Below, piece after piece: positions 1-64,000 of a stretch of DNA of 64,000 nucleotides. Under the pieces are notes generated by a model. It made no database searches. It saw only the letters and a list, made by a program, of their open reading frames with translations, and was not told the DNA's origin. Position 1 is the first letter of the stretch, and the number at the start of each line of letters is the position of its first letter. The stretch covers positions 14,597,051-14,661,050 of the forward strand of contig NC_041060.1 in assembly GCF_900634775.1 (NCBI RefSeq). The letters run 5' to 3'. This DNA is from Gouania willdenowi (Eukaryota). The position numbers and the translations under genes were made by a program.

Positions 1-1005
1 GAAAGAAAAGATCTGTAAGAAACTAAAAAACACTAGAGATGTACGATATACCATTATTGTCAAATACTCAATTTCCAATATTACTTTATTAAGTAATTTT
101 CCCCCTGGGATCTGATCCTGACTAACAGATATATACTTTGACCCCCTCCCCCCAAACTTTCGGTCACTTAATATATATCTCCATGGAAATGAAAGGTTGA
201 GCCTACTTTTAATGTGATGCCCGACAGATGTATTCCACATATAAACATAATTTGTGCAAAATAAGAATACTTGTTCAACTTTAGTAATGGAAAATTGCCA
301 TATTTACTTTTAACATTTTACCTTAACCGATAACTCATATTGGTGGAAAAACCTATACCGATGTTATGTTAACCGATATTACATTTTTATTTTTGTTTTT
401 ATTATTTTGGCCAACAACGTTGATGGGCAGATAAAATTCCCCTTCTCTAGAAAACTTTGTGGTACAAAATCAACTAATGACCTCCGGTAAACCTGATAAA
501 TGGCTTTTTTTTTTTTAAATAAATAAAAAAAATACATTATGTATTTACAATTACATAGTGGCTGCAAAAAATATGTTCATTCTTGCTTTAAGGTGACTGT
601 CGGAGTCATGACCCAATCAGCAATTTGGATAAAAATTCAATTTTTAACTGTATGTCTAATTGTCTTTGGAGAAGATATTGATTGAGCCCTGGGTTGCTTT
701 CAACGAAGAATTGGTAGATTATTGTAAAAATAAATAAATAAATGTTATTGTTGTGTAAATATTGGAAATTCATTTGATTCTGGAAATATATGGTATAATA
801 ATAATATATTATTAGTAATGGAAAAAGTTGCAGATATCAACAAGATTACCTCCTTCTACAGATCAATGATTCGATCATTATTTATTTAGTTACATAGTTA
901 TTTATTTAGTTAGTCATTTATTTATTTAGCTATGTATTTATTTTGTTTGTTTATTTGTTAAGGTTTAGTTCCGTTCAGGCGTTCTGCGAGGCCGCCTAAT
1001 GTTGA

Positions 1006-1182
<177 letters not shown>

Positions 1183-2220
1183 TAAGTTTGTGCTTGTTGT
1201 GTTTACAGTTTTAATACGACGCGGCCCTGAATATGAAAGCGCGATAGCTACCAGATGCTAAAAATGCTAACATATGTCTCCTCGTTGCTGAGCTGAAGTC
1301 ACTGATAAATCACTTAGTTTTTTACCTTTAACAGTGCGATACGATTGTCATGCTTTATTTTTGGACACGTCATATGTACAAAAAATAAATAAAAGTTAAA
1401 TAAAAAAAAAAATGCTATTAAAACTTTGTGAGAAGTGTCAAGGTGCCTAAATTAATTATCATTTATTGTTTATTTACATAGCATCCGTGTCTCGCTGTGT
1501 GTGAGGTGTGTACTCACTCAATAGTTCGTTGGTCAGTTGGAATGTTCAAGTCCTGCAGGCTATTCATTGAAAGTTTATTTTTGAATATTTTTTTTATTTT
1601 TTTATTTTTTTTTTTAATGCGTTTATAAATGGCTTTATACAGTGAACGAAATTCACACAACTTTTTACAGTCTTAAAGTCATTTCCAATAATCATTGACT
1701 CTAGTTTATCTGGCTGATTTTACCTATCGATTATTCAACATTGGTCAATACATTTTGTAACTGCTTTTTTGCTTTTGTTATTACAAATTACAACACTGGG
1801 ATAAATGAACTAGCTCATTGTTCAAAATTAAATTTGGCTTTGTTTTTATATCCATGTGTGTTTGAGTTTTGAGGAACTTAATTTTTTTTACATTGTATTC
1901 CAGAAACACACGCTTGACATAGGTTAGCCTTTTCTTATTCATCAGTGGTTTTACGGTCCTTGTGTTGAAAGTTTTATTAATTAAAGTCTCTTTTTTTAAA
2001 TTTAGTAGTGTTTTGATTTTTTTCTTGAGTCTTATAAATGTTTTTATTTCATATCCGGTACATCAGATATTGGCAATTAATTGGTATCGGCCCTAAAACA
2101 TACATATTTCTTGGGCTGTAATTCAAAGGACTAGTGTCACAAGTGTAATCTGAATGTTGTTTTTTTTTTGTTTGTTTAAATCTATTCTGCTCTTTCAAAG
2201 GTTCACTATGAAGGTAGTAG

Positions 2221-3150
2221 CTATCTGTACGTAATAAGTGTCAATGACTGGCAGTCTATCCGTACGCAGCGCCCCTCATTGGCCTGTTTAGGTCACAGGA
2301 TAGGTGCACCATGTGACTTAGTTCCGTCAGTTCTATTTTAGCTAATATTTATTTTTAGCTACCCCACTAAAGTTTTTATTTTAGCCCTATCCCTAACACT
2401 AACCCTTTTACACTCCTTTTTCTCCTTTCATAAACATAAATCATCAGTGAAAAAAGCTGGTGTGATTAGCGGCTAATGCTATCCTAGCTCAGTGCCGACT
2501 TTCAAAGATGAAAACTACAGAGAGAACTTTTACCTGCTACTACCACCTCCTCACTGATTCTCCTCCATGCCAAATCCTTCCTAGTCCGGTCCCAGTTATA
2601 AAGGCCATGTCATACAGCTCCAGGTGGTCACACACAGCTTCTACTCCATGGTTGAATGGGTGAACAGACCTGTGTCCGTGTTGATGGCCTGACGTCATCG
2701 TCAACAAAGACTCTGATTGGCTTTCGTCATGCGACACGGTCGCCGGAGTTCAATATTTTCAACTCTTGCGAATGTGCGGATATGTGTAAAATCGGGAGCG
2801 CGCTCGCACGGCCAACGCTCTTGCTGTGCGGATCGAATTGCACTGCCGCACAGGAAAGATTGTGCATCTGGGACGCATCTATTCATTGACTTTGTATGTA
2901 ATCTGGACATTTCGTGCCGCATCCGGTGTGAACACAGCATAACCCTATCCCTAACCATAAAATTTAAATTTTTTTCGTATATGTATTTTTAAAGGTGGAA
3001 ATTGACATGTTAAATATTTTTAACTGAAAAATTATATTTGTCTAATGCGGGATTCGAACCTACGGCAGCGGGCACATTACGCTTATGTAGAAAAGGTCCT
3101 GCAACGTCATCTTTCGTTCGGATAGGCTGCCGGTATATAGATGGATACAT
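2221..3150 (-). repeat. tRNA-derived SINE-like element (T-arm-like GGGATTCGAACC in reverse orientation) interrupted by a 540-bp insertion at 2405..2943 that is flanked by the 13-bp direct repeat ccctatccctaac
   Basis: A second, uninterrupted copy at 52915..53340 is contiguous across the point where this copy is split. The copy at 53195-53230 has a perfect T-arm (GTGGG TTCGAAT CCCAC), but no complete cloverleaf is present. Confidence 0.55.
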
Positions 3151-3542
3151 ATTATGTACTAGGAGACACTTCCCACTGTCAATGCCTGAAAATAAGTAAG
3201 GCTGCACATAGACTTGGGCAAACGTCTTTTAGAATGCACAATTCATCTTACAAATATTGAAGGGAAATATGCCTGTCATTTTTTTAAAGCTGTTGTCAAT
3301 CTGTTGGACTGGGAATATGTGTGTTTGTGTGATATATTTCCATCAACATGAAAAATGTAATTGGTGTAGAAAGCTGTAGGTTGTACTAACCTGTCAGATT
3401 AGCTGGAGCATTCTGAATAAGATGTTTTGTAAGACAATCATCAGACCAGCATTTTGTAGATGACATAGTGCTTTTGCTGGTATTCACAAAAAACTGTCTT
3501 CAGGTGGACCAAAATTTGCCTAAAGGAAAATTGAGCATTTAT

Positions 3543-4357
3543 TAGGGATGTAACGATTCACTCAACTCCCGATACGATTCGATTCACGATACTGGGTTCA
3601 CGATACGATTCTCTCACGATTTATTTTACAAAATGGGACTGTAGACAAATGACTGAAAATATTCCTTTATTTTTTGGGGGAAAATACTGTGCTATTTTCC
3701 TTTTATTTTTCATTGTCAAAAGAATCCCTTAATAAACTACTCAAAACAATGCAATTTAACTAAAAATAAATCTTGAATGAAATAAATAAAGGAATAATAC
3801 AAATGAAGAAGAAGCCTATTAATTTAAATTCTGGTTCTATAGTAAACAATGCAAAACTGCATAACAGTTATTTTTCTTTTTAAAAGTGCAACTGAAAATG
3901 TATTTTGTGCCTTAACAATTGGACTTTAAAAAAAAAAAAAAAAAAAGTCATTTCGCTGTATTTACGTCAGATATTTGTTTGGACCAGCAGAGGGCGCTGG
4001 TATCCCAGTGGTCGGTTGGCATGCAGAAATTCTTGCAGTGAAGAAGAGATGCTATGCGCTAGCAGACAGAGCTAATAGAAAAACATGACTCTTACAGATA
4101 TTCACGTAATATACAGATATTCTTTCAGTGCTAAAGGGGTAAGGAATAATTTATGAACATGTTTAAGAGTAGAAGGCAGCCAGAAAGAAAGTAGAAGCAG
4201 ATTCCTCCCGCCGCCAACACTTCTGGACAAGAGAAGGATAAATAACGCCCTCTGCTGTTTAAAAAAAGTACTGCGATTCAATTTTCACAGTATTGATGAA
4301 CCGTGATACCTATGAATCGATTTTTGACTGCCTTACGATTGATCGTTACATCCCTAG
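3543..4357 (+). mobile_element. Non-autonomous DNA transposon (MITE-like, about 815 bp) with about 16-bp TIRs tagggatgtaacgatt / aatcgttacatcccta; in CDC73 intron 1
   Basis: Terminal inverted repeats and no coding capacity. A second copy in inverse orientation lies at 12734..13503. Confidence 0.65.
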
Positions 4358-4440
4358 CATTTATTGTATTATTTTTCTTTATTGTTGATCTTTTGAATCA
4401 CCTTTCTAAAATACAATTTTGCTTGTGTTTGTGTGTTTAG

Positions 4441-4546
4441 TACTGGTAAAGAGGGGCAGCCCAAAGAGTACTATACATTGGACTCTATCCTCTTCCTCCT
4501 AAACAATGTACATCTACCACATTCATCCTATGTGCGACGAGCTGCA
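4441..4546 (+). CDS. cdc73: CDC73 exon 2 ([35 protein letters not shown])
   Basis: Acceptor tgtgtttag; the frame continues from exon 1 (gg+t = Gly); donor gtgagt. Confidence 0.88.
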
Positions 4547-5262
4547 GTGAGTATTCCACTCTTGGTCATGTTTGTGGATTGATAATGCAGTGGCACTTGG
4601 TTTTCAAGTTCCTGAGCTGTTTTTGTTACGTTTTTTACATTAAGCTTCGGCGATGCTCAACAAGGTTTAACTGTTTAGTTACCCAGTGTAATTTCATAGG
4701 ATGGAAAGGAAGGCCATTAATGCAAATGTTGGTAAAGAAAGACTTCTTTAATGAAACATTAGGGAACTTTTAGATAGCATTTTCATTTTTTAATTCTCTT
4801 TCATCTGGTTCTTGCTAATTTTCCTTTGAATTTTCCACCTCTGCATATTTTGTTTTGTTTTTTTTAGCTCCTAACATGACACAAAACACTTTATTAGATA
4901 TCTTTACAAAACAAATGCTACAGACATGTTTCATCTTATCGTTGTCTCGCCAGACAATGTTTTTCTTCCTGTTCCCATTTAGCTAGTAGAACAAAGGTTC
5001 TAAATACTAAAGCTGTGCTTGGACATTTTGTACATTTATGTGAAAAGCCCCTTTTTATGTTGTTTAACCCCCTCCTTTTCTTTGCCAAATGAAGAAATTT
5101 AACCCCATCGCTTCTAAATTTAAAGTCACAGAATCAAAAATGACATCCTATTGATTCAATATATGTTTTTTTGGGGGGCAATATCAACCTTTAAACTTCT
5201 CTGTGTTTGTAACTGTTCTTTTCATTTTCACGTGATTGCCTTGGAAATGTTTGTGTTTATAG

Positions 5263-5329
5263 ACAGAGAACATCCCTGTTGTCAGACGACCTGATCGAAA
5301 GGGCTTGCTCGCCTATCTCAATGGAGATA
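5263..5329 (+). CDS. cdc73: CDC73 exon 3 (TENIPVVRRPDRKGLLAYLNGD), unusual donor GTTGTAAGT
   Basis: Acceptor tttatag. Frame continuity requires the donor at GT 5330-5331, so the 3' boundary may be off by 1-2 nt. Confidence 0.7.
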
Positions 5330-5463
5330 GTTGTAAGTTGTAATTTCATTTTTTTTTCAGCCTAGTTTTTGATATATTATAAAATATATACTGTATATTA
5401 ATTGAATAATAATTTTTTATATTGAAAAAGCCTTGTGCATTAATATCTTTTCTTCTTGTACAG

Positions 5464-5526
5464 CCACGTCAACGAGTATCGACAGAAGTGCGCCTATTGA
5501 AATTGGGTTGCAAAGGCCTACACAGG
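5464..5526 (+). CDS. cdc73: CDC73 exon 4 (TSTSIDRSAPIEIGLQRPTQ)
   Basis: Acceptor ttgtacag, donor gtaagt; matches the conserved SIDRSAP.EIGLQR block. Confidence 0.8.
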
Positions 5527-5608
5527 GTAAGTCCAATTTGTTCAGTTTAGTTTTTGTGTATTTCAGGAACACAGTTAGATTAACCTCAAAGTGTTTTTGC
5601 TTCTGCAG

Positions 5609-5661
5609 TCAAACGAGCAGCTGATGAAGTGTCTTCTGAAGCCAAAAGGCCAAGAATTGAG
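5609..5661 (+). CDS. cdc73: CDC73 exon 5 (VKRAADEVSSEAKRPRIE)
   Basis: Acceptor ttctgcag; phase-1 join gives Val; donor gttaac. Confidence 0.8.
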
Positions 5662-6828
5662 GTTAACCTTTTGAATATATATACATTACCAGTGACTTGA
5701 AGCTATGAATAATCCCAAAACATATGACCGTATTTTCCGCCACATAGGTTGCTTTTTTTTTTTTTTTTTTTTCTCATTTGAATTTCAAGGTGCAGCCAAT
5801 AAAGCAGCGAGCTTTGTGTGGATTATTTCAGTCTGCACACACGTGTCCAGGGTTTCCCTGGAGGCAGAACTGCGTACTTAACGTCATTTCTGCTGCAGGG
5901 ACGTTGCCGTGAACAAACGTTTAAAAACGAGCTTCGGAACAACTTTATTAATGCAGGATGGATGAGACGTGCGTCTTAGTCAGAACGTTGTTCGAGTTGA
6001 AGGGAAATTACGAATGACTGCAGATTTCATATGTTTGTTATTTGTTTCCATTCTATATTTCTAAAATAAGGTGTATGCTTAAATAAAAAGCAAATACTGG
6101 TAGTAAGTTAAAGTTTCTGGATGGGAGCGGTGCAGGTGCGTATGCATTTGCAGTAAGAAGAGCATAAATTGTAGAATACTGTAGATATTATGTAACCAGT
6201 TGGTTAATAATAAATGAGTCAGTTTTTCGCATACCTACTGTTGCTGTCATGGAAGCTTTTTCTAACATTCTACACTACAAAATAAGTAATTATATTTTTT
6301 TATTAAAGAAAAGAGAGAGAGGAAAGAAAAAAAAATTCCCCCAAAAAAAGTGTATGATTCATGCTCGCATCGGATCAATATCAGTATCGGCTGATACGCA
6401 AGACTGCAATATTGCTATCATTACGGAAATGAAAAAGTTGTATCGGGACATCCCTAATAAGAACTGACCATTAAAAGCTGTAAGTACACTGATATGCAGA
6501 CATGGGCCAGTGAGGAGATGACTTCACGTGTAGATGGAAACTCATCAGTTGAAACTCCAGAATACACAGAAATTCAACCCAAACTGACACGTTCTGATTG
6601 GCTGAGTTGTTTGAAGGGTTCATCGGCCAATAGAGTGCGACTTATGTGACAGAGCGGCCTTTACTTAGATTTTCCTTCGAAAATAGCAAAGTCCTGGGAA
6701 AGCGGCAAAAACAGCAGTGTACTCTATAGCCGGAAAATACGGCACAAGGTTCAGCACTTAAACAATACATAACCTTTGAGAGATTTGTGGTTCTTTGCTA
6801 ATGATGTAAATGTTGCTTTACCTTAAAG

Positions 6829-6917
6829 GATGAGGAGCGTGTGCGTCTGGACAAAGAGCGCCTGGCTGCTCGTCTGGAGGGCCACAAAGAGGGCATCGTA
6901 CAGACTGACCAGATCAG
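6829..6917 (+). CDS. cdc73: CDC73 exon 6 ([29 protein letters not shown])
   Basis: Acceptor ccttaaag, donor gtatca; highly conserved block. Confidence 0.88.
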
Positions 6918-7023
6918 GTATCAAACTTTGCGTAGACTGTGAACTTGTACTTGTTACTAGAATTGAAGTGTCTGTTCATTAAAATTACTAAGTAAATGGT
7001 TGTTTTGACTTTCATTTCTGTAG

Positions 7024-7398
<375 letters not shown>

Positions 7399-8041
7399 TA
7401 ATGTCACCCCTTGGTTTGCCAATGTAGTGTATTTCACGTTGCTATGATGGCTCAACTGGTCCTTATTTAGATGTAATCGATTAAATTGACACCCAATGTT
7501 TTATTTTTATTAAAATTTCACATTTTTATTATGATTTTTGATTAAAGTAACAAACATTTGACATCAGCTATAAAACTATTACTTGGAAAAGGTTACATTT
7601 TAAGTGATAATCTATTTTATAGACACAGATTTTAACAACAACATTTAGAGAACGTTTACCAATGATCAGATAAAGATGCCTGCAAAACAGCAGTTCTACA
7701 ACAAAAGTAGTTAAATATAGGAAAGGAGGTGTATTATCATGAGTTTTAAAGGCCAATTGATGAACTGAGCTGAAAAGGCTTGTTTTGTTGTTGTCAAGAC
7801 AACGTTTTAAAAATATATTTATCAACCACTAGATGGCGGCAAAACACATGTAATTTTTTTCTATTTTGGCTTGATGATGTCTGCAAAAAACTGAACGGGA
7901 TATGGTTTGTCTTATAAACATTGCAGTAACTTAAATTTTAATTTAGTGAATCAAGGATCTTTGGCTATGCAATCCTTTCCCAATCAAACCTTTTTCCACA
8001 GATCAATTGTTTAATCTAAGGATGTCTATCCTGTGTTGCAG

Positions 8042-8140
8042 AATTTTTCAAAGAACATCTTTGCCATCCTTCAGTCGGTGAAAGCCAGAGAAGAAGGGCG
8101 AGCTCCAGAGCAAAGACCAGCGCAAAACACCACTCAAGTG
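8042..8140 (+). CDS. cdc73: CDC73 exon 8 ([33 protein letters not shown])
   Basis: Acceptor gtgttgcag, donor gtaaat. Confidence 0.88.
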
Positions 8141-8862
8141 GTAAATATGGCGTCTCCACATATTTCGATCTGTTCACTTAAAAAATAACTCCATATGATT
8201 AAGCTTCTACTTGACTGTAGTTGTAAAGGGATAATCTGTTAACTGATTCACTGCCAGCCACATTCAGAGCAGCCAACCCCATATTGGCCAGCGTTTTAGA
8301 TGATTTTCACTGATCTTTCAATACCAGTTCTGAAAGATTAAAGTCTCTACTTTCATCAGAATTTTTTATTTGTTTCTAGCTTGTTTTAATCATCAGCAGT
8401 TGAGTAGAGGCAAGTTTTACACAAATTGCCTGTTTCTGACATAAAGCTAGTGACTTTGAAGCAATTGTTTTTTTGCTTAGGGACACCTCAACATTGATTT
8501 TCTTCTATAAACTACAAAAAAAACACGGAGACTGGACTTTGGATGGCAAAATTCTTATTATTTTGCCATCTGAGTGAGAGTTGAATGGTTTGCTTACTGT
8601 ATTTTGGCCTTTATCCAAATATCTCCCACCGTCAGACTGCACCGATGCCACTTCCTCCTTGACCCTTTTTTTAATCTTATTTCCTCATGATCACGACACT
8701 CTCAATAATCTTTACGTGGTAGTTGCATAAGGTTTTACTGCACCCGTTCTCGTTGAAAAACATAATTGAGGGTCATTAGCAGTCAACGTTACTAAACCAA
8801 ATGACATCTTTAGACAATGGCAGTCAATGAGTGAAACAACTGTCTTTGTTTTACCTTTCCAG

Positions 8863-8941
8863 GATCCGTCACTAAGGAACAAGCAGCCTGTCCCTGCTGC
8901 TTATAACAGATACGATCAGGAGCGATTCAAAGGAAAAGAAG
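8863..8941 (+). CDS. cdc73: CDC73 exon 9 ([26 protein letters not shown])
   Basis: Acceptor cctttccag, donor gtgaat. Confidence 0.88.
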
Positions 8942-9740
8942 GTGAATGTGCTTTTTTCACTTTTTCTTACATAAATCTGTTTTGTTCTGTGACTCAAATT
9001 TTTTTTCATTTTACAGTAATATTCCACTGTATGTTTCATTGTCCTAATACATAATAAGTCACTCTTTTATTTGCAAACTTTTGTCATTGAAAACAATGTC
9101 AGTGACTTCTGTATAGCAAGAAAACATTACAGTAAATGTGTGTGCATTGTTTTATAAGATATAAGATTTGTTTTCATATATATATATATAATAGTGAATA
9201 CCTTTTCATATACACTACCGGTCAAAAGTTTTAGAACACCACACTTTTTCCAGTTTTTTACTTAAATTAAATTATTAAAATATTCAGTTTATTGTGTCAT
9301 TGCACTCTGAAATGAAAGCATAGAACAAATAAGCAATTTGAGTTGAATGGGATGGAATCAATTTATAGACCATAATTTATTCTAAACTTTTGACTCAAAG
9401 TAGTCACTTTTTGCAGATATAACGGCTGAACACACACGTGGCATGCATTCAATAAAAGTTGGAACACCTGTAGGAATTAGTAGCACCATCTTTCAAGGCT
9501 GATTCAACCTTCAGTGCTGCAGAACAGATTTAAATTTTTAACCCACTTTGTGTTACCTGAAAAAGGCCTATTTGTACAATTCTGAAATGTACATTTTTTT
9601 TCAGTTTTGGGTAACCAAACCTTTTTTTAGCCTCTGTCTGTTCAGTACTTAGTTTTGTACCATTTCAAGCTATTCATTGGACTTGCACGACTTAAAGTGC
9701 AAGAAATAAATGGAAAAATTAGGGTTTTCGAAAACTTTTG

Positions 9741-9748
9741 ATCGGTAG

Positions 9749-9779
<31 letters not shown>

Positions 9780-9795
9780 GTATATATATATATAG
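9741..9795. repeat. (TG)n/(TA)n microsatellite
   Basis: gtgtgtgtgtgtgtgtgtgtgtatgtatgtgtatatatatatatag. Confidence 0.9.
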
Positions 9796-9798
9796 TGA

Positions 9799-10350
<552 letters not shown>

Positions 10351-10784
10351 TGATAACCTGTTGTGATGTTCCAAGTCAACAGAGCCTCAATATAACATGT
10401 CTGCTGACAGCCAGTTGTTGTTTTTTAATCAGTAAAATGCTGCACTAAAAGATGCACAAGCCCTTTTGATGTAACAAAATAGAGGCAAATGTTTTTTTCC
10501 CTACAATTTTAAAAGAAAAATCTCAAGAGTACTGAAAGAAAAAAAAAAAAACATTTATTTGATGATAGTCGGCAACAATCACAGCAACTGATGTTAGGTT
10601 ACAACTATTGTCTGACTGCTTTGACTGTTCTTTTCTGCGTTGTGTACCCTGTGACCTTTACCTTTATAATATACTTCATATGTATTCCAAGAAAAGATGT
10701 TGTCACAAATGAAACAAAAGCTTTCAAAGATACTGATTTGATTTTGCCAATAATTACACAAAATTACAATTACTCTATTTATTT

Positions 10785-12062
10785 TCACTGAGAGTCTGCA
10801 TTCATTGTTTCTCCATTCATTCTGTTTGAATGAAGCCTTCCTGCTCTTTTTTTAAATGCGTTGATGCAGGCATTACTTTTGTTGCCCTGAAGATGGTGCC
10901 AATACTTGAGTAGTTCGTTGGGGTGAAACCCATGGGATGTTATCAGATGGCTGTACTTGCAGCTGGAGTAAGACACTCGCCAGTGGTTGAACAAGAACTC
11001 ATTGGGGGGAGGTGTGGGCTCGATTCCTAGTTTGGCCAGGCATATCCCCACATACACATCTTCCAGGTGAAGGTGGCGGACAGTGAGGGATGCTCGATAG
11101 ATTTTTCTGGCCAAGTCTCCTGAGAAGACGTAGCCAGTCCCAGAGCAGAAGGTGGGGTATTTGTCACCGGGGTAATGTTCAGGGGGCATGTACCATTTGC
11201 TCTTTTTGTTCCTGTTGGGTGCAAAGCCTCTCATGTTGTTGCCTGTGAAGTAGTTCTTCTTGGGCTTCAGCTCTGGATGGAGCAGCTTGTGAATGAGATA
11301 CTCAGTGTTGACGAACACGTCACTGTCAGTTTTCATGACGTAGCTGACCTGTGGGCAGTGCATGGCCACCCAGTTCATTCCCATTAATGTTTTAATGGTC
11401 AGGTTTTTGTAAGAATCTAAAAAGTCCTGTTGAATGATGTCATGATGGCGCCGGCTCTCTGTTTGGAGCATCTTCTGCTGCAGAAGTCCCAGTTCTCCAT
11501 CTTTTTTTCCCAGCAAAAAAATCCGAATGATTCCCAGCGCTGAGACAACACTCTCGTTCCCCCAGGTCAAACGTATGGCGTTCCTTGCCTCTACCTGCCT
11601 CGCCTCGGTCGCAATCAGCAACACCAGAAAGGGAGTGGCTCTGTTTTTTGCACATTTGTTGGGCTCATTGATAATATAGGGAAAAGGTCCGTGGTTTATA
11701 GTTCCCCCAAAGCCTTCCTGTTCAGTAATGCTTGTATTAGCAGCCAGAGGGTCCTCAAAGCTCAGCCCTGTTTGTTGGTAGAGGGCACCCACGTTTTCAG
11801 GAGAGGTCACATTATTGTCAGCTAGGGAAGTTGGTCGAGGAATGATCACAAACCTCCACGCTGAACGGTGGCCACTTGTGTTCCATTTTGCTCTTGTAAT
11901 ATGAAGTCCGCCATACACCACAGGGTGACCTTTCCATCTTGGCATGCCAGTGGATCTAGGCAGCCACACCTGGTGGACCAGAAACACCAGTACCCCCAAA
12001 AAAGAGAGGAGATAAAATAGTTTCACCGCATGTGTACAGCAGTGCCGGCGTCTCCACTGCAT
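10785..12062 (-). CDS. b3galt2: Beta-1,3-galactosyltransferase 2 (B3GALT2), single coding exon, 425 aa, nested antisense in CDC73 intron 10
   Basis: Intact 425-aa ORF with an N-terminal type-II signal-anchor and the GT31 family motifs (IRxTWG, DxD-region EDVYVGICL, YPxFCSGTGYVFSGD). B3GALT2 nested in a CDC73 intron is the known mammalian arrangement. Confidence 0.92.
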   Translation of the reverse strand: MQWRRRHCCTHAVKLFYLLSFLGVLVFLVHQVWLPRSTGMPRWKGHPVVYGGLHITRAKWNTSGHRSAWRFVIIPRPTSLADNNVTSPENVGALYQQTGLSFEDPLAANTSITEQEGFGGTINHGPFPYIINEPNKCAKNRATPFLVLLIATEARQVEARNAIRLTWGNESVVSALGIIRIFLLGKKDGELGLLQQKMLQTESRRHHDIIQQDFLDSYKNLTIKTLMGMNWVAMHCPQVSYVMKTDSDVFVNTEYLIHKLLHPELKPKKNYFTGNNMRGFAPNRNKKSKWYMPPEHYPGDKYPTFCSGTGYVFSGDLARKIYRASLTVRHLHLEDVYVGICLAKLGIEPTPPPNEFLFNHWRVSYSSCKYSHLITSHGFHPNELLKYWHHLQGNKSNACINAFKKRAGRLHSNRMNGETMNADSQ

Positions 12063-12733
12063 GGTTTTGACGTAATAATAATTGTCTCAGAAAGCTATCA
12101 CTCAATGCCTGAGATGAATAGCTTTTGTCCAACCCTGCAGGTGTATGTTACATCCATCGACGGAGTACACCTGAAGTCCTGGAATCACCTATAAGACAGA
12201 GAAATACAGACAATTTATTTGAATGATAGGAAAACAATCCTTTCTTTTAACAACTAAATAAACTCAAGTTATGTGACACCTTAATTTAATAATGTGTACA
12301 GCTTATAGTACTATTGACTTCACTGTTGAAATGCGCTAACCTGGTCATCATTTGATAGATTTCTATTTATTCTTGCTAAAAGAAGGTTGAGAATGAAGCC
12401 ACTTAGGTTGTGCTGATAGCAGAGTTGGGGTCAATTACACTTTTTCAATTACATTTCTCAATTTCAATTTCTCAATTACTAAATTTCAATTACAATATTG
12501 CTAACTTTTATTCATATAGTGTTGTGATGATTGTATGTGGTTCTGTATTTGTATGCTGTAGTTTTATCATTTTTACATTTTACTGCATTAATTATAATAG
12601 CTTGTGTAAAAGCCCAACTAGGGAGAAAAGGTTGAATTGAGCATTAGCTATAAACACTTTGTACAAAACATCAGTTACATTCACACTATTGCTACTCTGT
12701 AAAATTGTATTGTATCGTTAAATCTATCATATG

Positions 12734-13503
12734 TAGGGATGTAACAATTAATCGTAAGGCAGTTAAAAATCGATTCATAGGTATCACGGTTGATATTGAT
12801 TGATCGCAGTACTTTTTTTAACCAGCAGCGGGCAAGTGTACAAGTGTAGGCGGCGGGCGGAGTCTGCTAATACTTTCTTTCTGGCCGCCTTCTACTCTTA
12901 AACATGTTAATAAATGATTCATTGCCCCTTTAGCACCGAAAGAATATCTGTAATATTACTTGAATATCTGTAAAAGTCACGTTTTTCTATTAGCTCTGTC
13001 TGCTAGCATAGCTTCTCTTCTTCACTGCAAGAATTTCTGCATGCCAACCGACCACTGTGTTACCAGCGCCCTCTGCTGGTCCAAACAAATATGACGTAAA
13101 TCAGTGTAATCACGTTTTTTTTTTTTTTAAAGTCCAATTGTTAAGGCACAAAATACATTTTCAGTTGCACTTTTAAAAAGAAAAAGAACTATTATGCAGT
13201 TTTGCATTGTTTATTATAGAACCAGAATTTAAATTAATAGGCTTCATTTTCATTTCTATTATTCCTTTATTTATTTCATTCAAGATTTATTTTTAGTTAA
13301 ATTGCATTGTTTTGAATAGTTTATCAAGGGATTCTTTTGACAATGAAATATAAAAGGAAAATAATACAGTATTTTCTAGTTTTTTCCCCAAAAAAATTTG
13401 TCTACATTCCCATTTTGTAAAATAAATCGTGAGAGAATCATATCGTGAACCCAGTATCGTGAATCAAATCGTATCGGGAGTTGAGTGAATCGTTACATCC
13501 CTA
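12734..13503 (-). mobile_element. Second copy of the same MITE-like element, inverted relative to 3543..4357; in CDC73 intron 10, about 670 bp upstream of the B3GALT2 start codon
   Basis: Reverse-complement near-identity to 3543..4357, including both TIRs. Confidence 0.65.
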
Positions 13504-16500
13504 ATCATATGCTAACATTAACCCCGAATGACACGTTCACACCAAATGCGCCGAAAGCGTCAGGTTTTGCATACACAATATATGGTAATCGCACTTTGAG
13601 GAGCGTCGAGAGGTCCCACTGCGCGTTTTGAAGATTTACATGCGGCGGACACTGCATGTTTTGAGATTTCAAGCTTTTGAGAGTTAGGATGGTTGAACTT
13701 TTGGAGCATATCGCCGCGCGTCGACCAATCGGGAGCTTTCCCCAACCGTGACATATTCAGAATAATGGAAACAAAACACTAACCGGAGACTGATTGACAG
13801 GCGCTCTTCTGCTGGAATAGAGCGCCTGTAGTTGGTGTCCTGGTAGGGGATGCGAGCACCGATGCGGGTCAGCTGGTCGTCAAACTGGGCATGGAAGAGA
13901 AGGAAGTAGCATTGAAAGTGACTCTTGTCCGAGCGCAGCTCTGGTGAATCCAGAAATGGCACCGAGGCGCGAATAAAGCCAAGCCACTCTCTTGATAATG
14001 TAGAGCCGATGAACGGGAGTCGGAGGCGGTGTGTTCAGCAAGGAACTGCAAACTCTCTTCTCCATTCAACCATACTTCTCTATAGCCCTCTAACATCACA
14101 GTGCACACACTGAGTCACACCAGAATACATCCGACCGGAAACACCGCCTTCTCAAAATAATAATGTTCCCCACCACTTCACTGTCACTGGGTGAATTATG
14201 AACTTAACTGATTGCCACAATATCATCTACTGTATGAACACCACCAGCAACAGAGAAGCCCCTCCCCTAAACGCACTCTCTTCCCAACTTGTTTGGACGC
14301 GCGTCCAGAGTGTCTTCAACGCTGGTGACAAGCGTCTGATTCAATGAGCACAAGCGTCCAACTAGGGGCGTGACGCACAATTTTGATGCCCGAAACGCGT
14401 TTTGTGTGAACGTACCATAACTCTTCTAACCCTTACCACCTGTATGGGTATGAAGATTCACTGATGGGTAGTGAGAAAACTTGATCTGGAACACAATAAC
14501 ATATATGACTGTTTTGCATTTCATCAAACTATAATTGACAATTTTTATAGAATTTCCATAATTACTGTTACAAAGTCAATTATCTTAACTCAATTACAAT
14601 TCAAATATGATAACAGATTTTTTTCAATTACAATTTCCATTATAATTATGCCATAATTGTAATTAATTATAATTGACCTCAACCCTGGCTGATAGTATAA
14701 TGTGATGCTTACTATTGTGCAGTTCAGGCCAGTTATAACTTCAAACCTCCCACCCCAGTTCCCAGCCCTGTTTCCAACTTTTATTTTAAACCCTCATCCA
14801 GCACCAGAATGTAAAGATGCCTCTCTTTTCCTGAAAGATAGGTGCATTTGTTTTCTGCTGGCTGTTTTTTGTACCTTGTTGAGTTAATAGTGGACGTCAG
14901 CAGGATTATGATGTGACTGGTGACACTAGCTATTCTAGCATTTTGTTTCAAGATGGTGATTTTTCTCTCAAAAATATAGTCTTTCATGTCAGTTATGTGT
15001 CATTAGTTAAGTGTCATTCTAAAGATTTTAATAAAAAAGAAACATGTTCAACGTTGATAACCGTATATTGAACTATGAGACTTTGTTTTGACAGATGACA
15101 AAATAAACTCTTGAGATTCTTTGCATTAGGTTCAGATCTTCTGCTCAGGAAATGTCATTTGTTTACTGCAAAACAACACTGTCAACGTAACACCCTGGAC
15201 TGTTCTGTTGCATTTTAAATTAATCGCTTGCCGTTTCCTGTAAAAAAAGGTTTAATTAGCTGTCAGAAATAGAAACGAGGGGTTATTTTTAAAAGGCACA
15301 CCCAACACATCCTGGATAGCACCCAACTGTTCAACATTGACTTTTGCTTTATGACTACACTCGTGGTGTCCTGTTGATTACAGAATGTAGCATGCATGCA
15401 TTCTAAGTCCTCGACACTTACCCGTACTGTCTACAGCTCTGGCGGTTAAAGCTTCACGTTTCTTTTGCATGTCCTCACTCATTTCCCCTGCATTTCCCCT
15501 TCCTCTTTAGCCTCTATATACTTGGCATCAGAGAAATGATGTAGTCCATTTACCACGGCTTATTAGCAAATGCATGCTAGAGCACCATGCATGCCTGGCT
15601 GTGATGAGAGCATCTGAGCTCCAGTGTTGCAGTCTTTCCATCTGCTTTGGTGCATTGTCCCTAGAGGCTCGAGTCTTCCCATACAGCTGCTGCTGCTGCT
15701 GCTTCTTCTGTCCAACGGCAGCTAGTCTTTACTCTGACAGTTATTTGCAGCTCTGTATCCTCTCCCCCTCCCTGCTGTGACACCGCAAATCAGCACAACT
15801 GCAGGCTAACAGGCTGTAAATCTGAACGATGCAAAGCCGCTAAATCTTCCCGTTTAGGCTCTTCCTCCCATTTGTGTTTTCTTCTTGGTGCCTGTTGTGC
15901 CCACTGGCATGTATGGCAGCAACATTTTGGTCCTGAAGCTTATTTCCTCTTGCTCTTCCCTTGAATCATATTCTGAAATACATACTTCCCTCCCCTCCGC
16001 CTTGCATCCACACCTCTTTCATTTCCTGTTGCTGTTTTCCTCCATTTACCATCCTCATTCAGCGGCCTGTCACGTACTGTTTTGTCGTCTTTCGCGTTGT
16101 CTGAGCAGGCTGGAGGGGTGGGGGGAATGTGAGCTGCTGGGGAGGAGGAAGATGAGTGAGACAGACACCGCTCTGAGTGGTTTGTTCGTTATAAAGGCTG
16201 ATCCAGACTTGGTGGAATTTACTCTCTCCCAACACGTCACGCAGCCTCTGCTGCTGTTGCTGCCTGATCTGTAAAGGGGGAGGGGGGTCGGGATACTGAC
16301 CTATTTGTATTCACACCCACTCTCCAGAAAGAGAAATGAAGCATTATCTCAATTTGACATGCTGCGAGGTAAAAGTGACTGAAGAGTGGGGCTTTGTGAT
16401 CTGATTTAACGATGGCCGATGGCAGCAAAAAAGGGTCTTAAATTTGCATTGATGGACCCAGTAGGACACGCACTCTGCCAATTTAATGAGTTTTGTGCCA

Positions 16501-17045
16501 GACTATCTAATCATCATAATTGGAATGTGGATAATGAAGGCAATGTTTTTCACCAGGCCCATTTATTAATCATGGTTCACAATACATTTGCTTTTTTTCA
16601 GATATAAAATAGTTTAATTTTACTTTGAGCAACAAATTTTCCTTGAAATGTTGTACATTTGGTCAACAGACAACTGTGTAAGACAGGAGGCAAGATTTAA
16701 CAGAAAATGTTTTTTCTGTGATCCTCCCATAAAAATATAAAAATGTCAGATATTACTTTATTAAACATTACTTTCTTTAATCCTAAATCACACTCAAGAC
16801 CTGCAAGCCAAATTGGTCCGTTGTAGCATCCAGTTCAATCTGCAGGACTGTTTTACTTAAGTTAAACATTTTAGGGAAAACATTAATCATGAAGTAAAAC
16901 ACCATATAGTTTAGTTCCAGTTATATGTAAGTGAAGGATTTAACAACTAAGAAAATGATAAATACTGGTATTTTATGCACATTCTTTACATGTTCAAGTG
17001 TTGGATCAAGATTTTTTAAATTCCACTTTATTTCCCTTAAATTCC

Positions 17046-17048
<3 letters not shown>

Positions 17049-17081
<33 letters not shown>

Positions 17082-17082
17082 T
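17049..17082. repeat. Poly(T) about 34 nt homopolymer tract
   Basis: Direct reading. Confidence 0.9.
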
Positions 17083-18598
17083 GTTTGGCAGTTCAACTAA
17101 AATTAATGACAAACAATCATAACCCATATTGGCTGAAGATTTCATTTTCTCGAGTTGAATATTTGTTTTGGTGTTTTGTGTGGTGTTTTGTTGCCCTTAG
17201 GTTTTCTTAGTCTGTGGGGAAAAAAAACATTGTGCATTTCATTCTTGTTTTTTAATGGAAAACCATCTTCCTTTTTCTAAATTCTCTAAACATTGATCGA
17301 TTTTGTTCATGTTTTTGCTCTAATACACATTTACATTGAATTTGCTGCTTGGGGTAGGAATTCTAAATAGTCTATACTACCTTGTTCAATGCATTCTGAC
17401 ATTTGAGTATTGCACCAATGTGTTTAGTCTGATGTCAAAGTAGTGATGCATCTAAAATTCTGCCACTGAAAATGTTAAGTTAAGTTTATCTGAGCACTAA
17501 ACCATCTTCTTAGCAGAAGTTGAGACGGAGCTATGAGCGGAAAAAATGAAAAGTTCCTTTTCAAGTGAGATTGAGATGTTTGTTTCTGCATCATATTGAC
17601 ACCATTGCTTTGCACAGTTGATATCTGACGCGCGCATCCAGAAAATTGTTTTAGTAGCATGAATTTGGTCTTAGAGTCTGTCAGCGCACATTTGACAAAG
17701 ATCCTCTGCACTTCATTATGACTGTATGTGATCCACATTATAAAGATCATTACTTGGATTTGAGATTATAGCAACGCATACAAGAAATGTTGCACGCCGC
17801 AATGGATGCACACAGATAAGCTTTAACCCTATAAGAGCAGGAAACGGACAGCAAAGCTGACAGTGAGAGATTGTCTGGAAATTAACGGTTAAACTATGGC
17901 AACAAAGTTGACTAACCCTTTTCAGGAAGCATTATTGGCTCACACAGGAAACGTTGTGGGTGTCCTTTTACAGAAGTAAGCAAAACGCAAAATGTTTTGG
18001 CGTTTTTGTTTGTTTTGTGGTTTTCTGCAGCTGTTTATGTGTAGCAGACTGTGCTATACATCGACTTTATCCTGCTGGTAGTGAGAGGAGAGCAGCAAAA
18101 TTAAAGTTTGTTTTTATCATGAGGTCGAGTTTTCCCCTCTGTTCTGGCTTCTGCTTTCTTGTGGGAAGTTTGTGGGTCTTTTGACATTCTGGCTGCCGGC
18201 CATGAAATTACTGCTGTATTTAACATAGTGTATTTATATAGTCTTCATTTGTTTAGATTTTTACGTTGGGGTTTTTACAAAACGTGGCCTTTATTCTAAA
18301 TGTGGGGTGGAGGCCACGCAGAGGACAGTGAACATTTAAACAAAAAACAAAAATGAGGAAGTGCTGAGAGAATAGTTATTGAAACTAAAAAAGTGTGAGA
18401 ATTTGAAATCCAGACTGAAACGTAGTGTGTAAAAACAAGACCTATACATATCTATACATGTATACATGTACATGTACATCTATACCTATACAACATCAAA
18501 AGACCAGCTTGGGTGCAGCAAAATAGATGTAACAGTATGTGTAAATAGATATTATAATCTGGTCTATACTTTATGGTTGATTGATGTGTACCTTTTAG

Positions 18599-18656
18599 GA
18601 AGGAGCGTCCGCTCGGAAGGCCCAGACCCCAGCACTCCAGCCTGTCCCCCGTCCAG
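18599..18656 (+). CDS. cdc73: CDC73 exon 11 (EGASARKAQTPALQPVPRP)
   Basis: Acceptor ccttttag, donor gtatgt. Confidence 0.85.
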
Positions 18657-18743
18657 GTATGTGCCAATTTGTAATTAATGTATGTTTTATTATACTTTAT
18701 TACTGATTCATTGCACTTACAACTTCATGCCAGTGCTTTAAAG

Positions 18744-19026
18744 CAGTGATTCTCAACTGGTGGGTCGGGACCCAAGAGTGGGTCGCGAACAGCTGATCAA
18801 AAATAAATAAATACTAAGTCTCTTGTGTTGGACTTTTTTATTTTGAAAGAAACTCTTCTTTTGACAGACATGCTGTGAAGTGCATGTTCACAAAATATAA
18901 AGATTTATGTTTAAAAAAAAAAAGAGAATGTGTGTTTTCAACAGCGAGTTTTGAAAAATGTGGGTCGCGATTTAATGACCGTGGAAAACTGTGGGTCCCA
19001 GGGTGAGACCAGTTGAGAACCCCTGC
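18744..19026. mobile_element. MITE (about 285 bp) with TIRs cagtgattctcaactggt ... accagttgagaacccctg; a related truncated copy lies at 63665..63903
   Basis: Perfect about 18-bp terminal inverted repeat; internal gggtcgcgatttaatgacc motif shared with the copy at the window end. Confidence 0.65.
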
Positions 19027-19560
19027 TTTAAAGCATACCAGTGACAGCATGAACAGCTAATGTGTTTCTTGCAGTCGGCAAGCTTTGGTGTAAAACTTTG
19101 GAGGCAGACCGTAGCACCTCAGAATCAGAGTGAAATGGAAATGCTATAAGTTGTACAATGACTGGTCCAGGGTGGAAAGGGTGCAGTCCAAAGCTTTAGT
19201 TATTACACAGTTATCTGATGGAGAGCGTTGGAAACAATAGAAATAATGAACCTTTGATATCTCATAGTATATTTTTCTACTCATCCATTACATTATAATT
19301 ATTGTACATTATGTGTTTCTATAAAAACATTTTGAAGGGGTCCTGCTTTAAAAAAAAATTGCCTTGTCTGAATTCAATTTGTAATGTACACATTTCTTTA
19401 TGCAATTTTCTGACTTTTTCTTTGGATAAACTTACATAAGAGATTAAAAATCTGAATCCTATTTCCCATTCTAGACACAGGTACACATCTTGTCTTTTTA
19501 TGTCGATCAAAATCTGTGTTTGGATTGATTGAAAATGATTATTTTATTTTTCTCCAATAG

Positions 19561-19596
19561 TATCTCAGGCCAGGCCTCCACCAAACCAGAAGAAAG
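19561..19596 (+). CDS. cdc73: CDC73 exon 12 (VSQARPPPNQKK)
   Basis: Acceptor tctccaatag, donor gtattt; phases are consistent with the neighbouring exons. Confidence 0.8.
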
Positions 19597-19663
19597 GTAT
19601 TTTTATTCCATGTATTACTGTTGTTTAATGGACTAAAGATGATGAAATGTGGTTTAATTTTGA

Positions 19664-19765
<102 letters not shown>

Positions 19766-21094
19766 TAGGTCCAGTACACACCATTCAATATTTACTTTTT
19801 ACCTAATCATATACTTATGTATTATATAATATAATTGTATAATGTAAAAAAAACATTATTTAAAACCAAACAGAATTTTCAATGTAGTTATAATCATTTT
19901 TTTTCTTCTTTTATCCGCCTCTCAAAATTGATCAAGTTTCCAAAATATGAAAGATGATTTAAGAAAAGGTTTTTGTTTTTTGTTTGATTTGTTTTTGAGA
20001 CACTTTGATAAGAATTACTCCATTTTGTTAAATGCACTTTTTTATTTGAAAAAAAAAATGTTGTTAAATTGATTCCTATGAAAAACACCTGTTAGAACGA
20101 CTGCAGATTGTTAATTGCACTTTTTACTTTCTTTGTGTTTGATTCATATTCAAGACACTTTAAAATGACTGTATGTTGTTAGACTACAAAGTTTAATTTT
20201 TGTAACATTTTTCCACTGGTGAAGTGCCTTGGGATTTTTTTTTTTTTTTTATTCAATTAAACGATGTACCTTGGCTTCAAAAAGGTTAAAACACTGTTCT
20301 GGAAGATCTTGAGTATCACTGAAGACAATTATGTAAATGTTTGTGTGTGATAATATGACAGAGGCCCTAAAATATCCTTATCTATTAGAGAATGACAGAG
20401 CTGCTAGTTTTGGCTCAAGCATTAGTCGATGGTCAGTGATGGTGTATAATCCACATCAGAAACTCCGACTCACTGACCACCTACTGTACAAATAACTGCT
20501 CAAAACTCACCTGTTTCAGCTCGCCTACAACCTACAAGAGCACTCCCATTCTTTGTTCGTCTGTTTCAAATTTTGTAAAGCGTCTTGAGTTTTTTTTGTT
20601 TTTGTTTTGAGAAGTGCTATATTAAAGTTATGTATTATTATTGTAATGCTAAAGCCTGGTTTATGCTTGATGGACGTGGGATGTCGTGAGTTGAGCGCGC
20701 CAAACATAAGCAGTGGCAAATGCGCCGAGTATAAACACCAATACGCTTTTGTGGAGTGCGCACGCGGTCTGTCAATGGAACCAGGGAAAGTATAACCAGC
20801 CCTTCACACAGGACATGTCTACAGGAGATGGACCTAAAACATCAGGATCTCTCATTAGTATTTTAAAGTGTCCACTGTCTGCTCGTCTGACAAACTGCCA
20901 TAATTTCTTTTAAACCGCAGTAACGCAGTGTGACACCCTGTGTAATTGGCCCATCATTTAAACTTGATCATAACATCTCTGGCAAAGTATGTCATCCTGC
21001 AGAGAAAGTTCATATAAAGTATTTTTGTAAGAAGGGACATTTCACTGGAGAGATTTAATTATGGATGAGGAGGTTCAATCTCTGTGTGTTTCAG

Positions 21095-21256
21095 GTTCTT
21101 CACATCGGAGGACAAGAAAAAACAAGGCATCCCCCGCGACAACGAGGTTTTACTCCAAAGACGCAAAGACCAGATCCAGCCTGGAGGATCGTCTGTGAGC
21201 GTTACCGTGCCGTACCGCGTCATCGACCAGCCGCTCAAACTCGCACCCCAGGACTG
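21095..21256 (+). CDS. cdc73: CDC73 exon 14 ([54 protein letters not shown])
   Basis: Acceptor gtgtttcag, donor gtgagt. Confidence 0.9.
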
Positions 21257-21688
21257 GTGAGTGTTTCCTGGGTGGGTTTATGGGATGTTTTCACCACTTA
21301 CCATAAAATCAGGAAATTCGGGAACTTTGACCATCGTTACATTACCTCACTGTTTCTTATAATCCTTTTTATTTTAATAAAAAATCTGCACATTCCTGAA
21401 TCAGTTTTGTCTGCCCTTAGGTCATTTATAATAAGGCTTCTCAACCTGTGATTAAGACCCTAAAGCTAGAAGTGGGTTGCAAACTTGTATTTGGTGGGTG
21501 GTTGCATGCAAAAAAGGTGCTTGCTTTTTAATACCTACATGAAGGGACGAGGCACGTTTTGCTAATTGAAAGTTAAACCTTCTTTATCTCAGGTACAAAG
21601 GCACAGTGTACTTAATTTAAAGATTATTGGATTTGGGTTCTGACTTGTAGTTGTTTTGAGTCCTGAAGTCAGACCAGTTTAGAGCTAA

Positions 21689-21838
<150 letters not shown>

Positions 21839-22881
21839 TGAGCAATCCACTGTATCATGGATCGTGCCCATCACAGTAAAATCAGGTGGTGCATGAGCAT
21901 GATATGGTCATTACTATCACAGTTATATTTGAGCATCGTAAAATATATGAAAATATTTAGGTAAGCCACAAAAATTACAATTACGTTTTCAATTATCCAT
22001 GGTCAGATACAATTATTCAATTATGATGATGAGAACCAGCATTTTTTTCAAATACAAATATTATTTTCCCCTGAAAGTCAATTACAATTAAGTTCTCAAT
22101 TACTAAAGTGAAATTACGATTTTAATGACTTTTATTCATATAGCGTTGTGATAATTGTATGCAGTTTTTTGTGTGCACGGTGTCGTTTTAGCATCTTTAC
22201 CTTTACATTTGAGTGCATTTGTTATAATATATTATGTAAAATCCCAACTAGGGGCAAGAGTTGGAATTAAGCAATAACTATATACTCTTTGTACATAACA
22301 TCAGTTGGCTACAGTATTGTTAATCTGTAAAATTGCATCGTCCCTATTCAAAAGCTTAATATGAAACACATTTTAATGTTAAACTACTTATGTGTAAGCC
22401 ATAGACCTGTTTTGTGTTTAATTAAATTGTATTTGAAAGCTTTTATTGAATTTCCATGGTAACCATAATTACAAAGTCAATTAATTGAACTCGATTCCAA
22501 TTCAATTACGACGACAGATGTTTTAAGTTACAAGTATGATTATATTTATGCCATAATTGACTGGAAACACACACACAGAGGTTACTAAAGAAAGTTCAGG
22601 TTTATTTAACTAATAACTCTTTAAATTTGGTTGAACAAGACTAAAGCAAAAATAATTCTTAGTATTTAGAATAAGAGTAAAACTTACATAATATAAGTTT
22701 ATACTGTTCACACAGGCTCTAACCAACCTAATCCAACACTAGGACCATACCTCACGACACACCTGGGTATATCACTGAAGTTCTGATAACTGTGATAATT
22801 ACAATTTATTAAAAATGAATGGAAACATATCTAAGAATCTTCAGCTGTGTAAATGATAACGTTGATTGTTCCATCCTGCAG

Positions 22882-23023
22882 TTCGAGCCTTTCATCTGAA
22901 GTACGACGAAGCAAAGACAGACCCCAACGTGCAGAAGTGGGATGTGACCGTCCTGGAGCTGAGCCGCCACAGACGCCATCTGGACCGACCCATTTTTCTC
23001 CGATTCTGGGAAACCTTGGACAG
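22882..23023 (+). CDS. cdc73: CDC73 exon 16 ([47 protein letters not shown])
   Basis: Acceptor atcctgcag, donor gtgcct. Confidence 0.9.
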
Positions 23024-23837
23024 GTGCCTCCAGCCAGTCTTCATTGTTTCATCTATGCACGTAGATTTTATCTGAATGTTAACCAGGGCTGCGGTCAATT
23101 ATAATTATAATTGTGCAGTTGATAATTAATTACAATTATGATGTAATTGAAAAAAACTCTTGCTGTTGTAATCATAATAGAATTGTTGTTGAGTTCAGAT
23201 AATTGACTTTGTAATTGGCGTGGGAATTCTATTAAAAACTGTCAATTACAATGTAATCAAACGTAAACCTGGGGATTCATGTTATAATTTTATGGCTTGC
23301 ACATACGTAGTTAATAATTATTGAAATATTTTTCAGTTTACTTGTCATTTTGCCATTAAAAAATTATTCATGGTGTATACTGACAGAAAAAAAACTCAGA
23401 CGCCCACACCAAAAATATTATTACTAATATTTTCATTGATTAGGAAGCCTAACAAAGTAACCAAGAGATGAGAAACAAATTGCATGATAGATAATATTTT
23501 TTGTGTATTTTACAGCTGATTTAAGACATGGGTCAAAACTGACCCATTTTCATCAGAGATGCTAACAGAAAGCTAACACAAGAGGAAGGATGAATTTTAT
23601 GGAGTTATTTATTCAAGGCTCAGTAATAGTGGTTCATTGTAATTGAGAATGTAATTGTAATTGACTTTCAGAGGGAAAGTAATAATTGCAATTTTAATTG
23701 TAATTGAGGAAAAAAAATGCTGGAAATTGAGTTGTAATTTAACATTGATAATTGAAGATGTGATTATAAAAATTGCACTTGGCCCAAACCCTGATGTTAC
23801 CATTGCTGACCTTTGTTTCCCTCTCTTTGTTTTTCAG

Positions 23838-23874
23838 ATACATGGTCAAACACAAGTCTCATCTCAGGTTCTGA
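23838..23874 (+). CDS. cdc73: CDC73 exon 17, terminal coding part (RYMVKHKSHLRF, stop TGA); the 3'UTR continues downstream
   Basis: Acceptor gtttttcag; the conserved C-terminus ...KHKSHLRF is followed by a stop. Confidence 0.9.
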
Positions 23875-24288
23875 GTCCAGATTACAGCATTAACCACCAG
23901 AAATCCCACAAAGCGTTTGTTGAGGCTTTTTTCGGACTCTGCTGGAGTTACCTCTGCCATCCGAGCTTCCAACGACATGATTCCCATTTCTAGCAGCAGA
24001 GGTAGAACACACGGACCTCCCTGAGTGCACTCTGCTGGATCTGTTGCTGTGAATACTGCAAAGAGGACTTAGGGGATTTTTTTTTTTTTTTTATGTTTTC
24101 ATATATGTTAACAGAAAAACCAAAATATGGTTTTATATCATGATCCCAGCAGGATACAAAGAAAACTATTATGGTAAATCCAGCCACACATTTAGATTAA
24201 GGAGAGACTTGAGGTAGTTTGTGTAATGTGCTGAGCAACTTCATTTCTAGTTTTGTTTTGGGTGCCTGTGATCTGAATGTACATAGAC

Positions 24289-24294
24289 AATAAA
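24289..24294 (+). terminator. cdc73: Candidate CDC73 polyadenylation signal AATAAA (a second AATAAA lies near 24485)
   Basis: AATAAA hexamer about 415 nt after the stop codon; which one is used cannot be told from sequence. Confidence 0.3.
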
Positions 24295-25386
24295 ACCTGT
24301 GAGTTAGAGGTGCAAAAAACTCCTGCACTTGATGAAAAGTTCCTTTTGAAGCTAGTTCAGTTCAACAGGTCAGCACATCTTGGTCATGCAATGGCCTAAT
24401 GACTTTTTATTTTCCTCTTCGTTGATGTTGTGCTAGACGAGAAATGGTGGAGAAATTATTGTTTTGTCATCACACAAATTGACAATAAATCATCTGATAT
24501 AAAAACACCTTGATATTGGTTTTTAGGTTGTTGTTTTTTTATATCACAATAAGTATTTAAAAGCTGAGTGAAGGAAAATCATTTCATTTGGTTTTGCTTT
24601 AGATTTCTAATCTGCACATTACAGAACAAATAGAGTAAAGAATACTATAATGAATAAAAATAGAAAAACACCAGTAATATATACTGTATATAATATATAT
24701 ACAATGATGGTATAATAGAGTTCAGTAGTCTGACAGCTTCAAGAGAAAAGCTGTTCCTCACTCTGGTGGTCCTGCTTTTTATGCTCCGTAGCCAGAAGGC
24801 CCTTTTCCTTCATCTAGTGGAGTAAATGTCCATGGGGTGGCATAGAAATAAAAAACTCATTTACAATTTAATTTAACCTGTACAGTTCTATGACTTACAC
24901 ATTATTAAAATATGTCAACTTTTCTTACCACTTGTCAGTTCATTCGAGGATAAATTAAAATCGAGTACTGACGCAAAAAAGAAAGCCTTACAAGGAACCA
25001 AAGAGATGGAGAACATAGATCATATTTTTGTGTATTATACAGCTGATTTAAAACGAGTTGAAACCAAGCTTGTGTTAGCATAATAAATGCTAACACAAGA
25101 GGAAGGTTTAGTTAGATTAAAGGCTTGGTAATTGTAAATGAGAATGTAATTGTAATCGACTTTCAGAGCAAAATAATTGCAATTGTAATTGGGGAAAAAA
25201 TGCTGGTCACTAGTCGTGATTGAGTTGTGATTGAAAAAGGGTACAAATAAGACATAATTGTAAAGGAAAAATGTAATTGATCCCACTCTTCATCACAATT
25301 CATCCAGGACCATAAACACTTGTTCACTGACACACTTTCCAGTATTGTAGCAGTTGTGGCTAAAACTTTAGGTTATGTATTTAACC

Positions 25387-28300
25387 GGTTCTATGAGTGA
25401 GATGTCTCACTATGGGATGCAACCTCTGTCTGCATTCCTCAGAAGCATTTATTTCAATATGCAAATCCTGATTGGTCGGTGAGCGTGTCCGTCCGCATGG
25501 GGGTCACCCACCTCCTTTAAAAGGAGGACACGGACAGACGAGCACAATTCAAAATAAGCACCCCTTCTAGTCGTTTGAGCAAAAGTGAGGGGCGAGGTCC
25601 AACTCGCTGCTGCACAGATGTCCTGAACACAGCCCAGGATGTGGCAAGACCCCGAGTCGAGTGTTCATGCAGACCCTGACACCAGTAAGCCCAAACAATA
25701 GCATCCACAACCCAGTGTGACAGGCGTTGCTTAGTAACAGGCCTCCCCTTGCGGGGATTGGCCAAGGAGACGAACAGCTGATCGCTCTTCCTGAGGCTCC
25801 TCGTCATATCCATATAAGTGCAGATTGCACGAACTGAACATAACACATTCGGCCGCTGCTCACCCTGTGAGGCAGAAAAGGTCAGTGGGAGAACACAAGC
25901 CCACAACTGTCGGCACAAATGCCAGGTTGGGTCTCGGGATGATCCTTGCATCACCTGGGAAAATCTGAGTGCACGACGGATGAACCGAGAGCGCGTGGAT
26001 GTCACTGACCCTCTTGCCCGAAGCCAGAGCCAGTAACAAGACAGTTTTAAGAGAGGCATACTATAGGCCCGCCTCCTCCAGTGGTTCGAAAGGAGGACAT
26101 TTAAGTCCCTCCAAAACCACCAAGGTGGCACCAGTGGTTTGGACACGAGGAGGAGCCTACGTGCTCCCTTCATAAAACGGCAGATCAGCGGGTGCTGACT
26201 GGCCGACTTATCCCCAAAGCCACTTTCACAGTAGAAAAGACTTTGGTTTTGTCAATCAGGTCCTGCAGAAATTACAAAATCACTACCACCGGGCACTGAA
26301 AAGGGATGCGGTTCCTCTAGAGGCACCACCCCTCAAATAGCCTCCACCTAGATTCATAAAGAGACCTAGTGGATGGGGCTCGAGCACTCTGTATGGTGGA
26401 AATCACACTGATAATCCCACAGCTGATAGATTGAGCCACTCAGGGGCCAAGCCCACAGCGCCAGATGGTCTGGACGCAGGTGGAAAACTGTGCCCCTCCC
26501 CTGTGACAGCAAGTCCCTGTGCAGCGGGAGCTGCCAGGTACTTGCACACAGCAGCTGATAAATCTCTGCCAGCCAATGCATGGCCAGTTACAGTGGAGCC
26601 GCTAGGATCAGCGTGTGACCGCATTCCCTCACCCTGGACAGTGGTGGAGATAATCAGACCCAACAGGAGGAACGCTTAAAGAAGCACGCACGGCCAAACG
26701 TGCGCTAGTGTTTCTACGCCGAGGAGAGACTCCTTGCTGCGCAGGGAGAACATTGCGCACTGCACGTTGTCTTGCCCTACAAACCGGTCCATCTCGGCCC
26801 GTCCGTAACTGGCCTAAAGCTGCCGCACCACCTCTGAGTGCAGCATCCATTCCCTGTAAAGCAGCGCGCCCCTGAATAGAAGACGCCCAACACTCAACAG
26901 GATCAGTGACAGCAACCCACGTGAGCGCAACCCGCCCTGACGGTTGATGCATGCCATCGCCATGGTATTGTCCGTCCTCACCAGGACATGATGTCCCCTG
27001 AGAGATGGAAGGAAGTGGAGCAGCGAGAGGAACATCGCTGACAGTAATTTAAAGTAATTTATGTGAGCATGTTGGAGGGTCCCAGCGACCCCTCACAGCC
27101 TCGCCCCATGTGTCCCACCCCGGCCCATCAGGCTGGCATCCATAGAGACCACCTGCCTGGACGTAACAATGCCCATAGGCACCCTGTCAGTCAGGAAGGA
27201 TGGTCGAAGCCATCAACCTGAGTAAACAAAGGCACAATCTGAACTGAACAGATTTGCCCGTTCAAAACAATTTGAGACACGCCCCTGAACGGCACTGAGC
27301 ACAGGGACAGACCCAGGAAAATAATTTCCTGTGTAGTGGACAACACGCTCTTTTCCGCATTCACCAAGAATCATAGATTTGACAGGTGATCCAGCAGAAT
27401 GCGCGTGTGCGCCCTGGCCTCCACCTCTGATTGTGCCAAAAGCAGCCACTCGTCCTGGTTCATAGCCAGGCGAATGCCCCGCCTCCTCAGCAGGGCGATT
27501 GCAGCATCTGTGCAGCGCGCAAACACCCTTGGGCTCAAAGAGAGGCCAAACAGCAGAACGCGGTACTCATAACACCCCCCCGGAAAGCAAATCATAGGTA
27601 CTTTCTCTGAGGAGGATATATTGGAACGTGGAAATACGCGTCTTTGAGGTCAATAGACGTGAACCAATTGCCCTGTCGCACCACAAGCAGTAGGGAGGAA
27701 TGCGTGAGCATCCTGAAGGTGTATATCCTGAGGCACTTGTTCAGGGCCCGTAGATCCAGGATGGGACGGATCCCTGACCCCCCTTGTTTGGGGACCAGAA
27801 AGTACCTGGAGTAGAACCCCCCCTGAGACCGAGCGGGGGGGACCACTGAGATCGCTCCTCTGCGCAACAGGGATGTGATCTCCTTCTGTACCAATAGTGA
27901 TTCACGCCGGCGAAACGGGGAGGGACAGATTCAAACTGCAGCCTGTAACCCTTCGATATAATCCGTAACACCCAAGGCGGAGCTGCCCGTCCGCAGCGCA
28001 GTGGAGCCCTCTGCCGGCGGCCGCCTGACCAACAACAGAGGAACCTCCTGCACAGCGTAGGCACCTCCAGCTAGTGAAACAGGGCAACAGCCCCCCTAGC
28101 GAGCACACGCTCACTCCAGGGGACAGGGTGATCACTGGGAAACTGTCATTCCCGACCGGGAGGGGGCCGGGGCCTCCCTACGAGTGGGAATAACGAGATC
28201 CGCCACCATTCTGCTTATTGTGGCAGACATTACTTTCAAATGATGTGTCTCTGGCCTTTGGCCTCGGGGCGTGAGCGATAAACACATTACTCTCTTTTGA

Positions 28301-29757
28301 ACATGTGTGGGTGCTTGCTTGTGGACATGCGGGGGGGGCAACAGCCAAACGTCGTGCCGAACCAGTCTGTCTCTCCCGAACAGTAGAGGGCCGAGCCTTG
28401 GCAGCGGGGAGGACGAGGCGAGAACAGCCCAAAAACTCACGGGAGAAAGCAAAACAGACAAAGCTAGAAAACAAGGGAACATTAGCTTTGTTGTTAGAGG
28501 AGAAGAAAGTGGTCAGACAGTCTTTTTCTTCTTCCTTGACTGCGCACGCTGAGCAGGTTGTGCTGGCGCAGCAGCAGCCGCCAGAGCTGCAGGGTTCCCG
28601 GGCCAGGTGGGCGGGCCTCGATGAGGCTGTGGTGGAGCCGGCGGGGGAACAAAAAGTCTCGCCGCTTTAAACTGCGGACCCTGGGGAGTAGCCTGAGGGA
28701 AAGCCCTTTGTCGCACTGGTAGAGACGTGAGCGGGGGTTTCCTGGGGAGGCAGAGGCGGAGAGCCTTATTGTCTCTCTTTTTCTCCTCGCAGCTCCGCTG
28801 CATCGAAAAAAAACCAGGGCCGAAGATCTCTTGTGGAACAACAATGGCATCCAGGATGACACTTCGCGTCGGACAGTTTGGCCAGGTCAACCCAGCGGGC
28901 CTGCTCCTGGACAACCATGTTACTCATCACCTTCCCCATGGCCTGCACAGAGCAGCGCTGGGTGACATTGGCAACCGTGGATATTTCCTCCATTGTCGCC
29001 GGGTCCTAAGACAGGGCAAAATCCTCACAGAATTTAGCCTGATTGGCAGTGACGAGAGAGAGGACATTCAGCGCCTTGACTGAGAGAGCAGCGGCCGCGT
29101 ATGTCCTACCGGACAGGTCTGACTGGTGACGGTCCGCTCTGGATGGCAACACGGGCCTCCGAGGAGACACAGCGGGCTGTCGAGGAAGCAGGTGAGCCGC
29201 AACGAGGGGCTACAATGACCAACCAGGCCACAGCACGCTTACACACGTCCACCGTGTCCAGGCTGCGAGGATTGGAGACGGGCATGGAGCCCTCCATCTC
29301 CTCCTGAGAGGTAATGGAGTGAATGAAAAGTTTGTCCACACCCTAGCCGAAAGAGTCAGAGGAGTCCCCATCAAACTCTCCACTGTCAATCACGAGGACA
29401 TCCTCGTGAAGCGAAGAGGGGGTCGCTTGGTTGAGCTGGGAACCCCAGCTGGAAACCTGAGCAGCCGCAGTGTCCATCAGCGGAGCCTCTATCTCACTGG
29501 CCTCTATGGGGACGTTGTGAGGAGGGAATGAGTCCTGTTCAAACATGCCAATCTGGCGTGTCAGCCTCCTGTGCTGCTGGCACGAGCCCGGAGTCTCGAC
29601 CGCCATACAGGCATGTTCCAGACCCAGGCAGCTGGGGCAGAATTTGTGCTTGTCTTTGGCAGAGATTTTACCCCCACGTGGACAGAGACGGACGCGCTTT
29701 ACCGGCCACTCAGGATTGGCAGATTGAAATAAATGAGGTTGAATCCCATAGTGAGAC
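25387..29757 (-). mobile_element. DIRS-like tyrosine-recombinase retrotransposon (gag, RT, RNase H, YR), degenerate, with about 75-bp inverted terminal repeats
   Basis: Minus-strand ORF fragments: gag-like with a CCHC-type motif (29343..29759); RT motifs YFLVPKQGG.IRPILDLRALN and LLFGLSLSPRVF (27371..27894); RNase H motif VRTDNTMAMACINRQGG (26814..27035); tyrosine-recombinase motif LHEHSTRGLATSWA (25517..26173). Termini 25390-25470 and 29690-29757 are reverse complements (agatgtctcactatgggat.caacctc...atttatttcaat.tgc.aatcctga.tgg). The ORFs are split over three or more frames. Confidence 0.75.
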
Positions 29758-30462
29758 ATCTAACAAAATATTATGAAATAGAACTTAAGGAAAAGTTAAT
29801 TTGTCTTCACTTTAAATGATAGATAATAAAGCTATATTATATTATTGTTTGGAGTCTAACTTGACACCATGGGAGAAAATAGCATTCATAATGGTGGGTA
29901 ACATGTACTATATGAAGTCATAAATAGGATTCTCCTCCAGGCAAGTTGTAACTTATCAAAGGTTTAAACTGGGTTGGAATCTCAATCTATTTCTCTGCTT
30001 CAATTGCCAGAAATGGCTGTTCACTGCCCACCAAGACAAATGTTTTTAACTCATTTGTTTTTGAATGACCATTTCTTGAAATGTGCAAGTCTTTATTTTT
30101 GCTCCATTTGTTAAATCTAACTGAGTACTGTGTGGTATCTTGTTTTTCTGCTTCTGCTCATTAATCTTAGCAGACGAGCGCTCTTTAGTCACACACCATG
30201 CTGGTCAGTTATCGCTCCATCTGCTGCTTGTTTTTTGCTGACGCATCATTAAAAGCAAAAGCATCAGCACAACTGTGAGACATTTGCTTCTTTCATGCAG
30301 AATTTGAGGAAAGATTCTAACGTTTGCTCACCGTTAGGTTGAGCAAATGCTGTACCAAAAGCTTTTGTTCTTGTAGCTTTCATTAGTCATTATGTTGGAT
30401 TTGTGCTTCTGGTAAGGTTTGCAGTACTGTTACAAGGTAAGAACATTCATTATTACCTCCTT

Positions 30463-30490
30463 TTTTCTTTTCTTTTCTTTTCTTTTCTTT
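30463..30490. repeat. (TTTTC)n microsatellite
   Basis: ttttcttttcttttcttttcttttcttt. Confidence 0.9.
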
Positions 30491-30595
30491 AGTTCAGGCC
30501 TATATACAATGTGTATCTCCTCCCACTGCTGCTTTGCAATGGACTCATGTTGCAAATAATGGAACAGTGAACACAATGTTGCTTGTTTGTCCACA

Positions 30596-30772
30596 GCTCA
30601 GTTCTGTAATCCATCCAACCTGAACCATGGTTATTTTGTTCCTGTGAAAGCAACAAATCAACATGGAGCAAATCTCACATATGCCTGTGAGGAAGGACAC
30701 AAGCCTGTAGCCAAGGGCTGGTGGACAAGAGTCACATGTCAGGGGGAAAGATGGTCTCCTGTGCCGTAGTGT
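30596..30772 (+). pseudogene. Decayed sushi/CCP exon (AQFCNPSNLNHGYFVPVKATNQHGANLTYACEEGHKPVAKGWWTRVTCQGERWSPVP-stop-C) with an in-frame TAG before the last Cys and no splice donor
   Basis: Paralogous to the intact exon 44833..45024, which ends ...ARCI g|gtaagt. Here the frame reads ccg TAG tgt and no GT donor follows. Confidence 0.6.
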
Positions 30773-31249
30773 ATCAATACTTAAAGATGGATAAATCTTT
30801 ATTGTCATTGCCTAATCATACAAAGTACAACATACAATGAAATTGGACCACATTCCCCCTCCATGCAAATCACATTTCATTCACACACAATAAATAAATA
30901 AATGGGATAAAAAGTGCAAAGAGGCAATTAATTGATCATTTTTCAGAATAAAAACAGTATGAATAATTAAATGATAAAACAGTTTAGTGTGGGTCTGTCA
31001 GGAGTAAGCAGTTTTTGTTCAGAAAGGTTATTGCGCTGTTTGTGTGTGATTTTAGTGTCTCCTGCCAGAGGGGTAACAACTCAAACACCTGATGTCCTGG
31101 GTGTTTACCGTCTCTTAAAACTCTGCTTGCCCTTTTGAGACAGTGAACCCTGTACGTGTGCTCCAGGGAGGGGAGAGGGTGGCCGATGATTTTCTGGGCA
31201 GTTTAATGACCCTTTGGAATGCCGTCAACTGTGCCATGGTGCAGCTGTT

Positions 31250-31812
31250 AAATCACAGAGAGATGCAGTAGGTGAGTACGCTTTCAATGGAGCAGCGATA
31301 GAAGACTGTCAGCAACTCCCTCTTCAAGTTGTTTTTCCTTAGAATCCTCAAAAAGTGGAGATGTTGGTGGACCTTCTTCACAATCCCTGTGGTGTTGGTG
31401 CTCCATTTGAGTTCTGCATTCATGTGTGCACCGAGGTACTTGTAGCGGTACAGCCTCCCCACTGATGCAGACAGATTGGAGAACAGTCTTCTTTTGATGT
31501 GTTGATGGTTAGGTTGTTTTCAGCACTCCACCAACCAATGGATCTCAGTCCCGTATGACGTCTCATTTCCTCCAGAGATGAGCCCGACAATTGCAGTGTC
31601 ATCTGCAAATGTGATGATGATGCTGCTTAGGTGGGTGCTGATACAGTCATGTGTACAGAAGAGGGCTCAGCACACAGCCTTGGGGAGAGTCTGTGTTGAG
31701 GCTAAGGGCTGTGGAGAGATGAGGACCCACTCTGACTCTCTGAACGCGGCCTGTTAAGAAGTTTCTGATCCAGTAGCAGGTGATTGGGGGGGGGGGGGGG
31801 GGGGGAGTCCAA
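31250..31812 (-). mobile_element. LINE (non-LTR retrotransposon) ORF2/reverse-transcriptase fragment, ending in a poly-G tract
   Basis: Minus-strand ORFs with FLTGRVQRVRVG...SPQGCVLSPLLYT and KYLGAHMNAELKWSTNTTGIVKKVHQHLHFLRILRK, typical fish LINE RT motifs; truncated; the poly-G run at 31786-31812 is probably a low-complexity or assembly artefact. Confidence 0.6.
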
Positions 31813-32758
31813 TGTCCAGTAATTTCCAGCTCTTCTGCAAGTCCAGCATCACTATCATCCTTTGTAGTGTTGCAGGACATGTAATGGGTGAGATGCTGGA
31901 CTTCCTGCCACACTCGCTGTGTGTTATTGTCTTTATAGTGTTCTTCTATTTTCTTTGTATAAGCTATAGCCATACCAAAAAAAACAGCCAAAAACATATT
32001 TGAGAGCTCCAGTATGTTATTTAAAAAAAAATTGTGATTTTTTTATTATCCCTTCACAGTAAGGTGGAGATATCAAAGGGGCGGGGTTTTTTTGATACAG
32101 AATTTCGAAAGACAAAAGTTAAATTGGTCACTATACTTTCTTTATGTACCATTAACCATGAAATCAAGTATTTCAAAATAAAAGGCTAATTCATACAATT
32201 TAGCTTGAAGGTATTTAGAAAACTTTATTACTGTCTTTGGTTTGAATAGACAAACAATTTTGAAGTAAGAAAACATTTACTACCTTAAACTGATGCAGTT
32301 GTACAAATAGAAAGTAATAATTAGTTTTCAAACAAGATTTATATGGATATAAGGATTTATATTTGTCTCATTGTTTTTATATTACCATGTGTTTTTATTG
32401 GGTCAAATTTGCACTGCTACATGTTTATATGTCGTTATATGTTTTTATGTACTATGCACTCTTGTGTTTTGTTGTGACTTGTATGTCTTTTATGCTCCCC
32501 ATATCTTTGCACTCTGAGTCACATATATTAGGGACAAATAAAGTTGGTGATTGATTAAAAAAGAGTATTAGACTAAAACTAAGTAGTATTTTATTCAGAA
32601 GACTATGACTAAAACTAATTCCAAATGTTACTGTAAAAAAATAACCTTACTGTCAGTGATCATAATGTAAAATTGGATGTTGGGAATAAAAATCCTCTTT
32701 TTTTTTTTTTTTCATTAGTTTGTTGTGGTTCAGTGTAACAACAGTCTTTGTCCTTAAG

Positions 32759-32939
32759 GTGAAAATGCACGCCTTCCCACCAACTGTTGCAAATGGAACA
32801 TACAGAAAAAACCTAAATGGCTGGTATGAGGTAAACAATGTGATTTCTATAACGTGCAACAAAGGATATGAACACACAGGCCAATACTCAACAGCCAAAT
32901 GTTTGGGAGGAGTGTGGTCTTCTTTGCCTTCATGTCAGC
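32759..32939 (+). CDS. Sushi/CCP exon, unit A copy, intact (VKMHAFPPTVANGTYRKNLNGWYEVNNVISITCNKGYEHTGQYSTAKCLGGVWSSLPSCQ); lies upstream of the copy-A signal-peptide exon, so it probably belongs to a more 5' remnant gene
   Basis: CCP consensus (Cys spacing, W...P.C); acceptor ccttaag; phase-1 donor c|gtaagc. Its B counterpart carries a 2-bp deletion. Confidence 0.5.
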
Positions 32940-33028
32940 GTAAGCTCCTCATTGCTTTTAAGTGTGAAGAAATCACTTTTCAGATACTCTTGGTTATCAC
33001 AGTGACTCTTCTTTTTTTTTTTTTACAG

Positions 33029-33204
33029 AGCTTATCCATTCATGCCTGGAGCCTCCTAAAATCCCACATACAGGAAAACGACAGTGTTTGCTGTGGACTC
33101 AAATGTGCAATATAAATGCCAGCGTGGATACACCGCAGTGGGAGGACACACCACAGCATCTGTCACCTGCAGGGATGGACAATGGACGAGACGCCCATCC
33201 TGCA
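33029..33204 (+). pseudogene. Sushi/CCP exon with an internal 1-nt frameshift (N-half CLEPPKIPHTGKRQ in one frame, C-half VFAVDSNVQYKCQRGYTAVGGHTTASVTCRDGQWTRRPSCS in another)
   Basis: The four CCP cysteines are split over two frames around 33085. The same lesion is present in the B copy 43573..43748, so it predates the duplication or is a shared assembly error. Confidence 0.5.
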
Positions 33205-34152
33205 GTAAGAGGACAATAACGTTCTAACTATTTGCCAGCTTTAGCTTTCTCATCATCAACTTTAAAAAAAATCACACAATTGTATTCATTTATTTATTTT
33301 AGAGAATCATACCGGTTATTGAGATTCATTCATACATATATACCTGCTGATCCTTTACAGCAGACATAGGCAACCCTGGATCTAATTTTTTTGCGGCCCC
33401 CAAAACAAATCCTCAAAAATTGTATTTCACGAAGTTGGAAGGAATATAAAGCCCAATATAATACACAAAATACAGTACATGAGATGTTTACTGTATGCAA
33501 GGGAATCATGACAAGATTTATTACCGACAACAAACGTGGGGGGTGAAAGTAACTAGTTTACTTTGAGTACTATTTAATTGAGCTATCTTTACTTGTACTT
33601 GAGTATTTTATGTATGACTTACTTGTACTTGACTGCAGTTTCAATCAAGTAACAGTACTTCTACTTGAGTAGGATATATACTGTAAGTACTCTTTACACC
33701 TTCACGTAACACTGAAGTATACAGGCACCTACTGCTCAGAGGAGCTCCAGAGCTGCTTTCGACCTCGCACTCTCCAGACAAGCCTTGGTGCCTGTATCTG
33801 ACTTTTTCATCATGTAATAATAAATGTTGTATTTATATCATGAAGATGTCAGTGGAGAATTCTTCAACCTCTTCACATCAACAAGGGAAATCCATTTATA
33901 ACAACCTCTGCCCATTGGTTCAGTGGTTAGTTTTGTTTTTTTAATTAGTGACTAATGCTTGTTTTACACAATTTACTGGCTTCTCAACATAGACATTCAA
34001 TAACAGCCATTTTGGGAAATGTTTGTTATTTCCCAACTTCTTATCTCTTTGTGGATATACCCAACAATAATTAACTGATCCACATCTGTCAGCAGCTCCA
34101 AACTCAGATTTATTCTGCATGGAGTTTATGTCCTGAAAACATGTGTGCGACG

Positions 34153-34204
34153 ATGACTCTGCGTTTTCTCCTGCTGGGTCTGTTTGTTCTGATGCTGCAG
34201 CATG
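34153..34204 (+). CDS. CFH/F13B-family gene copy A, exon 1: signal peptide MTLRFLLLGLFVLMLQH(G)
   Basis: ATG followed by a hydrophobic leader and a phase-1 donor g|gtaagg; identical to the B copy 44698..44749. Confidence 0.65.
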
Positions 34205-34337
34205 GTAAGGACCTTAAACCAAACTTTATCATGGAGAGAAAAAGCTGTTTAATGGATCTTTGTACTTCTGCGTTGTGTGTGTAGCAGTTTCAATTACCAG
34301 CAAATAATGATGACATGAGATTACTATTTCCTACCAG

Positions 34338-34403
34338 GAAGAACAGTTACTGAAAATGACGGATCCACAACTGGAACTGGTGAAAGTGTCACTCCATCTT
34401 CTG
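34338..34403 (+). CDS. Possible Ser/Thr/Gly-rich linker mini-exon of copy A (GRTVTENDGSTTGTGESVTPSS); boundaries uncertain
   Basis: Acceptor cctaccag is in phase with the signal-peptide exon. The only donor that keeps phase with the next CCP exon is the weak tctg|gtgttg; the strong gtgagt 14 nt downstream breaks phase. Confidence 0.3.
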
Positions 34404-34559
34404 GTGTTGGATGTGAGTTTCTTTTTTATTGTAGACATTAATAATGTCTGTAAAATGTTCCTTCAGGAGCAGATCACGTAGAATCCCAACAGAGGGCAGG
34501 ATTCAGTCAAACAGCCATAAATCTACCAACATGTGGGGTGCTGAATGTAAAACCTTGGT

Positions 34560-35420
34560 CACTGTTTCATAGCCGACATATTTTGAACATTTAATTCATT
34601 TTCTTCACGTTTAGCTAAATTTCTTCACATTTAGCTAATTTTCTTCACATTTAGCAAACTTTTCATTCATTTAGAGCAAATTCATGTAAAACAGCATGTT
34701 CTGTCATTGGTAAAAATGTGTAAACATGAAAAATAAATCTATATATAAATGTTAAATGTAAATCTAAATGTTAAATTGTCACCACTGTAAAGCTAAATGT
34801 TTAGAAATTATACAAAGATCACAAGGCCCCGCCCACACTCCACACACCACACCCTCCCAGGTCTTCTGCATCATCAGTATTTTCATCACTGGCAAAAGTG
34901 AGTTGACATACCGCATGCCGCCGGTACTCTCAGTGATTCCACGTCTGTTAAACTGTCTGAGGGCAGTTATCTACACATTCTGTCGGCTGATGTACAGCCC
35001 GTACACCTGTCATTACCGCTCTTTTGAGTTTGTCATTTTGGAGCAATGCCGCTCTTCCCCTCTCCTCACTCACTGCCGTGGTCTGTGGTGTGGGCGGGGC
35101 CTTGTGATTGACAGATGCTGACCTGCCCATTTTGCATAATTCCTAAACATTTAGCTTTACACTTGGTGGCTGATTTAACATTTAGATATAAATGTAATGT
35201 TTAGATTTATAATTAACATTTAGATTTAATATTTACATTTAGATTGTACACATTTTTAACAATGATATAGAAAATGTTCTTCTATATGAATTTCTGTCTC
35301 AAATGAAAGAAAAATGAGCTAAATGTGAGGAAAGTGAGCTAAATGTTCAAAATCAGTCAGCTATGAAAAAGTGGGTGTTTTTACATTCAGCACCCCATAC
35401 CAACATGCATGTCAGGAAGT
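34560..35420. repeat. Palindromic foldback element (about 860 bp) built from inverted blocks of aaatgtgaagaaa / tttcttcacattt subrepeats around a GC-rich core (ggccccgcccacac ... gtgtgggcggggcc)
   Basis: Left arm 34590-34790 and right arm 35100-35400 are reverse complements; the core carries a 117-codon ORF (34768..35121). A duplicated copy lies at 46960..47830. Confidence 0.6.
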
Positions 35421-35652
35421 CGTTTGATGACCTGAGTTCATCTTTAATCCCGTACAAACTTGTGTTTACACTCCACCAACAACAGCTGCTCACTGTGTTC
35501 GTGGGTCATTTTTTTTTACCAACATGTCACAAAACGTAAATATTGTACCAAAAACAATCGTCTATGATGATGAAAAGGAGACATGATTTTTCTCTATTCT
35601 CACAGAGTTTATTGCCATAATTAATTATGTTTTCCTTTTTTTTTTTTTACAG

Positions 35653-35814
35653 TGAACAGATGTGGTGAAAAGCCAATTATTACCAATGGTGTAATTGTGC
35701 AAACCGGGAGCGATTATTTGAAATACGCGTGCCCATTGTATTACAAGCTCGAGGGCTCGGACACTGTGAGGTGCTTGAATAACGGCTTGTGGACACCATT
35801 GCCATTCTGCAGAG
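35653..35814 (+). CDS. CFH-like copy A sushi/CCP exon (VNRCGEKPIITNGVIVQTGSDYLKYACPLYYKLEGSDTVRCLNNGLWTPLPFCRG)
   Basis: Acceptor ttttttttacag; CCP consensus; phase-1 donor g|gtacaa. Confidence 0.7.
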
Positions 35815-35888
35815 GTACAAACAAAAACAAACTGCTCTGATATCTTGCTTTTAAGTAAATATTAAATATTGATATATCTTTTGCACAG

Positions 35889-36056
35889 AGGCTTTCTGCC
35901 ATGTGAACACTGAGGATTACCCCTTCTTAATAAATATACAAGCAGAATTTTTGTTGGAAGGTGAAAAGAAGAGGTTCAAGTGTGTGGAAAAATTTGTATG
36001 GAGTTCTACGTATTCAGAGTTCGAGTGCATGAATGGGATAGTGAAGCACACAGGTT
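35889..36056 (+). CDS. CFH-like copy A sushi/CCP exon (EAFCHVNTEDYPFLINIQAEFLLEGEKKRFKCVEKFVWSSTYSEFECMNGIVKHTGC); either spliced at t|gtaagt or read through to a stop at 36085
   Basis: Acceptor ttttgcacag; a CCP with long inter-Cys spacing, as in C-terminal CFH CCPs; strong donor GTAAGT at 36057. Confidence 0.65.
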
Positions 36057-39000
36057 GTAAGTATTACTGTCTCTCATTACATTAATGAATTCTACCATCA
36101 CTCACATGGTCTTTCTCTGTGAACACATACTGATGTATAAGACACAGATGGATTTTTATAGTCATTTTTGTTTGATGGGTGTTTCATTGCAACAAGAGAA
36201 TGAGTTGGAGACCATAAGGAAATTAAATGAAGTTGTGACAGTTAGCAAAATATTAAACAAAGATTTAAAGAAACAAAACTTTAACTGGAGAATGTGTCCA
36301 AACACTGAGCATTAAGGGAGGCTTGAATTGGAATGGGACACACCTGAGGGGTATCCCAGAAAGTGGGTTAAGTTCAAACTCTGAGTTTGTTCGGGCTCAA
36401 ATGAGGGAAACTCTGAGTGTCCGATTCCTGAAAACAAGGTAAGTTTTACTCTGAGTTAGTCACCATGGTAACATCCTCTGTGAACTGAACCTGCTCGCTG
36501 GCAGGTTTTGTCTAAGAAACGTTGGGTTTCTACCTGGCTCCGCCCATCTAAACACGGCTTCTCTAGGAACACTTTAGTTTACCTTGACACTCTTCTCCGA
36601 CCACACATTTAGAACATCACACACCGCAGACGTGCGCTCACATTGTTACAAATGTTGTGCTGCTTTAGGTTTGTTTTGTTTTTGCAAACGGTAGTTTTCT
36701 TTACTACATTGTGGATGCAGAGCATATTTAGTTAAAGGTTCTAACGCCTATTATCGTCTTTTATAAAGTTCCCTGGATACAAACCTGTGCCAAATGTAAA
36801 GGTGAAATGTCAATTTAAAAAAATACACATTTAAGACTCAACATTTACATTGTTTCTGAAAAAAATCAAAGAGCAATATGGATGTTACAAGTGGATTAAT
36901 ACCTATTAACTGTAGAGTGTGTGTGGAAGTAGTGCAATGTTTTAGGAAGCACAGGAAATCATAGGGTCAGGGGTTCAAAATTCAACCTGGATTTTTTTTT
37001 TTTTTACAACGTCCTCTTGGGACGTCTAGAGTACATCTTTTTTGGACGTGCTGACGACTCATTTTACATGATGTAAAATGACGCGATGTCAAGCGGCCGT
37101 CACTGTCTGTAGAGCCGAGGCTGCAGCCCTCTCACTGTATCGGGAAGTTCCTCAACTTACTGGGGCCAAATGAAAGAGGAATACTCCTTGAATAACCCTT
37201 TTAAATTCTAATTATATTTTGAGTGAACTCATCCTTTAGTAACTCTGTAAGTTGATAATTTAAACTGTAAGTACAAGTGGAGCTGTCTTTGATAAGTGCT
37301 GTAAACGTACGGCCGGAGAAGAAGTGATCAGCCCTTTCAGCGCTGCTGCCGGCTCCGCAGACACAAGACTATTCATACTATTAATATTATTCCCTGGTCA
37401 CCGAAAAGCGCGACAATGTTTAAGCGGCTCATCACGGGCGATTTAAGCAACTATAGTCACTGAAGTTGCGTTCTATGTGAACGCACCTTTAGAACAGGCT
37501 TGTATTCCCCAAACACCTCCTTTTTTACCCATCTGGGTGAAATAAATATCTCTCTTCCAGCTGGTTGCCATGGTAGTTTGTGTTATCTTTGCTTTATTGA
37601 TGGTAGCTTTTAGGTTTACATACTCAGATTTGATTGACCCACTTCATACCAGCTGTAATAGAATCGGATAGACTCAGAATTTGTTGAACCTCCTTTCTGG
37701 AATACTCCTCAGGTGTCAAACATGAGGAAGCTAATCACTCACAACCTAAACACACTGACATCACTGGGAGGTGGAGACACCAGCAGGAATACCAGGGAAC
37801 ACAAAGACTCACAAGACTTAACAGAACGATCAAAGCAACTAGAAACCTAAACTACAAACAAATAAATAAACTAGGACTTACTGAAATAAACTCAGAAACC
37901 CACAGGGCTAAAAAACAAACCCTGTGTTGATCTAAAATATCTGATAGCTACACTTTGTCTGAAGGCTCCAGCTAACCTCTCACTGTTTTTTTGTTTGTTT
38001 ACAGGTTGTCGTAAAGCTCAGTTTTTAATTGTGAGTATTCCCACATTTCTTAAAACAAACACTAATGATCACAGCCGTACTTTTATAGAAAAAGTGGCAG
38101 ATCTACTTAATTCCTAAAGGCATCTCTATGATTATGGAACCAACTTCCTGTGATTTCTTTTAGGTTAAAGTTTATCTTACAACTTTATTAGGATAAGTGT
38201 AAAGGGTTTTGAAATTTGAAGTGTGTGTGCGCGCGTGTGTCAAGAGCATTGATCTCTTGTTCAATTCAACAATATAAACATGCCTTTAGCCGCATTGTGT
38301 GCTTCTATCTGTTTATCGCACAGGAAGCTGCACCCATAATCAGGAAGTATCAGCCTAATAATCAGACTTATGGGGCTCCTACACTCTATTATGTAATATT
38401 TTCATATTGTTAACTTTTACCTTCTGTTTTGTTTTTGTTTTGTTACAGAACATGTGCTAAGAAAGCATGATTTGACTGTGTTGTCAAATCTGAAAGGGGA
38501 GTACAGATATCTTCTTGGGATTGATGACCCCAGTATACACAGTGAAGCTGGCACAAACCAAAGACACAAGAAAATCTACCAAGGGACGTTTAGACTGAAA
38601 TGGTTTCATATCTAAGGGTTGTAAACAGAGTTTGCTGCTTGTCCACCAGCCTCTGATTAACTAGAAACTTTAAGACTAGTTTCAGGAATCAACTTTTCCA
38701 GTCAGGCTACAGCGACCCTTGTATTCTTTAATATATCTACATTTAGATTCCAGACAGGAGAAATGAGTGCTTCTGTTGCAACAATGTCAAAATTGAATAA
38801 AGTAACTACTCCATTACCTTAATATCGCATTCATGTATTTATTTCCTTTAAGCACCTGTAACTCCAAAAGTCTCGGTTCACACCATACGACACATGTAGA
38901 AAAACCAGCTTGTTTTCCTGAGGTTGATCAGGAATTAGTAATTAAAGCAATACGTTTCTAGGGTATTGTGTCACATAGAGCAGGGGTTCTCAAATGGGGG

Positions 39001-42000
39001 TATGTGCACCCCTAGGGGTACGCGATGGCCTACAGGGGGTACTTGAGAGAGTGGAAAATTAACAAATAAGTGTCAGTGTTGGTCCCACTCCAGGGGTGAT
39101 ATGACCCAAAATAATAAAAACTACAGAAATAAATCTTTTCAGGAGATACTCAAAAGGTGTTTTTCAACCTTGTGGAGGGGTCGCTTAAAATTTCAGAAAA
39201 ATTTAAATAGATTTTTGAAATGTTTTAATTATTATTAAAAATATTTTTTATTTAAACACACAGTTTTCATCAATTGTATGTCTATATTTTCACTTTGCAA
39301 AACATGAATCTAGTTCAACTAAAATGCAGTAAAAAATAAAATATATATGAGCTCAAACATGATCAAAAACTCATAAATAAAAAAAAAAAGTCTTTGTGGT
39401 TGCTGGAAATTCTTGATATCAAAATAGGGTCACGATCCAAAACAGGTTGGGATCCACTGCAGTAAACACTGTTTATTTCCACTTATTTACAAAATGAGAT
39501 TATTTAAAATGTGTGTTATCACTCATTCATTCCATCATTATTCTCTATAGTTGTTTTTAATTAGTTTTCTAAGCAAAATGATGTCGTCGAACAAAGGAGG
39601 TACTTAGATTCAGAAAAAAGAGAAAGAGGGTACTTGAGCCAAAAAAGTGTGATTGTAGGGGACATGACATGTATGGATGGGCTGCGTTCTATGATGCAGT
39701 AGTAGAGGAGGTCATCAAGAGTCAACTCTGTACCATTTTGACACTTTCACATCCTTAAAGAGTAACTAAACCCTAAAACCACTTTTTTCTGCTGAATACA
39801 ACCGTATTTGGGTATAAAGTAGTGCTGTTGACTGATTCTGGTCCAACTCTATAAACATGTAGTTGTAAAATGTCAGAGTGACTGCCCTCTATGGGTTGAA
39901 ACCTGGCTATTACAATAGATTTTTGCTCATGGCTGAGAACTTGATCATGTGGCGTTTTGGGACCATCTTGTGTCACAAACAAGCATTGTTAGCCCCGCCT
40001 CTTTTATAAAAACTAGCACTTGTGGGCTCTACAGTCTGTGGTGAGCAGGTAGTGAATAAGTGATGACATATTTTAAAGAATCTAATTTTGTAAATAAGTG
40101 GAATAGAACAGTATTTAGTGCCTCCTGAATAGATCTATTTCTATAGTTTGTATCATTTCCTGTCATTCCCACCTGTAGTGGGACCAAGTCTGACCCTTGT
40201 ATTTTCAGTTCATGTTCTAATCAAGATCATTTTGTGTATTTTGTTGTTTGTCTGTTCTTTTTATTATTCAGTATATTGTTTTTGTCATTTCTGTGTTGTT
40301 GGTGTTATTTAAAGTTTTCTTTCTCTTTGTGTGTGTTTCTGGTGCCGTTTGGTTGTTTCTTATGTCGTTGTGTACGTTTCTCTGTTATTTTTGTGCATTT
40401 TGTCTGTTCTTTGTATTATTCAGTATATTTTTTCTCATATTGTGTTTTTGTTGTCGTTCTGTGAGTTGCTGGTAATATTTTGTGAGATAATAATCTTTCT
40501 ATAAAAGCAAGGAACGTCTCCGTGTGTGTGTAGCGAATATCTCTCCGACGCAATGCGAGTTCGACCTGAAACTTAGTCGACGGCTTCCAAATACCCCGAG
40601 TTTGTGTATTTGTTATTTTGGAGTAATTTGGTCATTTCTAAATGTTTATTTTAATTTTATTTCACTTCTGGACAGCCCCGAAATGAAACCTATTCAACTT
40701 TTGACCGCAGGGTTTGAGGGGGCGCTAGCGCACCATCTATAGCTATTTCACGGCACAGCTCCACACCCGAGCAAGAGTCACGTGTGCGGCCACTCCTCCT
40801 CCACTTCCTCCTGTGATATGTTATCGTTAGCTTCTCAAACACGGAGCTCTCTGAATAGATCATTTGAAACCGTCAGCCACTGGTGAGTCTTTTGCAGACA
40901 CGTTTCCCATTGTTTAAACCACATAACTGTCCGTGTAATTGCTCAATAACGCGCTGTTTCACTAGAGTCGGTATTGAACTCAACCCGTTCAATACTCCAT
41001 CTGGAAAACTGCAGATTCTCGGTGGTGCCGTGCATGGAAGCGAAGCTCTGACCACTCTTTTTGAAGGTTATGATTTTTGTTTTGTTTTTTTTAAAAAAAA
41101 AAAAAAAGACAGCCGAATTGTAGATAATACTTTAATTTACTTACTCAGTCATGTAGTTTGGAGTTCTACATTCTGTTTTGCGCAGTTTTGTTGTTTTTCT
41201 GATTGGCGCTACAATCGCTATGGAGTTTGGATATCAGCGTCTCAAACATGTCACGGAGCACACACACACACGGTATTTGTTTATTTATTTATAATCAAAA
41301 TATACTAAATGTGTAAAATAAAACAAAAAAACTAAACAATGTTTACTTAAAGTTCACACAATTACAACAGAAATGCATAAAAATACACAAAATGACAAGA
41401 GAATCACACTACAATGGCAACAAAAAACTATAATTATACAAAAACACAACAGATAGATACAAAAATAGACACAATGACTCCAAAAAACATACATTGCAGA
41501 AAAATACACCAAACAAAAAAAATGTAAAAGTGAGTGGAAAAAAAAAACAAACATTTATCATGTTCATGTCTCATAGAATTAAACCAGGGAAATCATACAC
41601 ACTATTTTACGTTGCACCCACAAAGAAACCCCTTTATAACACTACAGAGTACAGAGTATGTAGACCTCTTTGTACATCCAACCTTCAAACACATACTCAT
41701 TTGGCCATAATTGACAACTACTTAAGCCCCCACTATATGAATACATACTTTGGACGGGCACTGTACTAGCAACCAAAAACAATCATACAAAAAATGCATT
41801 GTTTCCCAAACTTTTTTTGCTCATGTACCCCTATCATCAAAATAATAATTTTTAATTAAAATAGACATTATAAAACCCCCTTTTTTCTCTCTCTCAAGTA
41901 CCCCGTCGTGCCATCACGTACCCCCATTTGAGAAACACGGGTTTTTTCAAGAACTTTTAGAAAACTGGTCCATGGAAACACCAGGAGAATTTAGCACTCA

Positions 42001-42329
42001 GATAAAATTTGTAAATAAAATCTATTAAACCTAGAGCAGTTTAAAGTTGAATATTTCTAAAAACTGGAAAATGTTAACCGTAAAACTAACAGAAAAAAGC
42101 TCAAACTACCAAAATTTTGTGTCTTTTTACGTTGTGGCATCATCTTCAAAGGTCTTAAAAGTAACGAGCTCATTTTTAAAATGTAAGGAGTAAAAAGTAC
42201 AAATGTTTGTTTAAAAAAGTAAGGAGTAAAAGTAAAAAGACTGCCACTAAAACTAAATAAAAATTTGCTGTCAAAATGAACACTGCAACAGAAACAGGGA
42301 TGAAGAACGCCAGTGATAACATTGGACAT

Positions 42330-42460
42330 AATAGTAAATCATTCAAAGTTTTACTCATTAGTGAGTTTCTCCATAAATATGAAATACATCTGAAAATTTG
42401 AGAATTAATGAAGTTTATTGTTGCCTTACCAGAGTGAGTCCTGAAATGCATTTCCAGACT
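42330..42460 (-). pseudogene. Unit A pseudo-copy of ZBTB41 exon 8 carrying a nonsense change (GGA to TGA, i.e. EFKG becomes EFK-stop)
   Basis: B has gaatttaaaggaaag at about 55745; A has gaatttaaatgaaag at about 42458. The reported ORF 42176..42451 begins just after this stop. Confidence 0.65.
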
Positions 42461-43305
42461 GGACTTTCATTTAAATTCTTTCTTGCAAACTTCACATTGA
42501 TGTATGGCAGTTTTATACCTGAGTACAGAAGAATAAAAATATACACTAAGCACAAAACCAGGTACATTTAACCAGTGCATGCTAATACTGTAAAAAAGAA
42601 AAAATATCTATTCTGCAAGTCCAGCATCACTATCATCCTTTGTAGTGTTTCAGGACATGTAATGGGTGAGATGCTGGACTTCCTGCCACACTCGCTGTGT
42701 GATTTTTTTTTTTTTTTTTTTTTATATATATATACCTTCACGGTAAGATGGAGATAGCAAAGAGGCAGGGTTTATTTTGATACATAATTTCAAAAGGCAA
42801 AAGTTAAATTGGTCACTACACTTTATTTATTTACCATTAACCATGAAATCAAGTATTTCAAAATAAAAGGCTAATTTATACAATTTAGCTTGATGGTATT
42901 TAGAAAACTTTATTACTGTCTTTGGTTTGAATAGACAGACTGTTTTGAAGTAAGAAAACATTTACTACCTTAAACTGATGCAGTTGTACAAATAGAAAGT
43001 AATAATTAGTTTTCAAACAAGATTTATATGGATATAAGGATTTATATTTGTCTTGTTGTTTTTATATTACCATGTGCTTTTATTGGGTCAAATTGCACTG
43101 CTACATGTTTATATGTCGTTATATGTTTTTATGTACTATGCACTCTTGTGTTTTGTTGTGACTTGTATGTCTTTTATGCTCCCCATATCTTTGCACTCTG
43201 AGTCACATATATTGGGGACAAATAAAGTTGGTGATTGATTGATTAAAAAAGAGTATTAGACTAAAACTTAAGTTGTATTTTATTCATGCAGTCTTTGTCC
43301 TTTAG

Positions 43306-43484
43306 GTGAAAATGCACGCCTCCCCACCAACTGTTGCAAATGGAACATACAGAAAAAACCTAAATGGCTGGTATGAGGAAAACAATGTGATTTCTATAAC
43401 GTGCAACAAAGGATATGAACACAGGCCAATACTCAACAGCCAAATGTTTGGGAGGAGTGTGGTCTTCTTTGCCTTCATGTCAGC
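43306..43484 (+). pseudogene. Unit B copy of sushi exon 32759..32939, with a 2-bp deletion (gaacacacagg to gaacacagg) that frameshifts it
   Basis: Direct comparison with the A copy; the ORF reads ...KGYEHRPILNSQMFGRSVVFFAFMSA. Confidence 0.6.
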
Positions 43485-43572
43485 GTAAGCTCCTCATTGC
43501 TTTTAAGTGTGAAGAAATCACTTTTCAGATACTCTTGGTTATCACAGTGACTCTTCTTTTTTTTTTTTACAG

Positions 43573-43748
43573 AGCTTATCCATTCATGCCTGGAGCCTCC
43601 TAAAATCCCACATACAGGAAAACGACAGTGTTTGCTGTGGACTCAAATGTGCAATATAAATGCCAGCGTGGATACACTGCAGTGGGAGGACACACCACAG
43701 CATCTGTCACCTGCAGGGATGGACAATGGATGAGACGCCCATCCTGCA
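43573..43748 (+). pseudogene. Unit B copy of the frameshifted sushi exon
   Basis: Identical frame break to 33029..33204. Confidence 0.5.
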
Positions 43749-44697
43749 GTAAGAGGACAATAACGTTCTAACTATTTGCCAGCTTTAGCTTTCTCATCAT
43801 CAACTTTAAAAAAAATCACACAATTGTATTCATTTATTTATTTTAGAGAATCATACCTGTTATTGAGATTCATTCATACATATATATACCTGCTGATCCT
43901 TTACAGCAGACATAGGCAACCCTGGATCTAATTTTGTGCGGCCCCCAAAACAAATCCTCAAAAATTGTATTTCACGAAGTTGGAAGGAATATAAAGCCCA
44001 ATATAATACACAAAATACAGTACATGAGATGTTTACTGTATGCAAGGGAATCATGACGAGATTTATTACCGACAACAAACGTGGGGGGTGAAAGTAACTA
44101 GTTTACTTTGAGTACTATTTAATTGAGCTATCTTTACTTGTACTTGAGTATTTTATGTATGACTTACTTGTACTTGACTGCAATTTCAATCAAGTAACAG
44201 TACTTCTACTTGAGTAGGATATATACTGTAAGTACTCTTTACACCTTCACGTATCACTGAAGTATATAGGCACCTACTGCTCAGAGGAGCTCCAGAGCTG
44301 CTTTCGACCTCGCACTCTCCAGACAAGCCTTGGTGCCTGTATCTGACTTTTTCATCATGTAATAATAAATGTTGTATTTATATCATGAAGATGTCAGTGG
44401 AGAATTCTTCAACCTCTTCACATCAACAAGGAAAATCCATTTATAACAACCTCTGCCCATTGGTTCAGTGGTTAGTTTTGTTTTTTTAATTAGTGACTAA
44501 TGCTTGTTTTACACAATTTACTGGCTTCTCAACATAGACATTCAATAACAGCCATTTTGGGAAATGTTTGTTATTTCCCAACTTCTTATCTCTTTGTGGA
44601 TATACCCAACAATAATTAACTGATCCACATCTGTCAGCAGCTCCAAACTCAGATTTATTCTGCATGGAGTTTATGTCCTGAAAACATGTGTGCGACG

Positions 44698-44749
44698 ATG
44701 ACTCTGCGTTTTCTCCTGCTGGGTCTGTTTGTTCTGATGCTGCAGCATG
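44698..44749 (+). CDS. CFH/F13B-family gene copy B, exon 1: signal peptide MTLRFLLLGLFVLMLQH(G)
   Basis: As copy A; phase-1 donor. Confidence 0.7.
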
Positions 44750-44832
44750 GTAAGGACCCTAAACCAAACTTTATCATGGAGAGAAACAGCTTTTTAATGG
44801 ATCTTTGTACTTCTGCGTTGTGTGTGTAGCAG

Positions 44833-45024
44833 TTGGATCAACAGTGCCATCTTGTACAGCTCCCACACTGGAGAACGGGTATTTCTACCCAAATCAGTCT
44901 CTTTATTCCAATAATCAAGTGTTGACTTATGCGTGTGATATTGGACATAAGCCAGTAGTGGAGGGATGGTGGGCTACCATCACCTGTCAGAGCGACGGAT
45001 GGTCAGATGTAGCACGGTGCATAG
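44833..45024 (+). CDS. Copy B sushi/CCP exon 2 (GSTVPSCTAPTLENGYFYPNQSLYSNNQVLTYACDIGHKPVVEGWWATITCQSDGWSDVARCI)
   Basis: Acceptor tgtgtgtagcag in phase with the signal-peptide exon; 63-codon CCP; phase-1 donor g|gtaagt. Absent from copy A. Confidence 0.75.
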
Positions 45025-46141
45025 GTAAGTGATGGATAAAATTCTAGAGAAGGGGACATCAACATGTTGCCTGCGGGCACCAGGTAGCCCATCTAAAATC
45101 TAAATTACTTTCCAGGATTCAAACTCACAAAGATAAATACAGATGTAAGATGTAGTTAGTATTTAGTAGAGTTATATACTGCTGCATGTGATAAAGTTTC
45201 AGTAAATTACCATGTGTATACGTTTATTTTCACTGAAACTTTGTGGCCAACGTTTTTAAGTGTTGCAAATTTAGTGTATGGGTATATACATGTATATATA
45301 CAGACCCTTTCCAAAAAATTAGAGTATCATGGAAAATGTGTTTCATTTCCATAATTCCAATCAAAAAGTTCAACTTTCATAGATTATATATTCAGGGCCC
45401 ACTGATTAAATGATTTCAAGTATTTATTTGTTTATTTTTACATAATTTGGGCTTCCCACTCGTAAAACCCACGAAAAATGGAGTTCAAAAAACAGAACAG
45501 AACCCAAGCTGCTTGAGGTCCAGTGTGAAATATCCAATCAGTCATGATTTGGGGTGCAATGTTCTGTTGTGTTCCTCATCCGTCTTCTTCCAAACCCTTG
45601 GACCTTGATTCCAGAATGAAAGGCACACTTTTCTTTCATCAGAAAAGAGGACCTTGAACCACTGGCAAACAGTCCAGTCCTTCTTCTCTTCTTTTTTTTA
45701 AGTCAATGGTGATTTCTTCACAATATTCAAATTTTTTTAAATTAATGTGAAACCGTGAACATTTAGTATTTAAGATACTTATTTATGGTTTTTAAACCGG
45801 TAGCCCTTTGGACTATTGAGTACTTCATACTCAATAGTACAGTACAGTTTCAGAAAGGTTGGTGACCCCTGGGTGGTTGAAAATAATGTTGTCAGCGGCT
45901 GATTTTTTTAAAGTCCTGTTCGTACTGAAATCTGGCCTCTATGGACTATCAGACTTTTTCTTCTTATTCAGAAGCTACTAAAAATACTTTGTTGCTGTCT
46001 TTTATCTAGTCCTGAACCTTTTTGGTGCTTTTGCCGAGTGCTTAAGATAAGATAATACTTTATTAGTCCCACAATGAGGAAAAATTCAAAGAAAGAGATA
46101 CAATGTTTTTTTGTTTTGTTTTTTTTTTCTTTCCCTACTCA

Positions 46142-46291
46142 GATGAAAAGGCCTGCGTTAAACCTTCCATCCCCAACTCAGAAAACATTGACATGGAAGG
46201 AAATACACTCGAATTTACATGTAAAACAGGATACGAACCACAGAGTTACAATTGTGTCGATGGTTCATGGTCTTCTATGCCTGTTTGTGCG
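46142..46291 (+). CDS. Copy B sushi/CCP exon 3 (DEKACVKPSIPNSENIDMEGNTLEFTCKTGYEPQSYNCVDGSWSSMPVCA)
   Basis: Acceptor tccctactcag, donor a|gtaagt; CCP consensus. Absent from copy A. Confidence 0.75.
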
Positions 46292-46375
46292 AGTAAGTCA
46301 ATCAGAATGACTCCAGCACATTGTGAAGCACATCATCTACTTGTTCCAATTCGAAATGATCTGCTTCTTTCACAG

Positions 46376-46567
46376 GTAACGTCCGTGCATGCGGTGAGCC
46401 TCCACAGGTCCCTCATGCAGTTGTCATTTATCAGCACTACCGGGAGGAGTTTGCTGACGGTACAATGTTGCTGTATGAATGTGAGGAAGGATACACAACA
46501 GAGAAATACGGCACAAAAGCGTCAGTCACTTGTCAGAAAGGGACCTGGACTGCAGGCCCAACATGTC
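46376..46567 (+). CDS. Copy B sushi/CCP exon 4 (SNVRACGEPPQVPHAVVIYQHYREEFADGTMLLYECEEGYTTEKYGTKASVTCQKGTWTAGPTC)
   Basis: Acceptor tctttcacag, donor c|gtgagt; 63-codon CCP. Absent from copy A. Confidence 0.75.
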
Positions 46568-46730
46568 GTGAGTAGCACACTTTAGCACACTTTTCAATGT
46601 GCTGATCCTCAGTGTTGATGCTCAGTTTATATTAAATGATTGTGTGAAATTACGTATACTTGTGATATCAAAGGCAAAAGTTTCAATTACCAGCAAATAA
46701 TGATGACATGAGATTACTATTTCCTACCAG

Positions 46731-46796
46731 GAAGAACAGTTACTGAAAATGACGGATCCACAACTGGAACTGGTGAAAGTGTCACTCCGTCTTCTG
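46731..46796 (+). CDS. Possible Ser/Thr/Gly-rich linker mini-exon, copy B (RRTVTENDGSTTGTGESVTPSS)
   Basis: Same reasoning as 34338..34403. Confidence 0.3.
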
Positions 46797-46959
46797 GTGT
46801 TGGATGTGAGTTTCTTTTTTATTGTAGACATTAATAATGTCTGTAAAATGCCATTTTGGTGTTCCTTCAGGAGCAGATCACGTAGAATCCCAACAGAGGG
46901 CAGGATTCAGTCAAACAGCCATAAATCTACCAACATGTGGGGTGCTGAATGTAAAACCT

Positions 46960-47830
46960 TGGTCACTGTTTCAAAGCCGACATATTTTGAACATTTAATT
47001 CATTTTCTTCACGTTTAGCTAAATTTCTTCACATTTAGCTAATTTTCTTCACATTTAGCAAACTTTTCATTCATTTAGAGCAAATTCATGTAAAACAGCA
47101 TGTTCTGTCATTGGTAAAAATGTGTAAACATGAAAAATAAATCTATATATAAATGTTAAATGTAAATCTAAATGTTAAATTGTCACCAGTGCAAAGCTAA
47201 ACGTTTAGAAATTATACAAAGATCACGAGGCCCCGCCCACACTCCACACACCACACCCTCCCAGGTCTTCTGCATCATCAGTATTTTCATCACTGGCAAA
47301 AGTGAGTTGACATACAGCATGCCGCCGGTACTCTCAGTGATTCCACGTCTGTTAAACTGTCTGAGGGCAGTTATCTACACATTCTCTCGGCTGGTGTACA
47401 GCCCGTACACCTGTCATTACCGCTCTTTTGAGTTTGTCATTTTGGAGCAATGCCGCTCTTCCCCTCTCCTCACTCACTGCCATGGTCTGTGGTGTGGGCA
47501 GGGCCTTGTGATTGACAGATGCTGACCTGCCCATTTTGCATAACTCCTAAACATTTAGCTTTACACTTGGTGGCTGATTTAACATTTAGATATAAATGTA
47601 ATGTTTAGATTTATAATTAACATTTAGATTTAATATTTACATTTAGATTGTACACATTTTTAACAATGATATAGAAAATGTTCTTCTATATGAATTTCTG
47701 TCTCAAATGTGAGGAAAGTGAGCTAAATGTTCAAAATCAGTCAGCTATGAAAAAGTGGGTGTTTTTACATTCAGCACCCCATACCAACATGTATGTCAGG
47801 AAGTCATTTGATGACCTGAGTTCATCTTTA
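46960..47830. repeat. Second copy (unit B) of the palindromic foldback element
   Basis: ORF 47172..47525 is paralogous to 34768..35121; same inverted subrepeat arms. Confidence 0.6.
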
Positions 47831-48034
47831 ATCCCGTACAAACTTGTGTTTACACTCCACCAACAACAGCTGCTCACTGTGTTCGTGGGTCATTTTTTTT
47901 TACCAACATGTCACAAAACGTAAATGTTGTACCAAAAACAATCGTCTATGATGATGAAAAGGAGACATGATTTTTCTCTATTCTCACAGAGTTTATTGCC
48001 ATAATTAATTGTTTTCCTTTTTTTTTTTTTACAG

Positions 48035-48196
48035 TGAACAGATGTGGTGAAAAGCCATTTATTACCAATGCTGAAATTGTGCAAACCGGGAGCGATTATT
48101 TGAAATACGCGTGCCCATTGTATTACAAGCTCGAGGGCCCGGACACTGTGAGGTGCTTGAATAACGGCTTGTGGACACCATTGCCATTCTGCAGAG
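48035..48196 (+). CDS. Copy B sushi/CCP exon (VNRCGEKPFITNAEIVQTGSDYLKYACPLYYKLEGPDTVRCLNNGLWTPLPFCRG)
   Basis: Paralogue of 35653..35814, with 4 nt differences. Confidence 0.7.
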
Positions 48197-48270
48197 GTAC
48201 AAACAAAAACAAACTGCTCTGATATCTTGCTTTAAAGTAAATATTAAATATTGATGTATCTTTTGCACAG

Positions 48271-48438
48271 AGGCTTTCTGCCATGTGAACACTGAGGATT
48301 ACCCCTTCTTAATAAATATACAAGCAGAATTTTTGTTGGAAGGTGAAAAGAAGAGGTTCAAGTGTGTGGAAAAATGGGGATGGTTTTCTACGTATTCAGA
48401 GTTCGAGTGCATGGATGGGATAGTGAAGCACACAGATT
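48271..48438 (+). CDS. Copy B sushi/CCP exon (EAFCHVNTEDYPFLINIQAEFLLEGEKKRFKCVEKWGWFSTYSEFECMDGIVKHTDC)
   Basis: Paralogue of 35889..36056, with 7 nt differences; donor t|gtaagt, or read-through to a stop at 48467. Confidence 0.65.
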
Positions 48439-51400
48439 GTAAGTATTACTGTCTCTCATTACATTAATGAATTCTAACATCACTCACATGGTCTTTCTCT
48501 GTGAACACATACTGATGTATAAGACACAGATGGATTTTTATAGTCATTTTTGTTTGATGGGTGTTTCATTGCAACAAGAGAATGGGTTGGAGACCATAAG
48601 GAAATTAAATGAAGTTGTGACAGTTAGCAAAATATAAAACAAAGATTTAAAGAAACAAAACTTTAACTGGAGAATGTGTCCAAACTCTGAGCATTAAGGG
48701 AGGCTTGAATTGGAATGGGACACACCTGAGGGGTATCACAGAAAGTGGGTTAAGTTCAAACTCTGAGTTTGTTCGGGCTCAAATGAGGGGAAACTCTGAG
48801 TGTCCGATTCCCGAAAACAAGGTAAGTTTTACTCTGAGTTAGTCACCATGGTAACATCCTCTGTGAACTGAACCTGCTCGCTGGCAGGTTTTGTCTAAGA
48901 AACGTTGGGTTTCTACCTGGCTCCGCCCATCTAAACACCGCTTCTCTAGGAACACTTTAGTTTACCTTGACACTCATCTCCGACCACACATTTGGAACAT
49001 CACACACTGCAGACATGCGCTCACATTGTTACAAATGTTGTGCTGCTTTAGGTTTGTTTTGTTTTTGCAAACGGTAGTTTTCTTTACTACATTGTGGATG
49101 CAGAGCATATTTAGTTAAAGGTTCTAACACCTATTATCGTCTTTTATAAAGTTCCCTGGATACAAACCTGTGCCAAATGTAAAGGTGAAATGTCAATTTA
49201 AAAAAATACACATTTAAGACTGAACATTTACATTGTTTCTGAAAAAAATCAAAGAGCAATATGAATGTTACAAGTGGATTAATACCTATTAACTGTAGAG
49301 TGTGTGTGGAAGTAGTGCAATGTTTTAGGAAGCACAGAAAATCATAGGGTCAGGGGTTCAAAATTCAACCTGGATCATCTTTTTTACAACGTCCTCTTGG
49401 GACGTCTAGAGTACATCTTTTTTGGACGTGCTGACGACTCATTTTACATGATGTAAAATGACGCGATGTCAAGCGGCCGTCACTGTCTGTAGAGCCGAGG
49501 CTGCAGCCCTCTCACTGTATCGGGAAGTTCCTCAACTTACTGGGGCCAAATGAAAGAGGAATACTCCTTGAATAACCCTTTTAAATTCTGATTATATTTT
49601 GAGTGAACTCACCCTTTAGTAACTCTGTAAGTTGATCATTTAAACTGTAAGTACAAGTGGAGCTGTCTTTGATAAGTGCTGTAAACGTACGGCTGGAGAA
49701 GAAGTGATCAGCCCTTTCAGCGCTGCTGCCGGCTCCGCAGACACAAGACTATTCATACTATTAATATTATTCCCTGGTCACCGAAAAGCGCGACAATGTT
49801 TAAGCGGCTCATCACGGGCGATTTAAGCAACTATAGTCACTGAAGTTGCGTTTTATGTGAACGCACCTTTAGAGCAGGCTCATATTCCCCAAACACCTCC
49901 TTTTTTACCCATCTGGGTGAAATAAATATCTCTCTTCCAGCTGGTTGCCATGGTAGTTTGTGTTATTTTTGCTTTATTGATGGTAGCTTTTAGGTTTACA
50001 TACTCAGATTTGATTGACCCACTTCATACCAGCTGTAATAGAATCGGATAGACTCAGAATTTGTTGAACCTCCTTTCTGGAATACTCCTCAGGTGTCAAA
50101 CATGAGGGAGCTAATGACTCACAACCTAAACACACTGACATCACTGGGAGGTGGAGACACCAGCAGGAATACCAGGGAACACAGACTCACAAGACTTAAC
50201 ACAACGATCAAAACAACTAGAAACCTAAACTACAAACAAATAAATAAACTAGGACTTACTGCAATAAACTCAGAAACCCACAGGGCTAAAAAACAAACCC
50301 TATGTTGATCTAAAATATCTGATAGCTACACTTTGTCTGAAGGCTCCAGCTAACCTCTCACTGTTTTTCTGTTTGTTTACAGGTTGTACTAAAGCTACGT
50401 TTTTAATTGTGAGTATTCCCACATTTCTTAAAACAAACACTAATGATCACAGCCGTACTTTTATAGAAAAAGTGGCAGATCTTAATTCCTAAAGGCATCT
50501 CTATGATTATGGAACCAACTTCCTGTGATTTCTTTTAGGTTAAAGCAAATCTTACAACTTTATTAGGATAAGTGTAAAGGGTTTTGAAATTTAAAGTGTG
50601 TGTGCGCGTGTGTGTCAAGAGCATTGATCTCATGTTCAATTCAACAATATAAACATGCCTTTAGCCGCATTGTGTGCTTCTATCTGTTTATCGCACAGGA
50701 AGCTGCACCCATAATCAGGAAGTATCAGCCTAATAATCAGACTTATGGGGCTCCTACACTCTATTATGTAATATTTTCATATTGTTAACTTTTACCTTCT
50801 GTTTTGTTTTTTTTGTTACAGAACAAATGCGAAGAAAGCACGATTTGACTGTGTTGTCAAATCTGAAAGGGGAGTACAGATATCTTTTTGGGATTGATGA
50901 CCCCAGTATACACAGTGAAGCTGGCACAAACCAAAGACACAAGAAAATCTACCAAACGACGTTTAGACTGAAATGGTTTCATATCTAAGGGTCGTAAACA
51001 GAGTTTGCTGCTTGTCCACCAGCCTCTGATTAACTAAAAACTTTAAGACTAGTTTCAGGAATCAACTTTTCCAGTCAGGCTACAGCGACCCTTGTATTCT
51101 TTAATATATCTACATTTAGATTCCAGACAGGAGAAATGAGTGCTTCTGTTGCAACAATGTCAAAATTGAATAAAGAAACTACTCCATTACCTTAATATCA
51201 CATTCATGTATTTATTTCCTTTAAGCACCTGTAACTCCAAATGTCTCGGTTCACACCATACGACACATGTAGAAAAACCAGCTTGTTTTCCTGAGGTTGA
51301 TCAGGAATTAGTAATTAAAGCAATACGTTTCTAGGGTATTGTCATGTAGAGCAGGGGTTCTCAAATGGGGGTATGTGCACCCCTAGGGGTACGCGATGGC

Positions 51401-51755
51401 CTACAGGGGGTACTTGAGAGAGTGGAAAATTAACAAATAAGTGTCAGTGTTGGTCCCACTCCAGGGGTGATATGACCCAAAATTATAAAAACTATAGAAA
51501 TAAATCAATTCAGGAGATACTCAAAAAACCACAAGGGTTTTTGAGTATCCCATGATACTCCCATTGAGACCCCATGTGGAGTCGCTTAAAATAAAATAGA
51601 TTTTTGAAATGTTTTATTATTAAAATATTTTTTAATAAAACACAGTTTCCATCAATTGTATGTCTATATTTTCACTTTGCAAAACATAAATCTCGTTCAA
51701 CTAAAATGCAGTAAAAAAAATAAATAGGAGCTCAAACATGATCAAAAACTCATTC

Positions 51756-51921
51756 TTTTTTTTTTTTTTTTTTGGGCTCTAGTGGCCTTTATATGACAGT
51801 TGCTTGACAGGAAAGGGATCAGAGAGAGCAGGGAATGACACGCAGCAAAGGGTCCCAGGCCGGGAATCGAACCTGGACCGGCTGCAGGTGAGGAACTACA
51901 GCCTCTGTACATGGGGCGGGC
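51756..51921 (-). mobile_element. tRNA-derived SINE, unit-B-specific insertion with a 12-bp target-site duplication aaaactcattct and a poly-A tail (poly-T on +)
   Basis: A has ...caaaaactcataaat... uninterrupted at 39375. B has aaaactcattc + T18 + SINE body (ggttcgattcccggcctgggaccctttgctgcgtgtcattccc on the minus strand) + aaaactcattct. Confidence 0.7.
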
Positions 51922-52914
51922 AAAAACTCATTCTAAGAAAAAGTCTTTGTGGTTGCTGGAAATTCTTTATCAAAATGGGGTGTATATATATCTTATGTTT
52001 ATTATTAATACTGCCATACTTATTTTTATATCTTATTTTGTATATATATCAATATAAAATGCTCTTCATCCCTTCCCTCCTGTTTCTCTCACACACACAC
52101 ACCTATACTATAAAAAATTGTAAATACTGTTCCCTGGATCAATGCTGTCGGGTTTTTTGTTCCTGTGTATTGTCTTGTATGTTGCAAAGCAAAATAAATA
52201 AAAATAAAAAATGAGGTCACGATCCAAAACAGGTTGGGAACCACTGCAGTAAACACTGTTTATTTCCACTTATTTACAAAATGAGATTTAAAATGTGTGT
52301 TATCACTCATTCATTCCATCATTATGCTCTATAGTTGTTTTTAAATAGTTTTCTAAGCAAAATGTTGTCGTCGAACAAAGGAGGTACTTAGATTCAGAAA
52401 AAAGAGAAAGAGGACACTTGAGCCAAAAAAGTGTGATTGTAGGGGACATGACATGTATGGATGGGCTGCGTTCTATGATGCAGTAGTAGAGGAGGTCATC
52501 AAGAGTCAACTCTGTACCATTTTGACACTTTCACATCCTTAAAGAGTAACTAAACCCTAAAACCACTTTTTTCTGCTGAATACAACCGTATTTGGGTATA
52601 AAGTAGTGCTGTTGACTGATTCTGGTCCAACTCTAAACATGTAGTTGTAAAATGTCAGAGTGACTGCCCTCTATGGGTTGAAACCTGGCTGCTACAATAG
52701 ATTTTTGCTAATGGCTGAGAACTTGATGATGTGGCGTTTTGGGACCATCTTGTGTCACAAACAAGCATTGTTAGCCCCGCCTCTTTTATAAAAACTAGCA
52801 CCTCTGGGCTCTACAGTCTGTGGTGAATAGAGAGGTGTCATGAGTAGCTAGTTAGCATAGATTGTTACAAGAGCCCCGCCCATAATCAAGGTATTTTTTT
52901 GAATGGCCAAGGCT

Positions 52915-53340
52915 ATGGATACATTAAACGTATCCATAGACTGCCACTTTATACATACGCAGCGCCCCTCATTGGCCAGTTTAGATCATGTTATAGGTGC
53001 ACCACGTGACTTAACGTTCCGTCAGTTGTATTTTAGCTCAAATTTATTTTCAGCTACCCCGCTAACTCTTTTATTTTAGCCCTATCCGTAACTCTAATCC
53101 TAACCCTAAAATGTTTATTTTTGTCGTATATGTATTTTTAATGGTGGAGTTTGCCATGTTAAGCATGTTAAAATGAAAAAAGGTATGTCAAAAGTGGGAT
53201 TCGAACCCACATTAGCGGAAGGAAGTGGACCATTCGGAAATCCTGAAACGATGAAAACACAGGCACAATTATGTAGAAAAGGTCTGGAAATGTAGCCATA
53301 GTCCAGGGGGCTGTGGCTACATTTAACGTATCTCTAGACA
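52915..53340 (-). repeat. tRNA-derived SINE-like element, uninterrupted copy of the family at 2221..3150
   Basis: Perfect T-arm GTGGGTTCGAATCCCAC on the minus strand; terminal acatttaacgtatc repeats. Confidence 0.5.
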
Positions 53341-53521
53341 CTTTTTGAATTTCCCTCCTTGTGGCAAGTCAGGAGAAAGCAGGAGTTTTGTTATTCTTTA
53401 AGCATACTGGGATTGAATCTTGTGTTTAACCCTATTATTTGGCTAAAGCATGTGCTGTGAAAGGTTCCTCTTAGAATATGGCGGGCCTTCATCACACATC
53501 TCGGCCACAGACCACACGTTC

Positions 53522-54123
53522 TCAATGAGCGTGATCTGCCGTAGAAATGTTCTGCACGGATGAGGCTGAATCCAGTCCTAGCAGAGTGCCGAGGTAGGAC
53601 TGCTCCCGAGGATCCAGTGTCTGCTCAGACCTCATGGGATGCACGTTGTTGTACTTGTCTAAGAAGTTCAGGTCTGCAGCTGCCTGGTAGCCAGCGGTCT
53701 GCTGCTGTCCCTGAGCCTGCATGCTGACAACACCGTGAGTCTGGGTCCTGTGAGTGGTCAAGTCAGTCGGCGCACCTCCCGCTATCTGCACCGGCACCAA
53801 CGTGACGGGGACGGAGGCATCCACAGGAGAGGAGCTGCTCTGGATGCTTGATTTCTCCTCATCTTGGTACGACTCTGAGGCCTCTACAAAGGGAATGGAG
53901 ACTATCTTTTCCTCGTTGAGCGCCGCGATGGGCTGCGTTTCCATAAAGCGGGCGCTGTGTACGTGGTCTACGTGGTACTTTAGCTTGTCCTTTCTTTTGA
54001 AGGTGGAGCTACAGTGGGGGCAGTTGAACGGACGAGCGTCTGAGTGGATCACCATGTGCTTTGTCAGTGTCTTCTTGATCCGAAATGTCTGATGGCACTC
54101 AGGGCATCTGTAGGGTTTCTCAC
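53522..54123 (-). CDS. zbtb41: ZBTB41 terminal coding exon (zinc fingers GEKPYRCPECHQTFRIKKTLTKHMVIHSDARPFNCPHCSSTFKRKDKLKYHVDHVH plus C-terminal tail ...REQSYLGTLLGLDSASSVQNISTADHAH, stop)
   Basis: Acceptor ttgtgtccag on the minus strand in phase with exon 8. The tail matches the conserved ZBTB41 C-terminus. Present only in duplication unit B. Confidence 0.8.
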
Positions 54124-55692
54124 CTGGACACAAGATGTGGGATGATCAAACTATAGGTAATAAAACTCCACAAACATTAGCTTTCCTTAATTAATCATCT
54201 GTGTTCATCAGTGTTTCTCAAACTTTCTCTTATTTCTGAATCCAAGTTCCCCCTTTGTCGGTGATGGATGATTAAGTGATGACATATTTTAAAGAATCTA
54301 ATTTTGTAAATAAGTGGAACAGAACAGTATTTAGTGCCTCCTGAATAGATCTATTTCTATAGTTTGTATCATTTCCTGTCATTCCCACCTGTAGTGGGAC
54401 CATGTCTGACCCTTGTATTTTCAGTTCATGTTCTAATCAAGATCATTTTGTTGTTTGTTCTTTTTATTATTCAGTATATTGTTTTTGTTGTCATTTTTTT
54501 GTTGTTGTTGGTATTATTTAAAGTATTCTATCTCATTGTGTGTGTTTCTGGTGCCGTTTGGTTGTTTATGTCGTTTTGTACGTTTCTCTGTTATTTTTGT
54601 GCATTTTGTTTGTTCTTTTTTTTTATTCAGTATATTTTTTCTCGTATTGTGTTTTTGTTGTCGTTCTGTGAGTTGCTGGTAATATTTTGTGAGATAATCA
54701 TTTTTAATTAAAAATGAACATAATAAAACCCCATATTTTTTATGTTTTCATTTGTTGATTTTTATCGTCGACTACTAAAAACTAAACTATTATTCACAAG
54801 TAACAAAATCCAATCAGAACTCAGTTGCAATTTTGGATCCAATCAAAACGACGTTTGTTATGTGGGAGGCTGCGGGACAAGCCTTAATACAATCCAATAT
54901 CAGGTTGATCAATGCTTATACACAGTACATAAACTATTTATGTAGCAGATTTAGTCGACTAAAATTTTAATGTAATTTAATTGACTAAAACCAGAGGGGG
55001 CAAAAGTTCTAGTCTTCAGAACTCAAGTAAAAGTATAGATAATTGAATAAAAAATGACTATGGTAAAAGTACAAGTATTGAAATTGCTCCTTGACTTGAG
55101 TAAAAGTAAAAAGTACATGCTACTTAATGTACTTCATTAAAAAAGTAAAACAAATATTTCTTCAATAATAAGACAGGGTTTTTAAACCAACAAATTCCAT
55201 ATTTTTTATTTTTTCAAGAACTTTTAGAAAACTGGTCCATGGAAACACCAGGAGAATTTAGCACTCAGATAAAATTTGTAAATAAAATCTATTAAACCTA
55301 GAGCAGTTTAAAGTTGAATATTTCTAAAAACTGGAAAATGTTAACCGTAAAACTAACAGAAAAAAGCTCAAACTACCAAAATTGTGCGTCTTTTTATGTT
55401 GTGGCGTCATCTTCAAAGGTCTTAAAAGTAACGAGCTCATTTTTAAAATGTAAGGAGTAAAAAATTTGTTTAAAAAAGTAAGGAGTAAAAGTAAAAAGAC
55501 TGCCACTAAAACTAAATAAAAATTTGCTGTCAAAATGAACACTGCAACAGAAACAGGGATGAAGAACGCCAGTGATAACATTGGACATAATAGTAAATCA
55601 TTCAAAGTTTTACTCATGAGTGAGTTTCTCCATAAATATGAAATACTACATCTGAAAATTTGAGAATTAATGAAGTTTATTGTTGCCTTACC

Positions 55693-55781
55693 AGAGTGAG
55701 TCCTGAAATGCATTTCCAGACTGGACTTTCCTTTAAATTCTTTCTTGCAAACTTCACATTGATGTATGGCAGTTTTATACC
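55693..55781 (-). CDS. zbtb41: ZBTB41 zinc-finger exon 8 (KYKTAIHQCEVCKKEFKGKSSLEMHFRTHSG)
   Basis: Acceptor ctgtactcag and donor g|gtaagg on the minus strand, phase-consistent with its neighbours. Confidence 0.8.
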
Positions 55782-55906
55782 TGAGTACAGAAGAATAAAA
55801 ATATACACTAAGCACAAAACCAGGTACATTTAACCAGTGCATGCTAATACTGTAAAAAGAAAAAAAATATCAATAATAAAGAAAATGGGAGGAATGTAAA
55901 ACATAC

Positions 55907-56012
55907 TTTTGCCATACTTTCTCCCCTAGATGGACACTTTTGTAGTGAACGGTTAGATGATCCTGGCGCCTGAAACATTTTCCACACTCCTCACACTGGT
56001 GAGCTTTTTCAC
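55907..56012 (-). CDS. zbtb41: ZBTB41 zinc-finger exon 7 (GEKAHQCEECGKCFRRQDHLTVHYKSVHLGEKVWQK)
   Basis: Acceptor cattccag, donor aa|gtatgt; 106 nt, phases 1 in and 2 out, consistent. Confidence 0.8.
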
Positions 56013-56111
56013 CTGGAATGAACAGTGGCTCAGTTTTAATTGAATTGACTTTAACACAAACTTGCTGCAGGAGTCTCACTCTCACTCTCACACACACACA
56101 CACACACCTAC

Positions 56112-56218
56112 CAGAGTGTATTTTCTGATGTTTGGTCAGGTGATCATGGCGGATGAATGTTTTTCCACATTCGTCACACTCATAGCGCTTGTCATCGTGG
56201 TGGACTCTTAGATGGAGT
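56112..56218 (-). CDS. zbtb41: ZBTB41 zinc-finger exon 6 (RLHLRVHHDDKRYECDECGKTFIRHDHLTKHQKIHSG)
   Basis: Acceptor ccccacag, donor g|gtaggt; phase-consistent. Confidence 0.8.
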
Positions 56219-56989
56219 CTGTGGGGAAAAAACAAAAAAAAAGAGTTCAAATGAGAAGAGTATGAAAGTTTATGAATTAAGCAGACATTAGTGATGTTTT
56301 ATTAGAGAAAAATGCAGCACAGAGTGGGAAAACAAGGGTAGTTTGTGATCACACAATTGCACACACACACACACACATACACACACGATTAAAAAAGCAC
56401 ATTTTCATCATGAATGTGTGGGTAGTGACTGAAAATTAAGAATACAGATTTTTTTTTTAATTATAAAAATTATATTTAGTATGTATGTATGCCACCTACA
56501 TGATCCAAGCAATAAATAACAGGTAGCAATCTCTGCTGAGTCTTTACTTCAAAATTCTTTGTTTTTTTTTTTTTACATTTTTTTGTGGAATTTCATGGAA
56601 TTGTTTGAAAGAAATAGCAGAATTTTCGAAAATGTAAATGAAAAGTTCTTTCCAAAATTTGCGAATAATAAAAAAACAAAAAATGACTAGCATTGGGATA
56701 TACAGTATGCTTGTGAATATTGGGACCTTCTGTAAATATGGTGGAGTTTCAAATCCAGAACAGAGCATGGCTTGATCTGGTCACGCAATGAATGATTAAA
56801 ACGAAGGGTAACACTTTACTTGAAGTTTTATACATAAGGCTGACATTACGCTGTCATTATTATAACAAGACATCTGTCATCAGCATGAATAAGGTGTCAT
56901 GAAGGTTGTCATTAAGTGTTGTTTGCTAAATTATGACACCTTTGGAGCTATGTTGGCATTTTTTGGGTTTGGCAAAAAAAATTTGGGTT

Positions 56990-57510
56990 GCCTATCCCTG
57001 TAAGTCAGGGATAGGCAACATTGTCACAGCGGGGGCCACAAAAATGTGATTGTATCTGATCCGAGGGACACAATATCAACATTTAGAGTAATAATTGATC
57101 TGAGCATAAATATTGTCTGTGGTTTTGTCTGTTTTAGTCATTTTGTGTGTTCTCTGTAACTGTGTGTATTTTTCTGTCATTTTCTGCATTTATGTTGTCG
57201 ATTTGTGCATTTTTGGGGTCCTGTCTTTTTGTGTAACTTTGTTGACGTTGTGTGTGTCTTTGAAACTATTCTGTAATGTGTTGTTTTTTTGTGTTTTATG
57301 AGTCATTTTGTGTATTTTTATTTTTTTGTGTGTTTTTCTGTACTTTGTGTATTTTGGGAGTTATTTTGTGTATTATGTTAGGCTTTATAATCCTTCTAAC
57401 TTCTTGATATACAGTTTTTGGGGATTTGTTTTGGAGGCCGCACGAAATTAGACCAAGGGCCACATGTGGGCCACAAGTGGCCCCCGGGGTGCCAGTTGCC
57501 TATGTCTGCG
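56990..57510. repeat. ttgtgt-rich low-complexity block flanked by short inverted repeats (ggataggcaac / gttgcctat ; cgggggccac / gtggccccc); similar blocks lie at 40240-40480 and 54440-54700
   Basis: Direct reading; located in a ZBTB41 intron. Confidence 0.4.
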
Positions 57511-57536
57511 TAAGTTACTCCAATCACTGGACTCAC

Positions 57537-57632
57537 CTGTAGGAGCTTCCGTGACGGAAACTTTGTCCACAAATGCTACAGAGATGAGGCTTCTCTCCAC
57601 TGTGGATCCTCATGTGCTCTCGCAAAGAAGTC
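57537..57632 (-). CDS. zbtb41: ZBTB41 zinc-finger exon 5 ([32 protein letters not shown])
   Basis: Acceptor ctactggtag, donor ag|gtgagt. Confidence 0.8.
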
Positions 57633-57729
57633 CTACCAGTAGGAAACGTGCATTACGGTCATTTTTAGAGCTCAGACATATTAAGAAAATCAGGAGTTCA
57701 TGTTTAAATGACATGGCCCCGAGCCGTAC

Positions 57730-57859
57730 CTTTCCCTTACTGACTTTCCACAAACAAAGCAGGTCCACTTGCGTTTTCCTCCATGTGTGCATTCAATGTG
57801 CCTCTTCCTGTTCCCGCTGTCATTGAACTGACGACCACAGATCTCACAGGGAAAAGGAC
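57730..57859 (-). CDS. zbtb41: ZBTB41 zinc-finger exon 4 (GPFPCEICGRQFNDSGNRKRHIECTHGGKRKWTCFVCGKSVRE)
   Basis: Acceptor ttaattcgtag, donor ag|gtacgg. Confidence 0.8.
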
Positions 57860-57965
57860 CTACGAATTAACACAGAATGCTCTTGTGTTGTGTGTTCATT
57901 ATACGCAGCAGAGAAAGCAAAGCAATGGCACGAGTTAAATTGCATTTTATGGGTTTCTTCCTCAC

Positions 57966-58113
57966 CTAAGTGGTACTTCTCTTGGTGCTTCAGCCTTGCA
58001 AATCTGGACTTGAAGTATTCTTCGCAAAAGTTGCATTTAAATGGTCGATCTTGGGTGTGAAGAATCATGTGCTCCTGCAGGTGAGGTCGGCGAGTGAAGG
58101 TCTTCAAACAAAT
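57966..58113 (-). CDS. zbtb41: ZBTB41 zinc-finger exon 3 (ICLKTFTRRPHLQEHMILHTQDRPFKCNFCEEYFKSRFARLKHQEKYHL); the 5' boundary is uncertain
   Basis: Donor g|gtgagg is clear. The acceptor ttaatag is the only in-frame option because taa/tag stops lie just upstream, but its phase does not fit the best donor of the exon before it, so a small intervening exon may have been missed. Confidence 0.65.
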
Positions 58114-59060
58114 CTATTAAAGAACAGTTATAACTTATCTTATTCAGAGTATTCACATGCTTCATTCAAGCATAATCTTTTAAGTTTTGGGTACATTGAT
58201 GGAAAATAAAGTGTAAATAACTGAACTAAAGATGACTTTTTCCAAATACTGGAGAAAGTTTGCATGGAAACTGAGCATGAGGTAGTTTATCACACACTAC
58301 CAATGTGAAAAATACTCTAAATGCACTAAATGTTAGAGAGGGTGTGGGGAGGAAAACGCTAACTATATACAGGTTAAGAAGGTGCTGTCTAATACCGTTG
58401 ATCTAAATCAAAACCTGAAATTGGAAAATGTATCATTAATAATAAACATGGTGGATATCCCACTCTTTAATGTTTTGTGTGTTACAGCCATGAAGCAGGT
58501 GACAAGGACATGGAAACAACAAACGTCACCAAAATAAACCTTTGGTTGAGAATGGTAGAGCAAACTTTAGATGATGGAAAAATAACATTCAAAAATAGAG
58601 ATAACTTGCAAAAAAATGAATACAATTTACCCTGAAAATAGACTAAGTAGACTATACAATTACAGTATTTTATCAAAAGTCAAAATTACTTTTTATTTAT
58701 CACCAATTCCCCCAATTTGTTTGTTCTGTTCTGTTTTGTTTTATAATTAAAAAAAATAAATGCAGTGTACTTTTGATGACAGTTGCCGGTGAAAATGGCA
58801 TTTCGTTTGTTAATTATTGCAATAAAGTGTATAAAATGTATGTATTTAAAAAAAAAACTGAACTCAGCTTACAGAACATTTCCAGCCTTCACTTTTTCGC
58901 TTGTTCTTGCTGAGAAACTCTTGGATGTTGTCTGGGTGAAATCTATAAAGATATATGATTTAAAGATAAATAAGACACGACAGAAAAACACACAATCCAA
59001 CACTAGCCAGAATTAAATATTGGAGGAGAACATGAAGTGAACGATGAAACGACAATCCAC

Positions 59061-59268
59061 CTCCTGATGTGCTTGATCAGGGTCTTCTTGCTGGCATGCA
59101 GTTTGTTGCAGAAGGGGCATTTGTGCTCCTTCTTCTGGATGGGAGCATTGCTGGCGTGCTTCTTTTTGTGTACGGTCAGGTTGGATTTGGTGGAGTAGCG
59201 CTGCAGACAAATGTCACACTGAAACGGTTTCTCTCCTGTGTGCACTCGAGTATGACTCTCATATTTCC
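59061..59268 (-). CDS. zbtb41: ZBTB41 zinc-finger exon 2 (GKYESHTRVHTGEKPFQCDICLQRYSTKSNLTVHKKKHASNAPIQKKEHKCPFCNKLHASKKTLIKHIRR); the 3' boundary is uncertain
   Basis: Acceptor ttttctatcag is in phase with the BTB exon; candidate donor ag|gtggat. Confidence 0.65.
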
Positions 59269-61324
59269 CTGATAGAAAACAGAGACAGATGTTTCAAGCT
59301 CTTTACTCAATCAAAAATGCATATTAGTGAAGATAAACATGATCCTGGATGACTTTGACTCAGAATGCGATAGGGTAAAAGCTGTGACAGGAACACTAGT
59401 GAGTATTCGGTTATACACAGTTTCATACAATATGGATGCAATATGGATTTCGTCCTGGTGGATCTTCTGGAATTGACCGGGTAGTGAAGTGGGTGAAGAG
59501 ATATTTACTATAATTCTTATCAAACATACGCTGTACAAGCTGTTGGGTGTTTTTTTGGGTTTTTTTACTGTTTAAATTTGTTTTTATGTATTTATTTATA
59601 TTACAAATGATCACCTTCACCAAGGAGGCAATCATTTCACCAGCAGGATTAGGTCAAAAGCACTACATGGATTTTGACGCCCTTTCAACCAAAGATAGAC
59701 CTTAGGCCAGTGTTTTTCAATATATATGGGGGTGCCTGAAATGTCTAGTAATTGATTTTAAAAAATTACTAATTAAAAAAAAACATTTTTGAAATGTTTT
59801 AATTATTCTTTTTCAAATTAAAACAACACAATTTTAAACCACTGAATGTCTATACTTTCACTTTGTCAAATATAAATCTAGTTCAAATAAAATGCAGTAA
59901 AAAAAAAAAAAAACATATTAGAACTGGCATTATTCAGATACCGTATCTGTCACTAATCCTGTGTACTCTGTATTTGTAGAGCAGTATAACAAACTTAATT
60001 CTAAAATTATAAGACTAAAAATACTAAATTCTAGGGGGAAAAAAAAAAACATCTAGGGTCGCCAAGAAATTCTTGATATTAAAATGGGGTGCCAAACCAA
60101 AAAAAGGTTGGGAACCACAACTTTACGCCATGGAAGATCCCATTAAATTTTGGAGGGGATCGATACAATGATTCTGGATCGGTTTCAGAAATTGAAAAAT
60201 CATCTAATCATTGGCAAAATTTCAAAAAATCATATCTCGCTTCGTAATTGATGGATCTTTCTGAAATTTGGCTCAGTTATGTCGGGTTGAATCCTCTACT
60301 CTCTCATCCAGATTGGGTCCACAGATCCATTGTGATATTTTTTAAAAAATGGGGGTGCCAAATGCCATACATTTGGACTATTCTATCATTATTAACAGGG
60401 ATATAAATTTCCTACAAGCCTTTAAAGTGTGAACAATAATGGTAGGGCTGCACAATTAATCTTGATCATCATTTTGGTTACCACGATTAAATTAACCTGA
60501 TTGTTGGCAATATTTACATTTAAAATACGGGCTCTGTACTCTGTAATAATATATTTATTATTAGCCTTTGGTACATTTTAAATTCTTGGGGTAATTATTT
60601 TTAATTATTAATAATTAATTATTTATAATTAAAATTCTGTTTTAACGCTTACTTTTGCATTGTTTGTGTAAAAGTAGTGCAATAAAAACATATTGATAAA
60701 TGATAAATAATAGTGATTATCGTTTTGGCCATTAACTTAACTCTTATCTCCACTCTCCTCAGTTAAAAAAAAAAATTTAAAACATAAATTTTCACATTGC
60801 ACTTTGACAACTCTGGTTTACATTTTTCTATATTTTTATATTCTGCACATTCAATAATCATTTTTAAACTATTGTACATTGCTATTTAACTGGACCCTGG
60901 TCACTCTGAACTTTGCATATTTTACACGTGTACACTATTTTATTCTGTATTTTAAGTTTGTGCATTCATATAACTCTTAATTTTTGCATTGTGTTAAATT
61001 TTTTTCTCCATATATGTGTATTACTAAATTGAGTGTTTGTTGTTGTTGCATGGCCTTGCAGGACAGTCTTTTAAATTTCACTGCACATCTGTATGAGCAT
61101 GTGACAAATAAAAATCTTGAATCTCATAATCGTGCAGCCCTAGATAACGGTACCACGATCAGGATCACTGATGTAGATAACTGGTAGAGGTTTCCACACT
61201 CTTCGTGCGGTTATTATTATATATATAATTCATTTATCTATGTATTTATTTTTTGTTCCCCACCATTATTTTCCAGAAACACTTGCTACCGTGCTAGCTC
61301 TCTGAAACCTTGACATAAACTCAC

Positions 61325-62540
61325 CTGCACGGTCAAAAGTCTTGTCACATTTGGGACACTTTAGCATCTTTTTGCTTGATGTTTGGATGATGACTGGAGC
61401 CAGGCCTTCAGGGTAAACTCGACTCTGGGTGGAGGTTCCAGGCGCAGAAACAACAGGCTCCATCCCTCTCGCACTCTGCGGTTCACTCTTTTCTACTTTT
61501 GAGGAGTGAGTATCATCTACATTGATTAAAGTGTCTGGACAAGGGTTTCCTTCAGTTTCTTCCTCTTCCTCCTGCCCCTCATCCTCATTTCCTACTGCTT
61601 CCTGATGAGAAGGTTTGGAGCTTTCTTTCACATTGGATTTAGGATTCTGGCTTTCAACAGCCAACTCCCCTCTTGTCTCCACGCTGGTTTCCCCTTTATG
61701 TCTATGTGACACAGAAACTTGTTTATCCTTAGAAGTGCTGATTGAGGACTCTGCTTCATCTTTCTTGTACTTTTTCGGCGTTCTCCTGCTACGAACTGAT
61801 CTCCTTGCGCTCGCACTTTTCTGATTGGTCTTCACATCGGCAGAGACCACCGTTCGTATAATATCGTGACACTCAGCTAAATGGTCCTGAAGGTGGTGGT
61901 CAGTGTTAAAACTTAGAGTACACAGGCTGCACATAAGCTCACCTGGGCTTTGGGTATCTGAATAAGCTCCCCGAGGGCCACTGACGGCAACTTCCACATT
62001 TGAATATTGTGTTTTTTTAGCTGCCCCCTGTCCTATGCCTACAGGGTGGACCGCCTCTTCCTCACACAGTAGTTTTAGTATATCTATCATGTCCAGGAAC
62101 CGTGCAGCTTCAGTCAGGGCTGGTAGATAGGACTCTGCAACAGCACACTCAGCGGTGTACAGAAAGGCCAACAGGTGCTGGAACACAGAGTCCTCCACAT
62201 GGTTTAGGGTCACATGTGTAGTTTCTGCAGGGTTCTTGGATAGTTCGGCATGAAAGTAGCTGCTTGCATGAGCCAGCACAACCTTGTGGGCCTTGTAGAC
62301 CTTCCCACCCACTGATACCGACACGTCGCAGAACTTCTGACGAGTCCGGTCCTCGTTAAGGAACTTGAGGAGGTTATTACTGTGATGGGGCATCGTCAGG
62401 TGTCTGACATGTGAGTTGGACGCTTGTGCTGGTGAACGGAATCCCAGTGCAGCTGACGTCTCTTTATTGCCATCACTGCTGCAACTAGGAAACCGTCGGC
62501 CACGTTCAGGACGCAGCACATTAGGGGACTTCTTCTTCAT
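61325..62540 (-). CDS. zbtb41: ZBTB41 first coding exon: start codon, BTB/POZ domain (FCDVSVSVGGKVYKAHKVVLAHASSYFHAELSKNP...FQHLLAFLYTAEC), acidic/Ser-rich linker, first C2H2 finger half (KCPKCDKTFDRAG)
   Basis: ATG at 62538-62540 (MKKKSP...); donor g|gtgagt at 61323-61324 on the minus strand; the BTB consensus is obvious. Confidence 0.85.
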
Positions 62541-63664
62541 TGGTGTCTGGTGACAGGAAACCCTTTCGGGTGCTACGGGGGTGCTGAAACAAAGTGGAGT
62601 CAGTAGTTACTACTGGGTTATGAGTAGGGCTAGACGATATATCAAGATTCAAGATATATCGAGTTTTCTATTCTGGTGAAATAGACAATTACAATATCGC
62701 CAAAATCAATATATATATAATTTTTTTATGGCTTATTTTGCTTTAAAACACTTGTTTTAGGAGTTGCTGATTTCACTACTTCTCAGAACAGCATGAAAAG
62801 CACAGTTTAATAGATTACTGAGTGTGTCCTAAACAAGCCACACTACAGAACTCACTCACACATGCTGTCCTTTGTAGGAGAAAAAAACCAAGTGACACAT
62901 TTTGTGCAGCTGTTTGTTACTAAATGTGCTTGTGCAGCATTTTGCATCCGCAAATTTAACCCTAAATTGTCTTTCTGGTCAGACTTCATTTGAATTGCAA
63001 ATATTGAGATTTATATCGTATCTCGACATTTTGAGAAAAAATATCGAGATATGAGCTTTGGTCCATATCGCCCAACCTTAGTTATGAGTCCGTTTTTGAG
63101 AGATTGTACCAAAAATATTGAGACTTCACTAAAAACTCTTCATTCAGGTTTTCAAATCAAATCAAATCAACTTTTAGCATTAATTACATGAAAGACCTAT
63201 TACCAGGCTCAGTCATACATGAGTGTTTAATTATATCAAAGAATATTGAACAATTCTGTTTGGGTCCATAAGATCACCCAATAAACACTTGTATTATCCT
63301 CAGAGGGACTACGAGAAGGATTTTTTAAGGTGAAAAAGAGGAAACAGAGATGTTGCATCTCAAGGGGCGTTCCATAAATACATTTCAAATAAGTGGCAGT
63401 AATGTGCGACAGAAAACAAACAAAATAGGCACAAAATGGGGTTTGTTTGTTTTTTTCAGAAAAAGAAACTAAATATTAAAAAAAAAAAAAAAAACAAGGC
63501 ATCAACACTAAATAAAACCCAAAGTAACTCATGATCAGAAAACGTAAGTAATAGAAAAAAAAAAGCCTAATTATATGTTTTAGGATTTATTACAAAGAAA
63601 AAGTTACTTACTTCTGCTTTAAAAGACAAAATTAATAAACACGACATACAAACATGACCTAAAT

Positions 63665-63903
63665 CAATGATTCTCAACTGGTGGGTCATGACCCAAAAGT
63701 GGGTTGCGGACAGCTGGTCAAAAGTAAATTAATGCATGATGGAAGAATTTTTTATTTTGTCAGGCATGCTGTGAAATGCATGTTTTAAAAAAGATTATAT
63801 GTATGTTTTTCAACAGCTATTTTTGTAAAAACTAAATTTGGTTGGTTGAATTCTAAAAAAAAAAAAAAGTGGGTCACGATTTAATGACCGTGACAAAATG
63901 CAG
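63665..63903. mobile_element. Second, 3'-truncated copy of the gattctcaactggtgggtc MITE
   Basis: Same 5' TIR and internal motifs as 18744..19026; diverges before the 3' TIR. Confidence 0.5.
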
Positions 63904-64000
63904 TAACGGATTACAAGTACTCACATTACTGTAGTTGAGTTGCTTTTATGGGTACTTTTCTAAATCAGTAATATTACTTGTACTTAAGTATGTTTTAAAA

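Follow-up and report, generated by a model that had tools for sequence, protein, structure and literature searches.

The expansion of the cfh family in teleosts has already been published, in work that also cites zebrafish cfhl1-4 and names b3galt2 and zbtb41 as neighbours of the CFH cluster (PMC7768046). The human CFHRs retain homologues of CCP19-20, the surface/C3d-recognition pair of CFH, without the regulatory N-terminus (PMC10099856). Here, we describe two adjacent genes of the clingfish Gouania willdenowi, a five-CCP gene (B) and a two-CCP copy (A), in a window comprising the whole stretch of 64,000 nucleotides analysed.

A duplicated factor-H-family locus

The gene order in the window is b3galt2 – cfh-like – zbtb41, and the locus is the syntenic counterpart of the human CFH/CFHR/F13B region. 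The CCP exons match Pfam Sushi (E=9e-23), the nearest solved (PDB) relative is CFH, followed by F13B, and the NCBI label for both genes is 'complement factor H-like'. Together with the flanking genes, these results agree with the CFH/F13B-family membership proposed in an earlier note on this DNA, and, as judged from sequence, the assignment of genes A and B to the factor-H family holds. The duplicated units and their surroundings are:

10788..12086, minus strand: b3galt2, single-exon ORF, upstream syntenic anchor (Pfam Galactosyl_T 4e-60, B3GALT2_N 1e-23)
53525..62540, minus strand: zbtb41, its last two exons within unit B
62540-61311, 55790-55686 and 54124-53525, minus strand: zbtb41 BTB exon, the exon down to which the zinc-finger exons extend, and last coding exon
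31833..42621, no strand: tandem duplication unit A, 10.8 kb (self-BLAST and MAFFT of A vs B)
42622..55872, no strand: tandem duplication unit B, 13.3 kb (self-BLAST, MAFFT); similarity to A stops after ...aaaatatc at ~55872
42614..42635, no strand: A/B junction aaaatatc/ta/ttctgcaagtcc, that is, unit end, 2-nt filler and unit start (direct reading)
42424..42528, minus strand: stray copy of the zbtb41 penultimate zinc-finger exon in unit A (tblastn; repeat families D13/D14)
52828..54267, no strand: second B-only segment, ~1.44 kb, carrying the zbtb41 last exon (A-vs-B alignment)

The duplication is head-to-tail and spans roughly 11-13 kb. Across the alignable blocks, the substitution-only identity of the two units is 97.56% (8264 matches, 207 mismatches), in line with the value of about 97% given earlier. 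The first 93 bp of unit A (31833-31925) are repeated at 42624-42716, directly past the end of unit A, and comparison of the junction with 31820-31845 and 55860-55880 revealed no repeat at the join. The A-to-B join is seamless and non-homologous. The duplicated stretch also includes the 3' end of zbtb41 (minus strand), and the duplication unit terminates within an intron of that gene. The second B-only segment is absent from A, where a 12-nt filler, gcaggtagtgaa, is found instead (40045-40056), and unit A shows other indels besides this 1.44-kb deletion.

Degenerate CCP exons lie upstream of both genes:

30394..30778, plus strand: relic outside the units, with a signal-peptide-like exon without ATG at 30394-30435 (used by Ensembl model P0002)
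30596-30778, plus strand: relic outside unit A, CCP1-like dead exon with an in-frame TAG (used by Ensembl model P0002)
32759..33206, plus strand: unit A relic exons CCP2' (32759-32941, first Cys lost) and CCP3' (33029-33206, frameshift)
43306..43750, plus strand: unit B copies of the CCP2'/CCP3' relic exons, with the same frameshift

In each unit, two dead CCP exons precede the signal exon, and, because the same frameshift is found in both units, the damage is older than the duplication. The NCBI models splice the unit A relics in as 5' exons, and the NCBI CDS for A begins at an upstream in-frame AUG inside a dead, frameshifted CCP exon. Translation from this AUG would place the signal peptide internally in the A protein.

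The five-CCP gene B and the shortened gene A

Gene B encodes a product of 352 aa, and its spliced model is identical to NCBI P0001/XP_028329268. The layout, a signal peptide, CCP1-3, a Ser/Thr/Gly linker, CCP4-5 and a CC..C tail, is conserved with its five CCPs in 11 other fishes (percomorph alignment). The exons are:

44686..44749, plus strand: exon 1, ATG and signal peptide, phase 1 end (matches the NCBI model)
44830..45024, plus strand: exon 2, CCP1, 195 nt, phase 1-1
46143..46292, plus strand: exon 3, CCP2 (a shortened CCP), 150 nt, phase 1-1
46376..46567, plus strand: exon 4, CCP3, 192 nt, phase 1-1
46731..46805, plus strand: exon 5, Ser/Thr/Gly-rich linker, 75 nt, phase 1-1 (alignment linker columns)
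48035..48196, plus strand: exon 6, CCP4
48271..48438, plus strand: exon 7, CCP5, with the last Cys codon split by the intron
50383..50408, plus strand: exon 8, mini-exon, first part of the CC-x9-C tail (conserved in the homologue alignment)
50822..50848, plus strand: exon 9, tail end and stop (NKCEESTI, stop)

All exon boundaries in the gene models are GT-AG, and the exon lengths of 195, 150, 192, 75, 162 and 168 nt are, without exception, multiples of 3. The five CCP starts listed in the earlier note (44833, 46142/3, 46376, 48035 and 48271) all have AG/GT boundaries, although for CCP1 NCBI takes the tag/ acceptor at 44830, 3 nt upstream of 44833. That list had overlooked the 75-nt linker exon (34338-34412 in A, 46731-46805 in B), and the conserved CC-x9-C tail, encoded by two mini-exons per copy, is a further addition to it.

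The corresponding features of gene A, and the segment that it lacks, are:

44831..46678 (equivalently 44835-46682), plus strand: segment in B, deleted from A, 1848 bp (A-vs-B alignment)
34141..34204, plus strand: gene A exon 1, signal peptide; exon plus 5'UTR identical to B at 109/109 positions
34282..34289, plus strand: deletion scar in gene A intron 1, with the retained CCP1 NAGNAG acceptor tag/cag/ and AGTT at 34286-34289
34338..34412, plus strand: exon 2, linker, joined in frame to the signal exon (..LQHG/RTVTEN..)
35653..35814, plus strand: exon 3, CCP4
35889..36056, plus strand: exon 4, CCP5
38005..38030, plus strand: exon 5, tail mini-exon
38449..38460, plus strand: exon 6, NMC and stop; the conserved last Cys is the end, as in most homologues

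The deletion starts at nt +2..+5 of the CCP1 exon, stops 52 nt short of the linker exon and takes CCP1, CCP2 and CCP3, with a 4-bp microhomology, AGTT, at both B breakpoints (44831-44834 and 46679-46682). The alignment of A with B, suggested in the earlier note, confirmed the breakpoints of both the duplication and the deletion; the B-specific segment, placed there at 44835..46683, was recovered with the same breakpoints, as was the identity of the signal-peptide exons. Gene A still has the CCP1 acceptor, together with the opening 5 nt of that exon (cagtt) directly before intron-4 sequence, and is therefore the derived copy. The proposed polarity, a deletion in A, is thus upheld by the CCP1 remnant and the breakpoint microhomology, and the suggested comparison with other fishes, where five CCPs are the conserved form, also favours deletion.

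Because exactly three phase-1/phase-1 exons were deleted, splicing of the signal exon to the linker exon can preserve the reading frame. The exons involved are all of phase 1-1, so that the frame would be held and A is predicted to encode a product of 168 aa, consisting of the signal peptide, linker, CCP4, CCP5 and tail. It had been claimed that A passes from the signal exon almost straight to the last two CCPs; the loss of CCP1-3 stands, but the predicted partner of the signal exon is the linker. The LQHG/RTVTEN junction is found in the NCBI models P0007 and P0069, whose sequences differ at a single residue directly before the signal-peptide exon, a difference that looks like NAGNAG acceptor choice. 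The old CCP1 acceptor persists in A with its pyrimidine tract, 53 nt upstream of the productive acceptor, and splicing there (34204>34285/34288) is predicted to yield LQHAVSITSK followed by a premature stop.

The retained CCP4-5 pair is collinear in the alignment with CFH19-20, CFHR1 CCP4-5 and FHR-2, and is 30% identical to human CFH 1107-1231. The AlphaFold (AF2) model of the pair has a pLDDT of ~96-97, and its top Foldseek matches are CFH19-20, CFHR1 and FHR-2. By alignment and predicted fold, its nearest counterparts are CFH CCP19-20 and the C-termini of the CFHRs.

Divergence of the copies and their probable history

The introns of A and B differ at 56 of 3678 sites (1.5%). The coding sequence from CCP4 to the tail carries 18 substitutions in 368 nt, compared to 5.6 expected (P=2e-5), about three times the intron rate, and these changes comprise 16.5 nonsynonymous versus 0.5 synonymous ones. 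Derived states are present on both copies. The dN vs dS test alone was not significant, because there are only ~1-2 synonymous changes. The substitutions are clustered: 5 nt fall in codons 136-139, others in the adjacent codons 59 and 60, and 7 of the 38 nt of the two tail mini-exons are changed.

The best explanation, which we consider probable, is a duplication, a deletion on the A side and then a productive, secreted, recognition-only gene A. A secreted five-CCP factor-H-family gene beside zbtb41 was copied by a head-to-tail duplication with a non-homologous junction, and the upstream copy A then lost 1848 bp by microhomology-mediated deletion. Gene A may be expressed to give a secreted protein that is a 'surface/C3-fragment recognition module only'. 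The analogy of the human and mouse FHRs suggests that this protein would have no complement-regulating activity of its own and might either compete with the full-length paralogue B for ligands or diversify from it. Diversifying selection on the recognition surface may underlie the coding divergence.

Alternatively, A could be a non-functional by-product, young and crippled by the deletion, with an ORF intact for lack of time and transcripts that are mostly mis-spliced or translated from an incorrect AUG. The low intron divergence, the proximal acceptor leading to a stop, the upstream AUG of the NCBI model and the further losses from unit A fit this possibility, and the intact ORF is weak evidence of function because the duplicate is very young. 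However, the frame is intact over five splice junctions and the stop falls exactly at the conserved terminal Cys, the excess divergence of the exons from B is not predicted by neutral decay, other fishes maintain genes of identical layout, and the AF2 model is confident. We therefore regard a non-functional A as unlikely, although it is the alternative that survives best.

The excess exon divergence in itself could come, not from positive selection, but from micro-conversion, restricted to exons, by other cfh-family paralogues at another place in the genome, or from multi-nucleotide mutations; the clustering, with nearly identical flanking intron bases, points in this direction. Against conversion, the window contains no further copy of CCP4, CCP5 or the tail that could act as a donor, and the only Gouania proteins in a (word-limited) family search were the products of genes A and B. 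That nearly all changes are nonsynonymous speaks against both processes, and we consider this origin of the divergence rather improbable.

It is very unlikely that a single locus is represented here by two divergent haplotypes, A and B, set in tandem by the assembly. False duplications are known in long-read assemblies, and a divergence of 2-3% with kb-scale indels fits the inter-haplotype range at immune loci. However, no Ns or gaps were found in the window, the junction is continuous with a true tandem signature, the flanks are unique, and the unit ends in a zbtb41 intron, with the stray zbtb41 exon copy left in A. Finally, an ancestral A layout with CCP1-3 gained by insertion in B, for which the short genes of A's layout in other fishes might speak, is effectively ruled out by the scar sequence in A, the AGTT repeats typical of deletion and the five-CCP layout as the majority form in the family.

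Comparison with described systems

APOH (beta-2-glycoprotein I) shares features with the genes described here: this plasma protein has five CCPs, the last of which carries an extra disulfide and is extended at its C-terminus to a final Cys. The sequence similarity of its domains IV-V to CCP4-5 is comparable to that of CFH19-20, and NCBI names some short homologues after it. However, CFH19-20 is the better match to CCP4-5 (TM 0.55-0.62 vs 0.35; identity 23-27% vs 18-20%), the extra-disulfide cysteine pattern differs, and the locus in the window is the CFH region, not an APOH region.

The published teleost cfh/cfhl expansions are, like A and B, species-specific tandem duplicates linked to b3galt2, zbtb41 and neighbours; that paper covers gene counts and phylogeny, but not the A/B pair, its breakpoints or a form with the C-terminal pair only (PMC7768046). 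A layout identical to that of gene A is found in complete genes of Centropristis striata (XP_059200395-7, 'CFHR3-like', 159 aa) and of Leuresthes tenuis (XP_072219122, 'beta-2-glycoprotein 1-like', 162 aa), in the latter with the same exon plan. These short genes encode a signal peptide ending in ..LHG, an S/T-rich linker, CCP4, CCP5 and a CC..C tail, and they are 36-41% identical to gene A. They are older and stand alone (the Leuresthes locus shows neither a CCP1-3 scar in intron 1 nor a paralogue within 10 kb), whereas A of Gouania is recent, still shows its scar and adjoins its parent. The independent teleost instance proposed in the earlier note is independent and lineage-specific in origin, but it is not the only event of its kind, since other fishes also have genes of this layout.

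The human CFHR1-5 genes (1q31.3) lie at the same syntenic locus and, like A, arose by tandem segmental duplication in the CFH cluster; they encode secreted, all-CCP proteins, as predicted for A, and the pair retained in A is nearest in fold to CFH19-20, CFHR1 CCP4-5 and FHR-2. The identity of 97.6% between A and B means that neither is an orthologue of a human CFHR. The parallel with CFHR origin drawn earlier holds insofar as A's pair corresponds in position and structure to CFH CCP19-20 and the CFHR C-termini, but the parent of A is not full-length CFH; B is already a short, five-CCP, CFHR-like gene. Human FHRs have 4-9 CCPs, whereas A has two and an unstructured linker, lacks the dimerisation CCP1-2 and has in addition the CC-x9-C tail that is absent from CFH and the FHRs. 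Taken together, we read gene A as a real, fairly ordinary example of the origin of a short "factor-H-related" gene.

Tandem units, their junction and their genes

Two head-to-tail units, A (31833-42621) and B (42622-55872), were recovered by a direct-repeat search and by self-BLAST. They differ by substitutions at 207 of the 8471 sites in alignable blocks, that is, they are 97.56% identical. The window does not contain a single N, and the join between the two units reads ...aaaatatc/ta/ttctgcaagtcc..., i.e., the end of the unit, 2 filler bases and the start of the unit, with no repeat at the breakpoint. This is the signature of a non-homologous tandem duplication, produced by end-joining or by a replication-based mechanism; a scaffolding join would look different. 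The repeat search, the identity and the N-free junction thus bear out the tandem duplication proposed in an earlier note that was based on the sequence alone, and its start position, 31820, agrees with the start of unit A inferred from the junction. BLAST alone had placed this start at 32038, a value that was dropped in favor of 31833 because the 93 bp before 31926 recur directly after the end of unit A. The left breakpoint (31833) lies inside a degraded LINE-like fragment (31250-32040), which comprises a PF09004-type C-terminal region and, at roughly 31787-31808, a homopolymer of about 22 G. On the minus strand at 25500-30000, there is also a retroelement remnant that is GC-rich (54%) and frameshifted and contains RVT_1 fragments.

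Each unit harbors one cfh-like gene, referred to as gene A and gene B, with the following exons.

Exons of genes A and B, with the sushi domains (CCPs) numbered along gene B
44686-44749, +, gene B signal-peptide exon (from sequence reading and exon assembly)
44830-45024, +, gene B CCP1 exon
46143-46292, +, gene B CCP2 exon
46376-46567, +, gene B CCP3 exon
46731-46805, +, gene B linker exon, Ser/Thr/Gly-rich, 75 nt
48035-48196, +, gene B CCP4 exon
48271-48438, +, gene B CCP5 exon
50383-50408 and 50822-50848, +, gene B tail mini-exons
34141-34204, +, gene A signal exon (109 of 109 positions identical to B, 5'UTR included)
34338-34412, +, gene A linker exon
35653-35814, +, gene A CCP4 exon
35889-36056, +, gene A CCP5 exon
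38005-38030 and 38449-38460, +, gene A tail mini-exons

The exon boundaries are AG/GT throughout, and the internal exons from CCP1 to CCP5 have lengths that are multiples of three and are flanked by phase-1 introns. The gene B product (352 aa) is identical to the NCBI protein 'complement factor H-like' XP_028329268, and the assembled exons of gene A form an uninterrupted ORF of 168 aa (an example of a gene A-specific peptide is FVWSSTYSEFECMNGIVK). The exon positions of the earlier note held up in the AG/GT reading, but the linker exon and the tail exons had been overlooked; the signal exon of gene A is joined to the linker exon, not directly to CCP4. Read-through of the CCP5 donor, which would yield the C-terminus ...CKYYCLSLH* (165 and 343 aa), was rejected because the NCBI model and the family alignment show a CC-x9-C tail instead. 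This tail is encoded by the two mini-exons (26 nt + 12-27 nt), is conserved across the percomorph family, and probably adds a disulfide bond beyond CCP5, which recalls domain V of beta2GPI. In gene B, CCP2 (46143-46292) is short, with 50 codons, and lacks the NGWYE motif region that is present in other species and in a dead CCP2' exon, so the live N-terminal half of gene B itself appears divergent from the family norm. An Rfam scan of the window found no RNA families.

Deletion, relic exons and neighboring genes

Compared with unit B, 1848 bp are absent from unit A (44831-46678 or, equivalently, 44835-46682). The motif AGTT is present at both edges of this segment in B (gcAGTT/ggatc ... caaaAGTT/tcaatt) and only once in A (34286-34289). 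Furthermore, the NAGNAG acceptor of CCP1 persists in A together with the first five bases of that exon (tag/cagtt), fused to sequence that begins 52 nt before the linker exon. The gene B layout (signal peptide, CCP1-3, linker, CCP4-5, CC-x9-C tail) is conserved in eleven other percomorph species in alignment A1, the family alignment of fish homologues. The scar, the AGTT microhomology and the conservation of the B layout together argue for a deletion in A, the polarity that had been suggested before, and the alignment of A against B recovered both the 1848-bp segment and its breakpoints. The opposite, gain of CCP1-3 by insertion in B, is effectively ruled out by the scar sequence in A. The lost exons encompass 537 nt, that is, 179 codons, and are all of phase 1-1, so that the reading frame was kept. 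Gene A therefore originated by tandem duplication and a subsequent microhomology-mediated deletion that produced an in-frame gene.

Upstream of each live signal exon, there are two dead CCP exons, and two further exon-like sequences are located just outside unit A.

Relic exons
32759-32941, CCP2' of unit A, first Cys lost
33029-33206, CCP3' of unit A, frameshifted
about 43306-43750, the copies in unit B, with the same defects as in unit A
30394-30435, SP'-like exon without ATG, just outside unit A
30596-30778, CCP1'-like exon with an in-frame TAG, just outside unit A

Because the defects of CCP2' and CCP3' are common to A and B, the damage is older than the duplication of the units. Taken together, the relic exons seem to be the upstream half, now decayed, of an earlier duplication involving the gene's 5' half. 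The NCBI transcript models join the relic exons to the signal exon: in P0007 and P0069, two annotated protein models of gene A, the CDS begins in the relic exons, so that the signal peptide becomes internal and one CCP is frameshifted, a start that we regard as an artefact of choosing the longest ORF. The Ensembl model P0002 likewise combines relic exons with exons of gene A, and all three relic-exon models are probably annotation artefacts.

Neighboring genes
62540 to 53525, -, zbtb41
55790-55686 and 54124-53525, -, penultimate and last exon of zbtb41, both within unit B
42528-42424, -, stray copy of the penultimate, zinc-finger exon of zbtb41, in unit A
10788-12086, -, b3galt2, single-exon, with Pfam Galactosyl_T and B3GALT2_N matches

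Unit A lacks the last exon of zbtb41: a second deletion, separate from the first and about 1.44 kb long, removed it, and a 12-nt filler now occupies 40045-40056. Two inverted repeats of about 0.8 kb (3534-4356, plus strand, and 12734-13513, minus strand; 86.6% identity), probably derived from the same transposable element, flank b3galt2.

Family assignment and the retained CCP pair

The CCP or Sushi module comprises about 60 residues with four conserved Cys and a conserved Trp. This Cys/Trp pattern is visible in the translations of both genes, and Pfam Sushi (PF00084) matches both above the gathering score (gene B, E=9.2e-23 in 4 stretches; gene A, E=3.4e-6). CCP5 is atypical in that the Trp before Cys4 is absent, as in CCP20 of CFH, and it is missed by the Sushi HMM. 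Among PDB entries, the best relative of gene B is CFH (1e-69), followed by F13B (2e-27), DAF and CR2. An N-terminal hydrophobic signal, modelled as a helix at residues 4-20, is consistent with a secreted, all-CCP protein. The two genes are flanked by b3galt2 and zbtb41, both of which are neighbors of teleost cfh genes and of the human CFH cluster (PMC7768046), in a neighborhood that also comprises aspm and crb1; thus, the locus is the CFH-family region. The earlier assignment to the CFH/F13B family is supported by all these lines, that is, the order of the PDB matches, the Sushi domains and the flanking genes.

The retained CCP pair of gene A is collinear, up to the last residues, with CCP19-20 of CFH, CCP4-5 of CFHR1 and the FHR-2 chains. 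All Cys are aligned with those of human CFH 1107-1231, at 30% identity. By sequence, the pair can be aligned about as well to domains IV-V of beta2GPI. In an AlphaFold2 model of gene A (37 homologues), residues 50-168 reach a pLDDT of about 96-97, and confidence is low for the signal peptide and the linker. A Foldseek search of the PDB with this model returned CFH19-20 entries at the top (23-27% identity, target TM 0.55-0.62), next CFHR1 CCP4-5 and FHR-2; the beta2GPI matches ranked below CFH19-20, with a lower TM-score and 18-20% identity. The sequence and the model therefore support the parallel to CFHR genes drawn in the earlier note, in that the last two CCPs are homologous to CFH CCP19-20, with the reservation that beta2GPI IV-V is similar by sequence. 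A beta2GPI-like origin was rejected since, despite similar sequence scores, both the fold ranking and the synteny of the CFH region favor CFH. For the same reasons, gene A does not fall into the class of beta-2-glycoprotein I (APOH), which is characterized by five CCPs and an aberrant, lipid-binding domain V.

Origin by segmental duplication with a change in CCP number is a further feature shared with the FHR class. Orthology to human CFHR1-5 through the primate or mammalian CFHR duplications, in contrast, does not hold: the split between A and B is recent and lineage-specific, as indicated by a difference of only about 1.5-2.4%, and the closest relatives outside Gouania are at most 47% identical. 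As to the regulatory region of CFH (CCP1-4, cofactor and decay-acceleration activity), gene A lacks it trivially, having no N-terminal CCPs, and the picture for gene B is mixed. The best PDB matches of its CCP1-3 are to middle CCPs of CFH (CCP13-15, 52 bits; CFH6-8 and CFHR1 CCP1-2 fragments, 46-48 bits; CCP6-8 and CCP9-10, 42 bits), but DAF CCP2-4 (52 bits) and CFH CCP4-5 (46 bits) are matched as well, so that no one assignment is clearly preferred. Given this ambiguity, equivalence with CFH CCP6-8, and with it the CFHR3 layout (CFH6-8 + 19-20), is not claimed.

An exhaustive HMMER search with the gene A product identified complete proteins with the same layout in Centropristis striata (XP_059200395-7, 159 aa, 'CFHR3-like') and Leuresthes tenuis (XP_072219122, 162 aa, 'beta-2-glycoprotein 1-like'). 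These consist of Met, a signal peptide ending in ..LHG, an S/T-rich linker, CCP4, CCP5 and a CC..C tail, so the two-CCP layout is not unique to Gouania. The exon plan of the Leuresthes locus is the same as that of gene A; neither a CCP1-3 relic in intron 1 nor a paralogue within 10 kb was found there. Some other family members lack CCP2 or CCP4, or end after CCP3. In atheriniform proteins, the CCP4-CCP5-tail module itself is multiplied, and a single signal peptide and linker precede the copies: P0195 and P0324 (Menidia menidia) and P0240 (Odontesthes) carry two or three tandem modules or extra CCP4 modules. In this lineage, the C-terminal module has been amplified, which goes beyond mere retention. 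Gain and loss of whole exons are thus routine in the cfh-like family, as expected for symmetric phase-1 exons.

Divergence and proposed role of gene A

Between the shared exons, 56 of 3678 intron sites are different (1.5%). With an assumed mutation rate of 2-5e-9 per site per year, a fish-like range, this divergence corresponds to an age of roughly 1.5-4 My. The coding sequence from CCP4 to the tail differs at 18 of 368 sites, where 5.6 would be expected (Poisson P=2e-5). Within it, the tail mini-exons alone account for 7 differences in 38 sites (P=3e-6), and the introns beside them are nearly identical. By the Nei-Gojobori method, there are 16.5 nonsynonymous and 0.5 synonymous differences in the stretch from CCP4 to the tail, and nonsynonymous changes have accumulated at 3.7 times the rate seen in the introns (P=5e-5). 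A Fisher test of dN versus dS is not significant (p=0.39) and is weak because there are too few synonymous changes; the comparison of exons with introns is the informative test. Neutral decay of a dead copy predicts the intron rate, and about three times this rate is observed, so other causes were considered. The excess could reflect diversifying selection, micro-conversion that was confined to exons and drew on another paralogue, or mutations arising in clusters; clustering is seen for several of the coding changes. Polarization with the family alignment revealed derived states on both copies: G59A, N149D and the loss of the ancestral stop are derived states of gene B, and E60V is probably one of gene A. 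In the alignment with human CFH, the differences are located at or beside P1114/G1118/D1119 (CCP19) and Y1205/R1206/S1208/D1220 (CCP20). Going by the CFH19-20 complexes with C3d and sialic acid and by aHUS mutations, the differences would thus fall in ligand-contact areas.

Gene A is predicted to encode a secreted protein composed of a signal peptide, a flexible linker, a CFH19-20-like CCP pair and an extra Cys-rich tail. Its putative ligands would be of the kinds bound by the C-terminus of B (C3 fragments, surfaces of the host or of microbes), and it would bind them without whatever CCP1-3 contribute; binding of C3b/C3d or surfaces is putative, by homology to the binding module. Such a protein could act as a competitor or as a diversified recognition molecule. 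The main uncertainty is productive expression. Splicing from exon 1 of gene A would be productive for 34204>34338 and would lead to a premature stop for 34204>34285/34288, as the old CCP1 acceptor persists in intron 1 and its use yields LQHAVSITSK*. In addition, the upstream relic exons add an in-frame AUG before the signal exon.

The locus represents an early stage of FHR birth, with parent, daughter, junction and deletion scar all readable, and it also shows why domain numbers vary so easily in this family: every internal exon is of phase 1-1, so that whole-CCP exons are lost in frame. The coding-specific divergence and the recurrence of the two-CCP form in fishes suggest that the short form is useful. 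The origin and retention of FHR genes are still debated, and one idea is that they are decoys for pathogens able to hijack factor H. G. willdenowi has been reported to lack immunoglobulin genes and possibly the canonical C1 complex (bioRxiv 10.1101/793695; 10.64898/2026.05.16.725622); given the reported gene loss, its complement regulators may be under unusual selection, a mildly interesting backdrop for which no causal tie to the cfh-like locus is claimed. In its fullest form, the interpretation would be that gene A is a newborn (roughly 1.5-4 My), secreted factor H-family protein consisting of the recognition module only, diversifying together with its parent in an immunoglobulin-less vertebrate with antibody-independent complement, and that the two-CCP form arose independently in at least three percomorph lineages. 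We consider this combination unlikely; if true, gene A would offer a minimal 'FHR' made by nature with which the decoy or deregulation hypothesis could be tested.

Species-specific tandem expansion of teleost cfh-family genes has been published (PMC7768046), and duplication with domain loss is the textbook route to FHRs in primates (PMC10099856). As the phenomenon is documented in both mammals and teleosts, and both Gouania genes are already in RefSeq, the gain is illustrative rather than conceptual. New here are the junction, the scar and the relic exons of a young pair, the collateral duplication of a zbtb41 exon, the coding-specific divergence, and the two-CCP layout recurring in other fishes. 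The role considered for gene A is the one proposed for the mammalian FHRs, which keep the surface-recognition domains of factor H and not the regulatory ones (PMC10099856).

Follow-up and report, generated by a model that had tools for sequence, protein, structure and literature searches.

The window analysed here is a 64,000-nucleotide stretch of the clingfish (Gouania willdenowi) genome that holds the cfh cluster, placed between B3GALT2 (10785-12062, minus strand; Pfam B3GALT2_N and Galactosyl_T) and a ZBTB41-like BTB-zinc-finger gene (53.5-62.5 kb, minus strand). These two flanking genes are those of the conserved CFH/F13B neighbourhood. A teleost survey reports that cfha genes are linked to b3galt2, that cfhb genes lie near zbtb41, and that cfh genes have been tandemly duplicated in a species-specific manner across teleosts (PMC7768046). 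Self-BLAST of the window and block alignments revealed a tandem duplication of an 11-13 kb unit, the copies of which we call unit A and unit B (Table 1). The sequence passes from one unit to the other without interruption, and the window contains zero N bases. Several kb-scale indels distinguish the units, including a deletion of 1,848 bp and a 1.4-kb segment with an exon of a neighbouring gene, and block-to-block divergence is uneven, from 1.0% to 7.2% along the duplication. A neutral divergence of ~1.6% would place the event roughly 2-4 million years ago at assumed fish mutation rates.

Gene structures within the duplication

Table 1. Features of the duplicated cfh locus, in coordinates of the window
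Feature	Coordinates	Strand	Remarks
Tandem duplication unit A	31830..42608	+	93-99% identical to 42608-55871 and collinear with it, apart from kb-scale indels; self-BLAST, block alignments
Tandem duplication unit B	42608..55871	+	Directly adjoins unit A; self-BLAST, block alignments
Gene X (older decayed paralogue) CCP1 exon	30569..30778	+	Stop at 30767, immediately ahead of the final Cys
Decayed exons of gene X in unit A: CCP2, without its first Cys, and frameshifted CCP3	32744..33221	+	Unit B copies at 43306-43765
Gene A signal-peptide exon (MCATMTLRFLLLGLFVLMLQH, phase 1)	34141..34204	+	Identical to B 44686-44749
Gene A 5-base stub of deleted CCP1 exon	34285..34289	+	Native acceptor AG at 34283-34284; deletion junction 34289/34290
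Gene A linker exon (Ser/Thr/Gly-rich)	34338..34412	+	Holds the sole synonymous A/B difference, 34396
Gene A CCP4 exon, factor H CCP19-like	35653..35814	+	4 bases differ from B, all non-synonymous
Gene A CCP5 exon, factor H CCP20-like, atypical CCP without Trp	35889..36056	+	7 bases differ from B across 5 codons, all non-synonymous
Gene A tail exon 1 (C-CRKAQFLI)	38005..38030	+	Two dinucleotide changes from A to B, giving R>T and Q>T
Gene A tail exon 2 (NMC, stop TAA)	38449..38460	+	B has NKC, then GAA (Glu) and five extra codons
Gene B signal-peptide exon	44686..44749	+	Nine-exon translation equals P0001
Gene B CCP1 exon, absent in A	44830..45024	+	Exon model
Gene B CCP2 exon, absent in A	46143..46292	+	Exon model
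Gene B CCP3 exon, absent in A	46376..46567	+	Exon model
Gene B linker exon	46731..46805	+	Exon model
Gene B CCP4 exon, factor H CCP19-like	48035..48196	+	Exon model
Gene B CCP5 exon, factor H CCP20-like	48271..48438	+	Exon model
Gene B tail exon 1 (C-CTKATFLI)	50383..50408	+	Exon model
Gene B tail exon 2 (NKCEESTI, stop)	50822..50848	+	Exon model

Unit B carries the full-length copy, gene B, which is annotated as 'complement factor H-like' (P0001; XP_028329268), a protein of 352 aa with five CCP modules. Our nine-exon model translates exactly to P0001 and runs in the order signal peptide, CCP1, CCP2, CCP3, Ser/Thr/Gly linker, CCP4, CCP5 and a pair of very small tail exons. A preliminary description of this DNA had assigned the CCP exons to a complement factor-H-family gene and had called the modules ligand-facing; Pfam Sushi matches and a 99% protein-search match to the Gouania 'complement factor H-like' protein bear out the first point, and an end-to-end match to factor H CCP19-20, in both sequence and fold, supports the second. 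At the N-terminal side, FH6-8 matches CCP1-3 of B over their full length (2UWN/2IC4, E ~4e-13), and FHR-1 CCP1-2 matches CCP1-2 of B (3ZD2, E = 1e-11); the match to FH1-4 is weaker (2WII, 7e-7).

In the C-terminal pair, the C..C..C..W..C pattern is visible in CCP4, and its exon scores 25.5-33 bits with Pfam Sushi (PF00084), where the gathering cut-off is 20.7. CCP5 (residues 57-109) gave no significant match to Pfam Sushi, and the conserved Trp is missing; we accepted it as a putative atypical CCP solely through its end-to-end alignment and predicted-fold match to FH CCP20. When compared with the PDB, the CCP4-5 pair aligned end to end only with FH CCP19-20, FHR-1 CCP4-5, FHR-2 CCP3-4 and factor XIII-B (query residues 3-113 against 2G7I, 2XQW, 4ONT, 3RJ3, 4MUC and 3ZD1, E = 7e-5 to 4e-4), a homology that is observed directly in the alignments. 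An AlphaFold model of the copy-A product has a pLDDT of 96-97 over residues 50-168, falling to ~86 in the block that holds the FVWSS loop. The best Foldseek matches in the PDB were FH19-20 and FHR-1 4-5 (probability 1.00, TM ~0.56 on target), the FH19-20 matches including complexes with C3d and sialic acid, with Borrelia OspE and with FhbA. Judged by alignment and modelled fold, the two exons encode modules that correspond to CCP19-20 of human factor H, the pair that recognises C3d and sialic acid, and five-module gene B would be factor-H-related, with a C-terminal recognition pair predicted to face its ligands.

Gene A lacks CCP1-3, and its 168-codon ORF is intact. The 1 kb 5' of the signal-peptide exon is 99% identical between A and B. 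Five bases into the CCP1 exon, the sequence of copy A jumps to DNA that lies 1,848 bp downstream in B, leaving out 44835-46682 of that copy, with a 4-bp AGTT microhomology at the junction. Both gene structures and this deletion are read directly from the DNA. An insertion in B was rejected as the source of the length difference because the junction falls 5 nt inside the CCP1 exon; the AGTT microhomology and the presence of CCP1-3 in all orthologues also counter that reading.

All splice dinucleotides are kept in copy A, and in both copies the CCP4 and CCP5 exons are in phase 1 and bordered by AG and GT. The deletion of CCP1-3 is in frame provided that the linker acceptor is used. The native CCP1 acceptor is also retained, 80 nt past the signal-peptide donor, and splicing to it gives a 28-residue product (MCATMTLRFLLLGLFVLMLQHAVSITSK) followed by a stop; a productive copy-A mRNA requires the linker acceptor, 53 nt further on. 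The retained coding sequence and splice sites carry none of the lesions that would mark a pseudogene (168/168 codons open), and a 507-bp ORF of such age is expected to be free of indels and stops by chance with P = 0.35-0.6. A search of public protein collections for the minimal 168-aa copy-A product did not find it. Possibly no protein is made from copy A, whose function is doubtful, and the pair may consist of an intact gene beside a derivative that is truncated, or beside a young pseudogene.

Decayed exons of gene X, an older paralogue, lie upstream. The CCP2 and CCP3 lesions of gene X are common to both units and therefore predate the duplication. The public copy-A models (P0002, P0004 and P0067) are longest-ORF fusions with these decayed exons that bypass or read through the lesions, and the models are doubtful because the gene-X exons they join carry them. 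We rejected the annotated X-A fusions P0002 and P0004/P0067 as the copy-A product, given that their upstream exons contain the stop at 30767, the lost Cys and the frameshift. Copy A in this way flags an annotation problem, the fusing of decayed upstream exons to it in the public models. A single residue, at a NAGNAG acceptor near 34093/34096, sets the NCBI isoforms apart, and the Ensembl copy-B model begins at the equivalent acceptor. These models hint, indirectly, that the decayed gene-X exons may now be 5'-UTR exons and that locus A may be transcribed.

Replacement differences between the two copies

The preliminary description had counted four nucleotide differences between the CCP4 exons and seven between the CCP5 exons, all 11 amino-acid-changing, and an identical signal-peptide exon; our recount agreed with it exactly on each of these. 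The CCP4 exons differ at 35676, 35689, 35692 and 35757 (I>F, G>A, V>E and S>P, from A to B), and the CCP5 exons at 35994, 35995, 35997, 36002, 36003, 36032 and 36054, where FVWSS becomes WGWFS, N becomes D and G becomes D. Seven further non-synonymous bases fall in the tail exons (R>T, Q>T, M>K, and TAA versus GAA). A direct count across the 504 shared coding bases gave 18 differences, spread over 13 codons, to which the TAA/GAA exchange of a stop for Glu is added. Twelve of the 13 codons are replacements, and the other is synonymous (CCA>CCG at 34396, in the linker). Five codons were hit twice: TTT>TGG, AGT>TTT, CGT>ACT, CAG>ACG and ATG>AAA.

Nei-Gojobori counts for the shared CDS gave Nd 16.5 and Sd 1.5, with pN 0.042-0.045, pS 0.011-0.014 and an omega of ~3-4; dN is ~2.7 times the intron divergence. 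The full alignment could have uncovered synonymous differences at a density comparable to that of the replacements, and it yielded the one against 12. The replacement excess claimed for the two CCP exons extends in this respect to the whole shared CDS, but the dN/dS comparison itself falls short of formal significance, with a Fisher p of 0.04-0.22 for non-synonymous versus synonymous changes. For the CCP4 and CCP5 exons taken together, all 11 differences being non-synonymous has P = 0.057-0.096, with ~75-79% of sites non-synonymous, and we rejected these two exons as a stand-alone dN/dS test (P for 11/11 of 0.06-0.10).

Comparison with non-coding DNA provided a second measure. Exon divergence was 19/507 (3.75%) versus 71/4393 (1.62%) for non-coding DNA in the collinear block (p = 0.0018), and non-coding divergence over the whole duplication was 2.0%. 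Raw counts of the replacement rate versus the intron rate gave p = 0.0002-0.002. The flanking introns had been described as diverging by 2-4%; the 74-bp intron between the CCP4 and CCP5 exons does have 2 differences, but that level is not below the exon figure (3.3%), and a contrast is visible only in the full alignment (1.6% versus 3.75%). When exon-sized non-coding segments were resampled, P was 1e-4 for the collinear block and 0.04 for the whole duplication; for CCP4 and CCP5 only, the corresponding values were 0.003 and 0.11. Along the duplication, 13% of 404-bp windows match or exceed the divergence of 35653-36056.

The significance relative to intron divergence weakens from 0.002 to 0.03-0.2 because the raw figure counts clustered substitutions as independent. 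Counting substitutions that lie no more than 1, 3 or 5 bp apart as one event gave p = 0.03, 0.08 and 0.2, respectively, and with 5-bp merging (10 exon versus 62 non-coding events) the excess over intron divergence was gone. Non-synonymous events versus their neutral expectation gave P = 0.005-0.10. Multinucleotide mutations reportedly mimic positive selection, a point attributed to Venkat, Hahn and Thornton in 2018. Double-hit or adjacent changes in the exons numbered 5 against 0.7-1.0 expected (P = 0.0007-0.003), adjacent-base events being 5-7 times as frequent there as in non-coding DNA, and the exon spectrum is transversion-rich (ts:tv 5:14 versus 45:26 in non-coding DNA, p = 0.004).

How the changes are spread along the protein was also observed directly. 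Replaced sites are the more variable ones among 39 fish orthologues (entropy 2.50 versus 1.76 bits, p = 0.012), and in the same set 0/27 near-invariant columns have changed (P = 0.05). None of the 12 replacements falls in the signal peptide and linker, the 47 codons that form the least constrained part (P = 0.02). When mapped on the predicted CCP fold, as the preliminary description had recommended, most replaced residues lie in loops or turns of the AlphaFold model; three replacements and the stop shift lie in the fish-specific Cys-loop tail. An approximate mapping onto human FH places I55-V60 at P1114-D1119, FVWSS near Y1205-S1209, N149 at D1220 and G156 at T1227, and the N1147 region is also hit. 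Human FH D1119 is a C3d-contact residue that is mutated in aHUS.

The conserved W..WF motif is kept in B, and FVWS of A looks derived. Conversely, I55, G59 and tail Q162 are common in orthologues and kept in A, and B has the unusual F, A and T. These comparisons, polarised only with distant orthologues that are 35-45% identical, suggest that replacements arose on both copies. We used distant orthologues for polarity because, outside this locus, the protein search returned relatives of at most ~57% protein identity.

Explanations for the excess

The reading that we favour, tentatively and at a probability of roughly 0.45, is that the recognition surface diverged adaptively. We infer that selection, not mutation clusters and chance, made the excess, as we do the translation of copy A and the ligands involved. 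The ancestor would have been a five-module factor-H-related gene in the clingfish cfh cluster, with a signal peptide followed by three CCPs like those of FH6-8 and the FHR-1 N-terminus, a linker rich in Ser and Thr, the CCP19-20-like pair and a short disulfide-looped tail. A recent tandem duplication of this gene, with ~1.6% neutral divergence since, would have been followed in copy A by loss of CCP1-3 through a microhomology-mediated deletion of 1,848 bp, with copy A retaining a spliceable ORF of signal peptide, linker, recognition pair and tail. The 12 replacements and the stop-codon shift, set against one synonymous change, would have accumulated after duplication in the recognition pair and tail, most likely through selection for altered binding specificity of the surface/C3-fragment recognition module. 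Diversifying selection or subfunctionalisation had been proposed for these exons in the preliminary description; the excess remains suggestive, but copy A is truncated by the 1.85-kb deletion, which that description missed. Two complement regulators in the course of subfunctionalising are an uncertain picture because copy A lacks three CCP exons and keeps an acceptor that leads to a premature stop.

The alternative that survives best, possible although rather unlikely, combines relaxed constraint with mutation clusters. Copy A would have become a pseudogene after the deletion and drifted neutrally, and multinucleotide mutations, which nearly always replace an amino acid, would have inflated the base count; the all-non-synonymous pattern would be the neutral 3:1 expectation plus chance. 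This account fits the P of only 0.06-0.10 for 11/11 non-synonymous changes, the weak event-level tests (p up to 0.2), the premature stop predicted by the deletion and the kept upstream acceptor, and the location on copy A of the clearest derived cluster, the loss of W..WF; an absence of indels and stops from 507 bp is also what chance would give (P = 0.35-0.6). A pseudogene paired with a constrained partner should, however, show less than the two-lineage neutral divergence of 1.6%, whereas the exons reach 3.75%. Nor would relaxation be expected to make adjacent-base events 5-7 times commoner in exons than in non-coding DNA, to give the exons a transversion-rich spectrum unlike the background, or to spare both the near-invariant columns and the least constrained signal-peptide and linker codons. 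I55F, G59A and Q162T, moreover, look derived on copy B, the intact copy.

It is improbable that the differences come from ectopic micro-conversion, in which short tracts from a diverged factor-H-family paralogue elsewhere were copied into the A or B exons. Only the exons would be similar enough to receive such tracts, which would leave differences that are clustered, mostly replacements and confined to coding sequence. Several changes do have this clustered, exon-restricted form (TTTGTA..AGT > TGGGGA..TTT; CGT..CAG > ACT..ACG; ATG.TAA > AAA.GAA), and converted alleles are documented in the human CFH/CFHR cluster (PMC6052053, PMC7959842). A donor would carry tracts such as TGGGGATGGTTTTC, TTTGTATGGAGTTC, ACTAAAGCTACG and CGTAAAGCTCAG; inside the window none was found: variant-specific 28-33-mers match A and B only, and tblastn of the window finds just two CCP4-5 copies. 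The protein search gave no other Gouania protein with such a C-terminus, and the isolated single-base replacements at 35676, 35757, 36032 and 36054 are not tract-like. Selection against homogenising conversion between A and B is likewise unlikely as the source of the exon 'islands', because pS (0.011-0.014) is not above the intron value of 0.016.

False duplications are a known problem of long-read vertebrate assemblies, but an assembly artefact, with the copies being diverged haplotypes or a mis-joined repeat and the differences allelic or due to consensus errors (sequencing error and a collapsed copy had been raised at the outset), is highly improbable and left no sign within the window, where the units abut without N bases, differ by several kb-scale indels and diverge by 1-7%, far above ordinary heterozygosity, and where consensus errors would neither gather in exons nor spare conserved columns.

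Relation to known factor H systems

If the divergence is adaptive, this locus would offer a young, cleanly resolved case of factor-H-family duplicate divergence, caught at ~1.6% neutral divergence, in which the recognition module was the first to change and one copy shed its N-terminal modules, making an FHR-like competitor possible independently of mammals. The 12 residues would then form a small, tractable set for learning which positions tune the recognition of C3 fragments and glycans by fish proteins. Should the excess not be adaptive, the locus is an ordinary young duplicate with one copy decaying.

The closest analogue is the human pair of FH and FHR-1. Both systems involve segmental duplicates in the same syntenic cluster, with a recognition pair that is near-identical between the duplicates and differs by amino-acid changes only, and the clingfish modules align end to end with the human ones and share their fold. 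The FH and FHR-1 recognition pairs differ functionally through two residues, S1191L and V1197A, which change how sialic acid is bound and thereby the competition with FH, and which determine how strongly FH is 'deregulated' (PMC7959842). In mammals, pathogens hijack this module. The clingfish duplication, in contrast, is independent, much younger (~1.6%) and specific to a teleost lineage, and its 12 replacements, rather than 2, occupy other parts of the modules as well as the Cys-loop tail and are known from sequence alone.

Among teleosts, the cfh and cfh-like expansions (cfha/cfhb clusters; zebrafish cfhl1-4) resemble the clingfish locus in their species-specific tandem duplication, and the window has both B3GALT2 and the ZBTB41-like gene. 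A two-module derivative and replacement-only divergence of young duplicates set the clingfish apart from the teleost catalogue, which in its accessible part is concerned with copy number and phylogeny and has neither (PMC7768046). Selection on mammalian CFH CCP20, associated with pathogen FH-binding proteins such as Borrelia OspE, concerns the same module as in the clingfish; for rodent CFH, CCP20 is reported to be the module with the most codons under positive selection (bioRxiv 10.64898/2026.07.10.737716). The clingfish signal differs in coming from one pairwise comparison with small counts.

The predicted copy-A product, essentially a secreted CCP19-20-like pair, is also akin to the recombinant FH19-20 fragment used in experiments to compete with factor H, and would be its naturally occurring equivalent. 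In humans, natural FHRs carry four or more CCPs, some of which are N-terminal modules for dimerisation. Copy A has zero N-terminal CCPs, so the modules that bear the FHR-1/2/5 dimerisation motif are missing. We think it distinctly unlikely that copy A is a functional 'FH19-20-only' mini-protein, produced independently of the mammalian FHRs when its N-terminal modules were deleted, whose loops (FVWSS, V60 and the tail) were retuned by selection as a competitor or decoy against B or against pathogen FH-binding proteins. The clingfish pair is an independent, very young case of a known FH-family pattern, and its new aspect might be a natural two-module FH19-20-only derivative, contingent on the expression of copy A.

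Alternative acceptors and possible 5' exons

Two acceptors lie within intron 1 of copy A, the factor-H-related gene that lacks complement control (CCP) modules 1-3. At the upstream AG (34283-34284) the deleted CCP1 exon has left its native acceptor, whose use is predicted to yield a product of 28 residues; the 168-aa protein is predicted only when splicing proceeds to the downstream AG (34336-34337), the acceptor of the Ser/Thr/Gly-rich linker exon. A separate NAGNAG acceptor near the start codon accounts for the single-residue difference between NCBI isoforms X1 and X2.

We noted that the public models covering copy A (P0002, P0004 and P0067) join it to remnants of gene X, the older factor-H-like paralogue upstream. 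In these remnants CCP1 is interrupted by a stop at 30767, CCP2 lacks its first Cys, and CCP3 has a frameshift that the two duplication units share. The NAGNAG acceptor also suggests that the decayed gene X exons serve as 5'-UTR exons of copies A and B.

Features of the cfh cluster and neighbouring sequence, in window positions
Feature	Position	Strand	Remarks
B3GALT2	10785-12062	(-)	intact, single exon
ORF, 218 aa	25517-26173	(-)	
Gene X remnants	30394-30778, 32744-33221, 43306-43765		
Copy A intron 1	34205-34337		two acceptors, spacing 53 nt
NAGNAG acceptor	~34093/34096; equivalent site ~44638/44641		immediately 5' of start codon
Blocks contrasted for A/B divergence	32038-32597, 39198-39374, 40053-40498 vs 32742-34289		
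ZBTB41-like zinc-finger-bearing ORF	42060-42580 vs 55324-55842	(-)	
ZBTB41-like segment	53522-54133	(-)	

Divergence between the duplicated copies

Copy A terminates with TAA at 38458, right at the terminal Cys, as do many orthologues, whereas the five-CCP copy B has GAA at the corresponding position (50831) and continues through the extension EESTI; a stop codon was therefore gained or lost after the duplication. Divergence between the units is very patchy, reaching 4.7-7.2% in some blocks compared with 1.0% in the promoter/5' block, and this unevenness may reflect repeats, alignment quality or earlier conversion between A and B.

Neighbouring genes and mobile-element-like sequence

Distally, the duplication unit extends into the 3' part of the adjoining ZBTB41-like gene. 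Unit A holds a frameshifted partial copy of one zinc-finger-bearing ORF. The last zinc-finger exon of this gene falls within a 1.4-kb segment found only in unit B.

A search for a Pfam match to the 218-aa ORF found none; judged by eye, its sequence resembles a transposon-derived recombinase fragment, for which it is a candidate. B3GALT2 is bracketed by an inverted pair of 0.83-kb repeats (3534-4360 and 12731-13513; 87% identity); each repeat is probably a copy of the same transposable element.
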